A stretch of DNA of 64,000 nucleotides from an uncultured Clostridia bacterium (GTDB lineage Bacteria > Bacillota > Clostridia > TANB77 > CAG-508), in the NCBI GenBank assembly GCA_947585105.1, contig CANPWV010000003.1:221-64220 (forward strand). Direction: 5' to 3'. A program made the position numbers and the translations under genes. The notes beneath the pieces were generated by a model, which saw nothing but the letters and a program-made list of their open reading frames with translations, did not search any database and was not told the origin of the DNA. The stretch's first letter is position 1, and every line of letters starts with the position of its first letter. Below are positions 1-64,000 of the stretch, in pieces.

Positions 1-8677: not shown

Positions 8678-11600
8678 TCATTTGTAAAACTTCTTTCTTC
8701 TCGCAAATTGAATTATTACATAAATTACTCCCGCAACAATAATTAGACTTGGAATTACTATTAATAAAGTATTTATTTGTCTATTTACCTCATTATTATG
8801 AGTAATTTGTAATTGTGTTAAACCAGTTGGTGGTGAGAATGTTATAACTTCTGTGAAGTCAGTATCAGTTTCTGGTTCAGAAATTTGAACAATTGTTAAT
8901 GGAGTCATAGGAACATCAACCTCATCAGGTGGTGTAGATGGTTCGTCAGGATTTGGATTAGTTGTGTTACCAATAAATGATTGTGTTCCAGTATTTCCAG
9001 CCTTTACATAAACCTTTCTACCAGCTGTGTTTGCTACTTTTACAATCTCAGCAAGGTTTTCAATTTCTAATCCTTCAGCATCAGTCTCTGATGTAAGAGT
9101 TCTTGAAGCTTGTAAACTTATAATATACATACTTTCTTCAGGATTTTCTATGATATTAGTAATCTCTGTAGCGTCCGGATGTTCACTATCAATAATAAAA
9201 TCATTTACCTTATTACTTATATTTTTTGTTCCATTTTCAGTTGGCTCTAAGAATTTATAGAAATTCCTATTTATACTAGAGTCTTCGATATTAAACGCTA
9301 AATTGTTATTTACCTTATCATTTTCCTTATCAATGAAATATTTATTGCCATCTGAAATTTTTGTTGGTGTAGTTGTAGTAATGTCTTTCAATAATCCTCT
9401 TGATGCAATTTCATCAAGCGTATAAGTTAAATAAGTTATTTGACCATTTTCATTTGTATTTTCTTCTGGTTTAAATACTAAATCAGTATCAACATAATCA
9501 ATATATTGATCAACTCTTGTCTTAACAACAGCCTCTCTTCCAGACGTTACATTATTATAATAAATATTTCCTAAATAATAACCAACTCTATAATCTCCTT
9601 GAACATTATGAATATTCAAGTAAGTATAAGCCTTTTTAACAGAATCTGATTGATTATAACCGCTACTACTTAAACCACTATTATATATAACACTTTTTCC
9701 GTTACCTGAATCGCTTAATTTACCAGTAAGTATAGAACCGTCTATTTCAGCTCCTCCACTATATAATAACTTATATAAGTAATTGCTTTCATAGTTATAT
9801 GTTCTTGTTTGACCATCTATATAATCTATTATAGTATTTCCGCTTCTATCTCCAGGAGTAACTCTAGAAGGGTCACTTCCATAAGAAACTGATAAATCTA
9901 TACTTGGACTATCTACAATTTTATTTTCTAACCAAGCTGATAAGTGGTCAGTTTCACTATTATTTATAATTCCAATTTGATACTTAACTATAACTGTCAT
10001 ACCTTGAAGTATGTCATTATCAACGTTTGCGTATCTAAATCCTTGGTTACCATTAAATCTGTTCAATAACTGAACTTGACCTGAACCAGTTGATTTTTCG
10101 TAATTTGGAGCTGAATAATGTTCGATTTCATTTCCATTCTTTTTATAATATATATCAAATACTAAATCAATTAATGTATTTCCATCTGAAGTAATTGCTT
10201 TGATTTCAGAAATATCATTCAAAAGTTGAAGTTTTGTAAGTGGTCTTTCAATCAAACCAAAGTCAATATGCTCAATTACATATTGTAATTCTTCTATTGT
10301 ATAAATTCCGTCTTCTCTTATACTTTGCTTAACTCTTCTGCTTTTAGTTACACCTTCACAATTTTCATCATATTCAATATCTACATTAAACGCTCTTGTA
10401 TCAGCAAACATTGCTGTATTTTTAGCAAGTATTTGTAACTCGCTTGAATTTTGACCAGACTTTAATACAGTGTCCATTGGGTATGTTGTTGTTGTAGAAT
10501 ATTCATTTACTTCAAGTCTTCTTACCTCATTATCTTTAGCAAATGATAATACCCTTCCATTAGCAGTTTCACTAAAATCAGAAACATCGTCTACAACGCC
10601 ATTTTCTTCTGATCCTACTTTAACATCAGTATATTTTGTTGATTTAAAGTCTTGACCTGAATATCTGATTGTAGTTCCGTCTGTTGTTACTAATTTATCA
10701 TATTCATCACCATAAATAAATCTTACAACATAAGTTCCAGCGTGAAGAATTGTAGCTCCATCTGGTCCATCGCTTAATCCTCTTCCGCCTAGATAATATT
10801 TACCATCACTGCCAGTTCTGTCCCATAATCCAGTATCTACAAGGTAATCTTGATTACCATCACTTACATATTCATAAAGTTTAGCAATTACATTTTCAGC
10901 CCATTTATCATTTCCGTTTTTAATTCCATCTCCTACTAGCTCGCCATCACTAGAACTATTTTTTTGTTTGTCTATTTCTTCAAACACATTACCTGTAATA
11001 ATTCTATATACTTCTCTACCAGACTTTGGATCACTTCCTGGTGGGTCTCCTCCACCTGGTGGATTTCCTCCATCTCTTAGGACAACTAAAAGTCCTGTCA
11101 TAAATGTATCATCTTCAAAACGTTCTGTATTATTTACATTAGCGTTTCCTGGATTTGAGTTTTTATCAACTAAACCAGCAGGTTTTCCATTTTTGTAGAA
11201 AGAGTAAGCTCCAACCTCGGCGCAATTGTATTTTCCATTTATCAAACTGTCGCCTTCATTATCTACTTGTATAGCTCCACCAGGTTTTACTACTCTATAT
11301 TTAATGTAAATAACTAATTCTCCGTCTTTTTGTAACTCTTGATTTTCCATTCCAGTAATAAAGTTACAATGTCCTGTTGATGGATTACCAAATGATGATC
11401 CATTACTTACTGTTAATTGAGCTCCACTTTCAGTTCCGAGCTTTGCTGAAGTATTAATAACTTCAAGCTCTTCTGAATAGTAATCAACAACTTCTCTTAT
11501 TTTCGAAGTTATTCCATTATCTGATTTATTTTTAATTGTTATTTTATAAGTTATAACAATTTGTAAATCATTATCATCAAGCCAATCTCCACTCTTATAT

Positions 11601-14600
11601 GGATTATTTGCTTTCAATATATTTTGAACATTGACATCTTGGTTACTTGTTCTATATTCATAATCTTCTCTATAAATTCTTAAAACATAAGGTGGTTGTA
11701 AAGTATTATCACTAGCTTTAGTAAATCCGTTTTTTCCTAATTGATTATAATCATAAGTCATCTTAAATCCGTTTACAGCTACTTCAGCTCTAACAACATC
11801 TTTTTCAAGAGACAAGTCAGCTTCAGGTCTTACTTTTAAACCTAAGTTAATGTGTTTCAAATACTCTACACTATCTCCTTGCATTTCAGGATAGAAGAAT
11901 GTAAATGATCTAGATTTTTCGTTTAATACACAACTATCATAATTGTTATAATCCCATTTTGCATAACTCTTTTGTAGTCTTTGTCCTTCTTCTTCATAAT
12001 CCATAGGTTTTTGAGGTGAACTTCCAGTTGTTCCTTGGAAAGCTTTATCATTTGCAATAGTTTCTAGTCTACTATTGAAGTCATCTCTTTTAAATCTACC
12101 ATTATATTTAGATGATGTCTCATCATATTCTTTTGCATCTGAATCGTTCTCAAAATTATTTATCATATTATGAGTTCCATCCAAATTTGTTGGAGTAATA
12201 TTATTTGCGTTACTATCATTTAAAATTCCGTTTAACGCAGCATCTACTGGCTCAAATCGTTCACCATCATAGTTAAATATTATGTAATATCTCAATAAAG
12301 AACTGTCAGCGTAATAATATTGCATTCCCGGTTTAATGTCATAATATGGTGGTGTTTGTGGAGAACCTTGTCCAATATTTTTTCCTTTTCTTACTCTACC
12401 AAAATTAAATTCACCTGTTGAAGTATCAACTTCTTTTGTTACCATTAATTGTTCTTGACCATCTTCTACTTTCCACAATTCAACTTTAATGTGTTTATAT
12501 TGGTCTCTTGCCATTCCACTAATATTTTCATTAGTTCCATCTTTTACATTGTTATTATTCTTATCTAAGAATACAACTCCTTTTACTTCTGGGTCTAAGA
12601 CTCTGACGTAATCGTAGTCTTCTCCTTCGATATTACCACTTCTTATTATTACTTGTCCATCAAAATAGCTACAATTATCATGTAAACAAATAGGAACTGT
12701 ATAAGTCTCCCATATTCCACTCCAAAAATAGTAATATGTATATGTTTGTTCTTTCCAGTTAGCATGATTAATTAAACATTGATTTTGTATACATTCATAT
12801 CTAGCGTTATAAATCTTATTTTCTAGATTTGGTATTCTCATATTTGAAGCTATTACATTAAATCCAAGTTTTATTTCAACTTCTAAGTCTCCACTAGGAC
12901 ATTCTTCACCTAAATCAATACCAATCTTAATATCTGAGCCATTTCCACCATAAGAAGGGTTTTCTTTAATTGTACCAATATTTGTAGTCGCAGAAATTTG
13001 TCCATTATAAGCTAATCCTTCTGTCATATATTCATCTGTACAATACAATCTTATTAAATGTATCTTGTAACAATTATCCATATGATTCTGATAATCATTA
13101 ATAACATTTGAATTCATACAATGATATTCAACAAAGTTTTCCCACCAAAGACTAGATATATTTTCAATTTTTAATTTTACAGTATATTCAATTTGACTTC
13201 CTTGTATTACTTCAGCAGGTCTTGTTTCTTTCCAGTTTTTATCTTTTTCTTTTCTATCACCAACAAAAGAACCGCTTGGAGCACTTGTTACATTACTAAT
13301 CCATTTTTCAATTTTTGTATCTTCTGGAGGTTGTGATGGTGGATTTTCAACTTTAAAGTAATCTGAAGATGGATCTGGCTGTCTAACTTTTGGATTTTCT
13401 TTATCTCCTACCTTTGTTATTATAAATCGAGCTGTATTTTTATATGTTCCACCAATTCCACTTGGAAATCTTGCTGTAATTGTTATAGTAAATTCATCAC
13501 CAGGTCCAAGTGTTATTTCAGAACCACTAGAAGTACTGATACTTTGAATACTTATAAGTGAATCTGGAGTATCTATAAATACACCTGTTACTTCTTTATT
13601 TTCATCTTCATTTTTAAGAGTTACTTTATATGTTATTGTTTTATCTGTAGTACTATCTCCAGCGTCTGCTGGGCTTCCGGCTTTAGTTCCTTCATCCATA
13701 ATAGAACGATCTTCTCCGCTCATATTTCCATTTACAATAGATTCGATATATTTATTAAGTTTTACCTCTACATTTCCTTCTATTTTTACCCATTCCCATG
13801 AATTTATTGGTTCTTCATTTTCTGGTGTAAATGTAGATTCATTTTTCCATTTATCTTCTTCCTCTCCAGGAGTAGTTGTTCCACCTTTTGGGAATTTAGC
13901 TTTTACAGTAATTAAAAGTGTACTCTTTTTAGGAATTGTTAATGTATTTACACTTTCTGTTGATGAATATTGCATTTGAGCTGGGAATGAAGATACATCA
14001 GATCCATTTAATTTCAATACATTAGTTTCTTCGTTTGTATCTTCAGTAGCAAAATCAGTTATTTCTACTCCAGTTATTTCAATAGGAGCCTCAGGTTTAT
14101 CTTTAAACTCTCCATTAATTGAACTACTATTGTCATTTGTAAGTTTTATAGTATATGTTATTTCTCTATCTTCATCATCTGTCTTTAAATCAAATGGTTC
14201 TTCTTTCTTTTGATCCTCTGTCCAAAATTCACGTGAATCTGAATTTTCATTGCCTTGTGAATCATCATTAGGTTCACTCGAATTGTCATCAGAATAGCCA
14301 ATTGCATTTAAAATTGAATTATACCAAAGGTTACATCCTTCACTATTTAAGTGATAACCAGAGCCATCATCATATTGTTCCATTAAAAATCCATTTTGAT
14401 TAATTTGGTCAGTAACATCTACTAATTTTATATTTCCAGAACATAAACCTCTAAGATAGCTATTAAAACTATTTATATATTGATTTTTGGTTTCATAACC
14501 ACCTGTATAATTTTTAGATACGTTAGAAATCTTTAATACATAAATTGTTTTATCTGGATAGCTACTTTGCAATTTATTTAATAATTCTGACATAGTTCCA

Positions 14601-16159
14601 TCTGTCCACTCAGAATGATAATAATTTAATCCAAAGTGAACTATAATTGAGCCAACATCATCTGGTATTGCTAAAGTATCAAATTCATCTAGCAACCATT
14701 GAGGCTTTGTACCACTTTTGGCTTTAGAATATGCTGGATCACCTATTAAATTTTCTATATATTTAATCCAAGAATCACCAATCCAAAATACTTTTTCGCC
14801 ATTTGGAGTACGAGAAATTGAACTATCACCTATAAATTTCTTTAATTCTATTGGTGTTTTTACATTTACGTAATCATGAGACTTTTCATCTTCAAAAGTC
14901 GCAGTATTACGATATTTTCCACCATAAGTTGTTGATGATTTTCCTATTAAAGTTATTTTAAAAGTTTTTGTTTCGCCTGGAGCCAATTCTATATCTTTAC
15001 CAATATCATCTTTATTAGGGCCTTCTATAGTTCCCGTAAAGAACTCTGTATCAAATGCATCTTCAAGTTTTCCAGTAACTTTTTCTTTACCATTATTTGT
15101 TAATGTAATTGTATAATCAACTTTTATATCTCCTTGTGAATTAACAACAACTGGTTTTTCATTTTTTTCTTTTTCAGTCATATTTTCTCTTGAACTTTCT
15201 AAACCAGATATTATATTAAATTCACTTCCATCATTACTTTCAACATTTGTTATGTATTTGTTTATTTCTATATCTTCTTCTTCACCCTCGGCACCCCAAA
15301 AGAAAAATCTTGACTGACAGCCACCATGTCCACTATATATTAAAATCCTTGCTGAACAAGTTTTATCAACATAAGTTCCACGATAATCACTATAATAACC
15401 AGATTTTGGATATGTCCAAGATCCGCCTACAGGAGTATACCTATCAGCATGTTCAGGATGTTCCTCTACATCTTTATTTTTATCTTCTGTTGATATTCCC
15501 TCATGCTTTATACCTTCTTCATCAATATACGTCCACGATACACATGTATTATGATATGTACAATTAACAATTGGATCAGGCTCTACATTTATAGCATCAA
15601 GAACTTCTATATAATTATAACCATGCCATGTATGCTTACTATAATCCCAATCAACAACCAAATCACCATCTACTAAGAAACTATTTATGTCATTTAAGTA
15701 TCCTTTGTAATATAATGTACTAACTGCTGTTGAATATCTATCTCTCCATTTATTAGACTTGTTATCATAAATAAATGTTGCAAATTGAGCTAATTTTTTC
15801 ATTTTTTCATTACTAGAAATTTCAGTTATACTGTTTTCTCCTTGTTGATATGTTGCGCTTCCATCAGTTTTTATATCTAATATTCCTATTAATCTTAATG
15901 CATCCTGACTACCATTTTGATCAGCAGAACCTGCGTGAATACATACTTCATTATCAGGTTCATCATTCTTGTTATAACCCGCACTTTGCATATTGCTTAA
16001 AGTAGCCCAGTCTAACTCTTTTACTTCTTCATAACTTTTATTTGCTAAAGTTACAACAGTAAATCCTGTATCTGAATTTACTTTATAAATTATAAATATT
16101 GATAATAAAAGAAATATAATTGTTAAAGCTAAACAAAAGATTTTTATTTTTTTATTCAT
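8678..16159 (-). CDS. giant cell-surface protein A2 (2493 aa). Order: signal/TM, Cys-containing head, DUF11-like repeats, SGNH module, SdrD-B-like domains, SPPTG anchor
   Basis: uninterrupted 7.5-kb ORF. YTITLTNNGKEKVTG-type DUF11 repeats. The C-terminal ~1400 aa are collinear with the 3184-aa paralog. Confidence 0.85.
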   Translation of the reverse strand: MNKKIKIFCLALTIIFLLLSIFIIYKVNSDTGFTVVTLANKSYEEVKELDWATLSNMQSAGYNKNDEPDNEVCIHAGSADQNGSQDALRLIGILDIKTDGSATYQQGENSITEISSNEKMKKLAQFATFIYDNKSNKWRDRYSTAVSTLYYKGYLNDINSFLVDGDLVVDWDYSKHTWHGYNYIEVLDAINVEPDPIVNCTYHNTCVSWTYIDEEGIKHEGISTEDKNKDVEEHPEHADRYTPVGGSWTYPKSGYYSDYRGTYVDKTCSARILIYSGHGGCQSRFFFWGAEGEEEDIEINKYITNVESNDGSEFNIISGLESSRENMTEKEKNEKPVVVNSQGDIKVDYTITLTNNGKEKVTGKLEDAFDTEFFTGTIEGPNKDDIGKDIELAPGETKTFKITLIGKSSTTYGGKYRNTATFEDEKSHDYVNVKTPIELKKFIGDSSISRTPNGEKVFWIGDSWIKYIENLIGDPAYSKAKSGTKPQWLLDEFDTLAIPDDVGSIIVHFGLNYYHSEWTDGTMSELLNKLQSSYPDKTIYVLKISNVSKNYTGGYETKNQYINSFNSYLRGLCSGNIKLVDVTDQINQNGFLMEQYDDGSGYHLNSEGCNLWYNSILNAIGYSDDNSSEPNDDSQGNENSDSREFWTEDQKKEEPFDLKTDDEDREITYTIKLTNDNSSSINGEFKDKPEAPIEITGVEITDFATEDTNEETNVLKLNGSDVSSFPAQMQYSSTESVNTLTIPKKSTLLITVKAKFPKGGTTTPGEEEDKWKNESTFTPENEEPINSWEWVKIEGNVEVKLNKYIESIVNGNMSGEDRSIMDEGTKAGSPADAGDSTTDKTITYKVTLKNEDENKEVTGVFIDTPDSLISIQSISTSSGSEITLGPGDEFTITITARFPSGIGGTYKNTARFIITKVGDKENPKVRQPDPSSDYFKVENPPSQPPEDTKIEKWISNVTSAPSGSFVGDRKEKDKNWKETRPAEVIQGSQIEYTVKLKIENISSLWWENFVEYHCMNSNVINDYQNHMDNCYKIHLIRLYCTDEYMTEGLAYNGQISATTNIGTIKENPSYGGNGSDIKIGIDLGEECPSGDLEVEIKLGFNVIASNMRIPNLENKIYNARYECIQNQCLINHANWKEQTYTYYYFWSGIWETYTVPICLHDNCSYFDGQVIIRSGNIEGEDYDYVRVLDPEVKGVVFLDKNNNNVKDGTNENISGMARDQYKHIKVELWKVEDGQEQLMVTKEVDTSTGEFNFGRVRKGKNIGQGSPQTPPYYDIKPGMQYYYADSSLLRYYIIFNYDGERFEPVDAALNGILNDSNANNITPTNLDGTHNMINNFENDSDAKEYDETSSKYNGRFKRDDFNSRLETIANDKAFQGTTGSSPQKPMDYEEEGQRLQKSYAKWDYNNYDSCVLNEKSRSFTFFYPEMQGDSVEYLKHINLGLKVRPEADLSLEKDVVRAEVAVNGFKMTYDYNQLGKNGFTKASDNTLQPPYVLRIYREDYEYRTSNQDVNVQNILKANNPYKSGDWLDDNDLQIVITYKITIKNKSDNGITSKIREVVDYYSEELEVINTSAKLGTESGAQLTVSNGSSFGNPSTGHCNFITGMENQELQKDGELVIYIKYRVVKPGGAIQVDNEGDSLINGKYNCAEVGAYSFYKNGKPAGLVDKNSNPGNANVNNTERFEDDTFMTGLLVVLRDGGNPPGGGDPPGSDPKSGREVYRIITGNVFEEIDKQKNSSSDGELVGDGIKNGNDKWAENVIAKLYEYVSDGNQDYLVDTGLWDRTGSDGKYYLGGRGLSDGPDGATILHAGTYVVRFIYGDEYDKLVTTDGTTIRYSGQDFKSTKYTDVKVGSEENGVVDDVSDFSETANGRVLSFAKDNEVRRLEVNEYSTTTTYPMDTVLKSGQNSSELQILAKNTAMFADTRAFNVDIEYDENCEGVTKSRRVKQSIREDGIYTIEELQYVIEHIDFGLIERPLTKLQLLNDISEIKAITSDGNTLIDLVFDIYYKKNGNEIEHYSAPNYEKSTGSGQVQLLNRFNGNQGFRYANVDNDILQGMTVIVKYQIGIINNSETDHLSAWLENKIVDSPSIDLSVSYGSDPSRVTPGDRSGNTIIDYIDGQTRTYNYESNYLYKLLYSGGAEIDGSILTGKLSDSGNGKSVIYNSGLSSSGYNQSDSVKKAYTYLNIHNVQGDYRVGYYLGNIYYNNVTSGREAVVKTRVDQYIDYVDTDLVFKPEENTNENGQITYLTYTLDEIASRGLLKDITTTTPTKISDGNKYFIDKENDKVNNNLAFNIEDSSINRNFYKFLEPTENGTKNISNKVNDFIIDSEHPDATEITNIIENPEESMYIISLQASRTLTSETDAEGLEIENLAEIVKVANTAGRKVYVKAGNTGTQSFIGNTTNPNPDEPSTPPDEVDVPMTPLTIVQISEPETDTDFTEVITFSPPTGLTQLQITHNNEVNRQINTLLIVIPSLIIVAGVIYVIIQFARRKKFYK
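8822..8836 (-). other. SPPTG sorting-signal-like motif followed by TM segment and RRKK tail
   Basis: FSPPTGL...LLIVIPSLIIVAGVIYVIIQFARRKKFYK at the C-terminus. Confidence 0.5.
14295..14800 (-). other. SGNH/GDSL hydrolase-like module inside protein A2
   Basis: block I VFWIGDSW (Ser463), block III HFGLNYY, block V DDGSGYHLN (Asp-x-x-His). Confidence 0.6.
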
Positions 16160-16174
16160 TTTCTCACCTCCATT

Positions 16175-19100
16175 CTATTTATAAATTTTCTTTGTATTTT
16201 TAATTTTTATTATTATCATCGCAACAGCTGAAATCATTATGATTATAATTAATATTGTCATTATATATTCTACTGTTCTACCTGTTGAAACATTTATTAA
16301 TAAAGTTATTTCAGAATAATCATCTTCGCCTTTTTCTTTATTTCCTTCGATAGAGTCATTATCGTAAAATCCAAAAGCATTTGTATATTCTAAAATTTCA
16401 GCACTATTAATAAGTTTTACAGCTTCGCCATCTTCTAAACTTCTTCTTAATACTAATTCAAATTCTTTTGTTTCACCTGGCTTTATTTCTTTATCAACCA
16501 ACCCATTATAAATCAGTTCATTTTCAGGACTTATATACCATCCATCACTTCTATTTAATACAACTTGTACACCTTGAGGAAGATAATCAATAACTTTATT
16601 TACATAGCCTGTTGTATCTCCTTCATTTGTTATTTTAAATTTATAAGTTATATTTAAAACACTTGATTTATAATATTTTGATTTAATTTCTATTCTTGGA
16701 CTTTTATTATTTTCATAATTATAAATCTTAGTTCCTTCATCATTTTTTACTTCAATTTTTGAAATAGATTTTTCTAATTTTAAGTCAAAGTTTGTTCTAT
16801 CAACTATTCCAATATCAATTGAAAGTAAATTTGATCCATTAACAGTTATTTTATCTGTAACACCGAAAATTCCATTTGCTCCATTTAATGTAATTGTCTT
16901 TGAAATAGCATCTGAATTTTCAGTTGATTTAGCAGTTTCAACTTGATATTTTGTAACTTTATATAAAGATGAATTATAATCAAAAACTAATACATAATCT
17001 CCATTTTCAATTTCTGTAAATATGTATTCTCCGTTTTCATTTGTAACTGTTGTTTCAATTAAACCTGATGTATCAATTCCGCCATTAGCTGTAGCTCTAT
17101 ACAATGATACAATAACAGCTGATTTTAAAGCTTCTTCTGTTTCTCTTATTCCATTTTGATTTCTATCAATCCAAGCTAAACCTGAAATATAATATGTTTT
17201 TGTTGGTCTTAAATCATTTCCGAGAATTTCCACTATTGTTATTATTGTTATTACTATTGTTATTTACATTGCTGTTATTATTTTGGTTATTATTGTTTTG
17301 ATTGTTATTTTGACTATTGTTATTATTTCCTGAGTTTCCGTTATTACCACTATTTCCATTATTGTTGTTATTGTTATTTCCACTATTACCGCTGATTCCA
17401 CTATTGTTTATTTGTGGTTCTCTTTTTTCTGTTATATAAGGATTATCTATCTTATAAGAAAGTACTGGTAAATTAACATTTTTTGTTTCATCATCTATAA
17501 TAAGCTTAACTTCTATTAATTCTTGATCAGTATAAAATGATTTCTCATTAACTTTTGTCTTTATTAATAAACTTTTACTTCCTTGTGATTCTACAGTAAA
17601 ATTTTCATAAAATCCATCTTCTTTAATTTCTATATTTTTATCTTCATCTAAGAATTTAGCTTCTATTATATCTAAACCATCTGGAAGATCAAAATCTATA
17701 AAAGCTCCTTTTGAATCTACAAATCCTATATTTTTAATATCTAAATAAAATTCAATTTCTTGTCCATCTTTTACTAATGTTCCTGATTCAGTATTACTTG
17801 TAAAATTATATTCTAAAGATGTTTTTGTTTGATAAATTCTTCTAGTATAATCATTTGAACTATATTTATTTTCATTTATTGTAGCTTCTGATTTAACACT
17901 AAACACTTTACTATAAATATTTATATCTAAATCTGTACATTTTATAGAATAGAATAATTCTACTTCTTGACCTACCGATAATTTAGAAACATGAATAATT
18001 AATAATCTTTCTTCTGGTGTTTCTTGAATATCATATTTATAATTATTTAATTCCAAAGCTTTTATTTCAAACATTTTTGGAACTTTTATAATTACATCAA
18101 AATTTTCTAAATCATTTTCTGTAATATTTTTCAAGTAAACTTCTAATGGTAATGAAGAATCATTATAAATATCACTACTTTCTATATTTTCAGTTATACT
18201 TCTTTCAACTCTCATTTCAAGTTCAGCTTCTACTATATCATTTTTAAGTGTATTTACCTCTTTATCTTCATATCCATCTACAGAAACTATTATATTTCCA
18301 TATACCTCTTGAGTTTCTATTTCACTTAATTTTTTTACAATTACCTCATATTCAAGAGCTTTTGATTCATTAGGATTTAATTCGCCTATTGTAAATTCGA
18401 CATACTCTTTTTCATCTTTTGAATATTCTTTCATTTTTCTGACAGTTATGTCTGTAATCCATTCACTACTTTCTGGCTCTATATATTCCCAATCATAAAT
18501 ATTTGCGTTTTCAGCTTTTCCTTTGATTTTAATATTTCTAACAGTTTCGTTTGAAGTATTTCTTACTACAACAGTATATTTTAAAACTTGTCTTTCAAAA
18601 ACTGTATCAGCTTCACCTAAAATCACTCCACCTTGACTTACTTGTGTTCCTACTGTAAGTTCCACTAAATCTTGTTTATCTTTATCTTCGATATCGTCCA
18701 TGTCAATATCTTTTGTTTCAGTAAACATTCCTACTGCTGTTTGATTATAATAATTTTGCTCATCTATTTTGTAATAAACTGTGTAATTTGTATAAGCTGT
18801 TTTATTAAATCCAACACTTTCTGGAACCGTCAAATTATAGTCAAAAGTTACTCTTTCACCTTTTACTAAATTTTTATCTTTTAATACTATTTTATAAGAT
18901 TTTATATTACTAAAATCTCCTGGCTCTAAAGTCCAGCTATCTGAATCTACGCCTGCTAAAGGATCTTCTGAATAATATACATCTGATAATACTCCTCCTA
19001 AAGCAAGTCCGCCTTCTAAAGTTGTATCAAAATTTGTTCCCAAATCATTTCCGTTATTATCTTTATTTCCTATAAAAGGAATTCTACCAATGATTACAAC

Positions 19101-20751
19101 ATCATTTAATGTTGCTTCATAATTGTTCATAATTGAACTGTTTATATAAACCGTCTGATTTTTATTTGTTAATATTTGAATTTTTTCTGTTTGATCATCA
19201 TAACTTATAGCTGTAGCAACATCTGGCTCAGTTATTCTCATTGATCTAACTAATTCTTGTCTTCCAACAAAATTAACTTCAACATCTTCAGAATCTTTTC
19301 CTTCCAAAGAATATGTTTTTCTTATTCTATCTTTATTGGTGTATGTCATTTTGAACACATCACTTGAATCAGCTGTTAATCTATCAACATCAATGTCAGT
19401 ATAAAGAACTAATGTTGTTCCTTCGTTTGCTGCTCCAGGAGTATATTCTGATTGTGCACCTGAAAGATTTACCCTTAAAACTTTTTTCCCAAAAGGATTT
19501 GTATTTACGTTCCAATTATCTAATGATAATCCATTTTTATACAAAAGAGAAATTCCTGTGATATCCACACTATTTATTGCTGATGGAAATTCAATACTAA
19601 TAGATGGATTTTCAAACAAATCATATCTTTCTTGATCTGTTTTTAATGTGACATTTATAGCAACTTCGTTCTTTTCTTCAACAGATAGAGAATCTGTATC
19701 TACATCAATAGTCATTCTTGACTCTGTTTCTTCTAGATTTATATTTCCTTCTCCAATATAACTCTTAACTTCTTCACCTTTATGTAAGTCAACATGTGTT
19801 ACTGTGTTAATTGATGAAAACAAACTAATTTGGTTTTTAGTAAATTCAGTTTTATCACTAATTACTTTATCATTTTTGATTGATATATCTCCGTCATTTA
19901 AAATATTAGTAAATTCGAATTTTATTGAGCTTAAAGAGATTGGATATTGAAATACATAATCACCATTTACAACTTGACATTCTTTATTAATAAATCCTAG
20001 AATTTCGCCAGTTGGAAGATATACAGTTATATATCCATCTTCTCCAAGAATGTTATTAAATTCTTCTACAGAAACTCTAGTTTGTATGTAAGATGAATTT
20101 TCTCCTAATTCAACTCTTGTATTTGTTGTTATTAAATTTATTCCATCTTGATCATCTTGAACAGTAAGTGAAGTAATGTTTTTTCCACCTGTAATTGATA
20201 GAGTATCTATCGTATTGTAATTTGTTTTATAGCCTAAGTCAGATGTAGCGTTAGCGTAAAGATAGCCTTTATAGATACTTGAATTTTCAGATGTTACTTG
20301 AATTCCAACTTCTGGTTCAACATAAACCTCTTCTTCGCTTGGATTTTCTTCTGTATTTTGATCTTCTCCACCTACTTCTGTTTCGCCTTCTTGGTTGTCT
20401 TCCGGATTTTCTTCTTCAGGGGGTTGACCTTCTTCTACAGATTCTTCTGGGTTTTGGTTTTCTCCTACTACTTCTTCATCAATTGGATTTTCCTCTGAAT
20501 CTCCATTTGGTTCTTCTGTTTGTTCGTCTGGATTTTCTTCTCCAACTGATATTTCGTCATTTTGGTTGTTTTCTTCTTCGCCACCGAACAGCCACCTCAT
20601 CTGGGTTATATGGTTCAGTTTCTCCTCCTACTACTGTCTCACTAACAGCAATAGCGATTTGAGCAAAGCAAGAAAAATAGCTTTGTAAAACAACGAAAAC
20701 ACATAAAATTGCAATAAGCTTTTTCAAAGTTTTTTTCTTTTTTTCCATCAT
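16175..20751 (-). CDS. cell-surface protein A1 (1524 codons once two CGG sites are bridged). Order: signal peptide, acidic linker, Ig-like/DUF11 repeats, Asn-rich tract, SdrD-B-like domain, NVSTG anchor
   Basis: three ORFs (20557..20751, 17214..20600, 16175..17233) collinear with the intact 1781-aa paralog. 4577 nt minus 2 is a multiple of 3. Confidence 0.8.
16280..16294 (-). other. NVSTG sorting-signal-like motif followed by TM segment and K-rich tail
   Basis: LINVSTGRTVEYIMTILIIIIMISAVAMIIIKIKNTKKIYK. Confidence 0.4.
17219..17222 (-). other. frame-break site TCT CGG A in surface protein A1 (C-terminal part)
   Basis: in-frame CGG 2 codons before the stop of ORF 17214..20600. The +1 frame gives GNDLRPTKTYYISG, matching paralog TKTYKISG. 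Confidence 0.7.
17223..17405 (-). repeat. Asn/Gly/Ser low-complexity tract encoded by imperfect AAT/AAC-rich triplets
   Basis: NNSGISGNSGNNNNNNNGNSGNNGNSGNNNNSQNNNQNNNNQNNNSNVNNNSNNNNNNSGNS. Confidence 0.8.
20583..20586 (-). other. frame-break site GTT CGG T in surface protein A1 (N-terminal part)
   Basis: in-frame CGG in the signal-peptide ORF. The +1 frame continues GGEEENNQNDE, an acidic linker as in the paralog. Confidence 0.65.
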
Positions 20752-20890
20752 TTTCTTCTCCTTTGTGGGTTTTTAGGGGATTTGCCAATATTGTTTTTAA
20801 TCAAAATGGCGCAATACACCTAAATATTTATATATTAATATAAAATAATTTTAACTTATTCATACAAAAAATCAATAGGGGGAAAATGGC

Positions 20891-20943
20891 AAAAAAAATA
20901 AAACGGCTTACCCTTACTTACGGAAGGTCTTTCTAGCCGTTTT
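20891..20943 (-). terminator. intrinsic terminator downstream of hicB
   Basis: stem AAAACGGCT/AGCCGTTTT (20900-20908 / 20935-20943), long loop, T8 run on the minus strand. Confidence 0.55.
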
Positions 20944-21062
20944 AGTTATCAAATATTTCTTTTTTATATCATTTTTCTAATTTTTAGTAACAAATTTTTA
21001 AACTTTTCCACCATTTTCTCCGCTATCGTGGACAGCCGTATATATTTTTACTTTTTAACATA

Positions 21063-21512
21063 TTATAGCTTTTTATAAATTCTTTCTAATAAAGCTTCTT
21101 GTAAAACCTGAGAAAAGTTGAGGTTCAAGCTTTCTGCTTTTTTGTTTAACCATTGTGGAATAGTTAAATTTTTTCTAACAGATTTATTACTCCATTTTTG
21201 AAGAAAATCGTCTAAATTGACTAATACTAATGTTTTAAAAGAGCTTATTATATCTTTATCTTCTAGTTCCCAATATTTTTGAACTTCCTTTATATTAATA
21301 TCTTCTAACTTACTTTGTTTAGGAATTTCATTTTTGGTTACATCTTCTACATCTTCTAAATCTTCTAATATATATGAAGCTATTAGATCTTGAGCCATAT
21401 ATAAAGCTTCTTCAATAGTTTTTCCATAAGTATTATTAGTATTTAAATCTGGAACATAAACCAAATAATTTTCTTTAGTTTGAAATATACAAACTGGATA
21501 TACAACTTTCAT
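21063..21512 (-). CDS. hicB: HicB-family antitoxin with C-terminal RHH-like DNA-binding tail
   Basis: MKVVYPVCIFQTKENYLVYVPDLNTNNTYGKTIEEALYMAQDLI HicB fold; GAGGTG RBS before ATG 21510-21512. Confidence 0.75.
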   Translation of the reverse strand: MKVVYPVCIFQTKENYLVYVPDLNTNNTYGKTIEEALYMAQDLIASYILEDLEDVEDVTKNEIPKQSKLEDINIKEVQKYWELEDKDIISSFKTLVLVNLDDFLQKWSNKSVRKNLTIPQWLNKKAESLNLNFSQVLQEALLERIYKKL

Positions 21513-21534
21513 ATTACACCTCACATAATTAAAT

Positions 21535-21721
21535 TTATTTAAGTCCTGCTTGCTTTAGAATTGAATTAAGAGTTTTTATATCAATATCACCTTTGTGTTT
21601 TGGTATTGTTACTTTTCCGCAATTTTATTGGATGTTTATATTGATAATGTGAGCTTTTTGAAGCACCAATACAATACCAACCATCATCTCTTAATATTTT
21701 ATCGATTTGGCGAAAATTCAT
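21535..21721 (-). CDS. hicA: HicA-family mRNA interferase toxin; needs a +1 shift at CGG 21617-21619
   Basis: MNFRQIDKILRDDGWYCIGASKSSHYQYKHPIKL|GKVTIPKHKGDIDIKTLNSILKQAGLK; 187 nt minus 1 gives 62 codons. Confidence 0.7.
21616..21619 (-). other. frame-break site TTG CGG A in hicA
   Basis: in-frame CGG counted from ATG 21719-21721. Confidence 0.7.
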
Positions 21722-21745
21722 ACATTCCCCCCTCTCGATAAAAAT

Positions 21746-21774
21746 ATTATAATACGTATTATGTGTATTGTCAA
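21746..21774 (-). promoter_or_regulatory. consensus sigma-A promoter of hicAB
   Basis: TTGACA (rc of 21769-21774), 17-nt spacer, TATAAT (rc of 21746-21751). Confidence 0.6.
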
Positions 21775-21800
21775 GTTTTTGTTAATCATTTTACTCCTTT

Positions 21801-21851
21801 CTAAAAAATAAAAAAGGCACCTTAACAATAAACAATTATTGTTAAAATGCC
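21801..21851 (-). terminator. intrinsic terminator after the yabE-like gene
   Basis: 15-bp imperfect stem GGCACCTTAACAATA / TATTGTTAAAATGCC followed by a long T-run on the minus strand. Confidence 0.6.
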
Positions 21852-21873
21852 CCCACTATTTAATTTTAATATT

Positions 21874-22857
21874 TTAATAATATATATAACACTCTAGATT
21901 TCTTCTACCGAAACTGTTACATTCAGCTTCTGTTTCCATATAGACATCTAGCTTACTATTTGTAATAGCTCCACCTCTGTCTTCTACTACGAACCAACCT
22001 TCATTCGGACAATTAGCAAAATATGGAATATAAATTATTGTTCCCATTGGTACTCCTGGTCCAGCAGCTACTGTATACCAGCTTGAAGTATAATTACCAG
22101 AAGCTGTTTTACCATAATCTGGATGTGATGGAGCTTTACCTCCACCAGCGTTTGAATACGCTGAAACATTTAATGTAGTAACTGTAGGAGTAATTCCTTG
22201 AACAGCATCTTTTAAAGAAATTGATGAACTAGCTCTATAACCACTAGAACGAGAAACTACTTTTGTAGAAACTTGAATAATCTTATCTACTGGTTCTTTT
22301 ATAACAGTTTCTGATATAACTGTTCTATTTACTTCTACATCATCTTCATATCTTACTTTATATTTAATTTCTTTTATTCCATTTTGACCATCTTGTAAAA
22401 CTTTATCTACTGTATCTGTTCCTGATTGTGAAACATCTTTAGTTACTGTTTCATAAGGAATTTCAACTTGTTCTACAACGATTTTTTCTGTTACTGTAAC
22501 ATAGCTTCCTAATATTTGTTCTGTAGTAACGCTAGTTTGTTCTTCAGCAACAACTACTGGTTTTTCAGTAATTTTAGATATTTCAATTGTTTTTGAAGCA
22601 TCTATTACAGAATTCAAACTTGGACTTACCTTTTCATCTGGTAAAAGAACTATATCATTTTCTTCTAATATATCAGCTACAGTAACTTTAGTTGTTACAA
22701 CTGAAACTTGAGTTTCGTCTGAAAATTTTATAGTAATATAATTTAGATCATTTTTTGACGCAAAAACAACAGCTACAAGTATAGCGATTAATATTATACT
22801 TATAGCAAGTATTTTTCTCAAAATCTTAAATGATGATATATTATCATCTAATTTCAT
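21874..22857 (-). CDS. YabE/RpfB-like protein (TM anchor, DUF348-like repeats, G5 domain, C-terminal 3D domain)
   Basis: G5-like GQNGIKEIKYKVRYEDDVEVNRTVISETV; 3D-like TASGNY...VAAGPGVPMGTIIYIP...VVEDRGGAI...LDVYM. Confidence 0.7.
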   Translation of the reverse strand: MKLDDNISSFKILRKILAISIILIAILVAVVFASKNDLNYITIKFSDETQVSVVTTKVTVADILEENDIVLLPDEKVSPSLNSVIDASKTIEISKITEKPVVVAEEQTSVTTEQILGSYVTVTEKIVVEQVEIPYETVTKDVSQSGTDTVDKVLQDGQNGIKEIKYKVRYEDDVEVNRTVISETVIKEPVDKIIQVSTKVVSRSSGYRASSSISLKDAVQGITPTVTTLNVSAYSNAGGGKAPSHPDYGKTASGNYTSSWYTVAAGPGVPMGTIIYIPYFANCPNEGWFVVEDRGGAITNSKLDVYMETEAECNSFGRRNLECYIYY

Positions 22858-22924
22858 AGATTAATCCTCTCTTTCAAATGACTAGTTCGATTATACTACT
22901 ATTTCCTTAATTTGTCAAATTTCT

Positions 22925-23479
22925 TTAAAAGCTTACTTTTACGTTCTTTCTAGCTTCTTCATTTTCTACTTCAAATAATTCTGATTTTTCAAAATGAAAA
23001 ATACCAGCAATTATATTTGTAGGAATTACATCAATCTTTGTATTATATTCATTTACAGAATTATTATATGAAAGTCTTGAACTAGCAATTTTTTCTTCTG
23101 TACTTGAAAGCTCACTTTGTAATTGTAAAAAGTTTTCATTAGCTTTTAACTCTGGATAATTTTCAGCAACTAAATAAATAGATTTTAAACTATTATTTAA
23201 ACTTGAATTTAATTTTCCTTTTTCTCCAACTGTTTTAGCTTCATTCCAAGATGTTCTAAGTTCAGTAACTTTTGTTAAAACTTCACTTTCATGTTTAGCG
23301 TAGCCTTTTACAGTTTCAACTAAATTTGGAATTAAATCAAATCTTCTTTGTAGTTGAACATCTATTCCGCTCCATTCTTCTTTTACTTTATTTCTACTAG
23401 AAACTAATGAATTATAGCCTAAAGCTACTAATACAGCTAAAACTAAAATTACTACAATTACACCAATTAAAATTCCCAT
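22925..23479 (-). CDS. lemA: LemA family protein
   Basis: N-terminal TM then YNSLVSSRNKVKEEWSGIDVQLQRRFDLIPNLVETVKGYAKHE. Confidence 0.8.
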   Translation of the reverse strand: MGILIGVIVVILVLAVLVALGYNSLVSSRNKVKEEWSGIDVQLQRRFDLIPNLVETVKGYAKHESEVLTKVTELRTSWNEAKTVGEKGKLNSSLNNSLKSIYLVAENYPELKANENFLQLQSELSSTEEKIASSRLSYNNSVNEYNTKIDVIPTNIIAGIFHFEKSELFEVENEEARKNVKVSF

Positions 23480-23544
23480 TATTATACTTCCTTTCTCTAT
23501 CTAAAATAGCTTTGGCTTCTTGCCAAAGCTATTTTTCTCTTTAA

Positions 23545-24435
23545 TTATTTGTCATAATTATTATATTTAGAATACTTTTTATAGAATACATAACCTAGTA
23601 TAGCTAATACTACTATTATCGGAACTATTGTAAATCTAGCACCTGTTTTTGGTAAATTTGTATCAGATACTGTATTGTCTACTGGTTTCTGTTGTTGACC
23701 ATTTTGATTTGGTGTTTGTGATTGATTTTGTGTTACATTTTTAGTTTCATTTCTTGTCTCGTTTTTAGTTTCATTTTTTGTTTCGTTTTTTACTTCATTT
23801 TTTGGTTCATTATTAGTTTCATTTTTCACAGCATTATTTGTATTATTGTTATCTGTAGCTTTTCTCTCACTAACTGTAAGAGCTATAGTTTTATCAGTTA
23901 AAGTTTGTTTTTCTTCAGCATTATCTGTAAATATCTTAAATAACTTATAAACTACTGTAGATTCATGTTTTCCAACACTAACACCATCTTTTACTTTTAA
24001 ATTCAAAGTGATTAAATCTGTATCTTGACTTGTTATTGGTTTAGCAAAATTAATTACAACTTTATAATCTCCATCTTTTGAAGCAGGATCAACTGTAAAA
24101 ATTATTCCTACATCTGATAAATTAGAAGAATCATAAACAGGTAATATATTGTCTTCATTAATTTTTACTTTTTTATTTTCATCAGTTACTATACTATCAA
24201 CTGTCAATTTTTCAACAACATTTTCATCTATATCTATATAACCTTCAACAGCTTTAATTCCGTCATCAGCTTCTAATTTTGTTAATCTTAAAGTTACTTG
24301 AAAATTATCTCCTGGATAAACTGAATTATTAGCTTGTATTTTAAAACCAAGTTCTGCGCTGATAGTGGCATATACACTTGTAGTAAGTAATATAAGCATT
24401 ACAACAATATATAATACAACTTGTCTTTTTTTCAT
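23545..24435 (-). CDS. LPXTG-anchored surface protein with N-terminal cohesin-like domain and KNET repeat stalk
   Basis: signal peptide; VYPGDNFQVTLRLTKLEADDGIKAVEGYIDIDENVVE...LITLNLKVKDGVSVGKH beta-sandwich pattern; LPKTGA + TM + KK tail. Confidence 0.55.
   Translation of the reverse strand: MKKRQVVLYIVVMLILLTTSVYATISAELGFKIQANNSVYPGDNFQVTLRLTKLEADDGIKAVEGYIDIDENVVEKLTVDSIVTDENKKVKINEDNILPVYDSSNLSDVGIIFTVDPASKDGDYKVVINFAKPITSQDTDLITLNLKVKDGVSVGKHESTVVYKLFKIFTDNAEEKQTLTDKTIALTVSERKATDNNNTNNAVKNETNNEPKNEVKNETKNETKNETRNETKNVTQNQSQTPNQNGQQQKPVDNTVSDTNLPKTGARFTIVPIIVVLAILGYVFYKKYSKYNNYDK
23641..23655 (-). other. LPKTG sortase sorting signal
   Basis: NLPKTGARFTIVPIIVVLAILGYVFYKKYSK. Confidence 0.7.
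23738..23832 (-). repeat. about 8 tandem 12-nt units encoding (K/R)NE(T/V) repeats
   Basis: KNETNNEPKNEVKNETKNETKNETRNETKNVT; 12-nt periodicity ttttagtttcat / tttttgtttcgt on the plus strand. Confidence 0.75.
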
Positions 24436-24620
24436 AACAACTATCTCCCCTATTTTTTTATCTACAATAATAAAATAACATTAATAATTAAAAAAATCAA
24501 TAGTTTTTTTATAAAAATTATTATAAAATTTTACCAAAAATAAAAAAAGAAAATTGCCTAATAAATTAAGCAATTTTCTTTTTAAATATATATTTTAAGA
24601 AGGAAATGTTGCAAGCTAAA

Positions 24621-27600
24621 TTATCTTTCGAAACTTACAATTCTATCTGCTCTATATTTTAAGATTAATAAAGCATCTTGGCTATCAACTTCCCCATCGT
24701 GATTTACGTCGGCTGCTGAATTGTAAACTCCTAAAAGAGCTCTTGTATCGTTTATAACTTGTCTTACGATACCAGAATCTAGAGCATCTACTTCTCCGTC
24801 TCCATTTACGTCACCTTTAACAACTGTTTCTAATATTCCTAAAACTTGATTTTCACTTCTGTTTGAAACTGTTACAACAGAACCTGTTTCAATATTTTCT
24901 TTTGAATCATTTTCTGTTACTGTAACTTTATAGTTATTTAAATCAACTAAAGTTTCAGCAAATTCATTTAATTTTGTTTTTGGTTTATAAACTAAGATAT
25001 AATCATCTTCTACATTATAACCATAAGTTAATGGTGTATCAGGTATTGATGGAAGAGTTCCACTTGATCCATTTAATACTTCATAATGAATTTTACAAAT
25101 TGTTCCATAACCAATTCCGTCAAATTCTAATTCATCTGATCCATTTCTTCCTTCAACCATAACTGTAGCAACATAATCACCTGTTTTTTCAGGAACTTTA
25201 ATTTGAGCAAATGTTCCTAATGGTTCAACGATTCCACCTAAACTATCAATACCAAATGATGTATTTTCATGATCTAATTCTTCTAATTGTTTGAATATTA
25301 ATGGAAGTGTTACTTGGAAGAATTCATCTCCAGTTTTAATAACTTTTAAATAAGTTTCTAATGTTTGATATCTAAAGCTTAAGTTAATTCCTACAGCTTT
25401 TAAATATTCTGGAACTGAATAATCATCTGTAAATCCATCTCCATCATGATCATAGCTCATAGCTTTTAGAACATATTGTTCACTAGCGTAGCTAATATCG
25501 CTATATTGGTTTTCAGAAAAATCAGCTGACTGTAAATCAGTCATATTTATTAAGCTAAAATCAAAAGTTCCTGATAATAAGTTTTTCTTTACATCTAACT
25601 CTTGTAATTTTGTTAATACTTCTAATGGTTTAATATCAGATATTTGGTTATAACCTAATCCTAATTTAGTTAATCTTGTAAAGCTTCCCCAGTCTATATT
25701 TGAAATATCAGTTAATAAGTTTTTATAAGCGTATAATTCTCTTAATTCTGTTAAGGCTGTTAATCCTTCAAAATCTCTTACCCAGTTATCATCCATATCT
25801 AAAACTTTTACTCTTGAAAGATAAATATATTCTTGAATCTCATCACCAGATATCAATGATAATTTATGAGCAATTATCATTTTGTAATTAGATTCAATTC
25901 CTGTAAGAGTTCCAGAGTAAGCTTTTTTTGGCATAGCAATTTTAAAATTATAAAGACTATTTTCAATTTTTAAACCAACACCATCTGTTCCATTTTCAAA
26001 AGTTTTAACTGTTATATCACTACTAAAACTACTTCCAGTATATGTTTCTAATTTATCTAACCAGAATGTATCTAAATCTTTTTCTTCATAAACTTCTTTT
26101 AATTCAGCTATTGCTTTACTTGATAAATCACTTGTATTTGATTCAAAAACGTTTTTAATTAAGCAATAATTTTGTATTTTTGATAAAACATCAATTCCTT
26201 TAAATATAAATACAAATTGTTGATAATCAACTAATTCTAATGTTTTATCAGATTTTACCGTTTCTAAAAATTCTGTTATTGGGTAATCAATAGGAACATT
26301 TGAATCTGAAACTTCACCATTGTCTTGAACTATTGATTGTTTTTTTTCTGTTCTAAATTCAATTCCATTATCTTTACCCCATTTTGTTAATAAAGCCCTA
26401 ATTGCTTCATCTTCATATTTTGTTAATCCACCATTTTTTTCAAAATTAGAAACTCTTTCGATTATTGAATTAACATAATTTTGACTAGTTTCTTTGTCAG
26501 ATTCTATTAATTCTTCATAAGTCAATTTATTTACATCTATTGGTAAAAGAGACATTAATAAATATTCTTTTTTGTAAATATTATATAATTTTTCTACATA
26601 TTTATTAATTAAATTTTCAGATCTCTTCGCTGATTCAATAGCTTTATTTTCTTCATCTTTATACTCTTGCATTTGATTTCTCTTTGATGCTTGAGCTTCA
26701 GGTTCAGATATTTTTTCTAATTCTTTTTTAGCTTTTTCATAATTATCACTAGCTTCTTTTGCAATTCCCATTTGTTTGTCATATTCAGTGATATTTGTTT
26801 TTAATTCTTCTAGTATAGTTTGATATTTATTTCTTGTGTTTTCTTCTTCTGCAATTTTATTTTGTTCTAACTCTACAACTCTTGATACAGAATCAATATA
26901 GTTATAAGAAATATCTAAGTTTGATTTTAAACCTACAAATTTTTCAAGACCTCTTAAATCTTTAATTTGTTGATCATGTAATACAAGTGATGGAATATTA
27001 TTTACAATATCATCATCATTTATTACCATTATCAAAGCTTCATCATATTCTCTAGTATATAGATTTTTACCTGATGTTGCTGTAATTTCTTCATTTATCT
27101 CTTGATTATGTGATAATTGTTTCTTTACAGCTTTATAAAGATTTTCATCATCAAAAGCAATACCTGTTTCTGTATCATCAACTACAGCGTAATAAAAACT
27201 CATTTCAGTATTATTTAATTTACTTTTTGAATCTTTTATTTTGATGTCAACTCTAACTAAACCTTTTAAAGCTTTGTAGTTAGTTCCTTCACCTTCAGCA
27301 ACTTTAATTGATAATACTGTAGAACCATTTGCAAATGAATGTTCAAAATCAACTTCAGGTCCTTTTTCATTAAATTTGTAATTTACTTTTGTTACCCAAG
27401 ATGGTTTAATTCTATTTCCATCTTCTAATAAAATATCTGGTAATTCAACTTCAACTGTTTTTGATCTTCCTGTAGCTTCTTCTGAAGTATCAACTTCAAT
27501 TATTTCTCTACCAGTTACTTTTTGATTTGTGATATCTAGTCCTGCGATGCCACTATTATCACCTAATGATTTAATTGACTCTAATTTATTAGAAGATAAA

Positions 27601-27971
27601 TCTAGAGTAACTAAATTCATTTGACTCAAAGCTTCTAAACTTGTATCTTTGTCTAATTCATTTGCGTGTAAGTCAAGATTTGTAACATTTTTAAAAGCTT
27701 CTAATCCAGTTAAATCGTCAATTTCAGAATTTGATAAATCTAAGCTTCTAACTCTAGCAAGTTCTGATTCTGAAATAACAATTTTTCCACTCGCATCATT
27801 ATATTGTGCAGCAATACGTTGTGATGTTAAGTTTTCTTTTACTTTATAGTAAAGTTTACTATTAAGTGTAATCTCTACATTTTCAGCTGCTCTAACTGTT
27901 GTAAATGGTACGAGTAATTGTAGCAACATTGATAAAATCAATATTCCTACGATCAACATTTTCCTCCTCAT
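24621..27971 (-). CDS. secreted leucine-rich-repeat protein (1116 aa) with coiled-coil middle and C-terminal dockerin
   Basis: signal peptide; LRR blocks LDLSNSEIDDLTGLEAFKNVTNLDLHANEL and LTKLGLGYNQISDIKPLEVLTKLQELDVKKNLL. Confidence 0.75.
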   Translation of the reverse strand: MRRKMLIVGILILSMLLQLLVPFTTVRAAENVEITLNSKLYYKVKENLTSQRIAAQYNDASGKIVISESELARVRSLDLSNSEIDDLTGLEAFKNVTNLDLHANELDKDTSLEALSQMNLVTLDLSSNKLESIKSLGDNSGIAGLDITNQKVTGREIIEVDTSEEATGRSKTVEVELPDILLEDGNRIKPSWVTKVNYKFNEKGPEVDFEHSFANGSTVLSIKVAEGEGTNYKALKGLVRVDIKIKDSKSKLNNTEMSFYYAVVDDTETGIAFDDENLYKAVKKQLSHNQEINEEITATSGKNLYTREYDEALIMVINDDDIVNNIPSLVLHDQQIKDLRGLEKFVGLKSNLDISYNYIDSVSRVVELEQNKIAEEENTRNKYQTILEELKTNITEYDKQMGIAKEASDNYEKAKKELEKISEPEAQASKRNQMQEYKDEENKAIESAKRSENLINKYVEKLYNIYKKEYLLMSLLPIDVNKLTYEELIESDKETSQNYVNSIIERVSNFEKNGGLTKYEDEAIRALLTKWGKDNGIEFRTEKKQSIVQDNGEVSDSNVPIDYPITEFLETVKSDKTLELVDYQQFVFIFKGIDVLSKIQNYCLIKNVFESNTSDLSSKAIAELKEVYEEKDLDTFWLDKLETYTGSSFSSDITVKTFENGTDGVGLKIENSLYNFKIAMPKKAYSGTLTGIESNYKMIIAHKLSLISGDEIQEYIYLSRVKVLDMDDNWVRDFEGLTALTELRELYAYKNLLTDISNIDWGSFTRLTKLGLGYNQISDIKPLEVLTKLQELDVKKNLLSGTFDFSLINMTDLQSADFSENQYSDISYASEQYVLKAMSYDHDGDGFTDDYSVPEYLKAVGINLSFRYQTLETYLKVIKTGDEFFQVTLPLIFKQLEELDHENTSFGIDSLGGIVEPLGTFAQIKVPEKTGDYVATVMVEGRNGSDELEFDGIGYGTICKIHYEVLNGSSGTLPSIPDTPLTYGYNVEDDYILVYKPKTKLNEFAETLVDLNNYKVTVTENDSKENIETGSVVTVSNRSENQVLGILETVVKGDVNGDGEVDALDSGIVRQVINDTRALLGVYNSAADVNHDGEVDSQDALLILKYRADRIVSFER
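24624..24830 (-). other. type I dockerin-like module (two Ca-binding loop-helix repeats)
   Basis: GDVNGDGEVDALDSGIVRQVI ... ADVNHDGEVDSQDALLILKY. Confidence 0.7.
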
Positions 27972-28048
27972 TTTTTTAGTCCTCCTTAAATATTTTGTTA
28001 AGCCTATAATAACATTTTAAAAATTTTCGTCAATACCCAAAAAATTCC

Positions 28049-28098
28049 AAAAAAACAGACCGTTTCAAAAGTCCTTACGGAAAGACTTTTTAAACGGT
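28049..28098 (-). terminator. intrinsic terminator after tatD
   Basis: 15-bp stem ACCGTTTCAAAAGTC / GACTTTTTAAACGGT, T7 run on the minus strand. Confidence 0.6.
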
Positions 28099-28188
28099 TT
28101 GAATTTTAAAGATTAAATTTTGATTACATTTTTTGACGTTTTTTACACTTTTTCTAGGAAGATATAGGTTTGAGGCCTTAAAAAATTT

Positions 28189-28956
28189 TTATAATTTATA
28201 AACTTTTATTCCATTTTGATAAGTTATTTCTCCAATTTCTTCTAGAGTTTTATTTTTTATTTCAGCTATTTTTCTAGCTACTTCTATAACATTTCTTGAG
28301 TCATTACGTTTTCCTCTAAATGGCTCAGGGCTAAGATATGGAGAATCTGTTTCAATTAATATTTTGTCTAAAGGAACAGTTTCAACTGGAAGCTCTGGTT
28401 TAGAATTTTTAAAAGTAATTGTTCCACTAAAAGATATATAATAACCAAGTTTTAAGCCATCTTTTATTAATTCTACATTTAATGGGCAACAATGGAATAT
28501 TCCAGTATTTACACATTTATTTTCTTTTAATATTTTTATTGTGTCTAAATAAGCATCTCTTGTATGTATTGTAATTGGCAAGTCAAGTCTATTTGAAATT
28601 TCTATCTGTTTTATAAAAAACTGTTTTTGAAGCTCTCTCATATTAATGTCTTTTTCCCAATAATAATCAAGCCCGATTTCGCCTATTGCAAGAACTTTAG
28701 GATTCTTAGCCATTTCTTCGATTTGTTTTAAATCTTCTAATTTTAAACCTTCTATATCATTTGGAGAAACTCCACATGTACAATAAATATTTTCATGACT
28801 TTCGGCTATTTCTATAGCTTTTCTACTTGATTTAATATTATAGCCGATACACATAAATTTATCTACGCCTGACTCGAAAGTAGCTTTTATAATTTCTTCT
28901 CTATCTTCGTCAAATTTTTCGTCATTATAATGACTATGAGTATCAAATAATTTCAT
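28189..28956 (-). CDS. tatD: TatD family metal-dependent hydrolase
   Basis: MKLFDTHSHY..., GEIGLDYYW, ITIHTRDA, LIETDSPYL motifs. Confidence 0.85.
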   Translation of the reverse strand: MKLFDTHSHYNDEKFDEDREEIIKATFESGVDKFMCIGYNIKSSRKAIEIAESHENIYCTCGVSPNDIEGLKLEDLKQIEEMAKNPKVLAIGEIGLDYYWEKDINMRELQKQFFIKQIEISNRLDLPITIHTRDAYLDTIKILKENKCVNTGIFHCCPLNVELIKDGLKLGYYISFSGTITFKNSKPELPVETVPLDKILIETDSPYLSPEPFRGKRNDSRNVIEVARKIAEIKNKTLEEIGEITYQNGIKVYKL

Positions 28957-28968
28957 TTTTCCTCCATT

Positions 28969-29334
28969 TTATTTGAATAAAACTACAGCGCTAGCAACAG
29001 CATATTCCTTACAATGAGATATACTAACATCAATACTTTCAATTTCAGGTATTTCAGTTTTTAAATTAACTTCTGGTTTTCCACTTTCATTATTTATAAT
29101 TTCAAAATCTGTCCAAGAATAATTTTTATCAAGCTTCATACTTATCGCTTTAAAAATAGCTTCTTTTGCGGAAAATCTAGCAGCGTAATGTTGGAAACGT
29201 TGATTTTTATGGGATTCGCAATAGTCAACTTCTATTTTAGTAAAAATTTCGTCTTTAAATTTTTCTTCATATTTTTCTATCGCTTCTTCTATTCTCTTAA
29301 TCTCTATAATATCTGTTCCACAAGAAATCTTCAA
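28969..29334 (-). CDS. acpS: holo-ACP synthase (4'-phosphopantetheinyl transferase)
   Basis: 121 aa, GTDIIEIKRIEEAI..., FSAKEAIFKA, ISHCKEYAVA. Confidence 0.85.
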   Translation of the reverse strand: MKISCGTDIIEIKRIEEAIEKYEEKFKDEIFTKIEVDYCESHKNQRFQHYAARFSAKEAIFKAISMKLDKNYSWTDFEIINNESGKPEVNLKTEIPEIESIDVSISHCKEYAVASAVVLFK

Positions 29335-29354
29335 GTTAGTTTTCCTTTCTCAAA

Positions 29355-30884
29355 TTATTTTACATATAAGTTTAAATCTTTATCTTCATATAAATGATAT
29401 TTTTCTATAAAATCTATATATATGTTATTATCTAGGTTCACACTAGGTTTTAAGATAACAGTTCCATCTTTTCCTAATACTCCCCATTTTCCATCTTTCT
29501 TTACTACGCAATAGCCAAACTCGTTTTGTTCCTTACCATCATCATAAATATAATTTACAATTAAATCTCCATTTTGATTTACATATCCATATTTTCCGTC
29601 TTTGTTTACTAAGAATAATGTTCTATTTTTCAATACTTCAGTATTTTTCTTTTCTTCAAAATTGAAATTATAATATTTATATTGTCCATCTTCTCTGATT
29701 CTCATGTAACCATCATTTGTGTTCAATTCTGAAATTATAACATTTGAAAGTTTTACTTCTAATTTTCTAGAAATTATATCTGTTGAAGTACCATCAGTAT
29801 TTTCAGCAGTATAGAAATTGCAAGAAGGAATAAAACTCATACTCAAATATTGATAATTAATAACTATATTATTATCAGTTTTTATAACACCATATAAATT
29901 ATTATTTTCAACAATAAAATAATCTTCATAAGCAAATTTTAAATCTTGATATTGAACAGGAATTAGCTCTGTTCCATCTTTAGATATAACACCTTTAAGT
30001 CCATTTGATCCAATTGTTATATAATCTCCATTAATTTCATAAACTCGATCAAAACCGCCATCTTTAACTATATTTAGGCTATTGTCAATAATTTTTAATC
30101 CACTATCATCTTTTACAACATACATATTATTTCCTGAAACATTCTCTATTTCATTATAATTGCAAGCCAAAATTTCTTTTCCTGTTCCACTAAGAACTCC
30201 ATATTTTCCATCTTTATTAACTATATATCCATTATCAGAATTATCACTATTTAAGGTTTCAATATCATTGTAATTGGCTTCTACAACTATCATTCCTAAG
30301 CTAGAATTTACAATTCCTTTCAAATTATCTTTTTCTATAACAATACTTTTTTGAACTCCACTTAAAGCGTAAATATTAGTATATTCAGCTGGAACAATCT
30401 CTTTTCCAGAAAAATCAATTAATCCATATTTTCCATCTTTTTCAAATCTTAAAATGTTATCTTCATACCAGATATTGTTATTATCTGAATTTTCAAGTGG
30501 AGTAACATTATTATATTGTTTTAATATTTCTTTACCTGTTTCATTTAAAATTTTTGTCTTATAGCTTCCATTTTCTTCGTTTACATCATAAACGCAGATA
30601 AACACTGGCTTAGAGCTATTTGGTATAATAATTGATTCATCATAAATAGATTGAATTATATTTTTTCCAGTTCCATCAATTACTCCATATTTTCCACTTT
30701 CATACACTGTAAAATATCTAGTTGGAATAATCATTTCAGTAACTTTACTATCTTTTTTAGTCAATAGTTTTATTACAGAAACAATAACCATTATTAAAAC
30801 AATAATAGCAATTATTGTAGCAAAAACTTTTTTCAAATTTAACTTTGGTTCATTATCATATCTTCTAGCTCTAACTCTATTCAT
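29355..30884 (-). CDS. membrane-anchored WG (KWG) repeat protein
   Basis: N-terminal TM then about 9 repeats of DGKYG(L/V)ID..GKEI(I/V)P..Y. Confidence 0.7.
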   Translation of the reverse strand: MNRVRARRYDNEPKLNLKKVFATIIAIIVLIMVIVSVIKLLTKKDSKVTEMIIPTRYFTVYESGKYGVIDGTGKNIIQSIYDESIIIPNSSKPVFICVYDVNEENGSYKTKILNETGKEILKQYNNVTPLENSDNNNIWYEDNILRFEKDGKYGLIDFSGKEIVPAEYTNIYALSGVQKSIVIEKDNLKGIVNSSLGMIVVEANYNDIETLNSDNSDNGYIVNKDGKYGVLSGTGKEILACNYNEIENVSGNNMYVVKDDSGLKIIDNSLNIVKDGGFDRVYEINGDYITIGSNGLKGVISKDGTELIPVQYQDLKFAYEDYFIVENNNLYGVIKTDNNIVINYQYLSMSFIPSCNFYTAENTDGTSTDIISRKLEVKLSNVIISELNTNDGYMRIREDGQYKYYNFNFEEKKNTEVLKNRTLFLVNKDGKYGYVNQNGDLIVNYIYDDGKEQNEFGYCVVKKDGKWGVLGKDGTVILKPSVNLDNNIYIDFIEKYHLYEDKDLNLYVK

Positions 30885-30974
30885 AAACGACCTCCAAATT
30901 TACATTAAAGATTTTCGTAATTAATATATCATTTTATTTTCACTTTTACAATAGAAATTCAAAATTTTCTACGG

Positions 30975-31010
30975 AAAAACAAAAAAGATGACACTTAAAA
31001 TGTCATCTTT
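30975..31010 (-). terminator. intrinsic terminator after spoIIE
   Basis: stem AAAGATGACA/TGTCATCTTT (30984-30993 / 31001-31010) plus T-run on the minus strand. Confidence 0.6.
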
Positions 31011-31019
31011 AGTCTAAAT

Positions 31020-33431
31020 CTATTTTTTCTTTATTATTCTAGCAACTATTACTGTTATATCATCTTTTGGTAATCCATAGGAATTATCAATTGCTTCACT
31101 TGTAATTAAATCAGATATTTTTTGAACATTATTTGTATTTATATTATTTAAAAATTCTTGAATCCAATCTTTCTTAGATTCATCTTTACTTTCTAAAAGT
31201 CCGTCACTAGACATCAAAATTATATCGCCTTCTTCTAATTCCGCTTCTTGTAATTCTAGCCCAGCATCTTCTACAATTCCAACTGGCAAATTTTTTCCGC
31301 TATATACTTTCACGCCTTTTTTAGATTTAATATAAGTATTACAGCCTCCGTTTTTTGAAATTAAAATATTTCCTTTATATAAATCTAAAATACTCATATC
31401 AACAGTAGCGTACATTTCACTATCTTTATTAAAATTAAGTTCTGAATTAATTAACTTTATTGTTTCATCTTGTTCAAATCCTTTTGAAAGTAAAGTATTT
31501 AAACTATTTATAACAAACTTACTAGCTTTTTTAGCTTTTTCTCCACTTCCCATTCCATCAGATATCGCAAGCAAATATTTTCCATCATTTAATCTCATAG
31601 TCAAATTAGAATCTCCACTAATTCCACCATTTCCATCTTTAGATATTTTTGAGCTTCCAACTTGAAGAGCAAATCTATCTTCTGACGAATAAACCTGAAC
31701 ATAATCACTATTTGAAACATTCTTTTTATCTTTTTGAAATTCAACCTTTGTTCCTAAACTTTTTGAAATTAGTCCTTCTATATTTGAAACTATATTTCTA
31801 TCTCTTAAATTATCTGATGTTTCAAATTTAAGCTCTACAACATATTTTCCATTTTTCAACATATCAACTTTTACAGTTTTTATTTGATACATTTTACCTT
31901 TAAGTAAAGTAATTATCTCTTTTTCTTTTTTATTAAAATCATTATTTTCTTTGCTATTTGTAGAAATATTTGTGATAATATTACTTACATTTTTTAACTC
32001 ATTCTCAAGCTTTTTAGCCTCTTCTTTTTTCACTTTAACTTTTAATTGATTAAATTGTAATTCTTTATATGTTCTATTAGCTATTTTTATTATTTCCTGT
32101 AAATCATCTTTAAGTTTTTGATCTCTTAATAAAATATAATTATTGTATTTTCTAAAAATCTCCAAAGTCTCTTTTTCTGTAATCACATCTTCTTTTACTA
32201 AGCTTTCAAAAAAATCTCCAATTAAGCTTTCATTATTTACTAAATCTTCGTAAAATATATTATTTGAATAATCTTCTAATAAGTCTAAAAAGTTCTCAAC
32301 ATAAACTTCTTTATTCATATTATCAGTTTCTTCATTATTTTTTATAAAGAAATTATTATTCATATCTGTAATTGTTTGGGCAACAGCGCTAATTTTTTCT
32401 TTAATTTCTTCGTAATAGTTTAATCTATGTTCTCCTAAATTCCCAAGCAATTTTTCTTTTGAAATAAGTTCTTCAATTGCTATTTTAAAATTTGATGGGA
32501 CAATTATAAGTCCAATTGTCGCAACAAATATTTCTTTAAGATAATTTATAATTATTTCATTTCCATTATTTAAATAAGTAAGTAGAGCTATTACAAGAGC
32601 AAACCCGCCTATTACACCAATTTTTCCGAGCTTACTTAAAAGCCCAGCTAAAATTCCGCTTACTAAAAATATTAATAATTGGAAAGAATTAATATTTCCT
32701 ATCAAAGTTAAAGTAGCTCCAAGAGCTAGTCCTGAAGTTCCTCCAATTATGATTCCATTTTTCCAACCAAGAACCATAATCAAAAATACTACGAAAATAT
32801 TTACTATACTTAATTCAAATATTCTAATATCTTTAAAAACGGAAAATGAGATTGCTAAAAGTATAGAAGCAGCGATGACCTCTTCTACTGTAAAAGCTCT
32901 CTTTTTTGTAATATCTCTTATAACTACAATTCCATTAACAAAAATTTTGTAAAAAGTATATGTAAGAGCTGATATTATAAATCCAAAGAATACATCAGAA
33001 GCCAAAAAAGTTCCTTTAATATTTTTTAACACAAAATATATAAAAGATGAGAAAAATAATCTTGTCCCAACTTTAAAAACTTCATTTCTATCATAATCAA
33101 AAACTTTTGGCTTAAACATAAAAATTAACAAGAAGAATATTAAAGATGTATAGAAATAACTAGAACAACCAGCCATTCCATGAAATATTGCAACAGAGAT
33201 TATAGAAACGACATATACCATAAAAATAGGTATTGTACTTCCCATACAAGCAGCAACAATAGCTAGTCCAAATGGTAAAATCTCATTTCTGATTTCCACC
33301 ATTGAAACTAGAAAAGTTATAATATAAATAATAATATTATGAGGTTTAAATAATTCTTTTAACAATAGATTTATTTTGTTCTCTTTTAAACTGTCATCAT
33401 CTACTGTATTATCAGAAACATTTTGATACAT
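31020..33431 (-). CDS. spoIIE: stage II sporulation protein E (membrane PP2C phosphatase)
   Basis: about 10 N-terminal TM segments; C-terminal PP2C motifs LAISDGMGSGEKA, MSSDGLLES, DDITVIVARI. Confidence 0.85.
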   Translation of the reverse strand: MYQNVSDNTVDDDSLKENKINLLLKELFKPHNIIIYIITFLVSMVEIRNEILPFGLAIVAACMGSTIPIFMVYVVSIISVAIFHGMAGCSSYFYTSLIFFLLIFMFKPKVFDYDRNEVFKVGTRLFFSSFIYFVLKNIKGTFLASDVFFGFIISALTYTFYKIFVNGIVVIRDITKKRAFTVEEVIAASILLAISFSVFKDIRIFELSIVNIFVVFLIMVLGWKNGIIIGGTSGLALGATLTLIGNINSFQLLIFLVSGILAGLLSKLGKIGVIGGFALVIALLTYLNNGNEIIINYLKEIFVATIGLIIVPSNFKIAIEELISKEKLLGNLGEHRLNYYEEIKEKISAVAQTITDMNNNFFIKNNEETDNMNKEVYVENFLDLLEDYSNNIFYEDLVNNESLIGDFFESLVKEDVITEKETLEIFRKYNNYILLRDQKLKDDLQEIIKIANRTYKELQFNQLKVKVKKEEAKKLENELKNVSNIITNISTNSKENNDFNKKEKEIITLLKGKMYQIKTVKVDMLKNGKYVVELKFETSDNLRDRNIVSNIEGLISKSLGTKVEFQKDKKNVSNSDYVQVYSSEDRFALQVGSSKISKDGNGGISGDSNLTMRLNDGKYLLAISDGMGSGEKAKKASKFVINSLNTLLSKGFEQDETIKLINSELNFNKDSEMYATVDMSILDLYKGNILISKNGGCNTYIKSKKGVKVYSGKNLPVGIVEDAGLELQEAELEEGDIILMSSDGLLESKDESKKDWIQEFLNNINTNNVQKISDLITSEAIDNSYGLPKDDITVIVARIIKKK

Positions 33432-33704
33432 CCTTAACCACCATCAATTTAGAAAAAATAAAATTTTTTTCTAAATTCCTTTCGTATATTTTATAGTAAT
33501 ATTGTATTTCTAAATAACTAGTTTTTTTGTCAAAATTACTATAAAATTTTAAAAATCTTATTGCAATCTGTGATAATTTTTTATAATTTTAGCCAAAATA
33601 TCGTAAAGTTCAATTTGTATTTTATTATACTTTGTAAGAAAATGCAAGAAAATATTACAAAAAGACAAAAAAAATCGAGAAGTTTTAATAAAAAAATTAA
33701 ACTT

Positions 33705-33745
33705 AAATAAGAAAAAGTCCTAAAACTTCATGTTTTAGGACTTTT
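33705..33745 (-). terminator. intrinsic terminator after the 3184-aa gene
   Basis: perfect 14-bp stem AAAAGTCCTAAAAC / GTTTTAGGACTTTT, T-rich tail on the minus strand. Confidence 0.65.
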
Positions 33746-33757
33746 CATATTTAAATT

Positions 33758-36700
33758 TTAGTGTCTAACTAGAACTTTTTTCTTAATGATAACAATTGCT
33801 ACAGCTACCATAATTACAGCTATTAATACAACTATAATTAATTGTGTTGTTCTAGATTCAACTGGACTTAAACCTGTTGGTGGAGATAATGTAATTACCT
33901 CAGTAGCACTAGCATCTTTCTCCTTACCGTTATTTGCAACCGCATAAATTCCAATTGGTTCATCACCATCTAATTGATATGGGTTTGCGTTACCAGCAAT
34001 GTTTCTTGCATCTCTTCTACCAGCTGTATTTTCAAACTTAACTATTTCGGCTAAGTTATCAATATCATTTGCATCTGATTCTGAAGAATAGAATCTAGAA
34101 ACTGTTAATGTCATACTTCCTGTAGATCTATTAGTATTCTTACTCAATCTATATGGTTCTAAGAATTTAATGAAGCTTGGATTTGAACCTGTATCTTGAG
34201 ATTCACCATTTTCCATTGTTAATACTATATTGTTCTTTGAACCAACGATATATTCTTGTAATTTATCACTTATGATTGAATATCTTTCTCCATCAGCTAA
34301 TGTGTCGTTAGCTGTTTTACCAGTTACTCTTCCGTCTGTGTCTAATATTTGAACAGTTGATGGATCTATTAATTTGTTTTCTAGCAAGTATTCAATTTGT
34401 GTAGTTGTCCAGCTTTGATCTCTAGAGATATTATTCATATCTGTAAATTCAACATCTGGATCTATATAATCTAACATTTGATGAACTTTAGTTTTTACTA
34501 TAGTTTCATCTGGTCTTACTCCAACGCCTTGGCTACCTAAGTAGTAAACGCTTCCGAAATAAGTACCATATCCAACATTTTTACCTTCGTAAACTCTTGT
34601 ATCATCTTTATAAGTATGTGTAGAAACTTTAGCAAGTGCTGATTCAAAAGCTTCGCTCTGCAATGTGTTCATATCAATATTAGTTGTATCAATCATTGTC
34701 CATAGATTTTCTAGGTCTTTACTAATTCTATCAGTTTCACTCATATTAAATATTGTGAATTGATATTTAACTTGAATTTGAGTACCTTGAAGAATTTCAC
34801 TATCAACAATTAGGTATCTATAACCTTGATTATTCTTTCCATTTCTGTTTAATGAAGTAATATGGTCGAAGTTTGTTGAAGCTTCTTCATTTAAACTTAC
34901 AGTAGCAGCAATACTTCCATCATCTTTTAATGTATAGCTAATGTCATATATTGCATCTAATATTACTTTATTATCAGATGTCATTAATGTAATTTGTTTA
35001 ATTTGTTTATCTAGAGTAATCTTTGTTTTAGATCTTTCTTCGATACCACAGTCTATGTTTCCAACAGTGTAAGTAATATGTTCAGTACCAACATCTCTAC
35101 CTGTTTGTGTAGCTTTACCATCAATTAAGCCAATTTCAACTCCACCTACATTTTCAGTTCTACTATTATCAATCTTATAAGTATTTTCTACTCCAAGATT
35201 AATCTTAGCAGTTTCTGAATACATATATTGTCCAGAACCTTTAACAGGGTCTGTTAATTTAGCTTCTTGATAATTTCCAAATAAATCAGTATGATCAGCA
35301 TCTTTAACATCTGCTGTAGCTAGTAAAGTTGTGTTAGGATTTGTTAACATTTCAGATTGTGCTGAAATATATAATCTTCTAGCTTCGTCATCACGAGCGT
35401 CGTTTACTCTTAAATCAGATAAACTACTATTAGATAAATCGTGCCATTCGTTATCTACATAACCATCGCCATCTTTATCATTATCAAATCCGATTTGGTA
35501 AGCTGTTGATTTATAGTCTTGACCATTATAAACTACTAATGAATCTTGATTTCCTGTAAATACTTCTTTATCACCATAAACATATCTTACTTTATAGTTA
35601 CCAGCTGGCATATTTACGAATGAATATTCACCGTTCTCTGTAACTGTAGATTGTCTAAATCCTCCAGTTACTGTAGGAATATCAATTGTTTGTCCATTAA
35701 CAGTCATTGTCTTTGGCCAAGCAAATAAGTATTCTTCGTATGAACCATCACCTTTTGGAATTGAGATTGATTCATAAATTTCAACAGTTAAATCATTAAT
35801 TAGTTTATCTCCCTCTTCTGGGTTATATAAACCATTACCAACGACTTGTCCTGAACCGATATCTCTTGTTTGACTATCTTCCCAAACAATACCATTTAAA
35901 ATTCTGTTTTCATCTGAAATTCCAATTGTAATAATTGGTGCTGAATCTGTATCATCTTCATAATATTGTTTTTCATTGTAATTTGTAATATTTATATTAT
36001 CTGGAGCTGAATCTTCATCGACTCTACCAGAAATTTGTGCTGGTGAACTCCATCTATTAGTTGATTTACTTGAATAATATGAAGTAAATTTTGTAATTTC
36101 AGCTGTATTGTGTTTATCACCTAATCTGATTAAATCAGTTAATCCACTATTATCTACGCTATCTCTATTAACTTTAAATGTTACTAGAATAGAAGCTCTT
36201 TCACCTGTAGCTAATTTTCTACCAGCTAGGCTTGAAGTTGTAAGTTTATTATATGTTACTCCATCACTACCTGAATAACTTTGACCTCTAGTCCAAGTAA
36301 CTCCAGATGTTCCAGAAGCTTGATTTCCTGAAGTATAATATGTTACACTTGAAGGTTCTCCAACAACAATTTGGTCGTTTACTTCTTTTCCATTTACATC
36401 TTGAACATATCTAAACTCTTGCTTATCTATTAATGTAAATGAATCATCATAGTAATCAGCAACTTCACCAACAGTTACATCATAAGTATCTGATTGGTTA
36501 TAAACATTAATTGTATATTTTAGGTAAACTTCCATTTCAGTTACATCTAAGTTTACTCCGAATTTTCCGTTATAGAATCCAGCTAACTGATTTCCAGCTT
36601 CACTTCCATTGTAAACTTCAGCTCTGTAATAGTAATCACCTTTATATAAACCAAGTTTATATTCAACTTGAGCATCAGCTACTGCTAATTGTTTATAAAG

Positions 36701-39700
36701 CAATTCTTTATTATTTGGATCACTTAAATCAATTGCAGAGTTGAATCTATATTTTAAAGCTTTTCCATTTACAACTACTAAAGCTTCTGTTAAGTCTTTC
36801 TCTAAAGCTAAGTCTGTAGCTTCACGTTCTACTAAACCTAAGTTTATACTTAAGCAATAATTGTAAACAGCTTCAAATTTATATGTTATCTTGAATACAT
36901 CTGTTATTGTCTTATCCCAACCTCTCAAATGCCAAGCTGTTTTATCATAGTTAGGATCTTGAGTATAGAATGGGAATGTTAAATCTGCGTTTGAAGTACA
37001 AGCTTTAATTTTTAAGTCATCATAAATCATTCCATCTTCATCAGTTGTTACAAGTGTTGAAATTTTTCTAGAATTATCACTATTAAAGAATGATATAGAA
37101 TCAACTGAAGTGTAATTTAATTCTTTTCCACTTCCTGTTGTACCAGTTGTATTTCCTTCAACATCAATAGGATCTTTTCCTTGAATATCGCTAAATGAGT
37201 TGTTGAACGCTTGTCTTTCACCTTCATTATCTACAGCCATTGAATCATTTAAGTATTTATCTCTTTCAGATGTTGAACTATTAATTATAGTTGACCATCT
37301 ATTTTCAACGTCACTGTACATATTATTTGATGAGTCTGCGCCTACATAAGATTTAGCGTTTCCTCCAGCAGTAGCTAAGAATTCTGTTGGTTCATAAGTT
37401 TGACCATCATATTCAAATTCTACATCATAAGTTACGCAATAACTATCTCCATAAGCTTCAAATTCATCTTCTGTGAAAGCTGGTACAGAAATAGCCCCAA
37501 AATTCCAGTTACCATTTCCATCTGTATATGTTACAGGATCTATACGAGTTCTTAAATTGTTTTCGTCATAAGCAAATACTCCGTCTAATCTTCCAACAAC
37601 TTTTCCTGAAGATTTATCAACTAAAGCTCTATAAACAGTCACTTTAACATTTTCTATTCCGGCTTCGCCATCATCGATAACACCATTCTCTCTAGTGTCT
37701 TCTGGTTTACCTACAGCACGGTTTGTATCATCCCAAACCTTACCACCAATCTTCATTGTAAGAATTAATTCTTCATCATATTTCCACTCGTTAGTAACAT
37801 CTACAACAGCTACTCCACCATCTGGTAAAGTATTATCTTGTGAAGAAGATTGTGTACTTACTAAGTGCCATCCAACAGGAAGGTCAGAACTTGGTTCATC
37901 TACAGCAAATACTGGAGCTTCATCTCCGTTCCAAGTAAATGTATCTGATAACCATGTCCAGTTAGTATCTTTTGAAACCATTACTTTTAATGTTAATGTT
38001 TCGTTATTATAAGCTGTTCCTTTATACATGAATTTACCAGTAACTTTTACTAACATTGTAAAGCTTACTGATACATCATCTTCAGAAACTTTATCATTTA
38101 CTTTTAAATTTTTATTTACTCTAATTTGAGCTTGATGTGTGTTTTGATAGTAGTTTGTAGCTACAACAGATACAATTCCTGTTTTTCCATCTTCTAAAGC
38201 TTCTAATGTACCTGAATTTTGTTTATACTCTACTCTATAACCATCATTATCAATCTCAACTACTTCATAAGTTGGAGCGGTTTCTTTCTTAGACCATACA
38301 TACCAGTCACTTCTCCAATATCCTCCTGAAGTTACTGTAACTGTTTTCTCATCTGTTGTTCCATCACTATATGTTACAGTTACTTTAAATGTGAATTCAA
38401 CTCCATCAATTTGATTTCCGTTGTCATCAAGTAAAACTTTGTGAATTTGAATTCTTCCTTTATCATAACCAGCAAAAGTATTTTCAGCAATTACCCAGTT
38501 ATTAAAATGTGGTTCTACTACACCAGTTATAGCTGGTTGAGTATTTGTTTGATGAGCGTTTCTGATACTTACAAATTTTACACCATCAGCAAATGTAGCA
38601 GATTCCTCTGTTACTGTATATGTTGGAGCGTCATCTCTTTCGTCCCAAACAATTTCCTCTGATGTCCATACTGGTCCATCTGCAGTAATCTTAATATCTT
38701 TAATTTCAAGTTTTCTATATTCTTTACCGTTATATTTAAATTTACCTTCTATAGTTAAAGTGAAATTAAATTCTTCGCCAGAAATGATTTCGCTTAAAGC
38801 TTTTTTCTCAATAACAATTTTACCACTAACTGGTTTTTCATCATTACAATCATTTACAGCAATGATATGTGTAATGTCACCAACAAGTGATCCTGTAATT
38901 GTTAAATCTTCTCCTGACTTATTATCTAATTCTTTTACTATTATTTCAGTATCTTTTCTAATACTTACAGTAAATACATCATTTGGAAATTCTGATGTAA
39001 TCTCTGAAATTTCGTATGTTGGAGCTACATCTCCATCCCATTCAAAATATCCAGATACCCAGTCTCTTTCGTCAGCAATAACTATTACATGATTAAATTC
39101 TACTACAGCTCCAGCTGGATATTCTGTAATTTTTGTAGCATCTTCTAAATCATGATATCTAAAAGGTTCTGTACTTGTAACTTTTACATTAAAGTAGAAT
39201 TCTCTACCTTTTAAGTTTTCATTTAAAACCTCTTTAGTTATTTCAATATGACTTCCTTTTGGTTGATCTTTACCATAGTTAATTGCTACTATTTTTACAG
39301 GTTCATTAAGTTTTAAGTTTCCTGTAATTGAATTTCCTTCACCAATTTCTGTTTCATTTGAAATACTTATAAACTTAATTCCTTCAGTGTCAAAGCCGTC
39401 AACAACCTCTGTTACTGTATATTCTGGAGCTTCTCCATCTTCGTCCCAGACAAATACTCCTGAAACCCATGGATTTCCATTAGCTTCTATTTCAATATTA
39501 TTTAAAGTATATGTTTCATTTTCATAATGTCTTCCAGCGTAATCAAATGTACCAGTTACTTCTAAGTTAAACTTAAATATTCTACCTTGTAAATCACTTG
39601 ATGATTTCTTAGAAATTCTAATTGAACCATCAATAAATTTATCTCCTGGTTTGTTTATAGCTGTAATATAATTATAGTCTGTTCCTTCTGAAACTACACC

Positions 39701-42700
39701 TTCGATTTTAGTTGAAGAAGATGTTTTTTCTCTGTTTGAAATACTTACAAATTCAATATTTGCAGGTAAACTAATTTCTTCTACAGTATATCTTGGAGCT
39801 GGATCATCTTCGTTCCAAGTAATTAATTCAGATACCCAGTCTTCACCACCGCAGACAGCTCTAGCGTCTAATACTAAAGTTTCATTAGTATATTGTGTAT
39901 ATTCTCCACTTTCTGTAGCGCTATAATATCTAAATGTACCTGTAATTGTTACTCTAAATGAGAATATGAAATCGTCAATTGATTCATTTTCTGATTCTTT
40001 TATAATAACAATGTGAGCGTTTTTACCATTTCCTTTATTAGTACAAGTTACAACAACCTTTGATGGTGAATCATTAACTGTTTTCTTTAAAGTTCCTTTT
40101 AATTCACCTGAAATTGAATGTGAACTTGTTACAGTTTTATCTCCATTTGAAATACTTACAAATGAATATCCAATAGGAATCTCTATCTCTTCAACAGTGT
40201 ATGTTGGAGCACCATCAGATTCTTCCCAAGTAAATTCGTCTGATAGCCATTCACCTATTGGCAAACTGTCCTTTTCATTTTCATCAGTAGTTTTTTCTGG
40301 AATTTTAACTGTTACTATTTCTTCATAACCTGATCCATCTTTTGTATATTTTGTTCCTTTATATTCAAAATTACCAGTAACATTTACTTTAAATTGAAAT
40401 TCTTTTCCAAATAAATCTTCAGTTTCACCAACTTTATTTATTTGTAATTTACCAGTCATTTTATTTACTCTATCATTTGTTATAATGATAAGAGTTTTTT
40501 CTGGTGTTAATGTACTAGAAAAGTTATTAATTAATCCAGTTCTTATTTCATCAGAAATACTTACAAATTTTGTTCCTTCTGGCATTTCATTTTCATACTC
40601 AGAAATTGTATAACTTGGAATATTTCCTTTTCTCCATACAATTTTAGCTGAGTTCCATTTCCAGTTATTTGAGCTATCTAAATCAACATCAAATGTTTCT
40701 GTTCTAGTACGAATTTGATCTCCGTTATAACCAAATTCTCCAGTTACTGTAAGAGTAGCTCTAAATACTTCTCCTGGTTGTGGAGCAGTTTCACTTACAA
40801 ATCTTTTATCTACTTCAATAACTGTCCAATTAGTTGTAGGGCTATTTGTAGCAGTAGCAACTACTGGAACATTAGAATTTCTTAAATATCCTATTCCATT
40901 ATTTATAACACCATTTACTAATTCGTAATCAGCACCATCTGGAATAATTTCAACTACTCTATATTTAGGAGCTGGACCATACCATCTAAACTCTCCGAAA
41001 TTAGCACTTTGTCCACCTCTTAAGTAGAAATCTTGTACAAATGGATTATTTGATGTATATTCCATTATTGGTCCACCCATATAACCAAATCTACCTGTTA
41101 CATAAACTTGGAAATGGAAGAGCTCGTTTTCCATAGCTGGAGTTGGATTCAATAATCTTTTATCTACTCTTAACCAGCCTCTATTTGCTTCTATATAGTT
41201 TTCAGCAGTTATTACTATATTTTGTCCATCATTTACAACACCTGACCATGGACCATTATTTCTAGTTATTCCAAGCTCTACAACTTGATAACTTGGAGCA
41301 CCTTCGTCATCTGACCAAACAATTGGAATAGATGTAGCTGTTCCATAGCCATTAACTGTTCTAACTGCCAACTCTTGGAATTCCATACCATTTACAAATA
41401 ATTTAAAATAATATGTACCATTTACTGGAATAAAGTTTCCTTGATCATCAAAAGTTCTTTTCTCTATTGTAATTGAGCCAGAATTAATTGAAAATCCTTT
41501 TTCACAAGTTGTATATTCATACCATCTAGCACCTTTTAAACCATGAGCTAACATCTGTGAATCACGAGGTACTACTGATGTACATTCCAAATATGATTCT
41601 CTATAATCAAATACTGTGTAAGTTCTACCTAAGATGTCTCTTTCTTCATGAGTATGATCTATATATTTAGCTGTCCAAGTAACATCTTTGTAGAAACCTT
41701 GATAAATGTCAAGTACTGCACCGGCATTCATATATTTGAATTCAAATTCAAAGTTTTCAATTTCTGTTAAGTCTTCCATATAATTTATTTCAATATAGAA
41801 TACTTCGTTTGGATTTGGATATTTATAATCTTCATTTAAATCTCTAGCTTGATCAGCTAAGAACAAGAAGTTCCAATCTTTCTCAAATTCTAAAACACCT
41901 AAATTACTTAATAGTGTAACATCAGATATTACAGAAAATTCAACTCTGTTTCTTCCAGCTATTTCAGCAATTTCTTTTACATAATCAAGTGAATAAGGTC
42001 CTATTACATATTTATTTGTTAAGTAATTAAATGATACTGTAACTTCATCAGCTTCATTTATTATTCCGTTTTGATCAGCATCATCATTGAATTTTGGCTC
42101 ATATTCAATAACAGGAGCCTCTACACTATCGATTGTAACGTTTCCGTTGCCTTCATCAATAGCAAATTCTTGTAATTCATATTGTAATTCATATATAGAT
42201 GATTTTTTAGTAATTTCTAATATATAATCTTCAAAAGCTTCAGCTTCTTTTGATAAACTATTTGGAGCTACTGGTGAAACTGTTCCACCACAAGTTCCAG
42301 CAATTGTAGTCCACCAAGCAATTTGAATATAACTATATTCTCCTTCAACTTCAGCGTAGAAATAATTATCGTTTTGGTTTACTACTAAACTATAATCTAC
42401 TAAATAAACTGTTCCTGAGCTAGCAGCAACCATATCTCCAACTTCAAGATTACCATTGTTAGAATAATATACATTTTGTCCTGAAGCTCCAACAGCTGAG
42501 TTTTCTTCACCATTTTGTGGATCTTTGTATGAAAAATCACCTTCATATGGCATTAAATTTCCATTTTCATCAGTAGAATATACATAGTATGGATTTCCGT
42601 TTGAATCTTTAGCTAAACTTACATAGTAGCTACCACTTCCAGTATCTATAACATATTGTTGATTAACAACATAAACACTTTCACCTGTTGATAATGGTAT

Positions 42701-43312
42701 TTCTACAGCATCGTCTAAACTACCAGTATAAGCTGATGGTTGTCCATTTTCATATATTATTAAAGATGATGTTTCTTGATTTGGTCCCATACCCAAAGCT
42801 TTTTCCATCTTCATTTCAGCGATGATATAAGCTTCTTTTGGTGTAGCAATATGTCTTTCTATTATTTTATAGAAACCTATTGTATAATGTTGATAAGTAG
42901 CTTTATCAAAATCATTTATTGGTTCATCAAGAATTTTATATCTTATTATAGAACCCACTTTATACTCTGGAGTACCTTCTTCGCTATCAAATGATCTTCC
43001 CATGTAGATATCAAAAGCTCCTAAGGCATCTGAGCCAGTTACTCTAAGATCTTTATAATCTTTAATTTCACCTTTTAATTTAGTTCCTTTTTGACAACAT
43101 AAAATATCATAATAATCTATTAAATCTTCGTATGTCAAAAATGTTGGATTTTTTCTCTCTTTTTCTATTGGAGAATAAATCTCAGCTGGAACAAACATAG
43201 CTTTAGCTTTTACAACTAAAAGAGCTGTAAATATAGATAGCATCATAAATAATACTATTAATAATTTTTTATTAAATTGTTTTATTTCGTTTTTGCTTTC
43301 CATATTAAACAC
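33758..43312 (-). CDS. giant cell-surface protein B2 (3184 aa). Order: signal/TM, Cys-containing head, 10 CnaB-like modules, SdrD-B-like and DUF11-like domains, SPPTG anchor
   Basis: uninterrupted 9.6-kb ORF overlapping the upstream gene by 8 nt; C-terminal half collinear with protein A2. Confidence 0.85.
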   Translation of the reverse strand: MFNMESKNEIKQFNKKLLIVLFMMLSIFTALLVVKAKAMFVPAEIYSPIEKERKNPTFLTYEDLIDYYDILCCQKGTKLKGEIKDYKDLRVTGSDALGAFDIYMGRSFDSEEGTPEYKVGSIIRYKILDEPINDFDKATYQHYTIGFYKIIERHIATPKEAYIIAEMKMEKALGMGPNQETSSLIIYENGQPSAYTGSLDDAVEIPLSTGESVYVVNQQYVIDTGSGSYYVSLAKDSNGNPYYVYSTDENGNLMPYEGDFSYKDPQNGEENSAVGASGQNVYYSNNGNLEVGDMVAASSGTVYLVDYSLVVNQNDNYFYAEVEGEYSYIQIAWWTTIAGTCGGTVSPVAPNSLSKEAEAFEDYILEITKKSSIYELQYELQEFAIDEGNGNVTIDSVEAPVIEYEPKFNDDADQNGIINEADEVTVSFNYLTNKYVIGPYSLDYVKEIAEIAGRNRVEFSVISDVTLLSNLGVLEFEKDWNFLFLADQARDLNEDYKYPNPNEVFYIEINYMEDLTEIENFEFEFKYMNAGAVLDIYQGFYKDVTWTAKYIDHTHEERDILGRTYTVFDYRESYLECTSVVPRDSQMLAHGLKGARWYEYTTCEKGFSINSGSITIEKRTFDDQGNFIPVNGTYYFKLFVNGMEFQELAVRTVNGYGTATSIPIVWSDDEGAPSYQVVELGITRNNGPWSGVVNDGQNIVITAENYIEANRGWLRVDKRLLNPTPAMENELFHFQVYVTGRFGYMGGPIMEYTSNNPFVQDFYLRGGQSANFGEFRWYGPAPKYRVVEIIPDGADYELVNGVINNGIGYLRNSNVPVVATATNSPTTNWTVIEVDKRFVSETAPQPGEVFRATLTVTGEFGYNGDQIRTRTETFDVDLDSSNNWKWNSAKIVWRKGNIPSYTISEYENEMPEGTKFVSISDEIRTGLINNFSSTLTPEKTLIIITNDRVNKMTGKLQINKVGETEDLFGKEFQFKVNVTGNFEYKGTKYTKDGSGYEEIVTVKIPEKTTDENEKDSLPIGEWLSDEFTWEESDGAPTYTVEEIEIPIGYSFVSISNGDKTVTSSHSISGELKGTLKKTVNDSPSKVVVTCTNKGNGKNAHIVIIKESENESIDDFIFSFRVTITGTFRYYSATESGEYTQYTNETLVLDARAVCGGEDWVSELITWNEDDPAPRYTVEEISLPANIEFVSISNREKTSSSTKIEGVVSEGTDYNYITAINKPGDKFIDGSIRISKKSSSDLQGRIFKFNLEVTGTFDYAGRHYENETYTLNNIEIEANGNPWVSGVFVWDEDGEAPEYTVTEVVDGFDTEGIKFISISNETEIGEGNSITGNLKLNEPVKIVAINYGKDQPKGSHIEITKEVLNENLKGREFYFNVKVTSTEPFRYHDLEDATKITEYPAGAVVEFNHVIVIADERDWVSGYFEWDGDVAPTYEISEITSEFPNDVFTVSIRKDTEIIVKELDNKSGEDLTITGSLVGDITHIIAVNDCNDEKPVSGKIVIEKKALSEIISGEEFNFTLTIEGKFKYNGKEYRKLEIKDIKITADGPVWTSEEIVWDERDDAPTYTVTEESATFADGVKFVSIRNAHQTNTQPAITGVVEPHFNNWVIAENTFAGYDKGRIQIHKVLLDDNGNQIDGVEFTFKVTVTYSDGTTDEKTVTVTSGGYWRSDWYVWSKKETAPTYEVVEIDNDGYRVEYKQNSGTLEALEDGKTGIVSVVATNYYQNTHQAQIRVNKNLKVNDKVSEDDVSVSFTMLVKVTGKFMYKGTAYNNETLTLKVMVSKDTNWTWLSDTFTWNGDEAPVFAVDEPSSDLPVGWHLVSTQSSSQDNTLPDGGVAVVDVTNEWKYDEELILTMKIGGKVWDDTNRAVGKPEDTRENGVIDDGEAGIENVKVTVYRALVDKSSGKVVGRLDGVFAYDENNLRTRIDPVTYTDGNGNWNFGAISVPAFTEDEFEAYGDSYCVTYDVEFEYDGQTYEPTEFLATAGGNAKSYVGADSSNNMYSDVENRWSTIINSSTSERDKYLNDSMAVDNEGERQAFNNSFSDIQGKDPIDVEGNTTGTTGSGKELNYTSVDSISFFNSDNSRKISTLVTTDEDGMIYDDLKIKACTSNADLTFPFYTQDPNYDKTAWHLRGWDKTITDVFKITYKFEAVYNYCLSINLGLVEREATDLALEKDLTEALVVVNGKALKYRFNSAIDLSDPNNKELLYKQLAVADAQVEYKLGLYKGDYYYRAEVYNGSEAGNQLAGFYNGKFGVNLDVTEMEVYLKYTINVYNQSDTYDVTVGEVADYYDDSFTLIDKQEFRYVQDVNGKEVNDQIVVGEPSSVTYYTSGNQASGTSGVTWTRGQSYSGSDGVTYNKLTTSSLAGRKLATGERASILVTFKVNRDSVDNSGLTDLIRLGDKHNTAEITKFTSYYSSKSTNRWSSPAQISGRVDEDSAPDNINITNYNEKQYYEDDTDSAPIITIGISDENRILNGIVWEDSQTRDIGSGQVVGNGLYNPEEGDKLINDLTVEIYESISIPKGDGSYEEYLFAWPKTMTVNGQTIDIPTVTGGFRQSTVTENGEYSFVNMPAGNYKVRYVYGDKEVFTGNQDSLVVYNGQDYKSTAYQIGFDNDKDGDGYVDNEWHDLSNSSLSDLRVNDARDDEARRLYISAQSEMLTNPNTTLLATADVKDADHTDLFGNYQEAKLTDPVKGSGQYMYSETAKINLGVENTYKIDNSRTENVGGVEIGLIDGKATQTGRDVGTEHITYTVGNIDCGIEERSKTKITLDKQIKQITLMTSDNKVILDAIYDISYTLKDDGSIAATVSLNEEASTNFDHITSLNRNGKNNQGYRYLIVDSEILQGTQIQVKYQFTIFNMSETDRISKDLENLWTMIDTTNIDMNTLQSEAFESALAKVSTHTYKDDTRVYEGKNVGYGTYFGSVYYLGSQGVGVRPDETIVKTKVHQMLDYIDPDVEFTDMNNISRDQSWTTTQIEYLLENKLIDPSTVQILDTDGRVTGKTANDTLADGERYSIISDKLQEYIVGSKNNIVLTMENGESQDTGSNPSFIKFLEPYRLSKNTNRSTGSMTLTVSRFYSSESDANDIDNLAEIVKFENTAGRRDARNIAGNANPYQLDGDEPIGIYAVANNGKEKDASATEVITLSPPTGLSPVESRTTQLIIVVLIAVIMVAVAIVIIKKKVLVRH
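33872..33886 (-). other. SPPTG sorting-signal-like motif followed by TM segment and KKK tail
   Basis: ITLSPPTGLSPVESRTTQLIIVVLIAVIMVAVAIVIIKKKVLVRH. Confidence 0.55.
37785..41485 (-). repeat. array of 10 tandem CnaB/SpaA-like Ig modules (about 120 aa each)
   Basis: each unit starts G-x-(I/L)-x-(I/V)-x-K (GSITIEKR, GWLRVDKR, GKLQINKV, GSIRISKK, GKIVIEKK, GRIQIHKV, AQIRVNKN). Each has an AP(T/S/E)Y-x-V-x-E core and ends (T/A/V)-x-N. Confidence 0.65.
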
Positions 43313-46300
43313 CTCCTTTAATTACTTTTTTGGATTTTATTTTCAGAACCACAATCATTACAGCAATTCCTAATAATACGATTGTTGTAATTATTACTGA
43401 GATATAGATAAATACCTCACCAGTTCCTACTGATAAGTAACTATCAGCTCTAGCAAAATCGTCTTCGTTCTGTGATTTATTTCCAGGTGTAGAATCTAAA
43501 TCAGATACACCATAAATATTATAATCTTCAACGATTTCAGCTGTATTTGATACAGCGCCGAAATTATCATCATTCATTTGTCTTGTAAGAACTAACTTAA
43601 ATGTCTTTGTCTCACCTGGAATAATTTCTACATCTGACAAACTTGTTGTATATAAAATTCCATCTGAACCTGTATACCAATCTTGGTTCATTCCTGAATT
43701 AAACTCCATACCATCTGGAATATAATCAGCTATTTTTTTAGCATAACCTGAAACTTCACCTTCGTTTTTAACTGTTAATGTATATTCAATATAAACACTT
43801 GAACCTTCAACTTGTTTTGAACGAATTTCAGTTTTAGTTAATTTACTATTATCAAAAGTTTTTGTTTCAGTTCCTTTTGAAGTATTTGTTGTTATTTTTG
43901 AAATTCCCATATCTAAGCTTAAGTCAAATTTTAAAGCTTCAATTAAACCAATATCTATATTTGAAACACTGCCATCTTCTATAGTAACTACTCTAGTAAC
44001 AGCACCATTTCTTATAATTCCTTCTTCCTCAATTCTTGTTGTAATAACATCTGAGTTTACATTTTGAGCTACATTTTCTTTTTGATATGTTGTAACAGTA
44101 TATAAAACTGTATCATAATCAAATACTATAATATAATTTCCGTTTTTAACACCTGTAAATGTATATTCACCATTTGAATTTGTAATTGTACTGTCTTTAA
44201 TTACTGTACTATCAGAATCAACTAATGTAGCTTTAATTCCTTTCATTAATTGTTCATCTTCAGTTCTCATACCATCATTGTTTTTATCTAACCAAGCAGT
44301 ACCAGAAATTTTATATGTTTTTGTAATTGATACTGTTCCATCATTTGATGAACTAGCTTGACCAGTAGAATGTTCACCTTGTCCTGAAACTACATTTCCA
44401 GATGATTCTACAATGTGTGTAATCTCATTTGATCTAAGTTCTGAAATATTTGTAGCTGTAACTGTACCATAGTTTGTTACTGAACGTTCTCCTAAACCAT
44501 TTAAGCTTGTAGCTGTAGCTGAAATATTTACTATTAAAGTATCACCAGCAGGAATTGAAACTCCTATTGTAGCTCTATCTTTTTCAGAAACAGCTTTATT
44601 ACCAGCAATTCCCTCTGATACATAAGAAATTGATTTTATGACTAATCCATCTGGAACATAATCGATAAATCTAGCGTTTTGAGCTGTAACTGAACCTTCA
44701 TTTTTAACTGTGAATTGGTAATTTATAGTTTCTCCTTCTTTTACATAAGAATTTGTTGTAGTAGATGTTTGTTTTATAACAAGTGATGGTCTACCCACAA
44801 AATATTCTATATTTCCAGAAGTATATTCTAATGTTCCATCAGCTTTTGTATTAGCTGACATAAATACTTGTTGTTTTGTAACATTTGGATCAATATCTGT
44901 AACTTCTAATTGAAGTTTCAAACTCTTAATATCTAATGAACGAATATCACCAATTTTCCAAGTTACTGTTCTTGTAGCTTCATTATATTCAGCTTTTGTA
45001 ACATCTATAACGTCTGTTCCATTTTCAGCAAAACCTAAAACAGATCCATCCATAAATTTGAAACAATTTGGGATTTTTAATGTAGCAACTGAATTATGAA
45101 GTTCTTTATCAGTTAAGTTTTGAACTCTTATGTATAATTTAGCATCACAGCCTTTGAACATTATATCGTCCATAACTGTAGATTCAATATATACTCTCAT
45201 TTCAGCATGTTCTAATCTAACTGTTTTTTCTTCAGTTTTCAAAGTTGTATCTAAATCTGTAGCTGTTACTAAAGAATAAACATTGATATCTATGTTTTGT
45301 TTTATATCATCATAAAATCTTCCAACACTAACAGTTAATTTAAATTCAGCTGTATCTCCAACTTCTAGAGCTGGTAATCTATATTCAACTTCTGAATTAG
45401 AATTATTAAATGTAACATTATTTTTGTTACTAGCGTTTGAAACAAATTCTGTATGTTCTGGAACTGGAATTGTAACTACTATATTGTTTGCTGTAGTTTT
45501 TCCAGTATTTGTAACTTTTGATGTAATTTCTAATTCTTCATATTCTGTTAATCTATCTTTATTAACTACTGTTTCAAAATCAAATTGTGGACCTTCACCA
45601 GTAATTAAACCAACTAAGTCTGCTTTAGATACATCATCTATATCAGCAACTTCAGTATGATTTGTATAATATGTAGCAAATGTTCCATAAATCTCAACAT
45701 TGTGTTCTAGATTTCCTGGAATTTCATATTCATAAGTAAATCTTAATTTTGAAGCAGGTTGCATTCTATAATCTGAATTTACTGGAACAATTAAGAATGA
45801 TTTTACATTATCAAGAGATTCTAATGAATCTGTCCAACCATTTGAACTATCATTTAAATCTTTTGTAGCTTCTCCATTTTCAGAATAATAATATAAGAAG
45901 TTTTCTTCATTTAAATCAGCTGGAACTAAGTTTGATACCATTCTTCCAGTTATATTAGTTCCTAAATCTTCTCCAGTTGTTATATCTTTAACACCTTCAA
46001 ATGGAACTCTACCTAAAATAGCGACATTTGAAATATCATTTTTTTCGTTATTCATAACAGTTAATTCTGTTTTTATAACTTTTTTATCTGAATAAATTGC
46101 TATTTCATCTTGAACTTTTCCTTGATTTACACTAGTTATAGTTTTGCTTTCATCTTCACTATAACCAGAAATACTGTTTACACTAACTACTCCACTAGGA
46201 GCTGAATATGTAACAGTTGTAACTGAATAACCCATTTCTTGGTTTTCTTCATTATAATTAGTAGAATCATTATTAATATATGATAATTCAAAGTTTCCTT

Positions 46301-48650
46301 CACTAGCTGGAGCAAATAAATCAACTTTAATATTCATATTCAATATAATGTTTGTACCATTTGAAATAATACCTGAACTTATATATTGTTGTTTTCCTGT
46401 TATAGTAACATCAATATATGAATTTCCTTCATTTTCATAAACTTGAACATTACCTAATTCTAAGCCTTCTCCATATACTATGTTAGAATCTGTAACTTCA
46501 ACACTTTCAACATATTCTGGTAATTTAATTTGAAATCTTGAATCACCATAAACATCTGAATTAATTTTATCGTTGTTAAGTTCGATTTTTAATTCTACAT
46601 TACTATTCATAGCAAGAGTAGACAAACTACTTTGTCCTAGTTCTAAGTTTGCAACTGTTTTAGTATCATCTAATTTAACATCTAAACTAGAATTTCCGAC
46701 ATTTACTAAGTCTTCTACATATATATATTTAGCTCTTCCTACTGTATTAATTGTAATTTTATCAAAATTCTTATAATCTTGTTTTTCATAACTTACATCT
46801 GAATAAGCTCTAACTGTAGCAAATATTAAGTTTCCATCATTAATTGGTTTTGAAGTTTCAATTTCAATACTTTTTACTGTATTTTCAAATTTTACTTCAA
46901 TTACTCCATTATCATCTACGCTTGTATCTTTATTAATAGTAAATATTAATTCACCATTATTATAAATATTTACGCTACCTTCTTCTCCAAGGATATTAAT
47001 GAAGTTTTCTCTATTTAATTTTAAAGTTTTATAATATAAATCATTTTGTTCATATATTTCACCTGTTTTTGAAACATAATTATTTCCAAGGTCACTATAA
47101 TATAGACCTTCAACTATATCTTTATAAGAAACGTTAAAGATTAATTTATTATCAATTTCAATTTCATATTTATTTTCATCATTGTTGTAATTCAAATATG
47201 TATAACCTTTTGAAACTGAATTTGTAGTTGTTTCGTTTGTAAATGTAACTATGTTACCTATTTCATCTTTTAAATCTGAAACTACTTCGTTTTCAGAGGT
47301 TAATTTTGTAGTTCCAAATTCATTTAATGTAGAAGTTACTTTTGTAGTAATTTGTCTTTCAGCAATTTCTACATTTTTGTATGTATATGTGATCAAATAA
47401 GTATCAATACCTGATTCACTATAATACATCTCTACTATCGGAGCTGTTTCATCTATCAAGCTATCATTTTCGTTTTGTGTTGAAACAAGTTCTGGTAAAT
47501 TTGATACATTGATAACTATTTTATTATTTTCGCTATCATAAGACCAATTATCATTTCCGAAAACAACTTCATCATTTATCTTTCCAGAAGTTCCAGCTAA
47601 AGATTTTGCAACAACATTAATTGTATCTGGTTTTACACCATCTATTTCTGGAACGCTTATTTCTAAGTTACTATCTTTGATTGGTAATGAGCTGTTATCA
47701 GTAGAACTATCAACATCAACTTGAGTTTGAAGAATTAAACCATTTACACCATCTTGGTTAAATCCTATATACTTAGTAATTTCAGAAGAAGTTTTTACTT
47801 CTCTATCATCTTCCCAAGATAATTTAAGTTCTACAGTTTTTGAAACTTTGATTTCTTCAGCATTATCGTTTATATAAATACCTTCAAACTTAATTTTATT
47901 TGTTTTTGAAATCATAGATTCTTGTACGAATTTTCTGTAATCATAACTAATTGGAAATTCGATTTTCATTTCTGAACCAGAATTTAATTGAACTAATTTC
48001 AATACGTTTGATTCAAAACTTTGAACTTCGTTATTAGATTCTACAAGATTTTCTGTTTCATAGTTTGATGTATTTTCAGTTAATTCTGAATTATCAGTTG
48101 GTTCTTGACCTACCTCTTCTTGATTATCTTGATTTGAATCTTGAATCTCATCTGTTGGATTTTCTTCTGGTAAATCATTTTCACCTATAACAGTTTCATC
48201 TTGATTTACTTCTGGTTCAAGAGCTTCATCACCGCCACCAACAACTGTTTCTGATGTATTTACTTCTACACCATTTCCAGATTCTTTTGATTCCTCTTTT
48301 CGAACTTCGCTATTAATCAAGAAATTCAAATCTTGTCCATCTCCAAATGAGATCTTAGCGTCCTTCAAATAACCACTGTTTTTAACTTTAACAGTAGCTC
48401 CAATTATTAAGTCGTTGTTCTTAACATCTGAGCTAACTGTTTTTAACTTTTTGGAATCTTCGCCGTTTTTGAAATATGAGTCAAACTCTACATTACTACT
48501 ACCGGTATCTCCAGCGTCATCTTGGCTATTACCAAAGATTCCGTCTAAGATAGTAGCAGCATAAGTTTTACCGACTAGCGCAAAATTAGAAAAAGTCATT
48601 GTGAAAATTAAAAACATAGCTATAATCTTCTTTTTCCAGCTTTTCAACAT
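43305..48650 (-). CDS. cell-surface protein B1 (1781 aa). Order: signal peptide, acidic linker, Ig-like/DUF11 repeats, SdrD-B-like domain, SVGTG + TM anchor
   Basis: intact paralog of A1; DUF11-like INYQFTVKNEGSVTAQNARFIDYVPDGLVI; SdrD-B-like ISGTAWLDKNNDGMRTEDE...NGEYTFTGVKNGNYIIVFD. Confidence 0.85.
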   Translation of the reverse strand: MLKSWKKKIIAMFLIFTMTFSNFALVGKTYAATILDGIFGNSQDDAGDTGSSNVEFDSYFKNGEDSKKLKTVSSDVKNNDLIIGATVKVKNSGYLKDAKISFGDGQDLNFLINSEVRKEESKESGNGVEVNTSETVVGGGDEALEPEVNQDETVIGENDLPEENPTDEIQDSNQDNQEEVGQEPTDNSELTENTSNYETENLVESNNEVQSFESNVLKLVQLNSGSEMKIEFPISYDYRKFVQESMISKTNKIKFEGIYINDNAEEIKVSKTVELKLSWEDDREVKTSSEITKYIGFNQDGVNGLILQTQVDVDSSTDNSSLPIKDSNLEISVPEIDGVKPDTINVVAKSLAGTSGKINDEVVFGNDNWSYDSENNKIVINVSNLPELVSTQNENDSLIDETAPIVEMYYSESGIDTYLITYTYKNVEIAERQITTKVTSTLNEFGTTKLTSENEVVSDLKDEIGNIVTFTNETTTNSVSKGYTYLNYNNDENKYEIEIDNKLIFNVSYKDIVEGLYYSDLGNNYVSKTGEIYEQNDLYYKTLKLNRENFINILGEEGSVNIYNNGELIFTINKDTSVDDNGVIEVKFENTVKSIEIETSKPINDGNLIFATVRAYSDVSYEKQDYKNFDKITINTVGRAKYIYVEDLVNVGNSSLDVKLDDTKTVANLELGQSSLSTLAMNSNVELKIELNNDKINSDVYGDSRFQIKLPEYVESVEVTDSNIVYGEGLELGNVQVYENEGNSYIDVTITGKQQYISSGIISNGTNIILNMNIKVDLFAPASEGNFELSYINNDSTNYNEENQEMGYSVTTVTYSAPSGVVSVNSISGYSEDESKTITSVNQGKVQDEIAIYSDKKVIKTELTVMNNEKNDISNVAILGRVPFEGVKDITTGEDLGTNITGRMVSNLVPADLNEENFLYYYSENGEATKDLNDSSNGWTDSLESLDNVKSFLIVPVNSDYRMQPASKLRFTYEYEIPGNLEHNVEIYGTFATYYTNHTEVADIDDVSKADLVGLITGEGPQFDFETVVNKDRLTEYEELEITSKVTNTGKTTANNIVVTIPVPEHTEFVSNASNKNNVTFNNSNSEVEYRLPALEVGDTAEFKLTVSVGRFYDDIKQNIDINVYSLVTATDLDTTLKTEEKTVRLEHAEMRVYIESTVMDDIMFKGCDAKLYIRVQNLTDKELHNSVATLKIPNCFKFMDGSVLGFAENGTDVIDVTKAEYNEATRTVTWKIGDIRSLDIKSLKLQLEVTDIDPNVTKQQVFMSANTKADGTLEYTSGNIEYFVGRPSLVIKQTSTTTNSYVKEGETINYQFTVKNEGSVTAQNARFIDYVPDGLVIKSISYVSEGIAGNKAVSEKDRATIGVSIPAGDTLIVNISATATSLNGLGERSVTNYGTVTATNISELRSNEITHIVESSGNVVSGQGEHSTGQASSSNDGTVSITKTYKISGTAWLDKNNDGMRTEDEQLMKGIKATLVDSDSTVIKDSTITNSNGEYTFTGVKNGNYIIVFDYDTVLYTVTTYQKENVAQNVNSDVITTRIEEEGIIRNGAVTRVVTIEDGSVSNIDIGLIEALKFDLSLDMGISKITTNTSKGTETKTFDNSKLTKTEIRSKQVEGSSVYIEYTLTVKNEGEVSGYAKKIADYIPDGMEFNSGMNQDWYTGSDGILYTTSLSDVEIIPGETKTFKLVLTRQMNDDNFGAVSNTAEIVEDYNIYGVSDLDSTPGNKSQNEDDFARADSYLSVGTGEVFIYISVIITTIVLLGIAVMIVVLKIKSKKVIKGGV
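43419..43433 (-). other. SVGTG motif followed by TM segment and K-rich tail
   Basis: YLSVGTGEVFIYISVIITTIVLLGIAVMIVVLKIKSKK. Confidence 0.35.
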
Positions 48651-48705
48651 AAAATTACCTCCAAACGTTTCCTTTTAAACCCTTTTTTATATTTTTATAT
48701 TATAT

Positions 48706-48734
48706 ATATTACAATAATCAAAAACTTAAATCAA
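48706..48734 (-). promoter_or_regulatory. sigma-A-type promoter of the B1-B2 operon
   Basis: TTGATT (rc of 48729-48734), 17-nt spacer, TAATAT (rc of 48706-48711); GGAGG RBS before ATG 48650. Confidence 0.45.
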
Positions 48735-48933
48735 TAGGTGTTTTTCTCCTAAAATAAGCATCGTTTCGCAATATTTTACGGATATAAAATTTCTCGGGTT
48801 CAAATTTTCTTTTATAAAATTTTGATTACAAAATATAACAGTATATGAGAGTCCTAATTTACACCCATACATTTTCTATTATACACGTTTATGTCAACTT
48901 TTTCAATAGTTTTTACCAATTTTTTGATATTTT

Positions 48934-48962
48934 TTCGACATTTTCAACACTTTCTTGTCGAA
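48934..48962. promoter_or_regulatory. inverted pair of Spo0A-box heptamers
   Basis: TTCGACA (48934-48940) and TGTCGAA (48956-48962), both perfect to the TGNCGAA consensus, 15-nt spacer. Confidence 0.35.
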
Positions 48963-49088
48963 TTTTGTCATAAAAGTAAAGTTTACACTTGAATTATTTT
49001 AACTTTTTTAAACTTTTTAAAAAAATTACACAACATTACGGAACAGCTTTCATATACTATATTAGTTAAATTTATAGGAGGTTTTCAA

Positions 49089-49226
49089 ATGGAAAATAAT
49101 ATAGATTTTAATAAAATCTTGGAAACACTATCAAAAATGGACAAAAATGAACTTGAAAGCAAATTAAAACAAGCTCAAACAATTTTGAATTCAAAAAATA
49201 TAGATACTAATAATTTTCCAAAATAG
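49089..49226 (+). CDS. small hypothetical protein, 45 aa
   Basis: ATG 7 nt after AGGAGG; MENNIDFNKILETLSKMDKNELESKLKQAQTILNSKNIDTNNFPK. Confidence 0.4.
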   Translation: MENNIDFNKILETLSKMDKNELESKLKQAQTILNSKNIDTNNFPK

Positions 49227-49243
49227 TATAGGGAGGCGAAAAC

Positions 49244-49603
49244 TTGGAGGAAAATAATTCTAAAGGCGAACCAGATTTAAGTGATGTAATCGGAAAATTT
49301 AAAGATATTCTAAAGGAAAAAGATATAAATCTTGGAAAAATACTAGGAGATGAAGAAGATAAAAGTGATCCTTTAGATTTTGACTTTGATTTAGATACTA
49401 TACTAAAATTTAAAAGTATTTATCAAAAAATTAATGATAATAATAATTCCAGAAATCGCCTCCTTTACTCTTTAAAGCCATTTTTAAGAGATTCTAGAAA
49501 GAAAAAATTAGATGAATACATAAAAATTGCGAATCTTATCGGAGTCATCGGAATAATAAATGATATGAATTCTTCAAGAAATGATGGTGATTTTAATGGA
49601 TGA
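49244..49603 (+). CDS. hypothetical protein, 119 aa (TTG start)
   Basis: GGGAGG RBS at 49231-49236; acidic N-terminal half, basic C-terminal half; no family recognised. Confidence 0.5.
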   Translation: MEENNSKGEPDLSDVIGKFKDILKEKDINLGKILGDEEDKSDPLDFDFDLDTILKFKSIYQKINDNNNSRNRLLYSLKPFLRDSRKKKLDEYIKIANLIGVIGIINDMNSSRNDGDFNG

Positions 49604-49700
49604 TGCTTTAATTATTTCACTATTGTTCTTACTTTACAAAGAAAAAAACACAGACTATTCATTATATCTGGTTTTATTAATGATTTTATTAACAAAATAG
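49596..49700 (+). CDS. small hydrophobic peptide, 34 aa
   Basis: ATGGATGA start/stop overlap with the upstream ORF; MDDALIISLLFLLYKEKNTDYSLYLVLLMILLTK. Confidence 0.3.
   Translation: MDDALIISLLFLLYKEKNTDYSLYLVLLMILLTK

Positions 49701-64000: not shown

Follow-up and report, generated by a model that had tools for sequence, protein, structure and literature searches.

What do two giant genes, lying side by side and present twice in one stretch of a clostridial chromosome, build together, and do their products act as a pair? They belong to uncultured bacteria that are common in the gut communities of animals and humans and about whose surfaces, to our knowledge, nothing is known. In the window (the whole 64-kb stretch of DNA that was analysed), two loci, A and B, cover 26,967 nt or 42%, in keeping with the original prediction of over 40%. 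Each locus holds a gene 1 (A1 or B1) followed by a gene 2 (A2 or B2). The four genes all lie on the minus strand where they had been predicted, and open reading frames (ORFs) confirm the boundaries given for A2, B1 and B2:

8678..16159, minus strand: A2, gene 2 of locus A, an intact ORF of 2,493 aa
16175..17233, minus strand: A1 piece 3, 352 aa, again shifted to the +1 frame, with SdrD_B, a CLIPPER-like domain and NVSTG (16280-16294) followed by a transmembrane (TM) segment and a basic tail
17214..20600, minus strand: A1 piece 2, 1,128 aa, in the +1 frame, with an acidic linker, an Ig-like region and a poly-Asn tract
20557..20751, minus strand: A1 piece 1, 64 aa, with the signal peptide and the start of the linker, ending at an out-of-frame TGA
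33758..43312, minus strand: B2, gene 2 of locus B, with 3,184 aa when started at a GTG or 3,181 aa when started at the ATG of a public record
43305..48650, minus strand: B1, gene 1 of locus B, an ORF of 1,781 aa

Formal alignment, named in the original prediction as a check on the homology of the A and B proteins, finds both relationships. A1 matches B1 at 25% identity (E 2e-39) and at 38% identity (E 5.6e-70), and residues 1433-2482 of A2 match residues 2152-3176 of B2 at 28-29% identity (E 2.6e-46 and 6.7e-20). The A2/B2 peptide pairs quoted at the outset are present and occupy collinear positions. The two loci are paralogous, and the domain assignments made earlier hold as well: three DUF11/CLIPPER domains plus SdrD_B in B1, SdrD_B in the C-terminal piece of A1, and a GDSL/SGNH module with DUF11-type repeats in A2. 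We favour, with modest confidence in the explanation taken as a whole, the reading that loci A and B are two copies, diverged long ago, of a bicistronic module that is specific to a lineage of uncultured gut and rumen Clostridia and that encodes two giant fibrillar surface proteins, anchored at the C-terminus and made of cross-link-type Ig-like domains. The parts themselves are already known (CLIPPER/DUF11, SdrD-B, CnaB-like domains, an SGNH esterase and (S/T)PPTG). Because these building blocks are known, the advance lies in organization and distribution and not in principle.

The proposed two-protein design is borne out in relatives. Among GTDB species representatives, a gene-1 homologue lies directly upstream of gene 2 in 70 of the 72 testable gene-2 ORFs, the remaining two being the latter halves of ORFs that are split. 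The pair is present wherever the context of a B2 homologue at 26-65% identity was looked up and, reciprocally, distant gene-1 homologues (26% identity) have a gene-2 homologue directly after them. Adjacency, order and coupling are kept down to 25% identity, and in tandem duplications the duplicated unit is always the pair. The two genes vary differently: gene 1 is nearly constant at about 1,700 aa (interquartile range, IQR, 1676-1739), whereas gene 2 is modular and spans 1,500-3,200 aa (IQR 1600-2743). Genomic context thus strongly supports gene 1 and gene 2 as a conserved pair, and from this gene linkage we infer a physical partnership of base plus fibre. In such a partnership, the two proteins would be made in fixed proportion and act together, gene 1 supplying the constant partner or base and gene 2 a fibre whose head, adhesive or enzymatic, is displayed far from the cell.

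Other features could fit a looser association. Each protein has its own signal peptide and its own anchor signal, the C-terminal piece of A1 and the C-terminus of B2 are related SdrD_B-CLIPPER-anchor cassettes, A2 is intact although A1 is frameshifted, and all recognizable domains are standard stalk domains. The genes might then encode two independent sortase-anchored fibrillar adhesins, merely co-transcribed and derived by ancient duplication of the shared C-terminal cassette, with no mutual dependence. We consider this rather unlikely, since adjacency, order and coupling persist in the 70 of 72 cases and over such divergence, tandem copies always arise as the pair, and a constant gene 1 beside a variable gene 2 is unexpected for two interchangeable adhesins.

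Also in support of the pair, gene 1 and gene 2 are fused in frame in two cases (P0027 and L077). These TM-hairpin fusions are topologically neutral and hint at pairing of the two products at export.

How the two genes are expressed together can be read at the junction of locus B, where both genes are intact (B1, 1,781 aa; B2, 3,181-3,184 aa) and tightly coupled, as had been proposed:

43301..43316, minus strand: coupling junction of locus B, read from the sequence
33712..33746, minus strand: terminator-like hairpin with a 15-bp stem and a T run, 12 nt past the B2 stop, from a consensus scan only

In B1, the codons for K-G-G-V, a C-terminal gene-1 motif that is conserved across the family, contain a GGAGG (43316-43312). 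The B1 stop (TAA, 43307-43305) follows, and the likely B2 start is the ATG at 43303-43301. The 8-nt overlap originally described for locus B exists only if B2 begins at GTG; the ATG at 43303, 1 nt past the B1 stop and 8 nt past GGAGG, is the likelier start. The public record P0001 is 100% identical to B2. In locus A, the predicted 15-nt gap upstream of A2 is present and holds a GGAGG of its own (16171-16167). The junction of locus B shows gene-2 translation to be coupled to gene 1 through a predicted ribosome-binding site inside gene 1. Operon linkage as such can also reflect co-regulation alone.

Both proteins are predicted to be exported by Sec: A1 piece 1, A2, B1 and B2 each begin, on direct reading, with a putative Sec-type N-terminus (basic n-region and hydrophobic h-region). 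Gene 1 would be nearly all stalk, composed of CLIPPER/DUF11, SdrD-B and further, unassigned beta-rich modules. In B1, the signal peptide and an acidic linker are followed by about 800 aa that match no Pfam family, then by three CLIPPER/DUF11 domains (aa 1028-1340), SdrD_B (aa 1448-1538) and a CLIPPER-like domain (aa 1618-1709). Scores exceed the cut-offs for Pfam DUF11 (PF01345; 51.5 bits against 24.6) and SdrD_B (49.1 bits against 29.7), TIGR01451 scores 53.4 bits, and the CLIPPER/SdrD_B layout is backed also by a repeat search. Structures have proven CLIPPER to be an isopeptide stalk domain in fibrillar adhesins (PMC12617251). The B1 C-terminus consists of SVGTG, a TM segment and a basic tail:

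43419..43433, minus strand: the B1 SVGTG motif, directly ahead of the C-terminal hydrophobic segment and the tail KSKKVIKGGV

This anatomy recalls fibrillar adhesins (PMC12617251) and the MSCRAMMs SdrD and Cna, which likewise combine a signal peptide, a tandem Ig-like stalk (CLIPPER, SdrD_B, CnaB-like), Lys/Asp-Glu/Asn triads, an N-terminal functional head and a sorting signal with TM segment and basic tail. Unlike those systems, the module comprises two proteins in a strictly conserved, coupled pair at a fixed chromosomal site; its gene 1 has no recognizable head, its gene 2 carries a family-specific base of 1,050-1,350 aa, and its gene-2 motif is (S/T)PPTG and not LPXTG.

Gene 2 is where variation concentrates. 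It would carry an exchangeable N-terminal head, then a variable number of CnaB-like Lys-Glu-Asn modules, then the conserved 1,050-1,350-aa base and (S/T)PPTG. In B2 these regions are as follows:

41420..43198, minus strand: B2 head, aa 39-631, defined by alignment, with no Pfam or PDB match
37823..41419, minus strand: ten CnaB-like modules in tandem in B2, at aa 632-1830, delimited as 10 domains by jackhmmer
33761..37795, minus strand: C-terminal half of B2, aa 1840-3184, conserved throughout the family

With this order of head, CnaB-type stalk and sortase signal, B2 follows the same plan as the TIE proteins CpTIE/Cpe0147 of Clostridium perfringens and BaTIE of Bacillus anthracis, a group that also includes SfbI and Cpa of Streptococcus pyogenes (PMC6194298, PMC4450167). 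The resemblance extends to the head. Thioester domains (TEDs) carry, in order, the motifs [YFL]CΦζ, TQXXΦW and ΦQζΦΦ, of which the Cys and the Gln are universally conserved (PMC6194298). The B2 head family has [LF]C.., [VI]QxAWW and [SA]QxLA in the TED order; in B2 itself the nearly invariant motifs are L-C-C-Q (aa 71-74), Y-I-Q-I-A-W-W (aa 328-334) and S-Q-x-L-A (Gln586). Across aligned cluster representatives, the Cys is kept in 90 of 91, the Gln in 93 of 94, the two Trp in 91-93 of 94 and the distal Gln in 79 of 82, while the positions around them vary. The AF2 model of the head contains three main helices and a long beta-hairpin that carries the last Gln and recalls the hairpin of class II TEDs; its pLDDT is 70 overall and below 50 in the Cys and Gln regions. 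In contrast to known TEDs, the B2 head spaces its Cys motif about 255 residues from QxxΦW (about 55 in known TEDs) and matches neither a Pfam TED, a PDB TED profile nor a TED in Foldseek. The PDB profile search and Pfam returned no match for the head, Foldseek of the AF2 model returned no TED, and Pfam at E<=10 gave no TED match in 12 head homologues and five remote members. Membership of the B2 head in the TEDs by HMM or fold is rejected on these searches; the motif pattern alone survives.

The head of A2 is a different matter. A Cys-containing head common to A2 and B2 had been proposed, and this does not stand: neither BLAST nor hhalign against the B2 head profile (probability 0.6%) detected homology, and the A2 head lacks the Cys and Gln motifs altogether. 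A2 instead carries an esterase-type module:

14336..14836, minus strand: A2 SGNH/GDSL hydrolase module, aa 442-608 (Pfam Lipase_GDSL_2, 37.5 bits, cut-off 32.9)
13397..15160, minus strand: A2 CLIPPER/DUF11-type repeats, aa 334-432, 660-699 and 835-921, flanking the esterase, from jackhmmer
8681..12613, minus strand: C-terminal half of A2, aa 1183-2493, conserved, with SPPTG (8822-8836), a TM segment and RRKKFYK at its end

The predicted catalytic-type motifs are GDS (aa 461-463, within W-I-G-D-S-W, aa 459-464) and G-Y-H (aa 601-603, within G-Y-H-L-N, aa 601-605, with the block V His). The flanking repeats reach 26.9 bits with TIGR01451 (cut-off 24) and 20.7 bits with Pfam DUF11, under the cut-off of 24.6. 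A2 is nearly an orphan, matching only itself and three remote proteins in a search of 5.8 billion. Gene 2 may exchange a head with thioester-domain-like Cys/Gln motifs (B2) for an unrelated head plus an SGNH esterase (A2).

Below the head, the ten repeat modules predicted for B2 are recovered in full. Aligned with one another, they keep E92 and N142 invariant and K10 in at least 90%, which fits the residue pattern of a CnaB-type intramolecular isopeptide domain (Lys in the first strand, a catalytic Glu, and Asn or Asp in the last strand). Their best PDB profile match is the backbone pilin of GBS PI-2a, which is weak (E 0.012), and single repeats give sub-threshold Pfam matches to DUF7601 (1.8e-5), DUF5979 (1e-4) and Cna_B (5.7e-3), all three CnaB-like isopeptide families (PMC12617251). 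Because full-length B2 gives no Pfam match at E<=0.01, the label 'CnaB-like' denotes motifs and weak matches only. In the C-terminal half, SdrD-B-like domains alternate with large CLIPPER-like regions. These last 1,345 aa of B2 are conserved throughout in every family member; in this half Pfam recognizes nothing but SdrD_B/CarboxypepD_reg, and about 900 aa of the conserved gene-2 base match no Pfam family and can be assigned no fold.

Whether the two proteins could be anchored, and in the same way, depends on their C-termini. Motif, hydrophobic segment and basic tail occur in A1, A2, B1 and B2 as putative sorting signals, and this anatomy is conserved in a comparison of about 90 gene-2 and 84 gene-1 C-termini. 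The gene-2 signal is (S/T)PPTG, whereas gene 1 has an xVKTG-type signal (SVGTG/NVSTG/VKTGE; family consensus [IVL]x[IV][KSGR]TG[EG]) with the TM segment directly after it. The sortase SrtB of Clostridioides difficile cleaves (S/P)PXTG, and its substrates are defined by this motif at 17-45 residues from the C-terminus, a TM segment and two or more basic residues in a row (PMC4155245). B2, which ends in SPPTG (33872-33886; aa 3143-3147 of 3184), a TM segment and KKKVLVRH, fits this pattern. In A2, SPPTG (aa 2442-2446 of 2493) is 47-51 residues from the end, slightly beyond the range, and is followed by a TM segment and RRKK. A2 and B2 thus resemble the SrtB substrates CD2831, CD3392 and CbpA in motif, hydrophobic segment and consecutive basic residues, but exceed them in size by an order of magnitude. 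SVGTG and NVSTG of gene 1 fall outside the SrtB-substrate pattern, and the gene-1 motif is not a validated sortase motif. NVSTG resembles NVQTG of CbpA and, because SrtB leaves NVQTG uncleaved in vitro (PMC4155245), gene 1 may be anchored differently from gene 2. Gene 2 would be linked to peptidoglycan by a sortase, and gene 1 would be either sortase-processed or kept anchored in the membrane. Sortase genes near the pair in a few related loci count in favour of this reading, and the lack of one in the window counts against it.

Two separately conserved C-terminal motifs within one operon also bring to mind sortase pili (BcpA/BcpB, SpaABC, RrgABC), which share an operon of surface subunits with differing sorting motifs and CnaA/CnaB-type isopeptide domains. 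The module might by analogy form a sortase-polymerized heteromeric pilus-like fibre, gene 1 as base and gene 2 as tip or shaft, joined covalently through their differing motifs as in BcpA/BcpB of Bacillus cereus or the corynebacterial Spa pili. Sortase genes do adjoin the pair in a few species: two loci (L053 and L056) have one directly downstream of gene 2, and three others have one no more than 10 kb away. No sortase gene was found in the window, however, nor within 10 kb in 78 of the 83 related loci (present in 5), and the pair-adjacent sortases score 58.9-70.8 bits against a class C cut-off of 160, so that the locus has no dedicated class C sortase. The subunits, at 1,700-3,200 aa, are 5-10 times the size of pilins. 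An AF2 model of the conserved base (10-row alignment) has the pilins BcpA, GBS 2b and EbpB as its top Foldseek matches, and also CBM3, but we treat these matches as unreliable because the pLDDT of the model is 47. A pilus-like fibre therefore strikes us as very improbable.

The chromosomal position of the module raises another possibility. Both loci had been seen as consistent with accessory insertions, a reading that synteny does not support: the position of locus B (minC-[pair]-spoIIE-WG repeat-tatD) is common to many species, and locus A has a positional counterpart beside comM/dprA in another species (L061). For locus B an accessory insertion is rejected. Homologues from 65% down to about 25% identity keep the synteny with mre/min and spoIIE, and the pair occurs in apparently every sampled genome of the lineage (nearly all examined relatives). 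The proteins could form a core envelope coat, S-layer-like or sheath-like in function and tied to cell shape, division or sporulation and not to adhesion, which would explain why all members have it at a fixed position between mreBCD-PBP2-minC and spoIIE. Synteny alone implies no function, however. Variable heads (one with an esterase) and variable repeat number are typical of adhesins or enzyme display and not of lattice coats, and Pfam and NCBIfam searches found neither SLH nor CWB2 nor any other domain that anchors S-layers. We judge a coat improbable.

The favoured reading, a paired module of anchored fibrillar proteins, can be taken a step further. The pair could be an obligate two-protein surface organelle that defines the lineage, in which gene 1 is held in the membrane by an uncleaved C-terminal helix and paired at export with a wall-linked gene-2 fibre, and the B2-type head is a new, highly divergent structural class of thioester domain able to attach covalently to host or plant-fibre ligands. 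We regard this bolder version as speculative and on balance doubtful. As for significance, the module fills 42% of a 64-kb stretch, stays paired in every species sampled and is often duplicated, and is likely to be the main interface of these bacteria with the host, feed particles or other microbes. It offers a defined target for metaproteomics and for testing, on recombinant protein, the isopeptide and possible thioester chemistry, which could feed the SpyTag-type toolbox, and it raises the question of how two giant proteins co-assemble on a Gram-positive wall.

In this genome, the two copies of the module are in different condition. A1 had been described as one protein of about 1.5 kaa. It consists of three ORFs in different frames, and therefore of a gene broken by two frameshifts, which the first reading missed. 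Piece 2 is homologous to B1 540-1346 (E 2e-39) and aligns collinearly, at 35% identity, with P0027, a fused homologue that has no interruption; piece 3 matches the B1 C-terminus (E 5.6e-70). Three independent metagenome assemblies also carry the second frameshift, at 99.9-100% DNA identity, and an assembly error is rejected for this site. For the first frameshift, a search for an independent record found none; it may be an assembly error, given that frameshifts also occur in housekeeping genes of the contig (PBP2 and comM are likewise split). With no continuous reading frame in A1 but an intact A2, locus A may be a decaying or partly silenced copy. Either gene 2 can dispense with its own gene 1, or the break is recent.

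Programmed +1 frameshifting in A1 was considered and judged unlikely. AAA TGA closes each of the two 0-frame ORFs, and the +1 frame reads AAT GAy there, a pattern that an in-frame Asn-Asp/Glu codon pair gives when read out of frame. Read-through at the first site would bring a basic RWRRRKQPK stretch into the acidic linker.

The gene pair at the centre of this analysis, in which gene 1 encodes a stalk protein and gene 2 a fibre protein, is a conserved two-protein module. The window holds two old paralogues of it, loci A and B, one of which is damaged. Every gene of both loci lies on the minus strand:

Genes of loci A and B (window coordinates)
43305-48650, minus strand: B1 (gene 1 of locus B), intact ORF of 1,781 aa
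33758-43312, minus strand: B2 (gene 2 of locus B), intact ORF of 3,184 aa counted from GTG, the first possible start
20557-20751, minus strand: A1 (gene 1 of locus A), piece 1, 64 aa, signal peptide
17214-20600, minus strand: A1, piece 2, 1,128 aa
16175-17233, minus strand: A1, piece 3, 352 aa
8678-16159, minus strand: A2 (gene 2 of locus A), intact ORF of 2,493 aa

Together the loci total 26,967 nt, or 42% of the window, in line with the original prediction of over 40%. That prediction had also described A1 as a single protein, having joined without saying so what are in fact three ORFs, each shifted to the successive +1 frame.

A word-indexed protein search found only 24 relatives of B2 and four of A2, all from uncultured Clostridia. 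In every retrieved context of the B2 homologues (65% down to 26% identity), a gene of 1,665-1,799 aa with CLIPPER (DUF11) and SdrD_B domains lies directly upstream. A profile of the base (the conserved C-terminal part of gene-2 proteins), run against a single genome for each GTDB species, revealed 368 stretches encoding relatives. All of the best 75 loci come from Clostridia MAGs of the gut or rumen, the hosts being rabbit, mouse, human, ruminants and chicken; Candidatus Scatovivens is included. Among them, a gene-1 homologue directly precedes 70 of the 72 gene-2 ORFs with enough upstream sequence, the two exceptions being second halves of split ORFs, and the ORF boundaries (stop-to-stop) mostly overlap or fall within about 12 nt. 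Seen from the other side, none of 112 gene-1 homologues has a characterised name, and for two among the most distant ones (26% identity) the next gene is a gene-2 homologue, again beside spoIIE or mreBCD-PBP2. This adjacency, together with the reciprocal test, bears out the proposal of a conserved, co-occurring pair. Gene-1 proteins keep to a narrow length range (median 1,701 aa, IQR 1,676-1,739, n=41), whereas gene-2 proteins differ greatly in length (median 2,286 aa, IQR 1,600-2,743, n=71). At least two copies of the pair, arranged g1-g2-g1-g2, occur in 17 of the 75 loci. Such tandems are found in many species (L087, 930-20000; L027, L044, L045, L065 and L083), and in the second copy of L087 a 313-aa ORF sits between the two genes.

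The two loci are also related to each other. BLASTP aligns A2 1433-2482 with B2 2152-3176 (28-29% identity, E 2.6e-46 and 6.7e-20), the large piece of A1 with B1 540-1346 (25%, E 2e-39) and the last piece of A1 with the B1 C-terminus (38%, E 5.6e-70); homology between A and B is therefore detectable on formal alignment, and the peptide pairs quoted in its favour were found in collinear positions. A Cys-containing head common to A2 and B2, which had been part of the same claim, found no support: BLAST gives no alignment of the N-terminal parts, and hhalign of the A2 head against a profile of 12 B2-type heads gives a probability of 0.6%. The nearest relatives of A1 are the gene-1 proteins of two loci from other genomes, L061 (536 bits) and L007 (483 bits), all others scoring at most 226, and in L061 comM, dprA and an AI-2E transporter come after the pair, just as they do in the window. 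For these reasons A and B are ancient paralogous subfamilies rather than a recent duplication. Directly upstream of locus A lies a gene for a HicB-like antitoxin (21063-21524).

Locus B had been taken for an accessory insertion. However, many species share the order minC-[pair]-spoIIE-WG-repeat protein-tatD-LRR/dockerin protein, and neighbour identities drop in parallel with those of the pair (MinC 86%, B1 71% and B2 65% in L001; 76%, 53% and 44% in L003), so locus B is vertically inherited core content. The leucine-rich-repeat protein of the window (24621-27971; 1,116 aa) carries a type I dockerin at its C-terminus, and its gene is found downstream of tatD in many relatives, a hint that surface assemblies of the cohesin-dockerin type exist in this lineage.

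The two genes are tightly coupled. In locus B, the GGAGG of B2 lies inside the last B1 codons (AAA GGA GGT GTT, or K-G-G-V), which accounts for 'KGGV' as the conserved gene-1 C-terminus. One nucleotide after the B1 stop is the ATG used as the B2 start in the public record (3,181 aa); the 8-nt overlap originally proposed needs a GTG start and is less likely than this 1-nt gap. The 15-nt gap of locus A is present as described and contains a GGAGG. A consensus scan places a terminator-like hairpin after B2 and none at the B1-B2 junction. Two relatives go further and fuse the genes in frame. The first, P0027 (4,240 aa; L007, 5991-18713), is collinear first with A1 (35% identity, spanning its two large pieces) and after that with A2, so A1 was ancestrally one gene. 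At its junction, the gene-1 TG motif and TM segment are retained, and a short basic loop links them to the signal anchor of gene 2. The second (L077, 1-8919) likewise has an internal TM hairpin of gene-1 anchor helix and gene-2 signal anchor. Such a hairpin keeps both large parts outside the cell. The fusions are topologically neutral and may equally have arisen from small deletions or from errors; side-by-side insertion of both proteins would fit them, yet they are no proof of interaction.

The damage to locus A is confined to A1. Its second frameshift (around 17,230, at the end of a poly-Asn tract) recurs in three independently assembled contigs from other samples (99.9-100% identity, 1.9-3.2 kb) and is therefore real in the population. 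For the first (around 20,600), an independent record was sought and none was found. Caution is warranted here because two housekeeping genes of this contig are split by frameshifts as well: PBP2 (50354-52547) breaks at about residue 329, and comM (6069-7685) forms two ORFs that lack part of the Mg-chelatase domain between them; in a related MAG (L001) the PBP2 break falls elsewhere, at about residue 270. These splits reflect either assembly error or gene decay in the lineage. Since the signal peptide is cut off from its body, A1 as assembled gives no exported full-length protein; A2 is intact and has its own ribosome-binding site. The AAT/AAC-rich tract (17230-17400), which lies immediately upstream of the reproducible frameshift, encodes a run of about 55 residues that is mostly Asn, along with some Ser, Gly and Gln. 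Both broken frames (20557-20562 and 17214-17219) end in AAA TGA where the continuing +1 frame reads AAT GAy, probably a hidden-stop coincidence of Asn-Asp-rich linkers rather than a +1 recoding site.

The building blocks are of kinds already known from isopeptide-stabilised fibrillar adhesins, and possibly also from thioester adhesins. B1 has three CLIPPER matches (51.5 bits; cut-off 24.6), an SdrD_B domain (49.1 bits; cut-off 29.7) and additional CLIPPER-like modules at aa 48-130 and 1618-1709, and the C-terminal piece of A1 has an SdrD_B domain and a CLIPPER-like module. A 2025 survey gave DUF11 the name CLIPPER and established by crystallography that it is an isopeptide-bonded stalk domain of fibrillar adhesins (PMC12617251). 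As predicted, A2 contains an SGNH/GDSL hydrolase (aa 442-608; 37.5 bits, cut-off 32.9), which keeps the GDS serine and block-V histidine and has DUF11-type repeats on either side. B2 has no Pfam or PDB sequence matches. An iterated search recovered the ten repeats claimed for it (aa 632-1830), in which the first-strand Lys is kept and the Glu of Y-x-V-x-E and an Asn near the end are invariant. In the PDB, the repeat profile scores best against the PI-2a backbone pilin of group B streptococcus (E 0.012), and individual repeats weakly match DUF7601, DUF5979 and Cna_B, all of which the 2025 survey classes as CnaB-like families that have intramolecular isopeptides and Lys/Glu/Asn triads (PMC12617251). 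Given this pattern and these sub-threshold matches, the CnaB-like label is reasonable. Four elements are new: a headless stalk protein of constant length and a modular fibre protein form an obligatory pair that is translationally coupled, gene 2 has a base specific to the family, the location on the chromosome is fixed and, among the genomes scanned, the module is restricted to an uncultured gut lineage.

In a set of 1.84 billion cluster representatives, a profile of the B2 head matches only 152 proteins (E<=1e-3). The majority align to its second half and nearly all terminate in the gene-2 sorting signal. Three sites are near-invariant while the residues beside them vary: the Cys of [LF]-C (90/91), Q-x-A-W-W (91-93/94) and the distal Gln of [SA]-Q-x-L-A (79/82). 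In order and form they match the three defining motifs of thioester domains (TEDs), namely [YFL]CΦζ, TQXXΦW and ΦQζΦΦ. In the AF2 model (pLDDT 70), three main helices are accompanied by a beta-hairpin of roughly 40 residues that bears the distal Gln and recalls the class II TED hairpin. The two-stranded hairpin of about 40 residues that AF2 predicts at aa 517-608 (41543-41900; pLDDT 85-92) has, in some homologues, large insertions rich in Cys and Trp at its tip. On the other hand, the head matches neither Pfam TED nor anything in a PDB profile search, its model finds nothing at E<0.001 in Foldseek, its Cys and Gln regions have pLDDT <50, and its Cys and QxxΦW motifs stand about five times as far apart as is usual. 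A thioester is thus a lead, not a finding. The final 1,345 aa of B2 are kept in all family members. Pfam recognizes only SdrD_B/CarboxypepD_reg-like segments in this base, and an iterated search adds one CLIPPER-like module in A2. The top Foldseek matches of its AF2 model (pLDDT 47), Gram-positive pilins and CBM3 modules (E 2e-4 to 1e-3), are unreliable.

The two proteins also differ in their C-termini, and both patterns are kept across the family. In A2 and B2, SPPTG is separated by a few polar residues from a hydrophobic segment, and a tail of Lys/Arg closes the protein (family motif [ILF][TS]PPTG; variants SEPTG and LPPFG). The motif is NVSTG in A1 and SVGTG in B1, and there the hydrophobic segment follows directly, with a basic tail after it (family motif [IVL]x[IV][KSGR]TG[EG]). 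Since the SrtB of Clostridioides difficile cuts (S/P)PXTG and left NVQTG uncleaved in vitro (PMC4155245), gene 2 looks like a wall-sorted substrate, whereas for gene 1 the processing enzyme may be a different one, or the protein may stay anchored in the membrane. We infer this anchoring mode, as we do the physical partnership of the two proteins. No sortase gene lies within the 64-kb window. In two related species, one directly follows gene 2 (L053, 13671-14498; L056, 13409-14185), its product passing the generic TIGR01076 cut-off and missing every class-specific one, and smaller sortases occur within 10 kb of the pair in L051, L059 and L060.

Follow-up and report, generated by a model that had tools for sequence, protein, structure and literature searches.

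Microarray and ELISA experiments on R. bromii proteins showed that the cohesin of Sca2, a sortase-anchored protein, binds the dockerin carried by a '2x LRR' protein, CBL14720.1 (Ze et al. 2015, PMC4611034). Sca2 combines a single cohesin with a C-terminal sortase signal, and its LRR client is secreted and carries two LRR regions followed by a dockerin at the C-terminus; Sca2 is promiscuous, belongs to the amylosome and has amylases as its main clients. ScaE of R. flavefaciens is a single type III cohesin with an LPXTG anchor, and SIGN-LRR-Doc proteins are found in the same organism (Rincon et al. 2010, PMC2930009). ScaE is encoded in the sca cluster and holds the scaffoldin ScaB and the cellulose-binding protein CttA via X-dockerin modules. 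The cohesin-dockerin principle is used outside plant cell-wall degradation by the GH33/GH84 toxin complexes of C. perfringens, whose cohesins lie within large glycoside hydrolases as internal modules. In Cellulosilyticum lentocellum, adjacent single cohesin and dockerin genes encode ClcC/ClcD, a heterodimer (PMC13487519) that enhances cellulase activity. The Listeria internalins (InlA, InlB and InlH) are surface-displayed protein-binding modules that attach directly, through LPXTG or GW modules.

We analysed a 64-kb window (the whole stretch of DNA examined here) from an uncultured rabbit-gut Clostridia bacterium, in which the gene for a 1116-aa secreted LRR-dockerin protein adjoins that for a 296-aa anchoring protein with a divergent cohesin. 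Both members of this pair resemble their R. bromii counterparts in architecture, but the window locus shows no enzyme client, its cohesin is too divergent for Pfam detection and the two genes are always adjacent, whereas those of R. bromii are apparently not neighbours, judging from their accession numbers. Because an R. bromii pair of equivalent architecture has been shown to bind (PMC4611034), the system by analogy belongs to an already known kind and opens no new category. Like ScaE, the anchoring protein bears one cohesin and an LPXTG-type wall anchor, but the window locus has neither a sca-like cluster nor a CAZyme context, and the ScaE structure 2zf9 is only 26th among the structural matches to the 296-aa model (TM 0.52). 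The best structural matches are the C. perfringens toxin-complex cohesins (2vo8, 2jh2, 2o4e and 2w1n), although their sequence identity to the window cohesin is just 12-14% and the latter is carried by a small sortase-anchored protein. The arrangement of one cohesin gene adjoining one dockerin gene is shared with ClcC/ClcD, but the window pair has LRR modules and no catalytic domain. Finally, the second LRR block of the window protein is similar to those of internalins and would also be displayed on the surface for protein binding, but its attachment would be indirect, via the dockerin.

All of the ORFs lie where the sequence-only reading had placed them and, like every feature given by position below unless stated otherwise, are on the minus strand. 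The LRR-dockerin gene (positions 24621-27971; Pfam LRR_4, LRR_EndoS, LRR_8 and Dockerin_1) is followed by the gene for the anchoring protein (23545-24435; signal peptide, cohesin, low-complexity linker and LPKTG sorting signal) and by lemA (22925-23479; Pfam LemA, E = 8e-61). The housekeeping flanks are tatD upstream (28189-28956; Pfam TatD_DNase, E = 3e-77; TIGR00010, 260 bits) and a yabE-like gene of DUF348-G5-3D type downstream (21874-22857; Pfam G5, 3D and DUF348), and the surrounding region is core chromosome, with spoIIE and acpS on the tatD side and comM and dprA beyond the yabE-like gene. A terminator-like hairpin with a T-run lies between the LRR-dockerin and cohesin genes (24544-24583; inverted repeat I14 with 19-nt arms, 95% complementary), and another terminator-like hairpin of 14 pairs, with no strand assigned, follows the cohesin gene (23503-23535). 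From this arrangement of the sequence the two genes probably form two transcription units, and the hairpin between them implies that co-transcription of the pair is not required.

The 1116-aa protein consists, in order, of a signal peptide, an N-terminal LRR block, a coiled-coil or helical middle, an internalin-like LRR block, a further stretch and a C-terminal dockerin, and about 20 full-length orthologs of it were found. The N-terminal block (approximately residues 55-157; positions 27501-27809) matches Pfam LRR_EndoS and LRR_NXF1-5 at residues 58-131 and designed LRR proteins in the PDB over residues 46-156. The second block (approximately residues 700-832; positions 25476-25874) matches Pfam LRR_4 and LRR_8, the LRR_4 match of the protein reaching E = 5e-22, and its PDB matches are internalins A and B (E = 4e-28 for internalin A), which bears out the earlier description of an LRR protein. 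We considered whether the protein is itself an internalin and decided against it, as it scores 52-55 bits against NCBIfam cutoffs of 1050-1600 (models NF033189, NF033188 and NF033190) and the similarity is confined to the LRR block at residues 704-832.

The dockerin (residues 1048-1110; positions 24642-24830) matches Pfam Dockerin_1 (PF00404) at 50.1 bits (cutoff 22.9; E = 3.3e-13), over residues 1052-1106 and profile positions 1-55 of 57. Its two tandem 12-residue EF-hand-like Ca-binding loops, DVNGDGEVDALD and DVNHDGEVDSQD, each followed by a helix, have the pattern D-x-N/D-x-D-G-x-hydrophobic-D/N-x-x-D and read exactly as in the sequence-only reading, which had described a two-repeat C-terminal dockerin. 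Both loops are kept in 20 orthologs, and solved dockerins in the PDB align over both repeats (E = 7.5e-8 to 1e-4). Within the fast-evolving LRR protein the dockerin is the slowest-changing part (p-distance 0.46 vs 0.57-0.71 elsewhere). Judged by these profile and motif matches, the dockerin is canonical.

Recognition of the cohesin required the family rather than the window protein, which has no match to Pfam Cohesin (PF00963) even at E ≤ 1, so that the call could not be made from this protein alone. Nor did the NCBIfam scan give any cohesin signal for it; phmmer against the PDB returned nothing relevant, and a word-index homology search with the cohesin domain found one near-identical fragment and nothing else. 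An exhaustive HMMER scan, however, recovered 237 family members at E ≤ 1e-3 (55 at E ≤ 1e-10), and identity between the window protein and its positional orthologs, taken over the full length, is 34-57%. Pfam Cohesin is matched by three of seven orthologs in one set and by 10 of 30 family members, with a best E of 7e-9; the orthologs at loci L025 and L027 exceed the cutoff of 24.1 bits, with scores of 33.6 and 28.4, and cover profile positions 2-126 and 2-132 of 139, respectively. When the family profile was compared with the PDB, the best nine matches were all cohesins (best E = 3.1e-5).

Structure prediction places the cohesin at residues 26-190 (positions 23866-24360). An AF2 model built with a 30-sequence alignment of proteins from the exhaustive scan has pLDDT values of 88-98 over these residues and predicts nine long strands and two short ones, in the nine-stranded beta jelly-roll fold expected of a cohesin; the alignment was needed for a usable model, as the single sequence gave a pLDDT of only 42. 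In a Foldseek search of the PDB the best 12 matches were all cohesins (E = 5e-6 to 8e-4), led by 2vo8 (E = 5e-6, TM 0.71 normalised to the target), and target-normalised TM values among these 12 were 0.49-0.71 except for the 335-residue two-cohesin chain 3l8q (0.29). Ranks 13-25, with weaker scores, included pilin and integrin beta-sandwich domains. Because Pfam-positive orthologs, PDB profile matches and the AF2 model with its Foldseek matches, three independent lines, all point the same way, we conclude from profiles and predicted structure that the 296-aa protein carries a divergent cohesin. The earlier description of it as cohesin-like thus holds at the level of the family and of the predicted fold, although not by a direct profile match of the window protein.

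The remainder of the 296-aa protein agrees with the earlier view that it is anchored to the wall. A disordered linker rich in N, T, K and E (residues 191-258; positions 23662-23865) has pLDDT values below 50 over residues 197-250, contains a (KNET)n 12-nt tandem repeat at 23725-23826 and differs in length between orthologs; it presumably spans the wall. The sorting signal (23548-23655) comprises LPKTG (23641-23655, residues 261-265), a hydrophobic helix and a basic tail (YKKYSKYNNYDK), so that the C-terminus reads LPKTG-ARFTIVPIIVVLAILGYVFY-KKYSKYNNYDK, a tripartite sortase signal, and an [LI]Px[TA]G motif with TM helix and basic tail is present in all orthologs. Pfam Gram_pos_anchor matches in relatives are weak and below the cutoff (E 0.36; E 0.012, 16 bits vs 20), so the sortase-anchor assignment rests on the motif; hhalign gave a probability of 98.8% for the sorting tail, even against the divergent protein of locus L026. 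At the other end, a signal peptide was read by eye. With a single cohesin and a C-terminal sortase signal, and without a dockerin, the predicted protein has the ScaE/Sca2 type of architecture. Neither the 64-kb window nor the fetched loci had an ORF with the TLxTC motif that might encode a sortase.

We examined conservation of the pair in loci from relatives, which were identified by a genome scan with a 7-sequence alignment. Among the 27 loci fetched three are duplicates and one (L022) re-samples the pair of another (L005), leaving 23 distinct loci, or 24 with the window. A small sorting-signal gene lies directly 3' of the dockerin gene in all 24, and the order tatD, LRR-dockerin, cohesin, yabE-like gene is kept in 21/21 distinct relatives compared, which are gut MAGs from rabbit, mouse, deer and human, and also in L025 and L027. 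Each locus has a single dockerin ORF and a single family-cohesin ORF except L026, where the neighbourhood is rearranged, yet the dockerin gene and a small sorting-signal gene stay together. The small protein of L026 was not assignable to the cohesin family, its sorting signal alone being homologous. The lemA gene is inconstant, being absent from three loci (L003, L004 and L009), and in a more distant subclade (L005, L006, L025 and L027) an M48 peptidase gene comes after it; lemA probably stands outside the cohesin-dockerin system.

Taken together, we propose that the pair is a two-gene cohesin-dockerin surface-display system in which the LRR protein would be attached to the wall in plug-and-socket fashion, and that it is an ancestral, vertically inherited feature of a clade of uncultured low-GC gut Clostridia; jointly, we give this reading of sequences and models a probability of roughly 0.7. 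Both proteins would be exported by Sec, given the signal peptides read by eye. Sortase would then cut the 296-aa protein at LPKTG and link it to peptidoglycan, as its tripartite signal suggests, and the linker of about 65 N/T/K/E-rich residues would cross the wall and expose the single divergent cohesin. The dockerin of the 1116-aa protein, folded round two Ca2+, would plug non-covalently into this cohesin, a step suggested by the identity of the modules and their invariant adjacency. The two LRR arcs, with the coiled-coil or helical spacer between them, would thereby be held off the cell to bind a putative protein ligand, whose source may be the host, mucus or a different microbe.

The dockerin and the cohesin are the obvious binding partners of each other, being encoded strictly side by side in all relatives examined, and the persistence of this one-to-one arrangement over deep divergence speaks for a dedicated pair. 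That the system is minimal, as described in the sequence-only reading, and restricted to one cohesin and one dockerin, with the internalin-like double-LRR protein as sole client throughout an apparently non-cellulolytic gut clade, is a narrower proposal that we make tentatively and at somewhat worse than even odds. A different possibility, which we consider unlikely although it deserves to be taken seriously, is that the cohesin protein is a general anchor of the ScaE/Sca2 kind that belongs to a bigger assembly resembling a cellulosome or amylosome, the LRR protein being one client beside several other dockerin-bearing proteins (enzymes, peptidases or scaffoldins) encoded elsewhere. Sca2 of R. 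bromii accepts the dockerins of amylases, of a peptidase and of an LRR protein, ScaB and CttA are both ligands of ScaE, and promiscuous cohesins are among the nearest structural matches to the window cohesin; our view of the genome spans 64 kb, so other partners may be encoded beyond it. Nevertheless, the 64-kb window and the 27 loci of 8.7-21 kb each yielded no further dockerin or cohesin. A homology search with the dockerin only also returned short dockerin fragments and no other architectures, but its sensitivity was low and it therefore carries little information on other clients.

It is more doubtful still that the two proteins are neighbours that do not bind each other, the cohesin fold serving as an Ig-like stalk or binding some other ligand and the dockerin having a different receptor, for instance a wall polymer or a cohesin encoded at another locus. 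Non-cellulosomal genomes commonly encode dockerins that lack a cognate cohesin, the two genes look like separate transcription units and the predicted fold also resembles, with weaker scores, the beta-sandwich domains of pilins and integrins. Two analyses of the sequences gave no specific signal of interaction. In a partial Mantel (mirror-tree) comparison with the cohesin, controlled for housekeeping divergence, r was 0.27 for the dockerin and 0.36-0.56 for the other regions of the LRR protein; this comparison did not discriminate, as every region correlates with the cohesin and the dockerin does so least. Conservation of the canonical 8-3-6-5 cohesin face was not above that of the other strands (p = 0.27). 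Against this reading stand the adjacency of the genes in 24/24 distinct loci, including a rearranged one, the cohesin identity of all 12 best structural matches, the strength of constraint on the dockerin relative to the rest of the LRR protein and the binding of the equivalent pair in R. bromii.

The remaining alternative, proposed in the sequence-only reading, is that the roughly 5.3-kb interval with the LRR-dockerin, cohesin and lemA genes is a recent accessory or mobile cassette inserted between tatD and the yabE-like gene, and we reject it as very improbable: although the interval content is derived relative to B. subtilis, where yabD (tatD) and yabE adjoin, and the pair changes faster than its flanks (26-53% vs 56-86% identity), a synteny comparison found the same arrangement in all relatives examined, an outcome which that reading had itself named as contrary to insertion, the GC content of 0.25-0.28 equals that of the flanks, no integrases, transposases, flanking repeats or tRNA genes were found at the interval, and the more the housekeeping flanks diverge, the more the pair does (raw r = 0.73), as expected under vertical descent.

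The cohesin of the window escapes both Pfam and word-based search and becomes visible through family profiles and structure prediction, which illustrates a limit of annotation. Ruminococcal cohesins reportedly pose the same difficulty (preprint 10.64898/2026.02.05.704116). If the pair is indeed a dedicated one, its cohesins would form a subfamily largely missed by standard profiles. The strictly paired, fast-evolving modules from more than 20 species would offer a natural data set for cohesin-dockerin specificity. The proposed system would be a conserved example of cohesin-dockerin pairing that displays an LRR protein, not an enzyme, on the surface of uncultured commensals from the rabbit, rodent, ruminant and human gut, and would make the LRR client a candidate factor for adhesion to the host or to other microbes. 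A dedicated pair would mean that these bacteria have adopted the cohesin-dockerin interaction as a stand-alone, non-covalent wall attachment for an adhesin or envelope protein, with no enzyme complex, encoded in the core chromosome beside cell-envelope and sporulation genes.

The window has a GC content of about 27% and carries nearly all of its genes on the minus strand. In that direction, tatD (28189-28956; Pfam TatD_DNase, E = 3e-77) is followed by the LRR-dockerin gene (24621-27971; a 1116-aa ORF), the cohesin gene (23545-24435; a 296-aa ORF), lemA (22925-23479; E = 8e-61) and a yabE-like gene with DUF348-G5-3D domain content (21874-22857). Every ORF claimed by the sequence-only reading was recovered in its place by ORF calls and Pfam and NCBIfam scans. 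The core-chromosome genes mreBCD, PBP2, minC, spoIIE, acpS, tatD, comM and dprA lie around the locus within the window. Because a hairpin and then a T-run separate the LRR-dockerin and cohesin genes and a second hairpin lies 3' of the cohesin gene, the two probably form separate, neighbouring transcription units and not a tight operon. A search for RNA runs covering the locus gave none; the DNA itself is present in rabbit-gut and other gut metagenomes.

The 1116-aa protein has a signal-peptide-like N-terminus (read by eye), two LRR blocks (about residues 55-157 and 700-832) and a canonical C-terminal dockerin (residues 1052-1106; Pfam Dockerin_1, 50.1 bits vs a cutoff of 22.9), whose loops, DVNGDGEVDALD and DVNHDGEVDSQD, are exactly those quoted when a two-repeat dockerin was proposed. 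This dockerin can be aligned across both repeats with solved dockerins, some of them crystallised with cohesins. Among about 20 full-length orthologs (37-50% identity) both Ca-binding loops are kept, and the dockerin varies less than any other part of the protein (mean p-distance 0.46 vs 0.57-0.71 in other regions). A dockerin-only homology search returned just short fragments. The second LRR block is similar to internalin LRRs (PDB InlA, E = 4e-28); membership of the internalin family was considered and rejected, the block scoring far under the NCBIfam internalin cutoffs.

In the 296-aa protein a signal peptide precedes a globular region of about 165 residues; from there a disordered N/T/K/E-rich linker with a (KNET)n 12-nt tandem repeat leads to a sorting signal, in which LPKTG is followed by a hydrophobic helix and a basic tail. 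Taken alone, its sequence gave no match to Pfam Cohesin even at E <= 1, nothing relevant in a PDB phmmer search, one near-identical fragment only in a word-index search and a poor single-sequence AF2 model (pLDDT 42). The gene directly downstream of the LRR-dockerin gene in each fetched context codes for a 288-322-aa protein, and six of these products can be aligned over their full length with the window protein (34-57% identity). Extending the family by an exhaustive HMMER scan gave 237 relatives at E <= 1e-3, including 55 at E <= 1e-10. Pfam Cohesin matched three of seven positional orthologs and 10 of 30 family members (best E = 7e-9), and the orthologs from two of the fetched loci, L025 and L027, exceed its gathering score with nearly the whole profile covered. 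When the family profile was run against PDB sequences, the top nine matches were cohesins (best 1g1k, E = 3.1e-5). With a 30-sequence alignment, AF2 modelled residues 26-190 at pLDDT 88-98 as nine long and two short strands, and the top 12 Foldseek matches of this model in the PDB were all cohesins, with non-cellulosomal C. perfringens cohesins ranked first (2vo8, E = 5e-6, target-normalised TM 0.71). Because the ortholog Pfam matches, the family profile and the AF2/Foldseek results agree, we conclude from homology and predicted structure that the globular domain is a divergent cohesin. The original cohesin-like call is thus supported by family profiles and the model, but not by the window protein alone.

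The tripartite sorting signal is kept in all cohesin orthologs, with a motif that varies as [LI]Px[TA]G. The variants among the fetched loci are LPKTG, LPNTG, LPDTG, LPKAG, LPATG, LPAAG and IPAAG, and one subclade has Ala instead of Thr at the cleavage position. Conservation of the signal's tail, Y-x-K/R-Y-x-K-Y-K-D-I, is unusually strong, a hint of a dedicated sortase; no sortase ORF, sought by its TLxTC motif, turned up in the window or the fetched loci.

Scanning a single genome for each GTDB species identified 18 loci, all in MAGs of uncultured Clostridia from the guts of rabbits, mice, roe deer, water deer and humans, and contigs from protein look-ups brought the number to 27. Besides the window, 23 of these are distinct (L007, L009 and L021 are second copies and L022 re-samples the LRR-cohesin pair of L005). 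The order acpS, tatD, LRR-dockerin, cohesin, (lemA), (M48 peptidase or GH25), yabE-like was found in 21 distinct mapped relatives and in L025 and L027; lemA is a frequent neighbour of the pair, not a constant one, and the L011 and L022 contigs stop before or within the yabE-like gene. In all loci except L026 there is a single dockerin ORF, which is always the C-terminal end of the LRR protein, and a single cohesin-family ORF, which always lies immediately downstream of the LRR-dockerin gene.

L026 is rearranged (8001-12033) and lacks tatD, a G5-3D gene being followed there by the LRR-dockerin gene, which still directly precedes a small LPKTG protein (261 aa). In L026 both the dockerin and the small protein's globular domain are strongly diverged and not recognised by the family HMM, and the cohesin assignment failed; homology of the small protein to the cohesin family is confined to the sorting signal. 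Co-divergence of the two proteins or a replacement of the partner may lie behind this.

With the module identities, the conserved sorting signal and the invariant adjacency established, we favour, at a probability of about 0.7, a two-gene wall-display mechanism in which a cohesin anchor holds an LRR-dockerin client. Both proteins would be exported by Sec. We infer that a sortase would join the cohesin protein to peptidoglycan via LPKTG, that the linker would cross the wall and expose the cohesin, that the Ca-loaded dockerin would dock on it non-covalently, and that the two LRR arcs would be displayed to bind a protein ligand. The cohesin might also be a general anchor with more clients elsewhere in the genome, a less probable reading that is compatible with the wall-display mechanism. 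That the two proteins are mere neighbours without mutual binding we consider improbable. All LRR-protein regions correlated with the cohesin in a partial Mantel test controlled for housekeeping divergence, the dockerin least (r = 0.27), and conservation of the strands in the canonical 8-3-6-5 dockerin-binding face did not exceed that of the other strands (p = 0.27); neither result discriminates as to the partnership.

The earlier proposal that the interval is a recently inserted accessory cassette is scarcely credible, since its content is universal across the clade, its GC is the same as in the flanks, neither repeats at its borders nor tRNA genes, integrases or transposases were found, and the pair diverges in step with the housekeeping flanks. 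Relative to B. subtilis, in which yabD (tatD) and yabE are adjacent, the extra genes between tatD and the yabE-like gene are derived, yet old and vertically inherited. What looks strain-specific is a HicB-like antitoxin gene (21063-21524, minus strand) and a truncated 44-aa HicA-like ORF (21587-21721, minus strand) between the yabE-like and 1128-aa genes; they are missing at that position in relatives, as in L001, where a giant gene directly follows the yabE-like gene.

Giant surface proteins encoded on the minus strand at 33758-43312 (3184 aa) and 8678-16159 (2493 aa) have a C-terminal SPPTG with a TM helix and a basic tail behind it. These ends resemble the (S/P)PxTG class of sorting signals in C. 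difficile, unlike the LPKTG of the cohesin protein, and the window therefore contains two sorting-signal classes. Large DUF11/CLIPPER and SdrD_B surface proteins flank the region (43305-48650 and 16175-17233, minus strand). Similar giant genes lie beside the locus in relatives, which makes this a conserved core region rich in surface proteins. The 1128-aa ORF (17214-20600, minus strand) has no Pfam family and an N-rich low-complexity C-terminal tail without a sorting signal. The signal peptide that it lacks sits on a 64-aa ORF just upstream in another frame (20557-20751, minus strand), which suggests a frameshift near 20560-20600 within a large surface-protein gene. Apparently split in the window are comM (Mg-chelatase-like; 6069-6740 and 6942-7685), dprA (5187-5594 and 5503-6057) and a PBP2-type transpeptidase gene (50354-51451 and 51411-52547), which may reflect frameshifts, pseudogenes or assembly errors; comM and dprA are unsplit single genes in L025 and L027. 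Between the WG-repeat gene and acpS, a gene of about 418 aa (no Pfam family) is conserved in most relatives and missing in the window and L008 (window 28969-30884 vs L001-L006).

Precedents exist for such a pair. R. flavefaciens ScaE is a single LPXTG-anchored cohesin in a genome that also encodes SIGN-LRR-Doc proteins (PMC2930009), R. bromii Sca2 combines a cohesin with a sortase signal, and experiments demonstrated binding of this cohesin to the dockerin of a '2x LRR' protein (PMC4611034), and a single adjacent cohesin/dockerin gene pair in C. lentocellum yields a heterodimer (PMC13487519). The window protein likewise escaped sequence profiles, as did many ruminococcal cohesins found only by structure prediction in a 2026 preprint (10.64898/2026.02.05.704116). 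The feature is real and, because these systems precede it, would by analogy work like a known one; it differs from them in the strict adjacency of the two genes, in showing no enzyme client in the window and loci, and in being a fixed part of the core chromosome throughout a whole uncultured clade.
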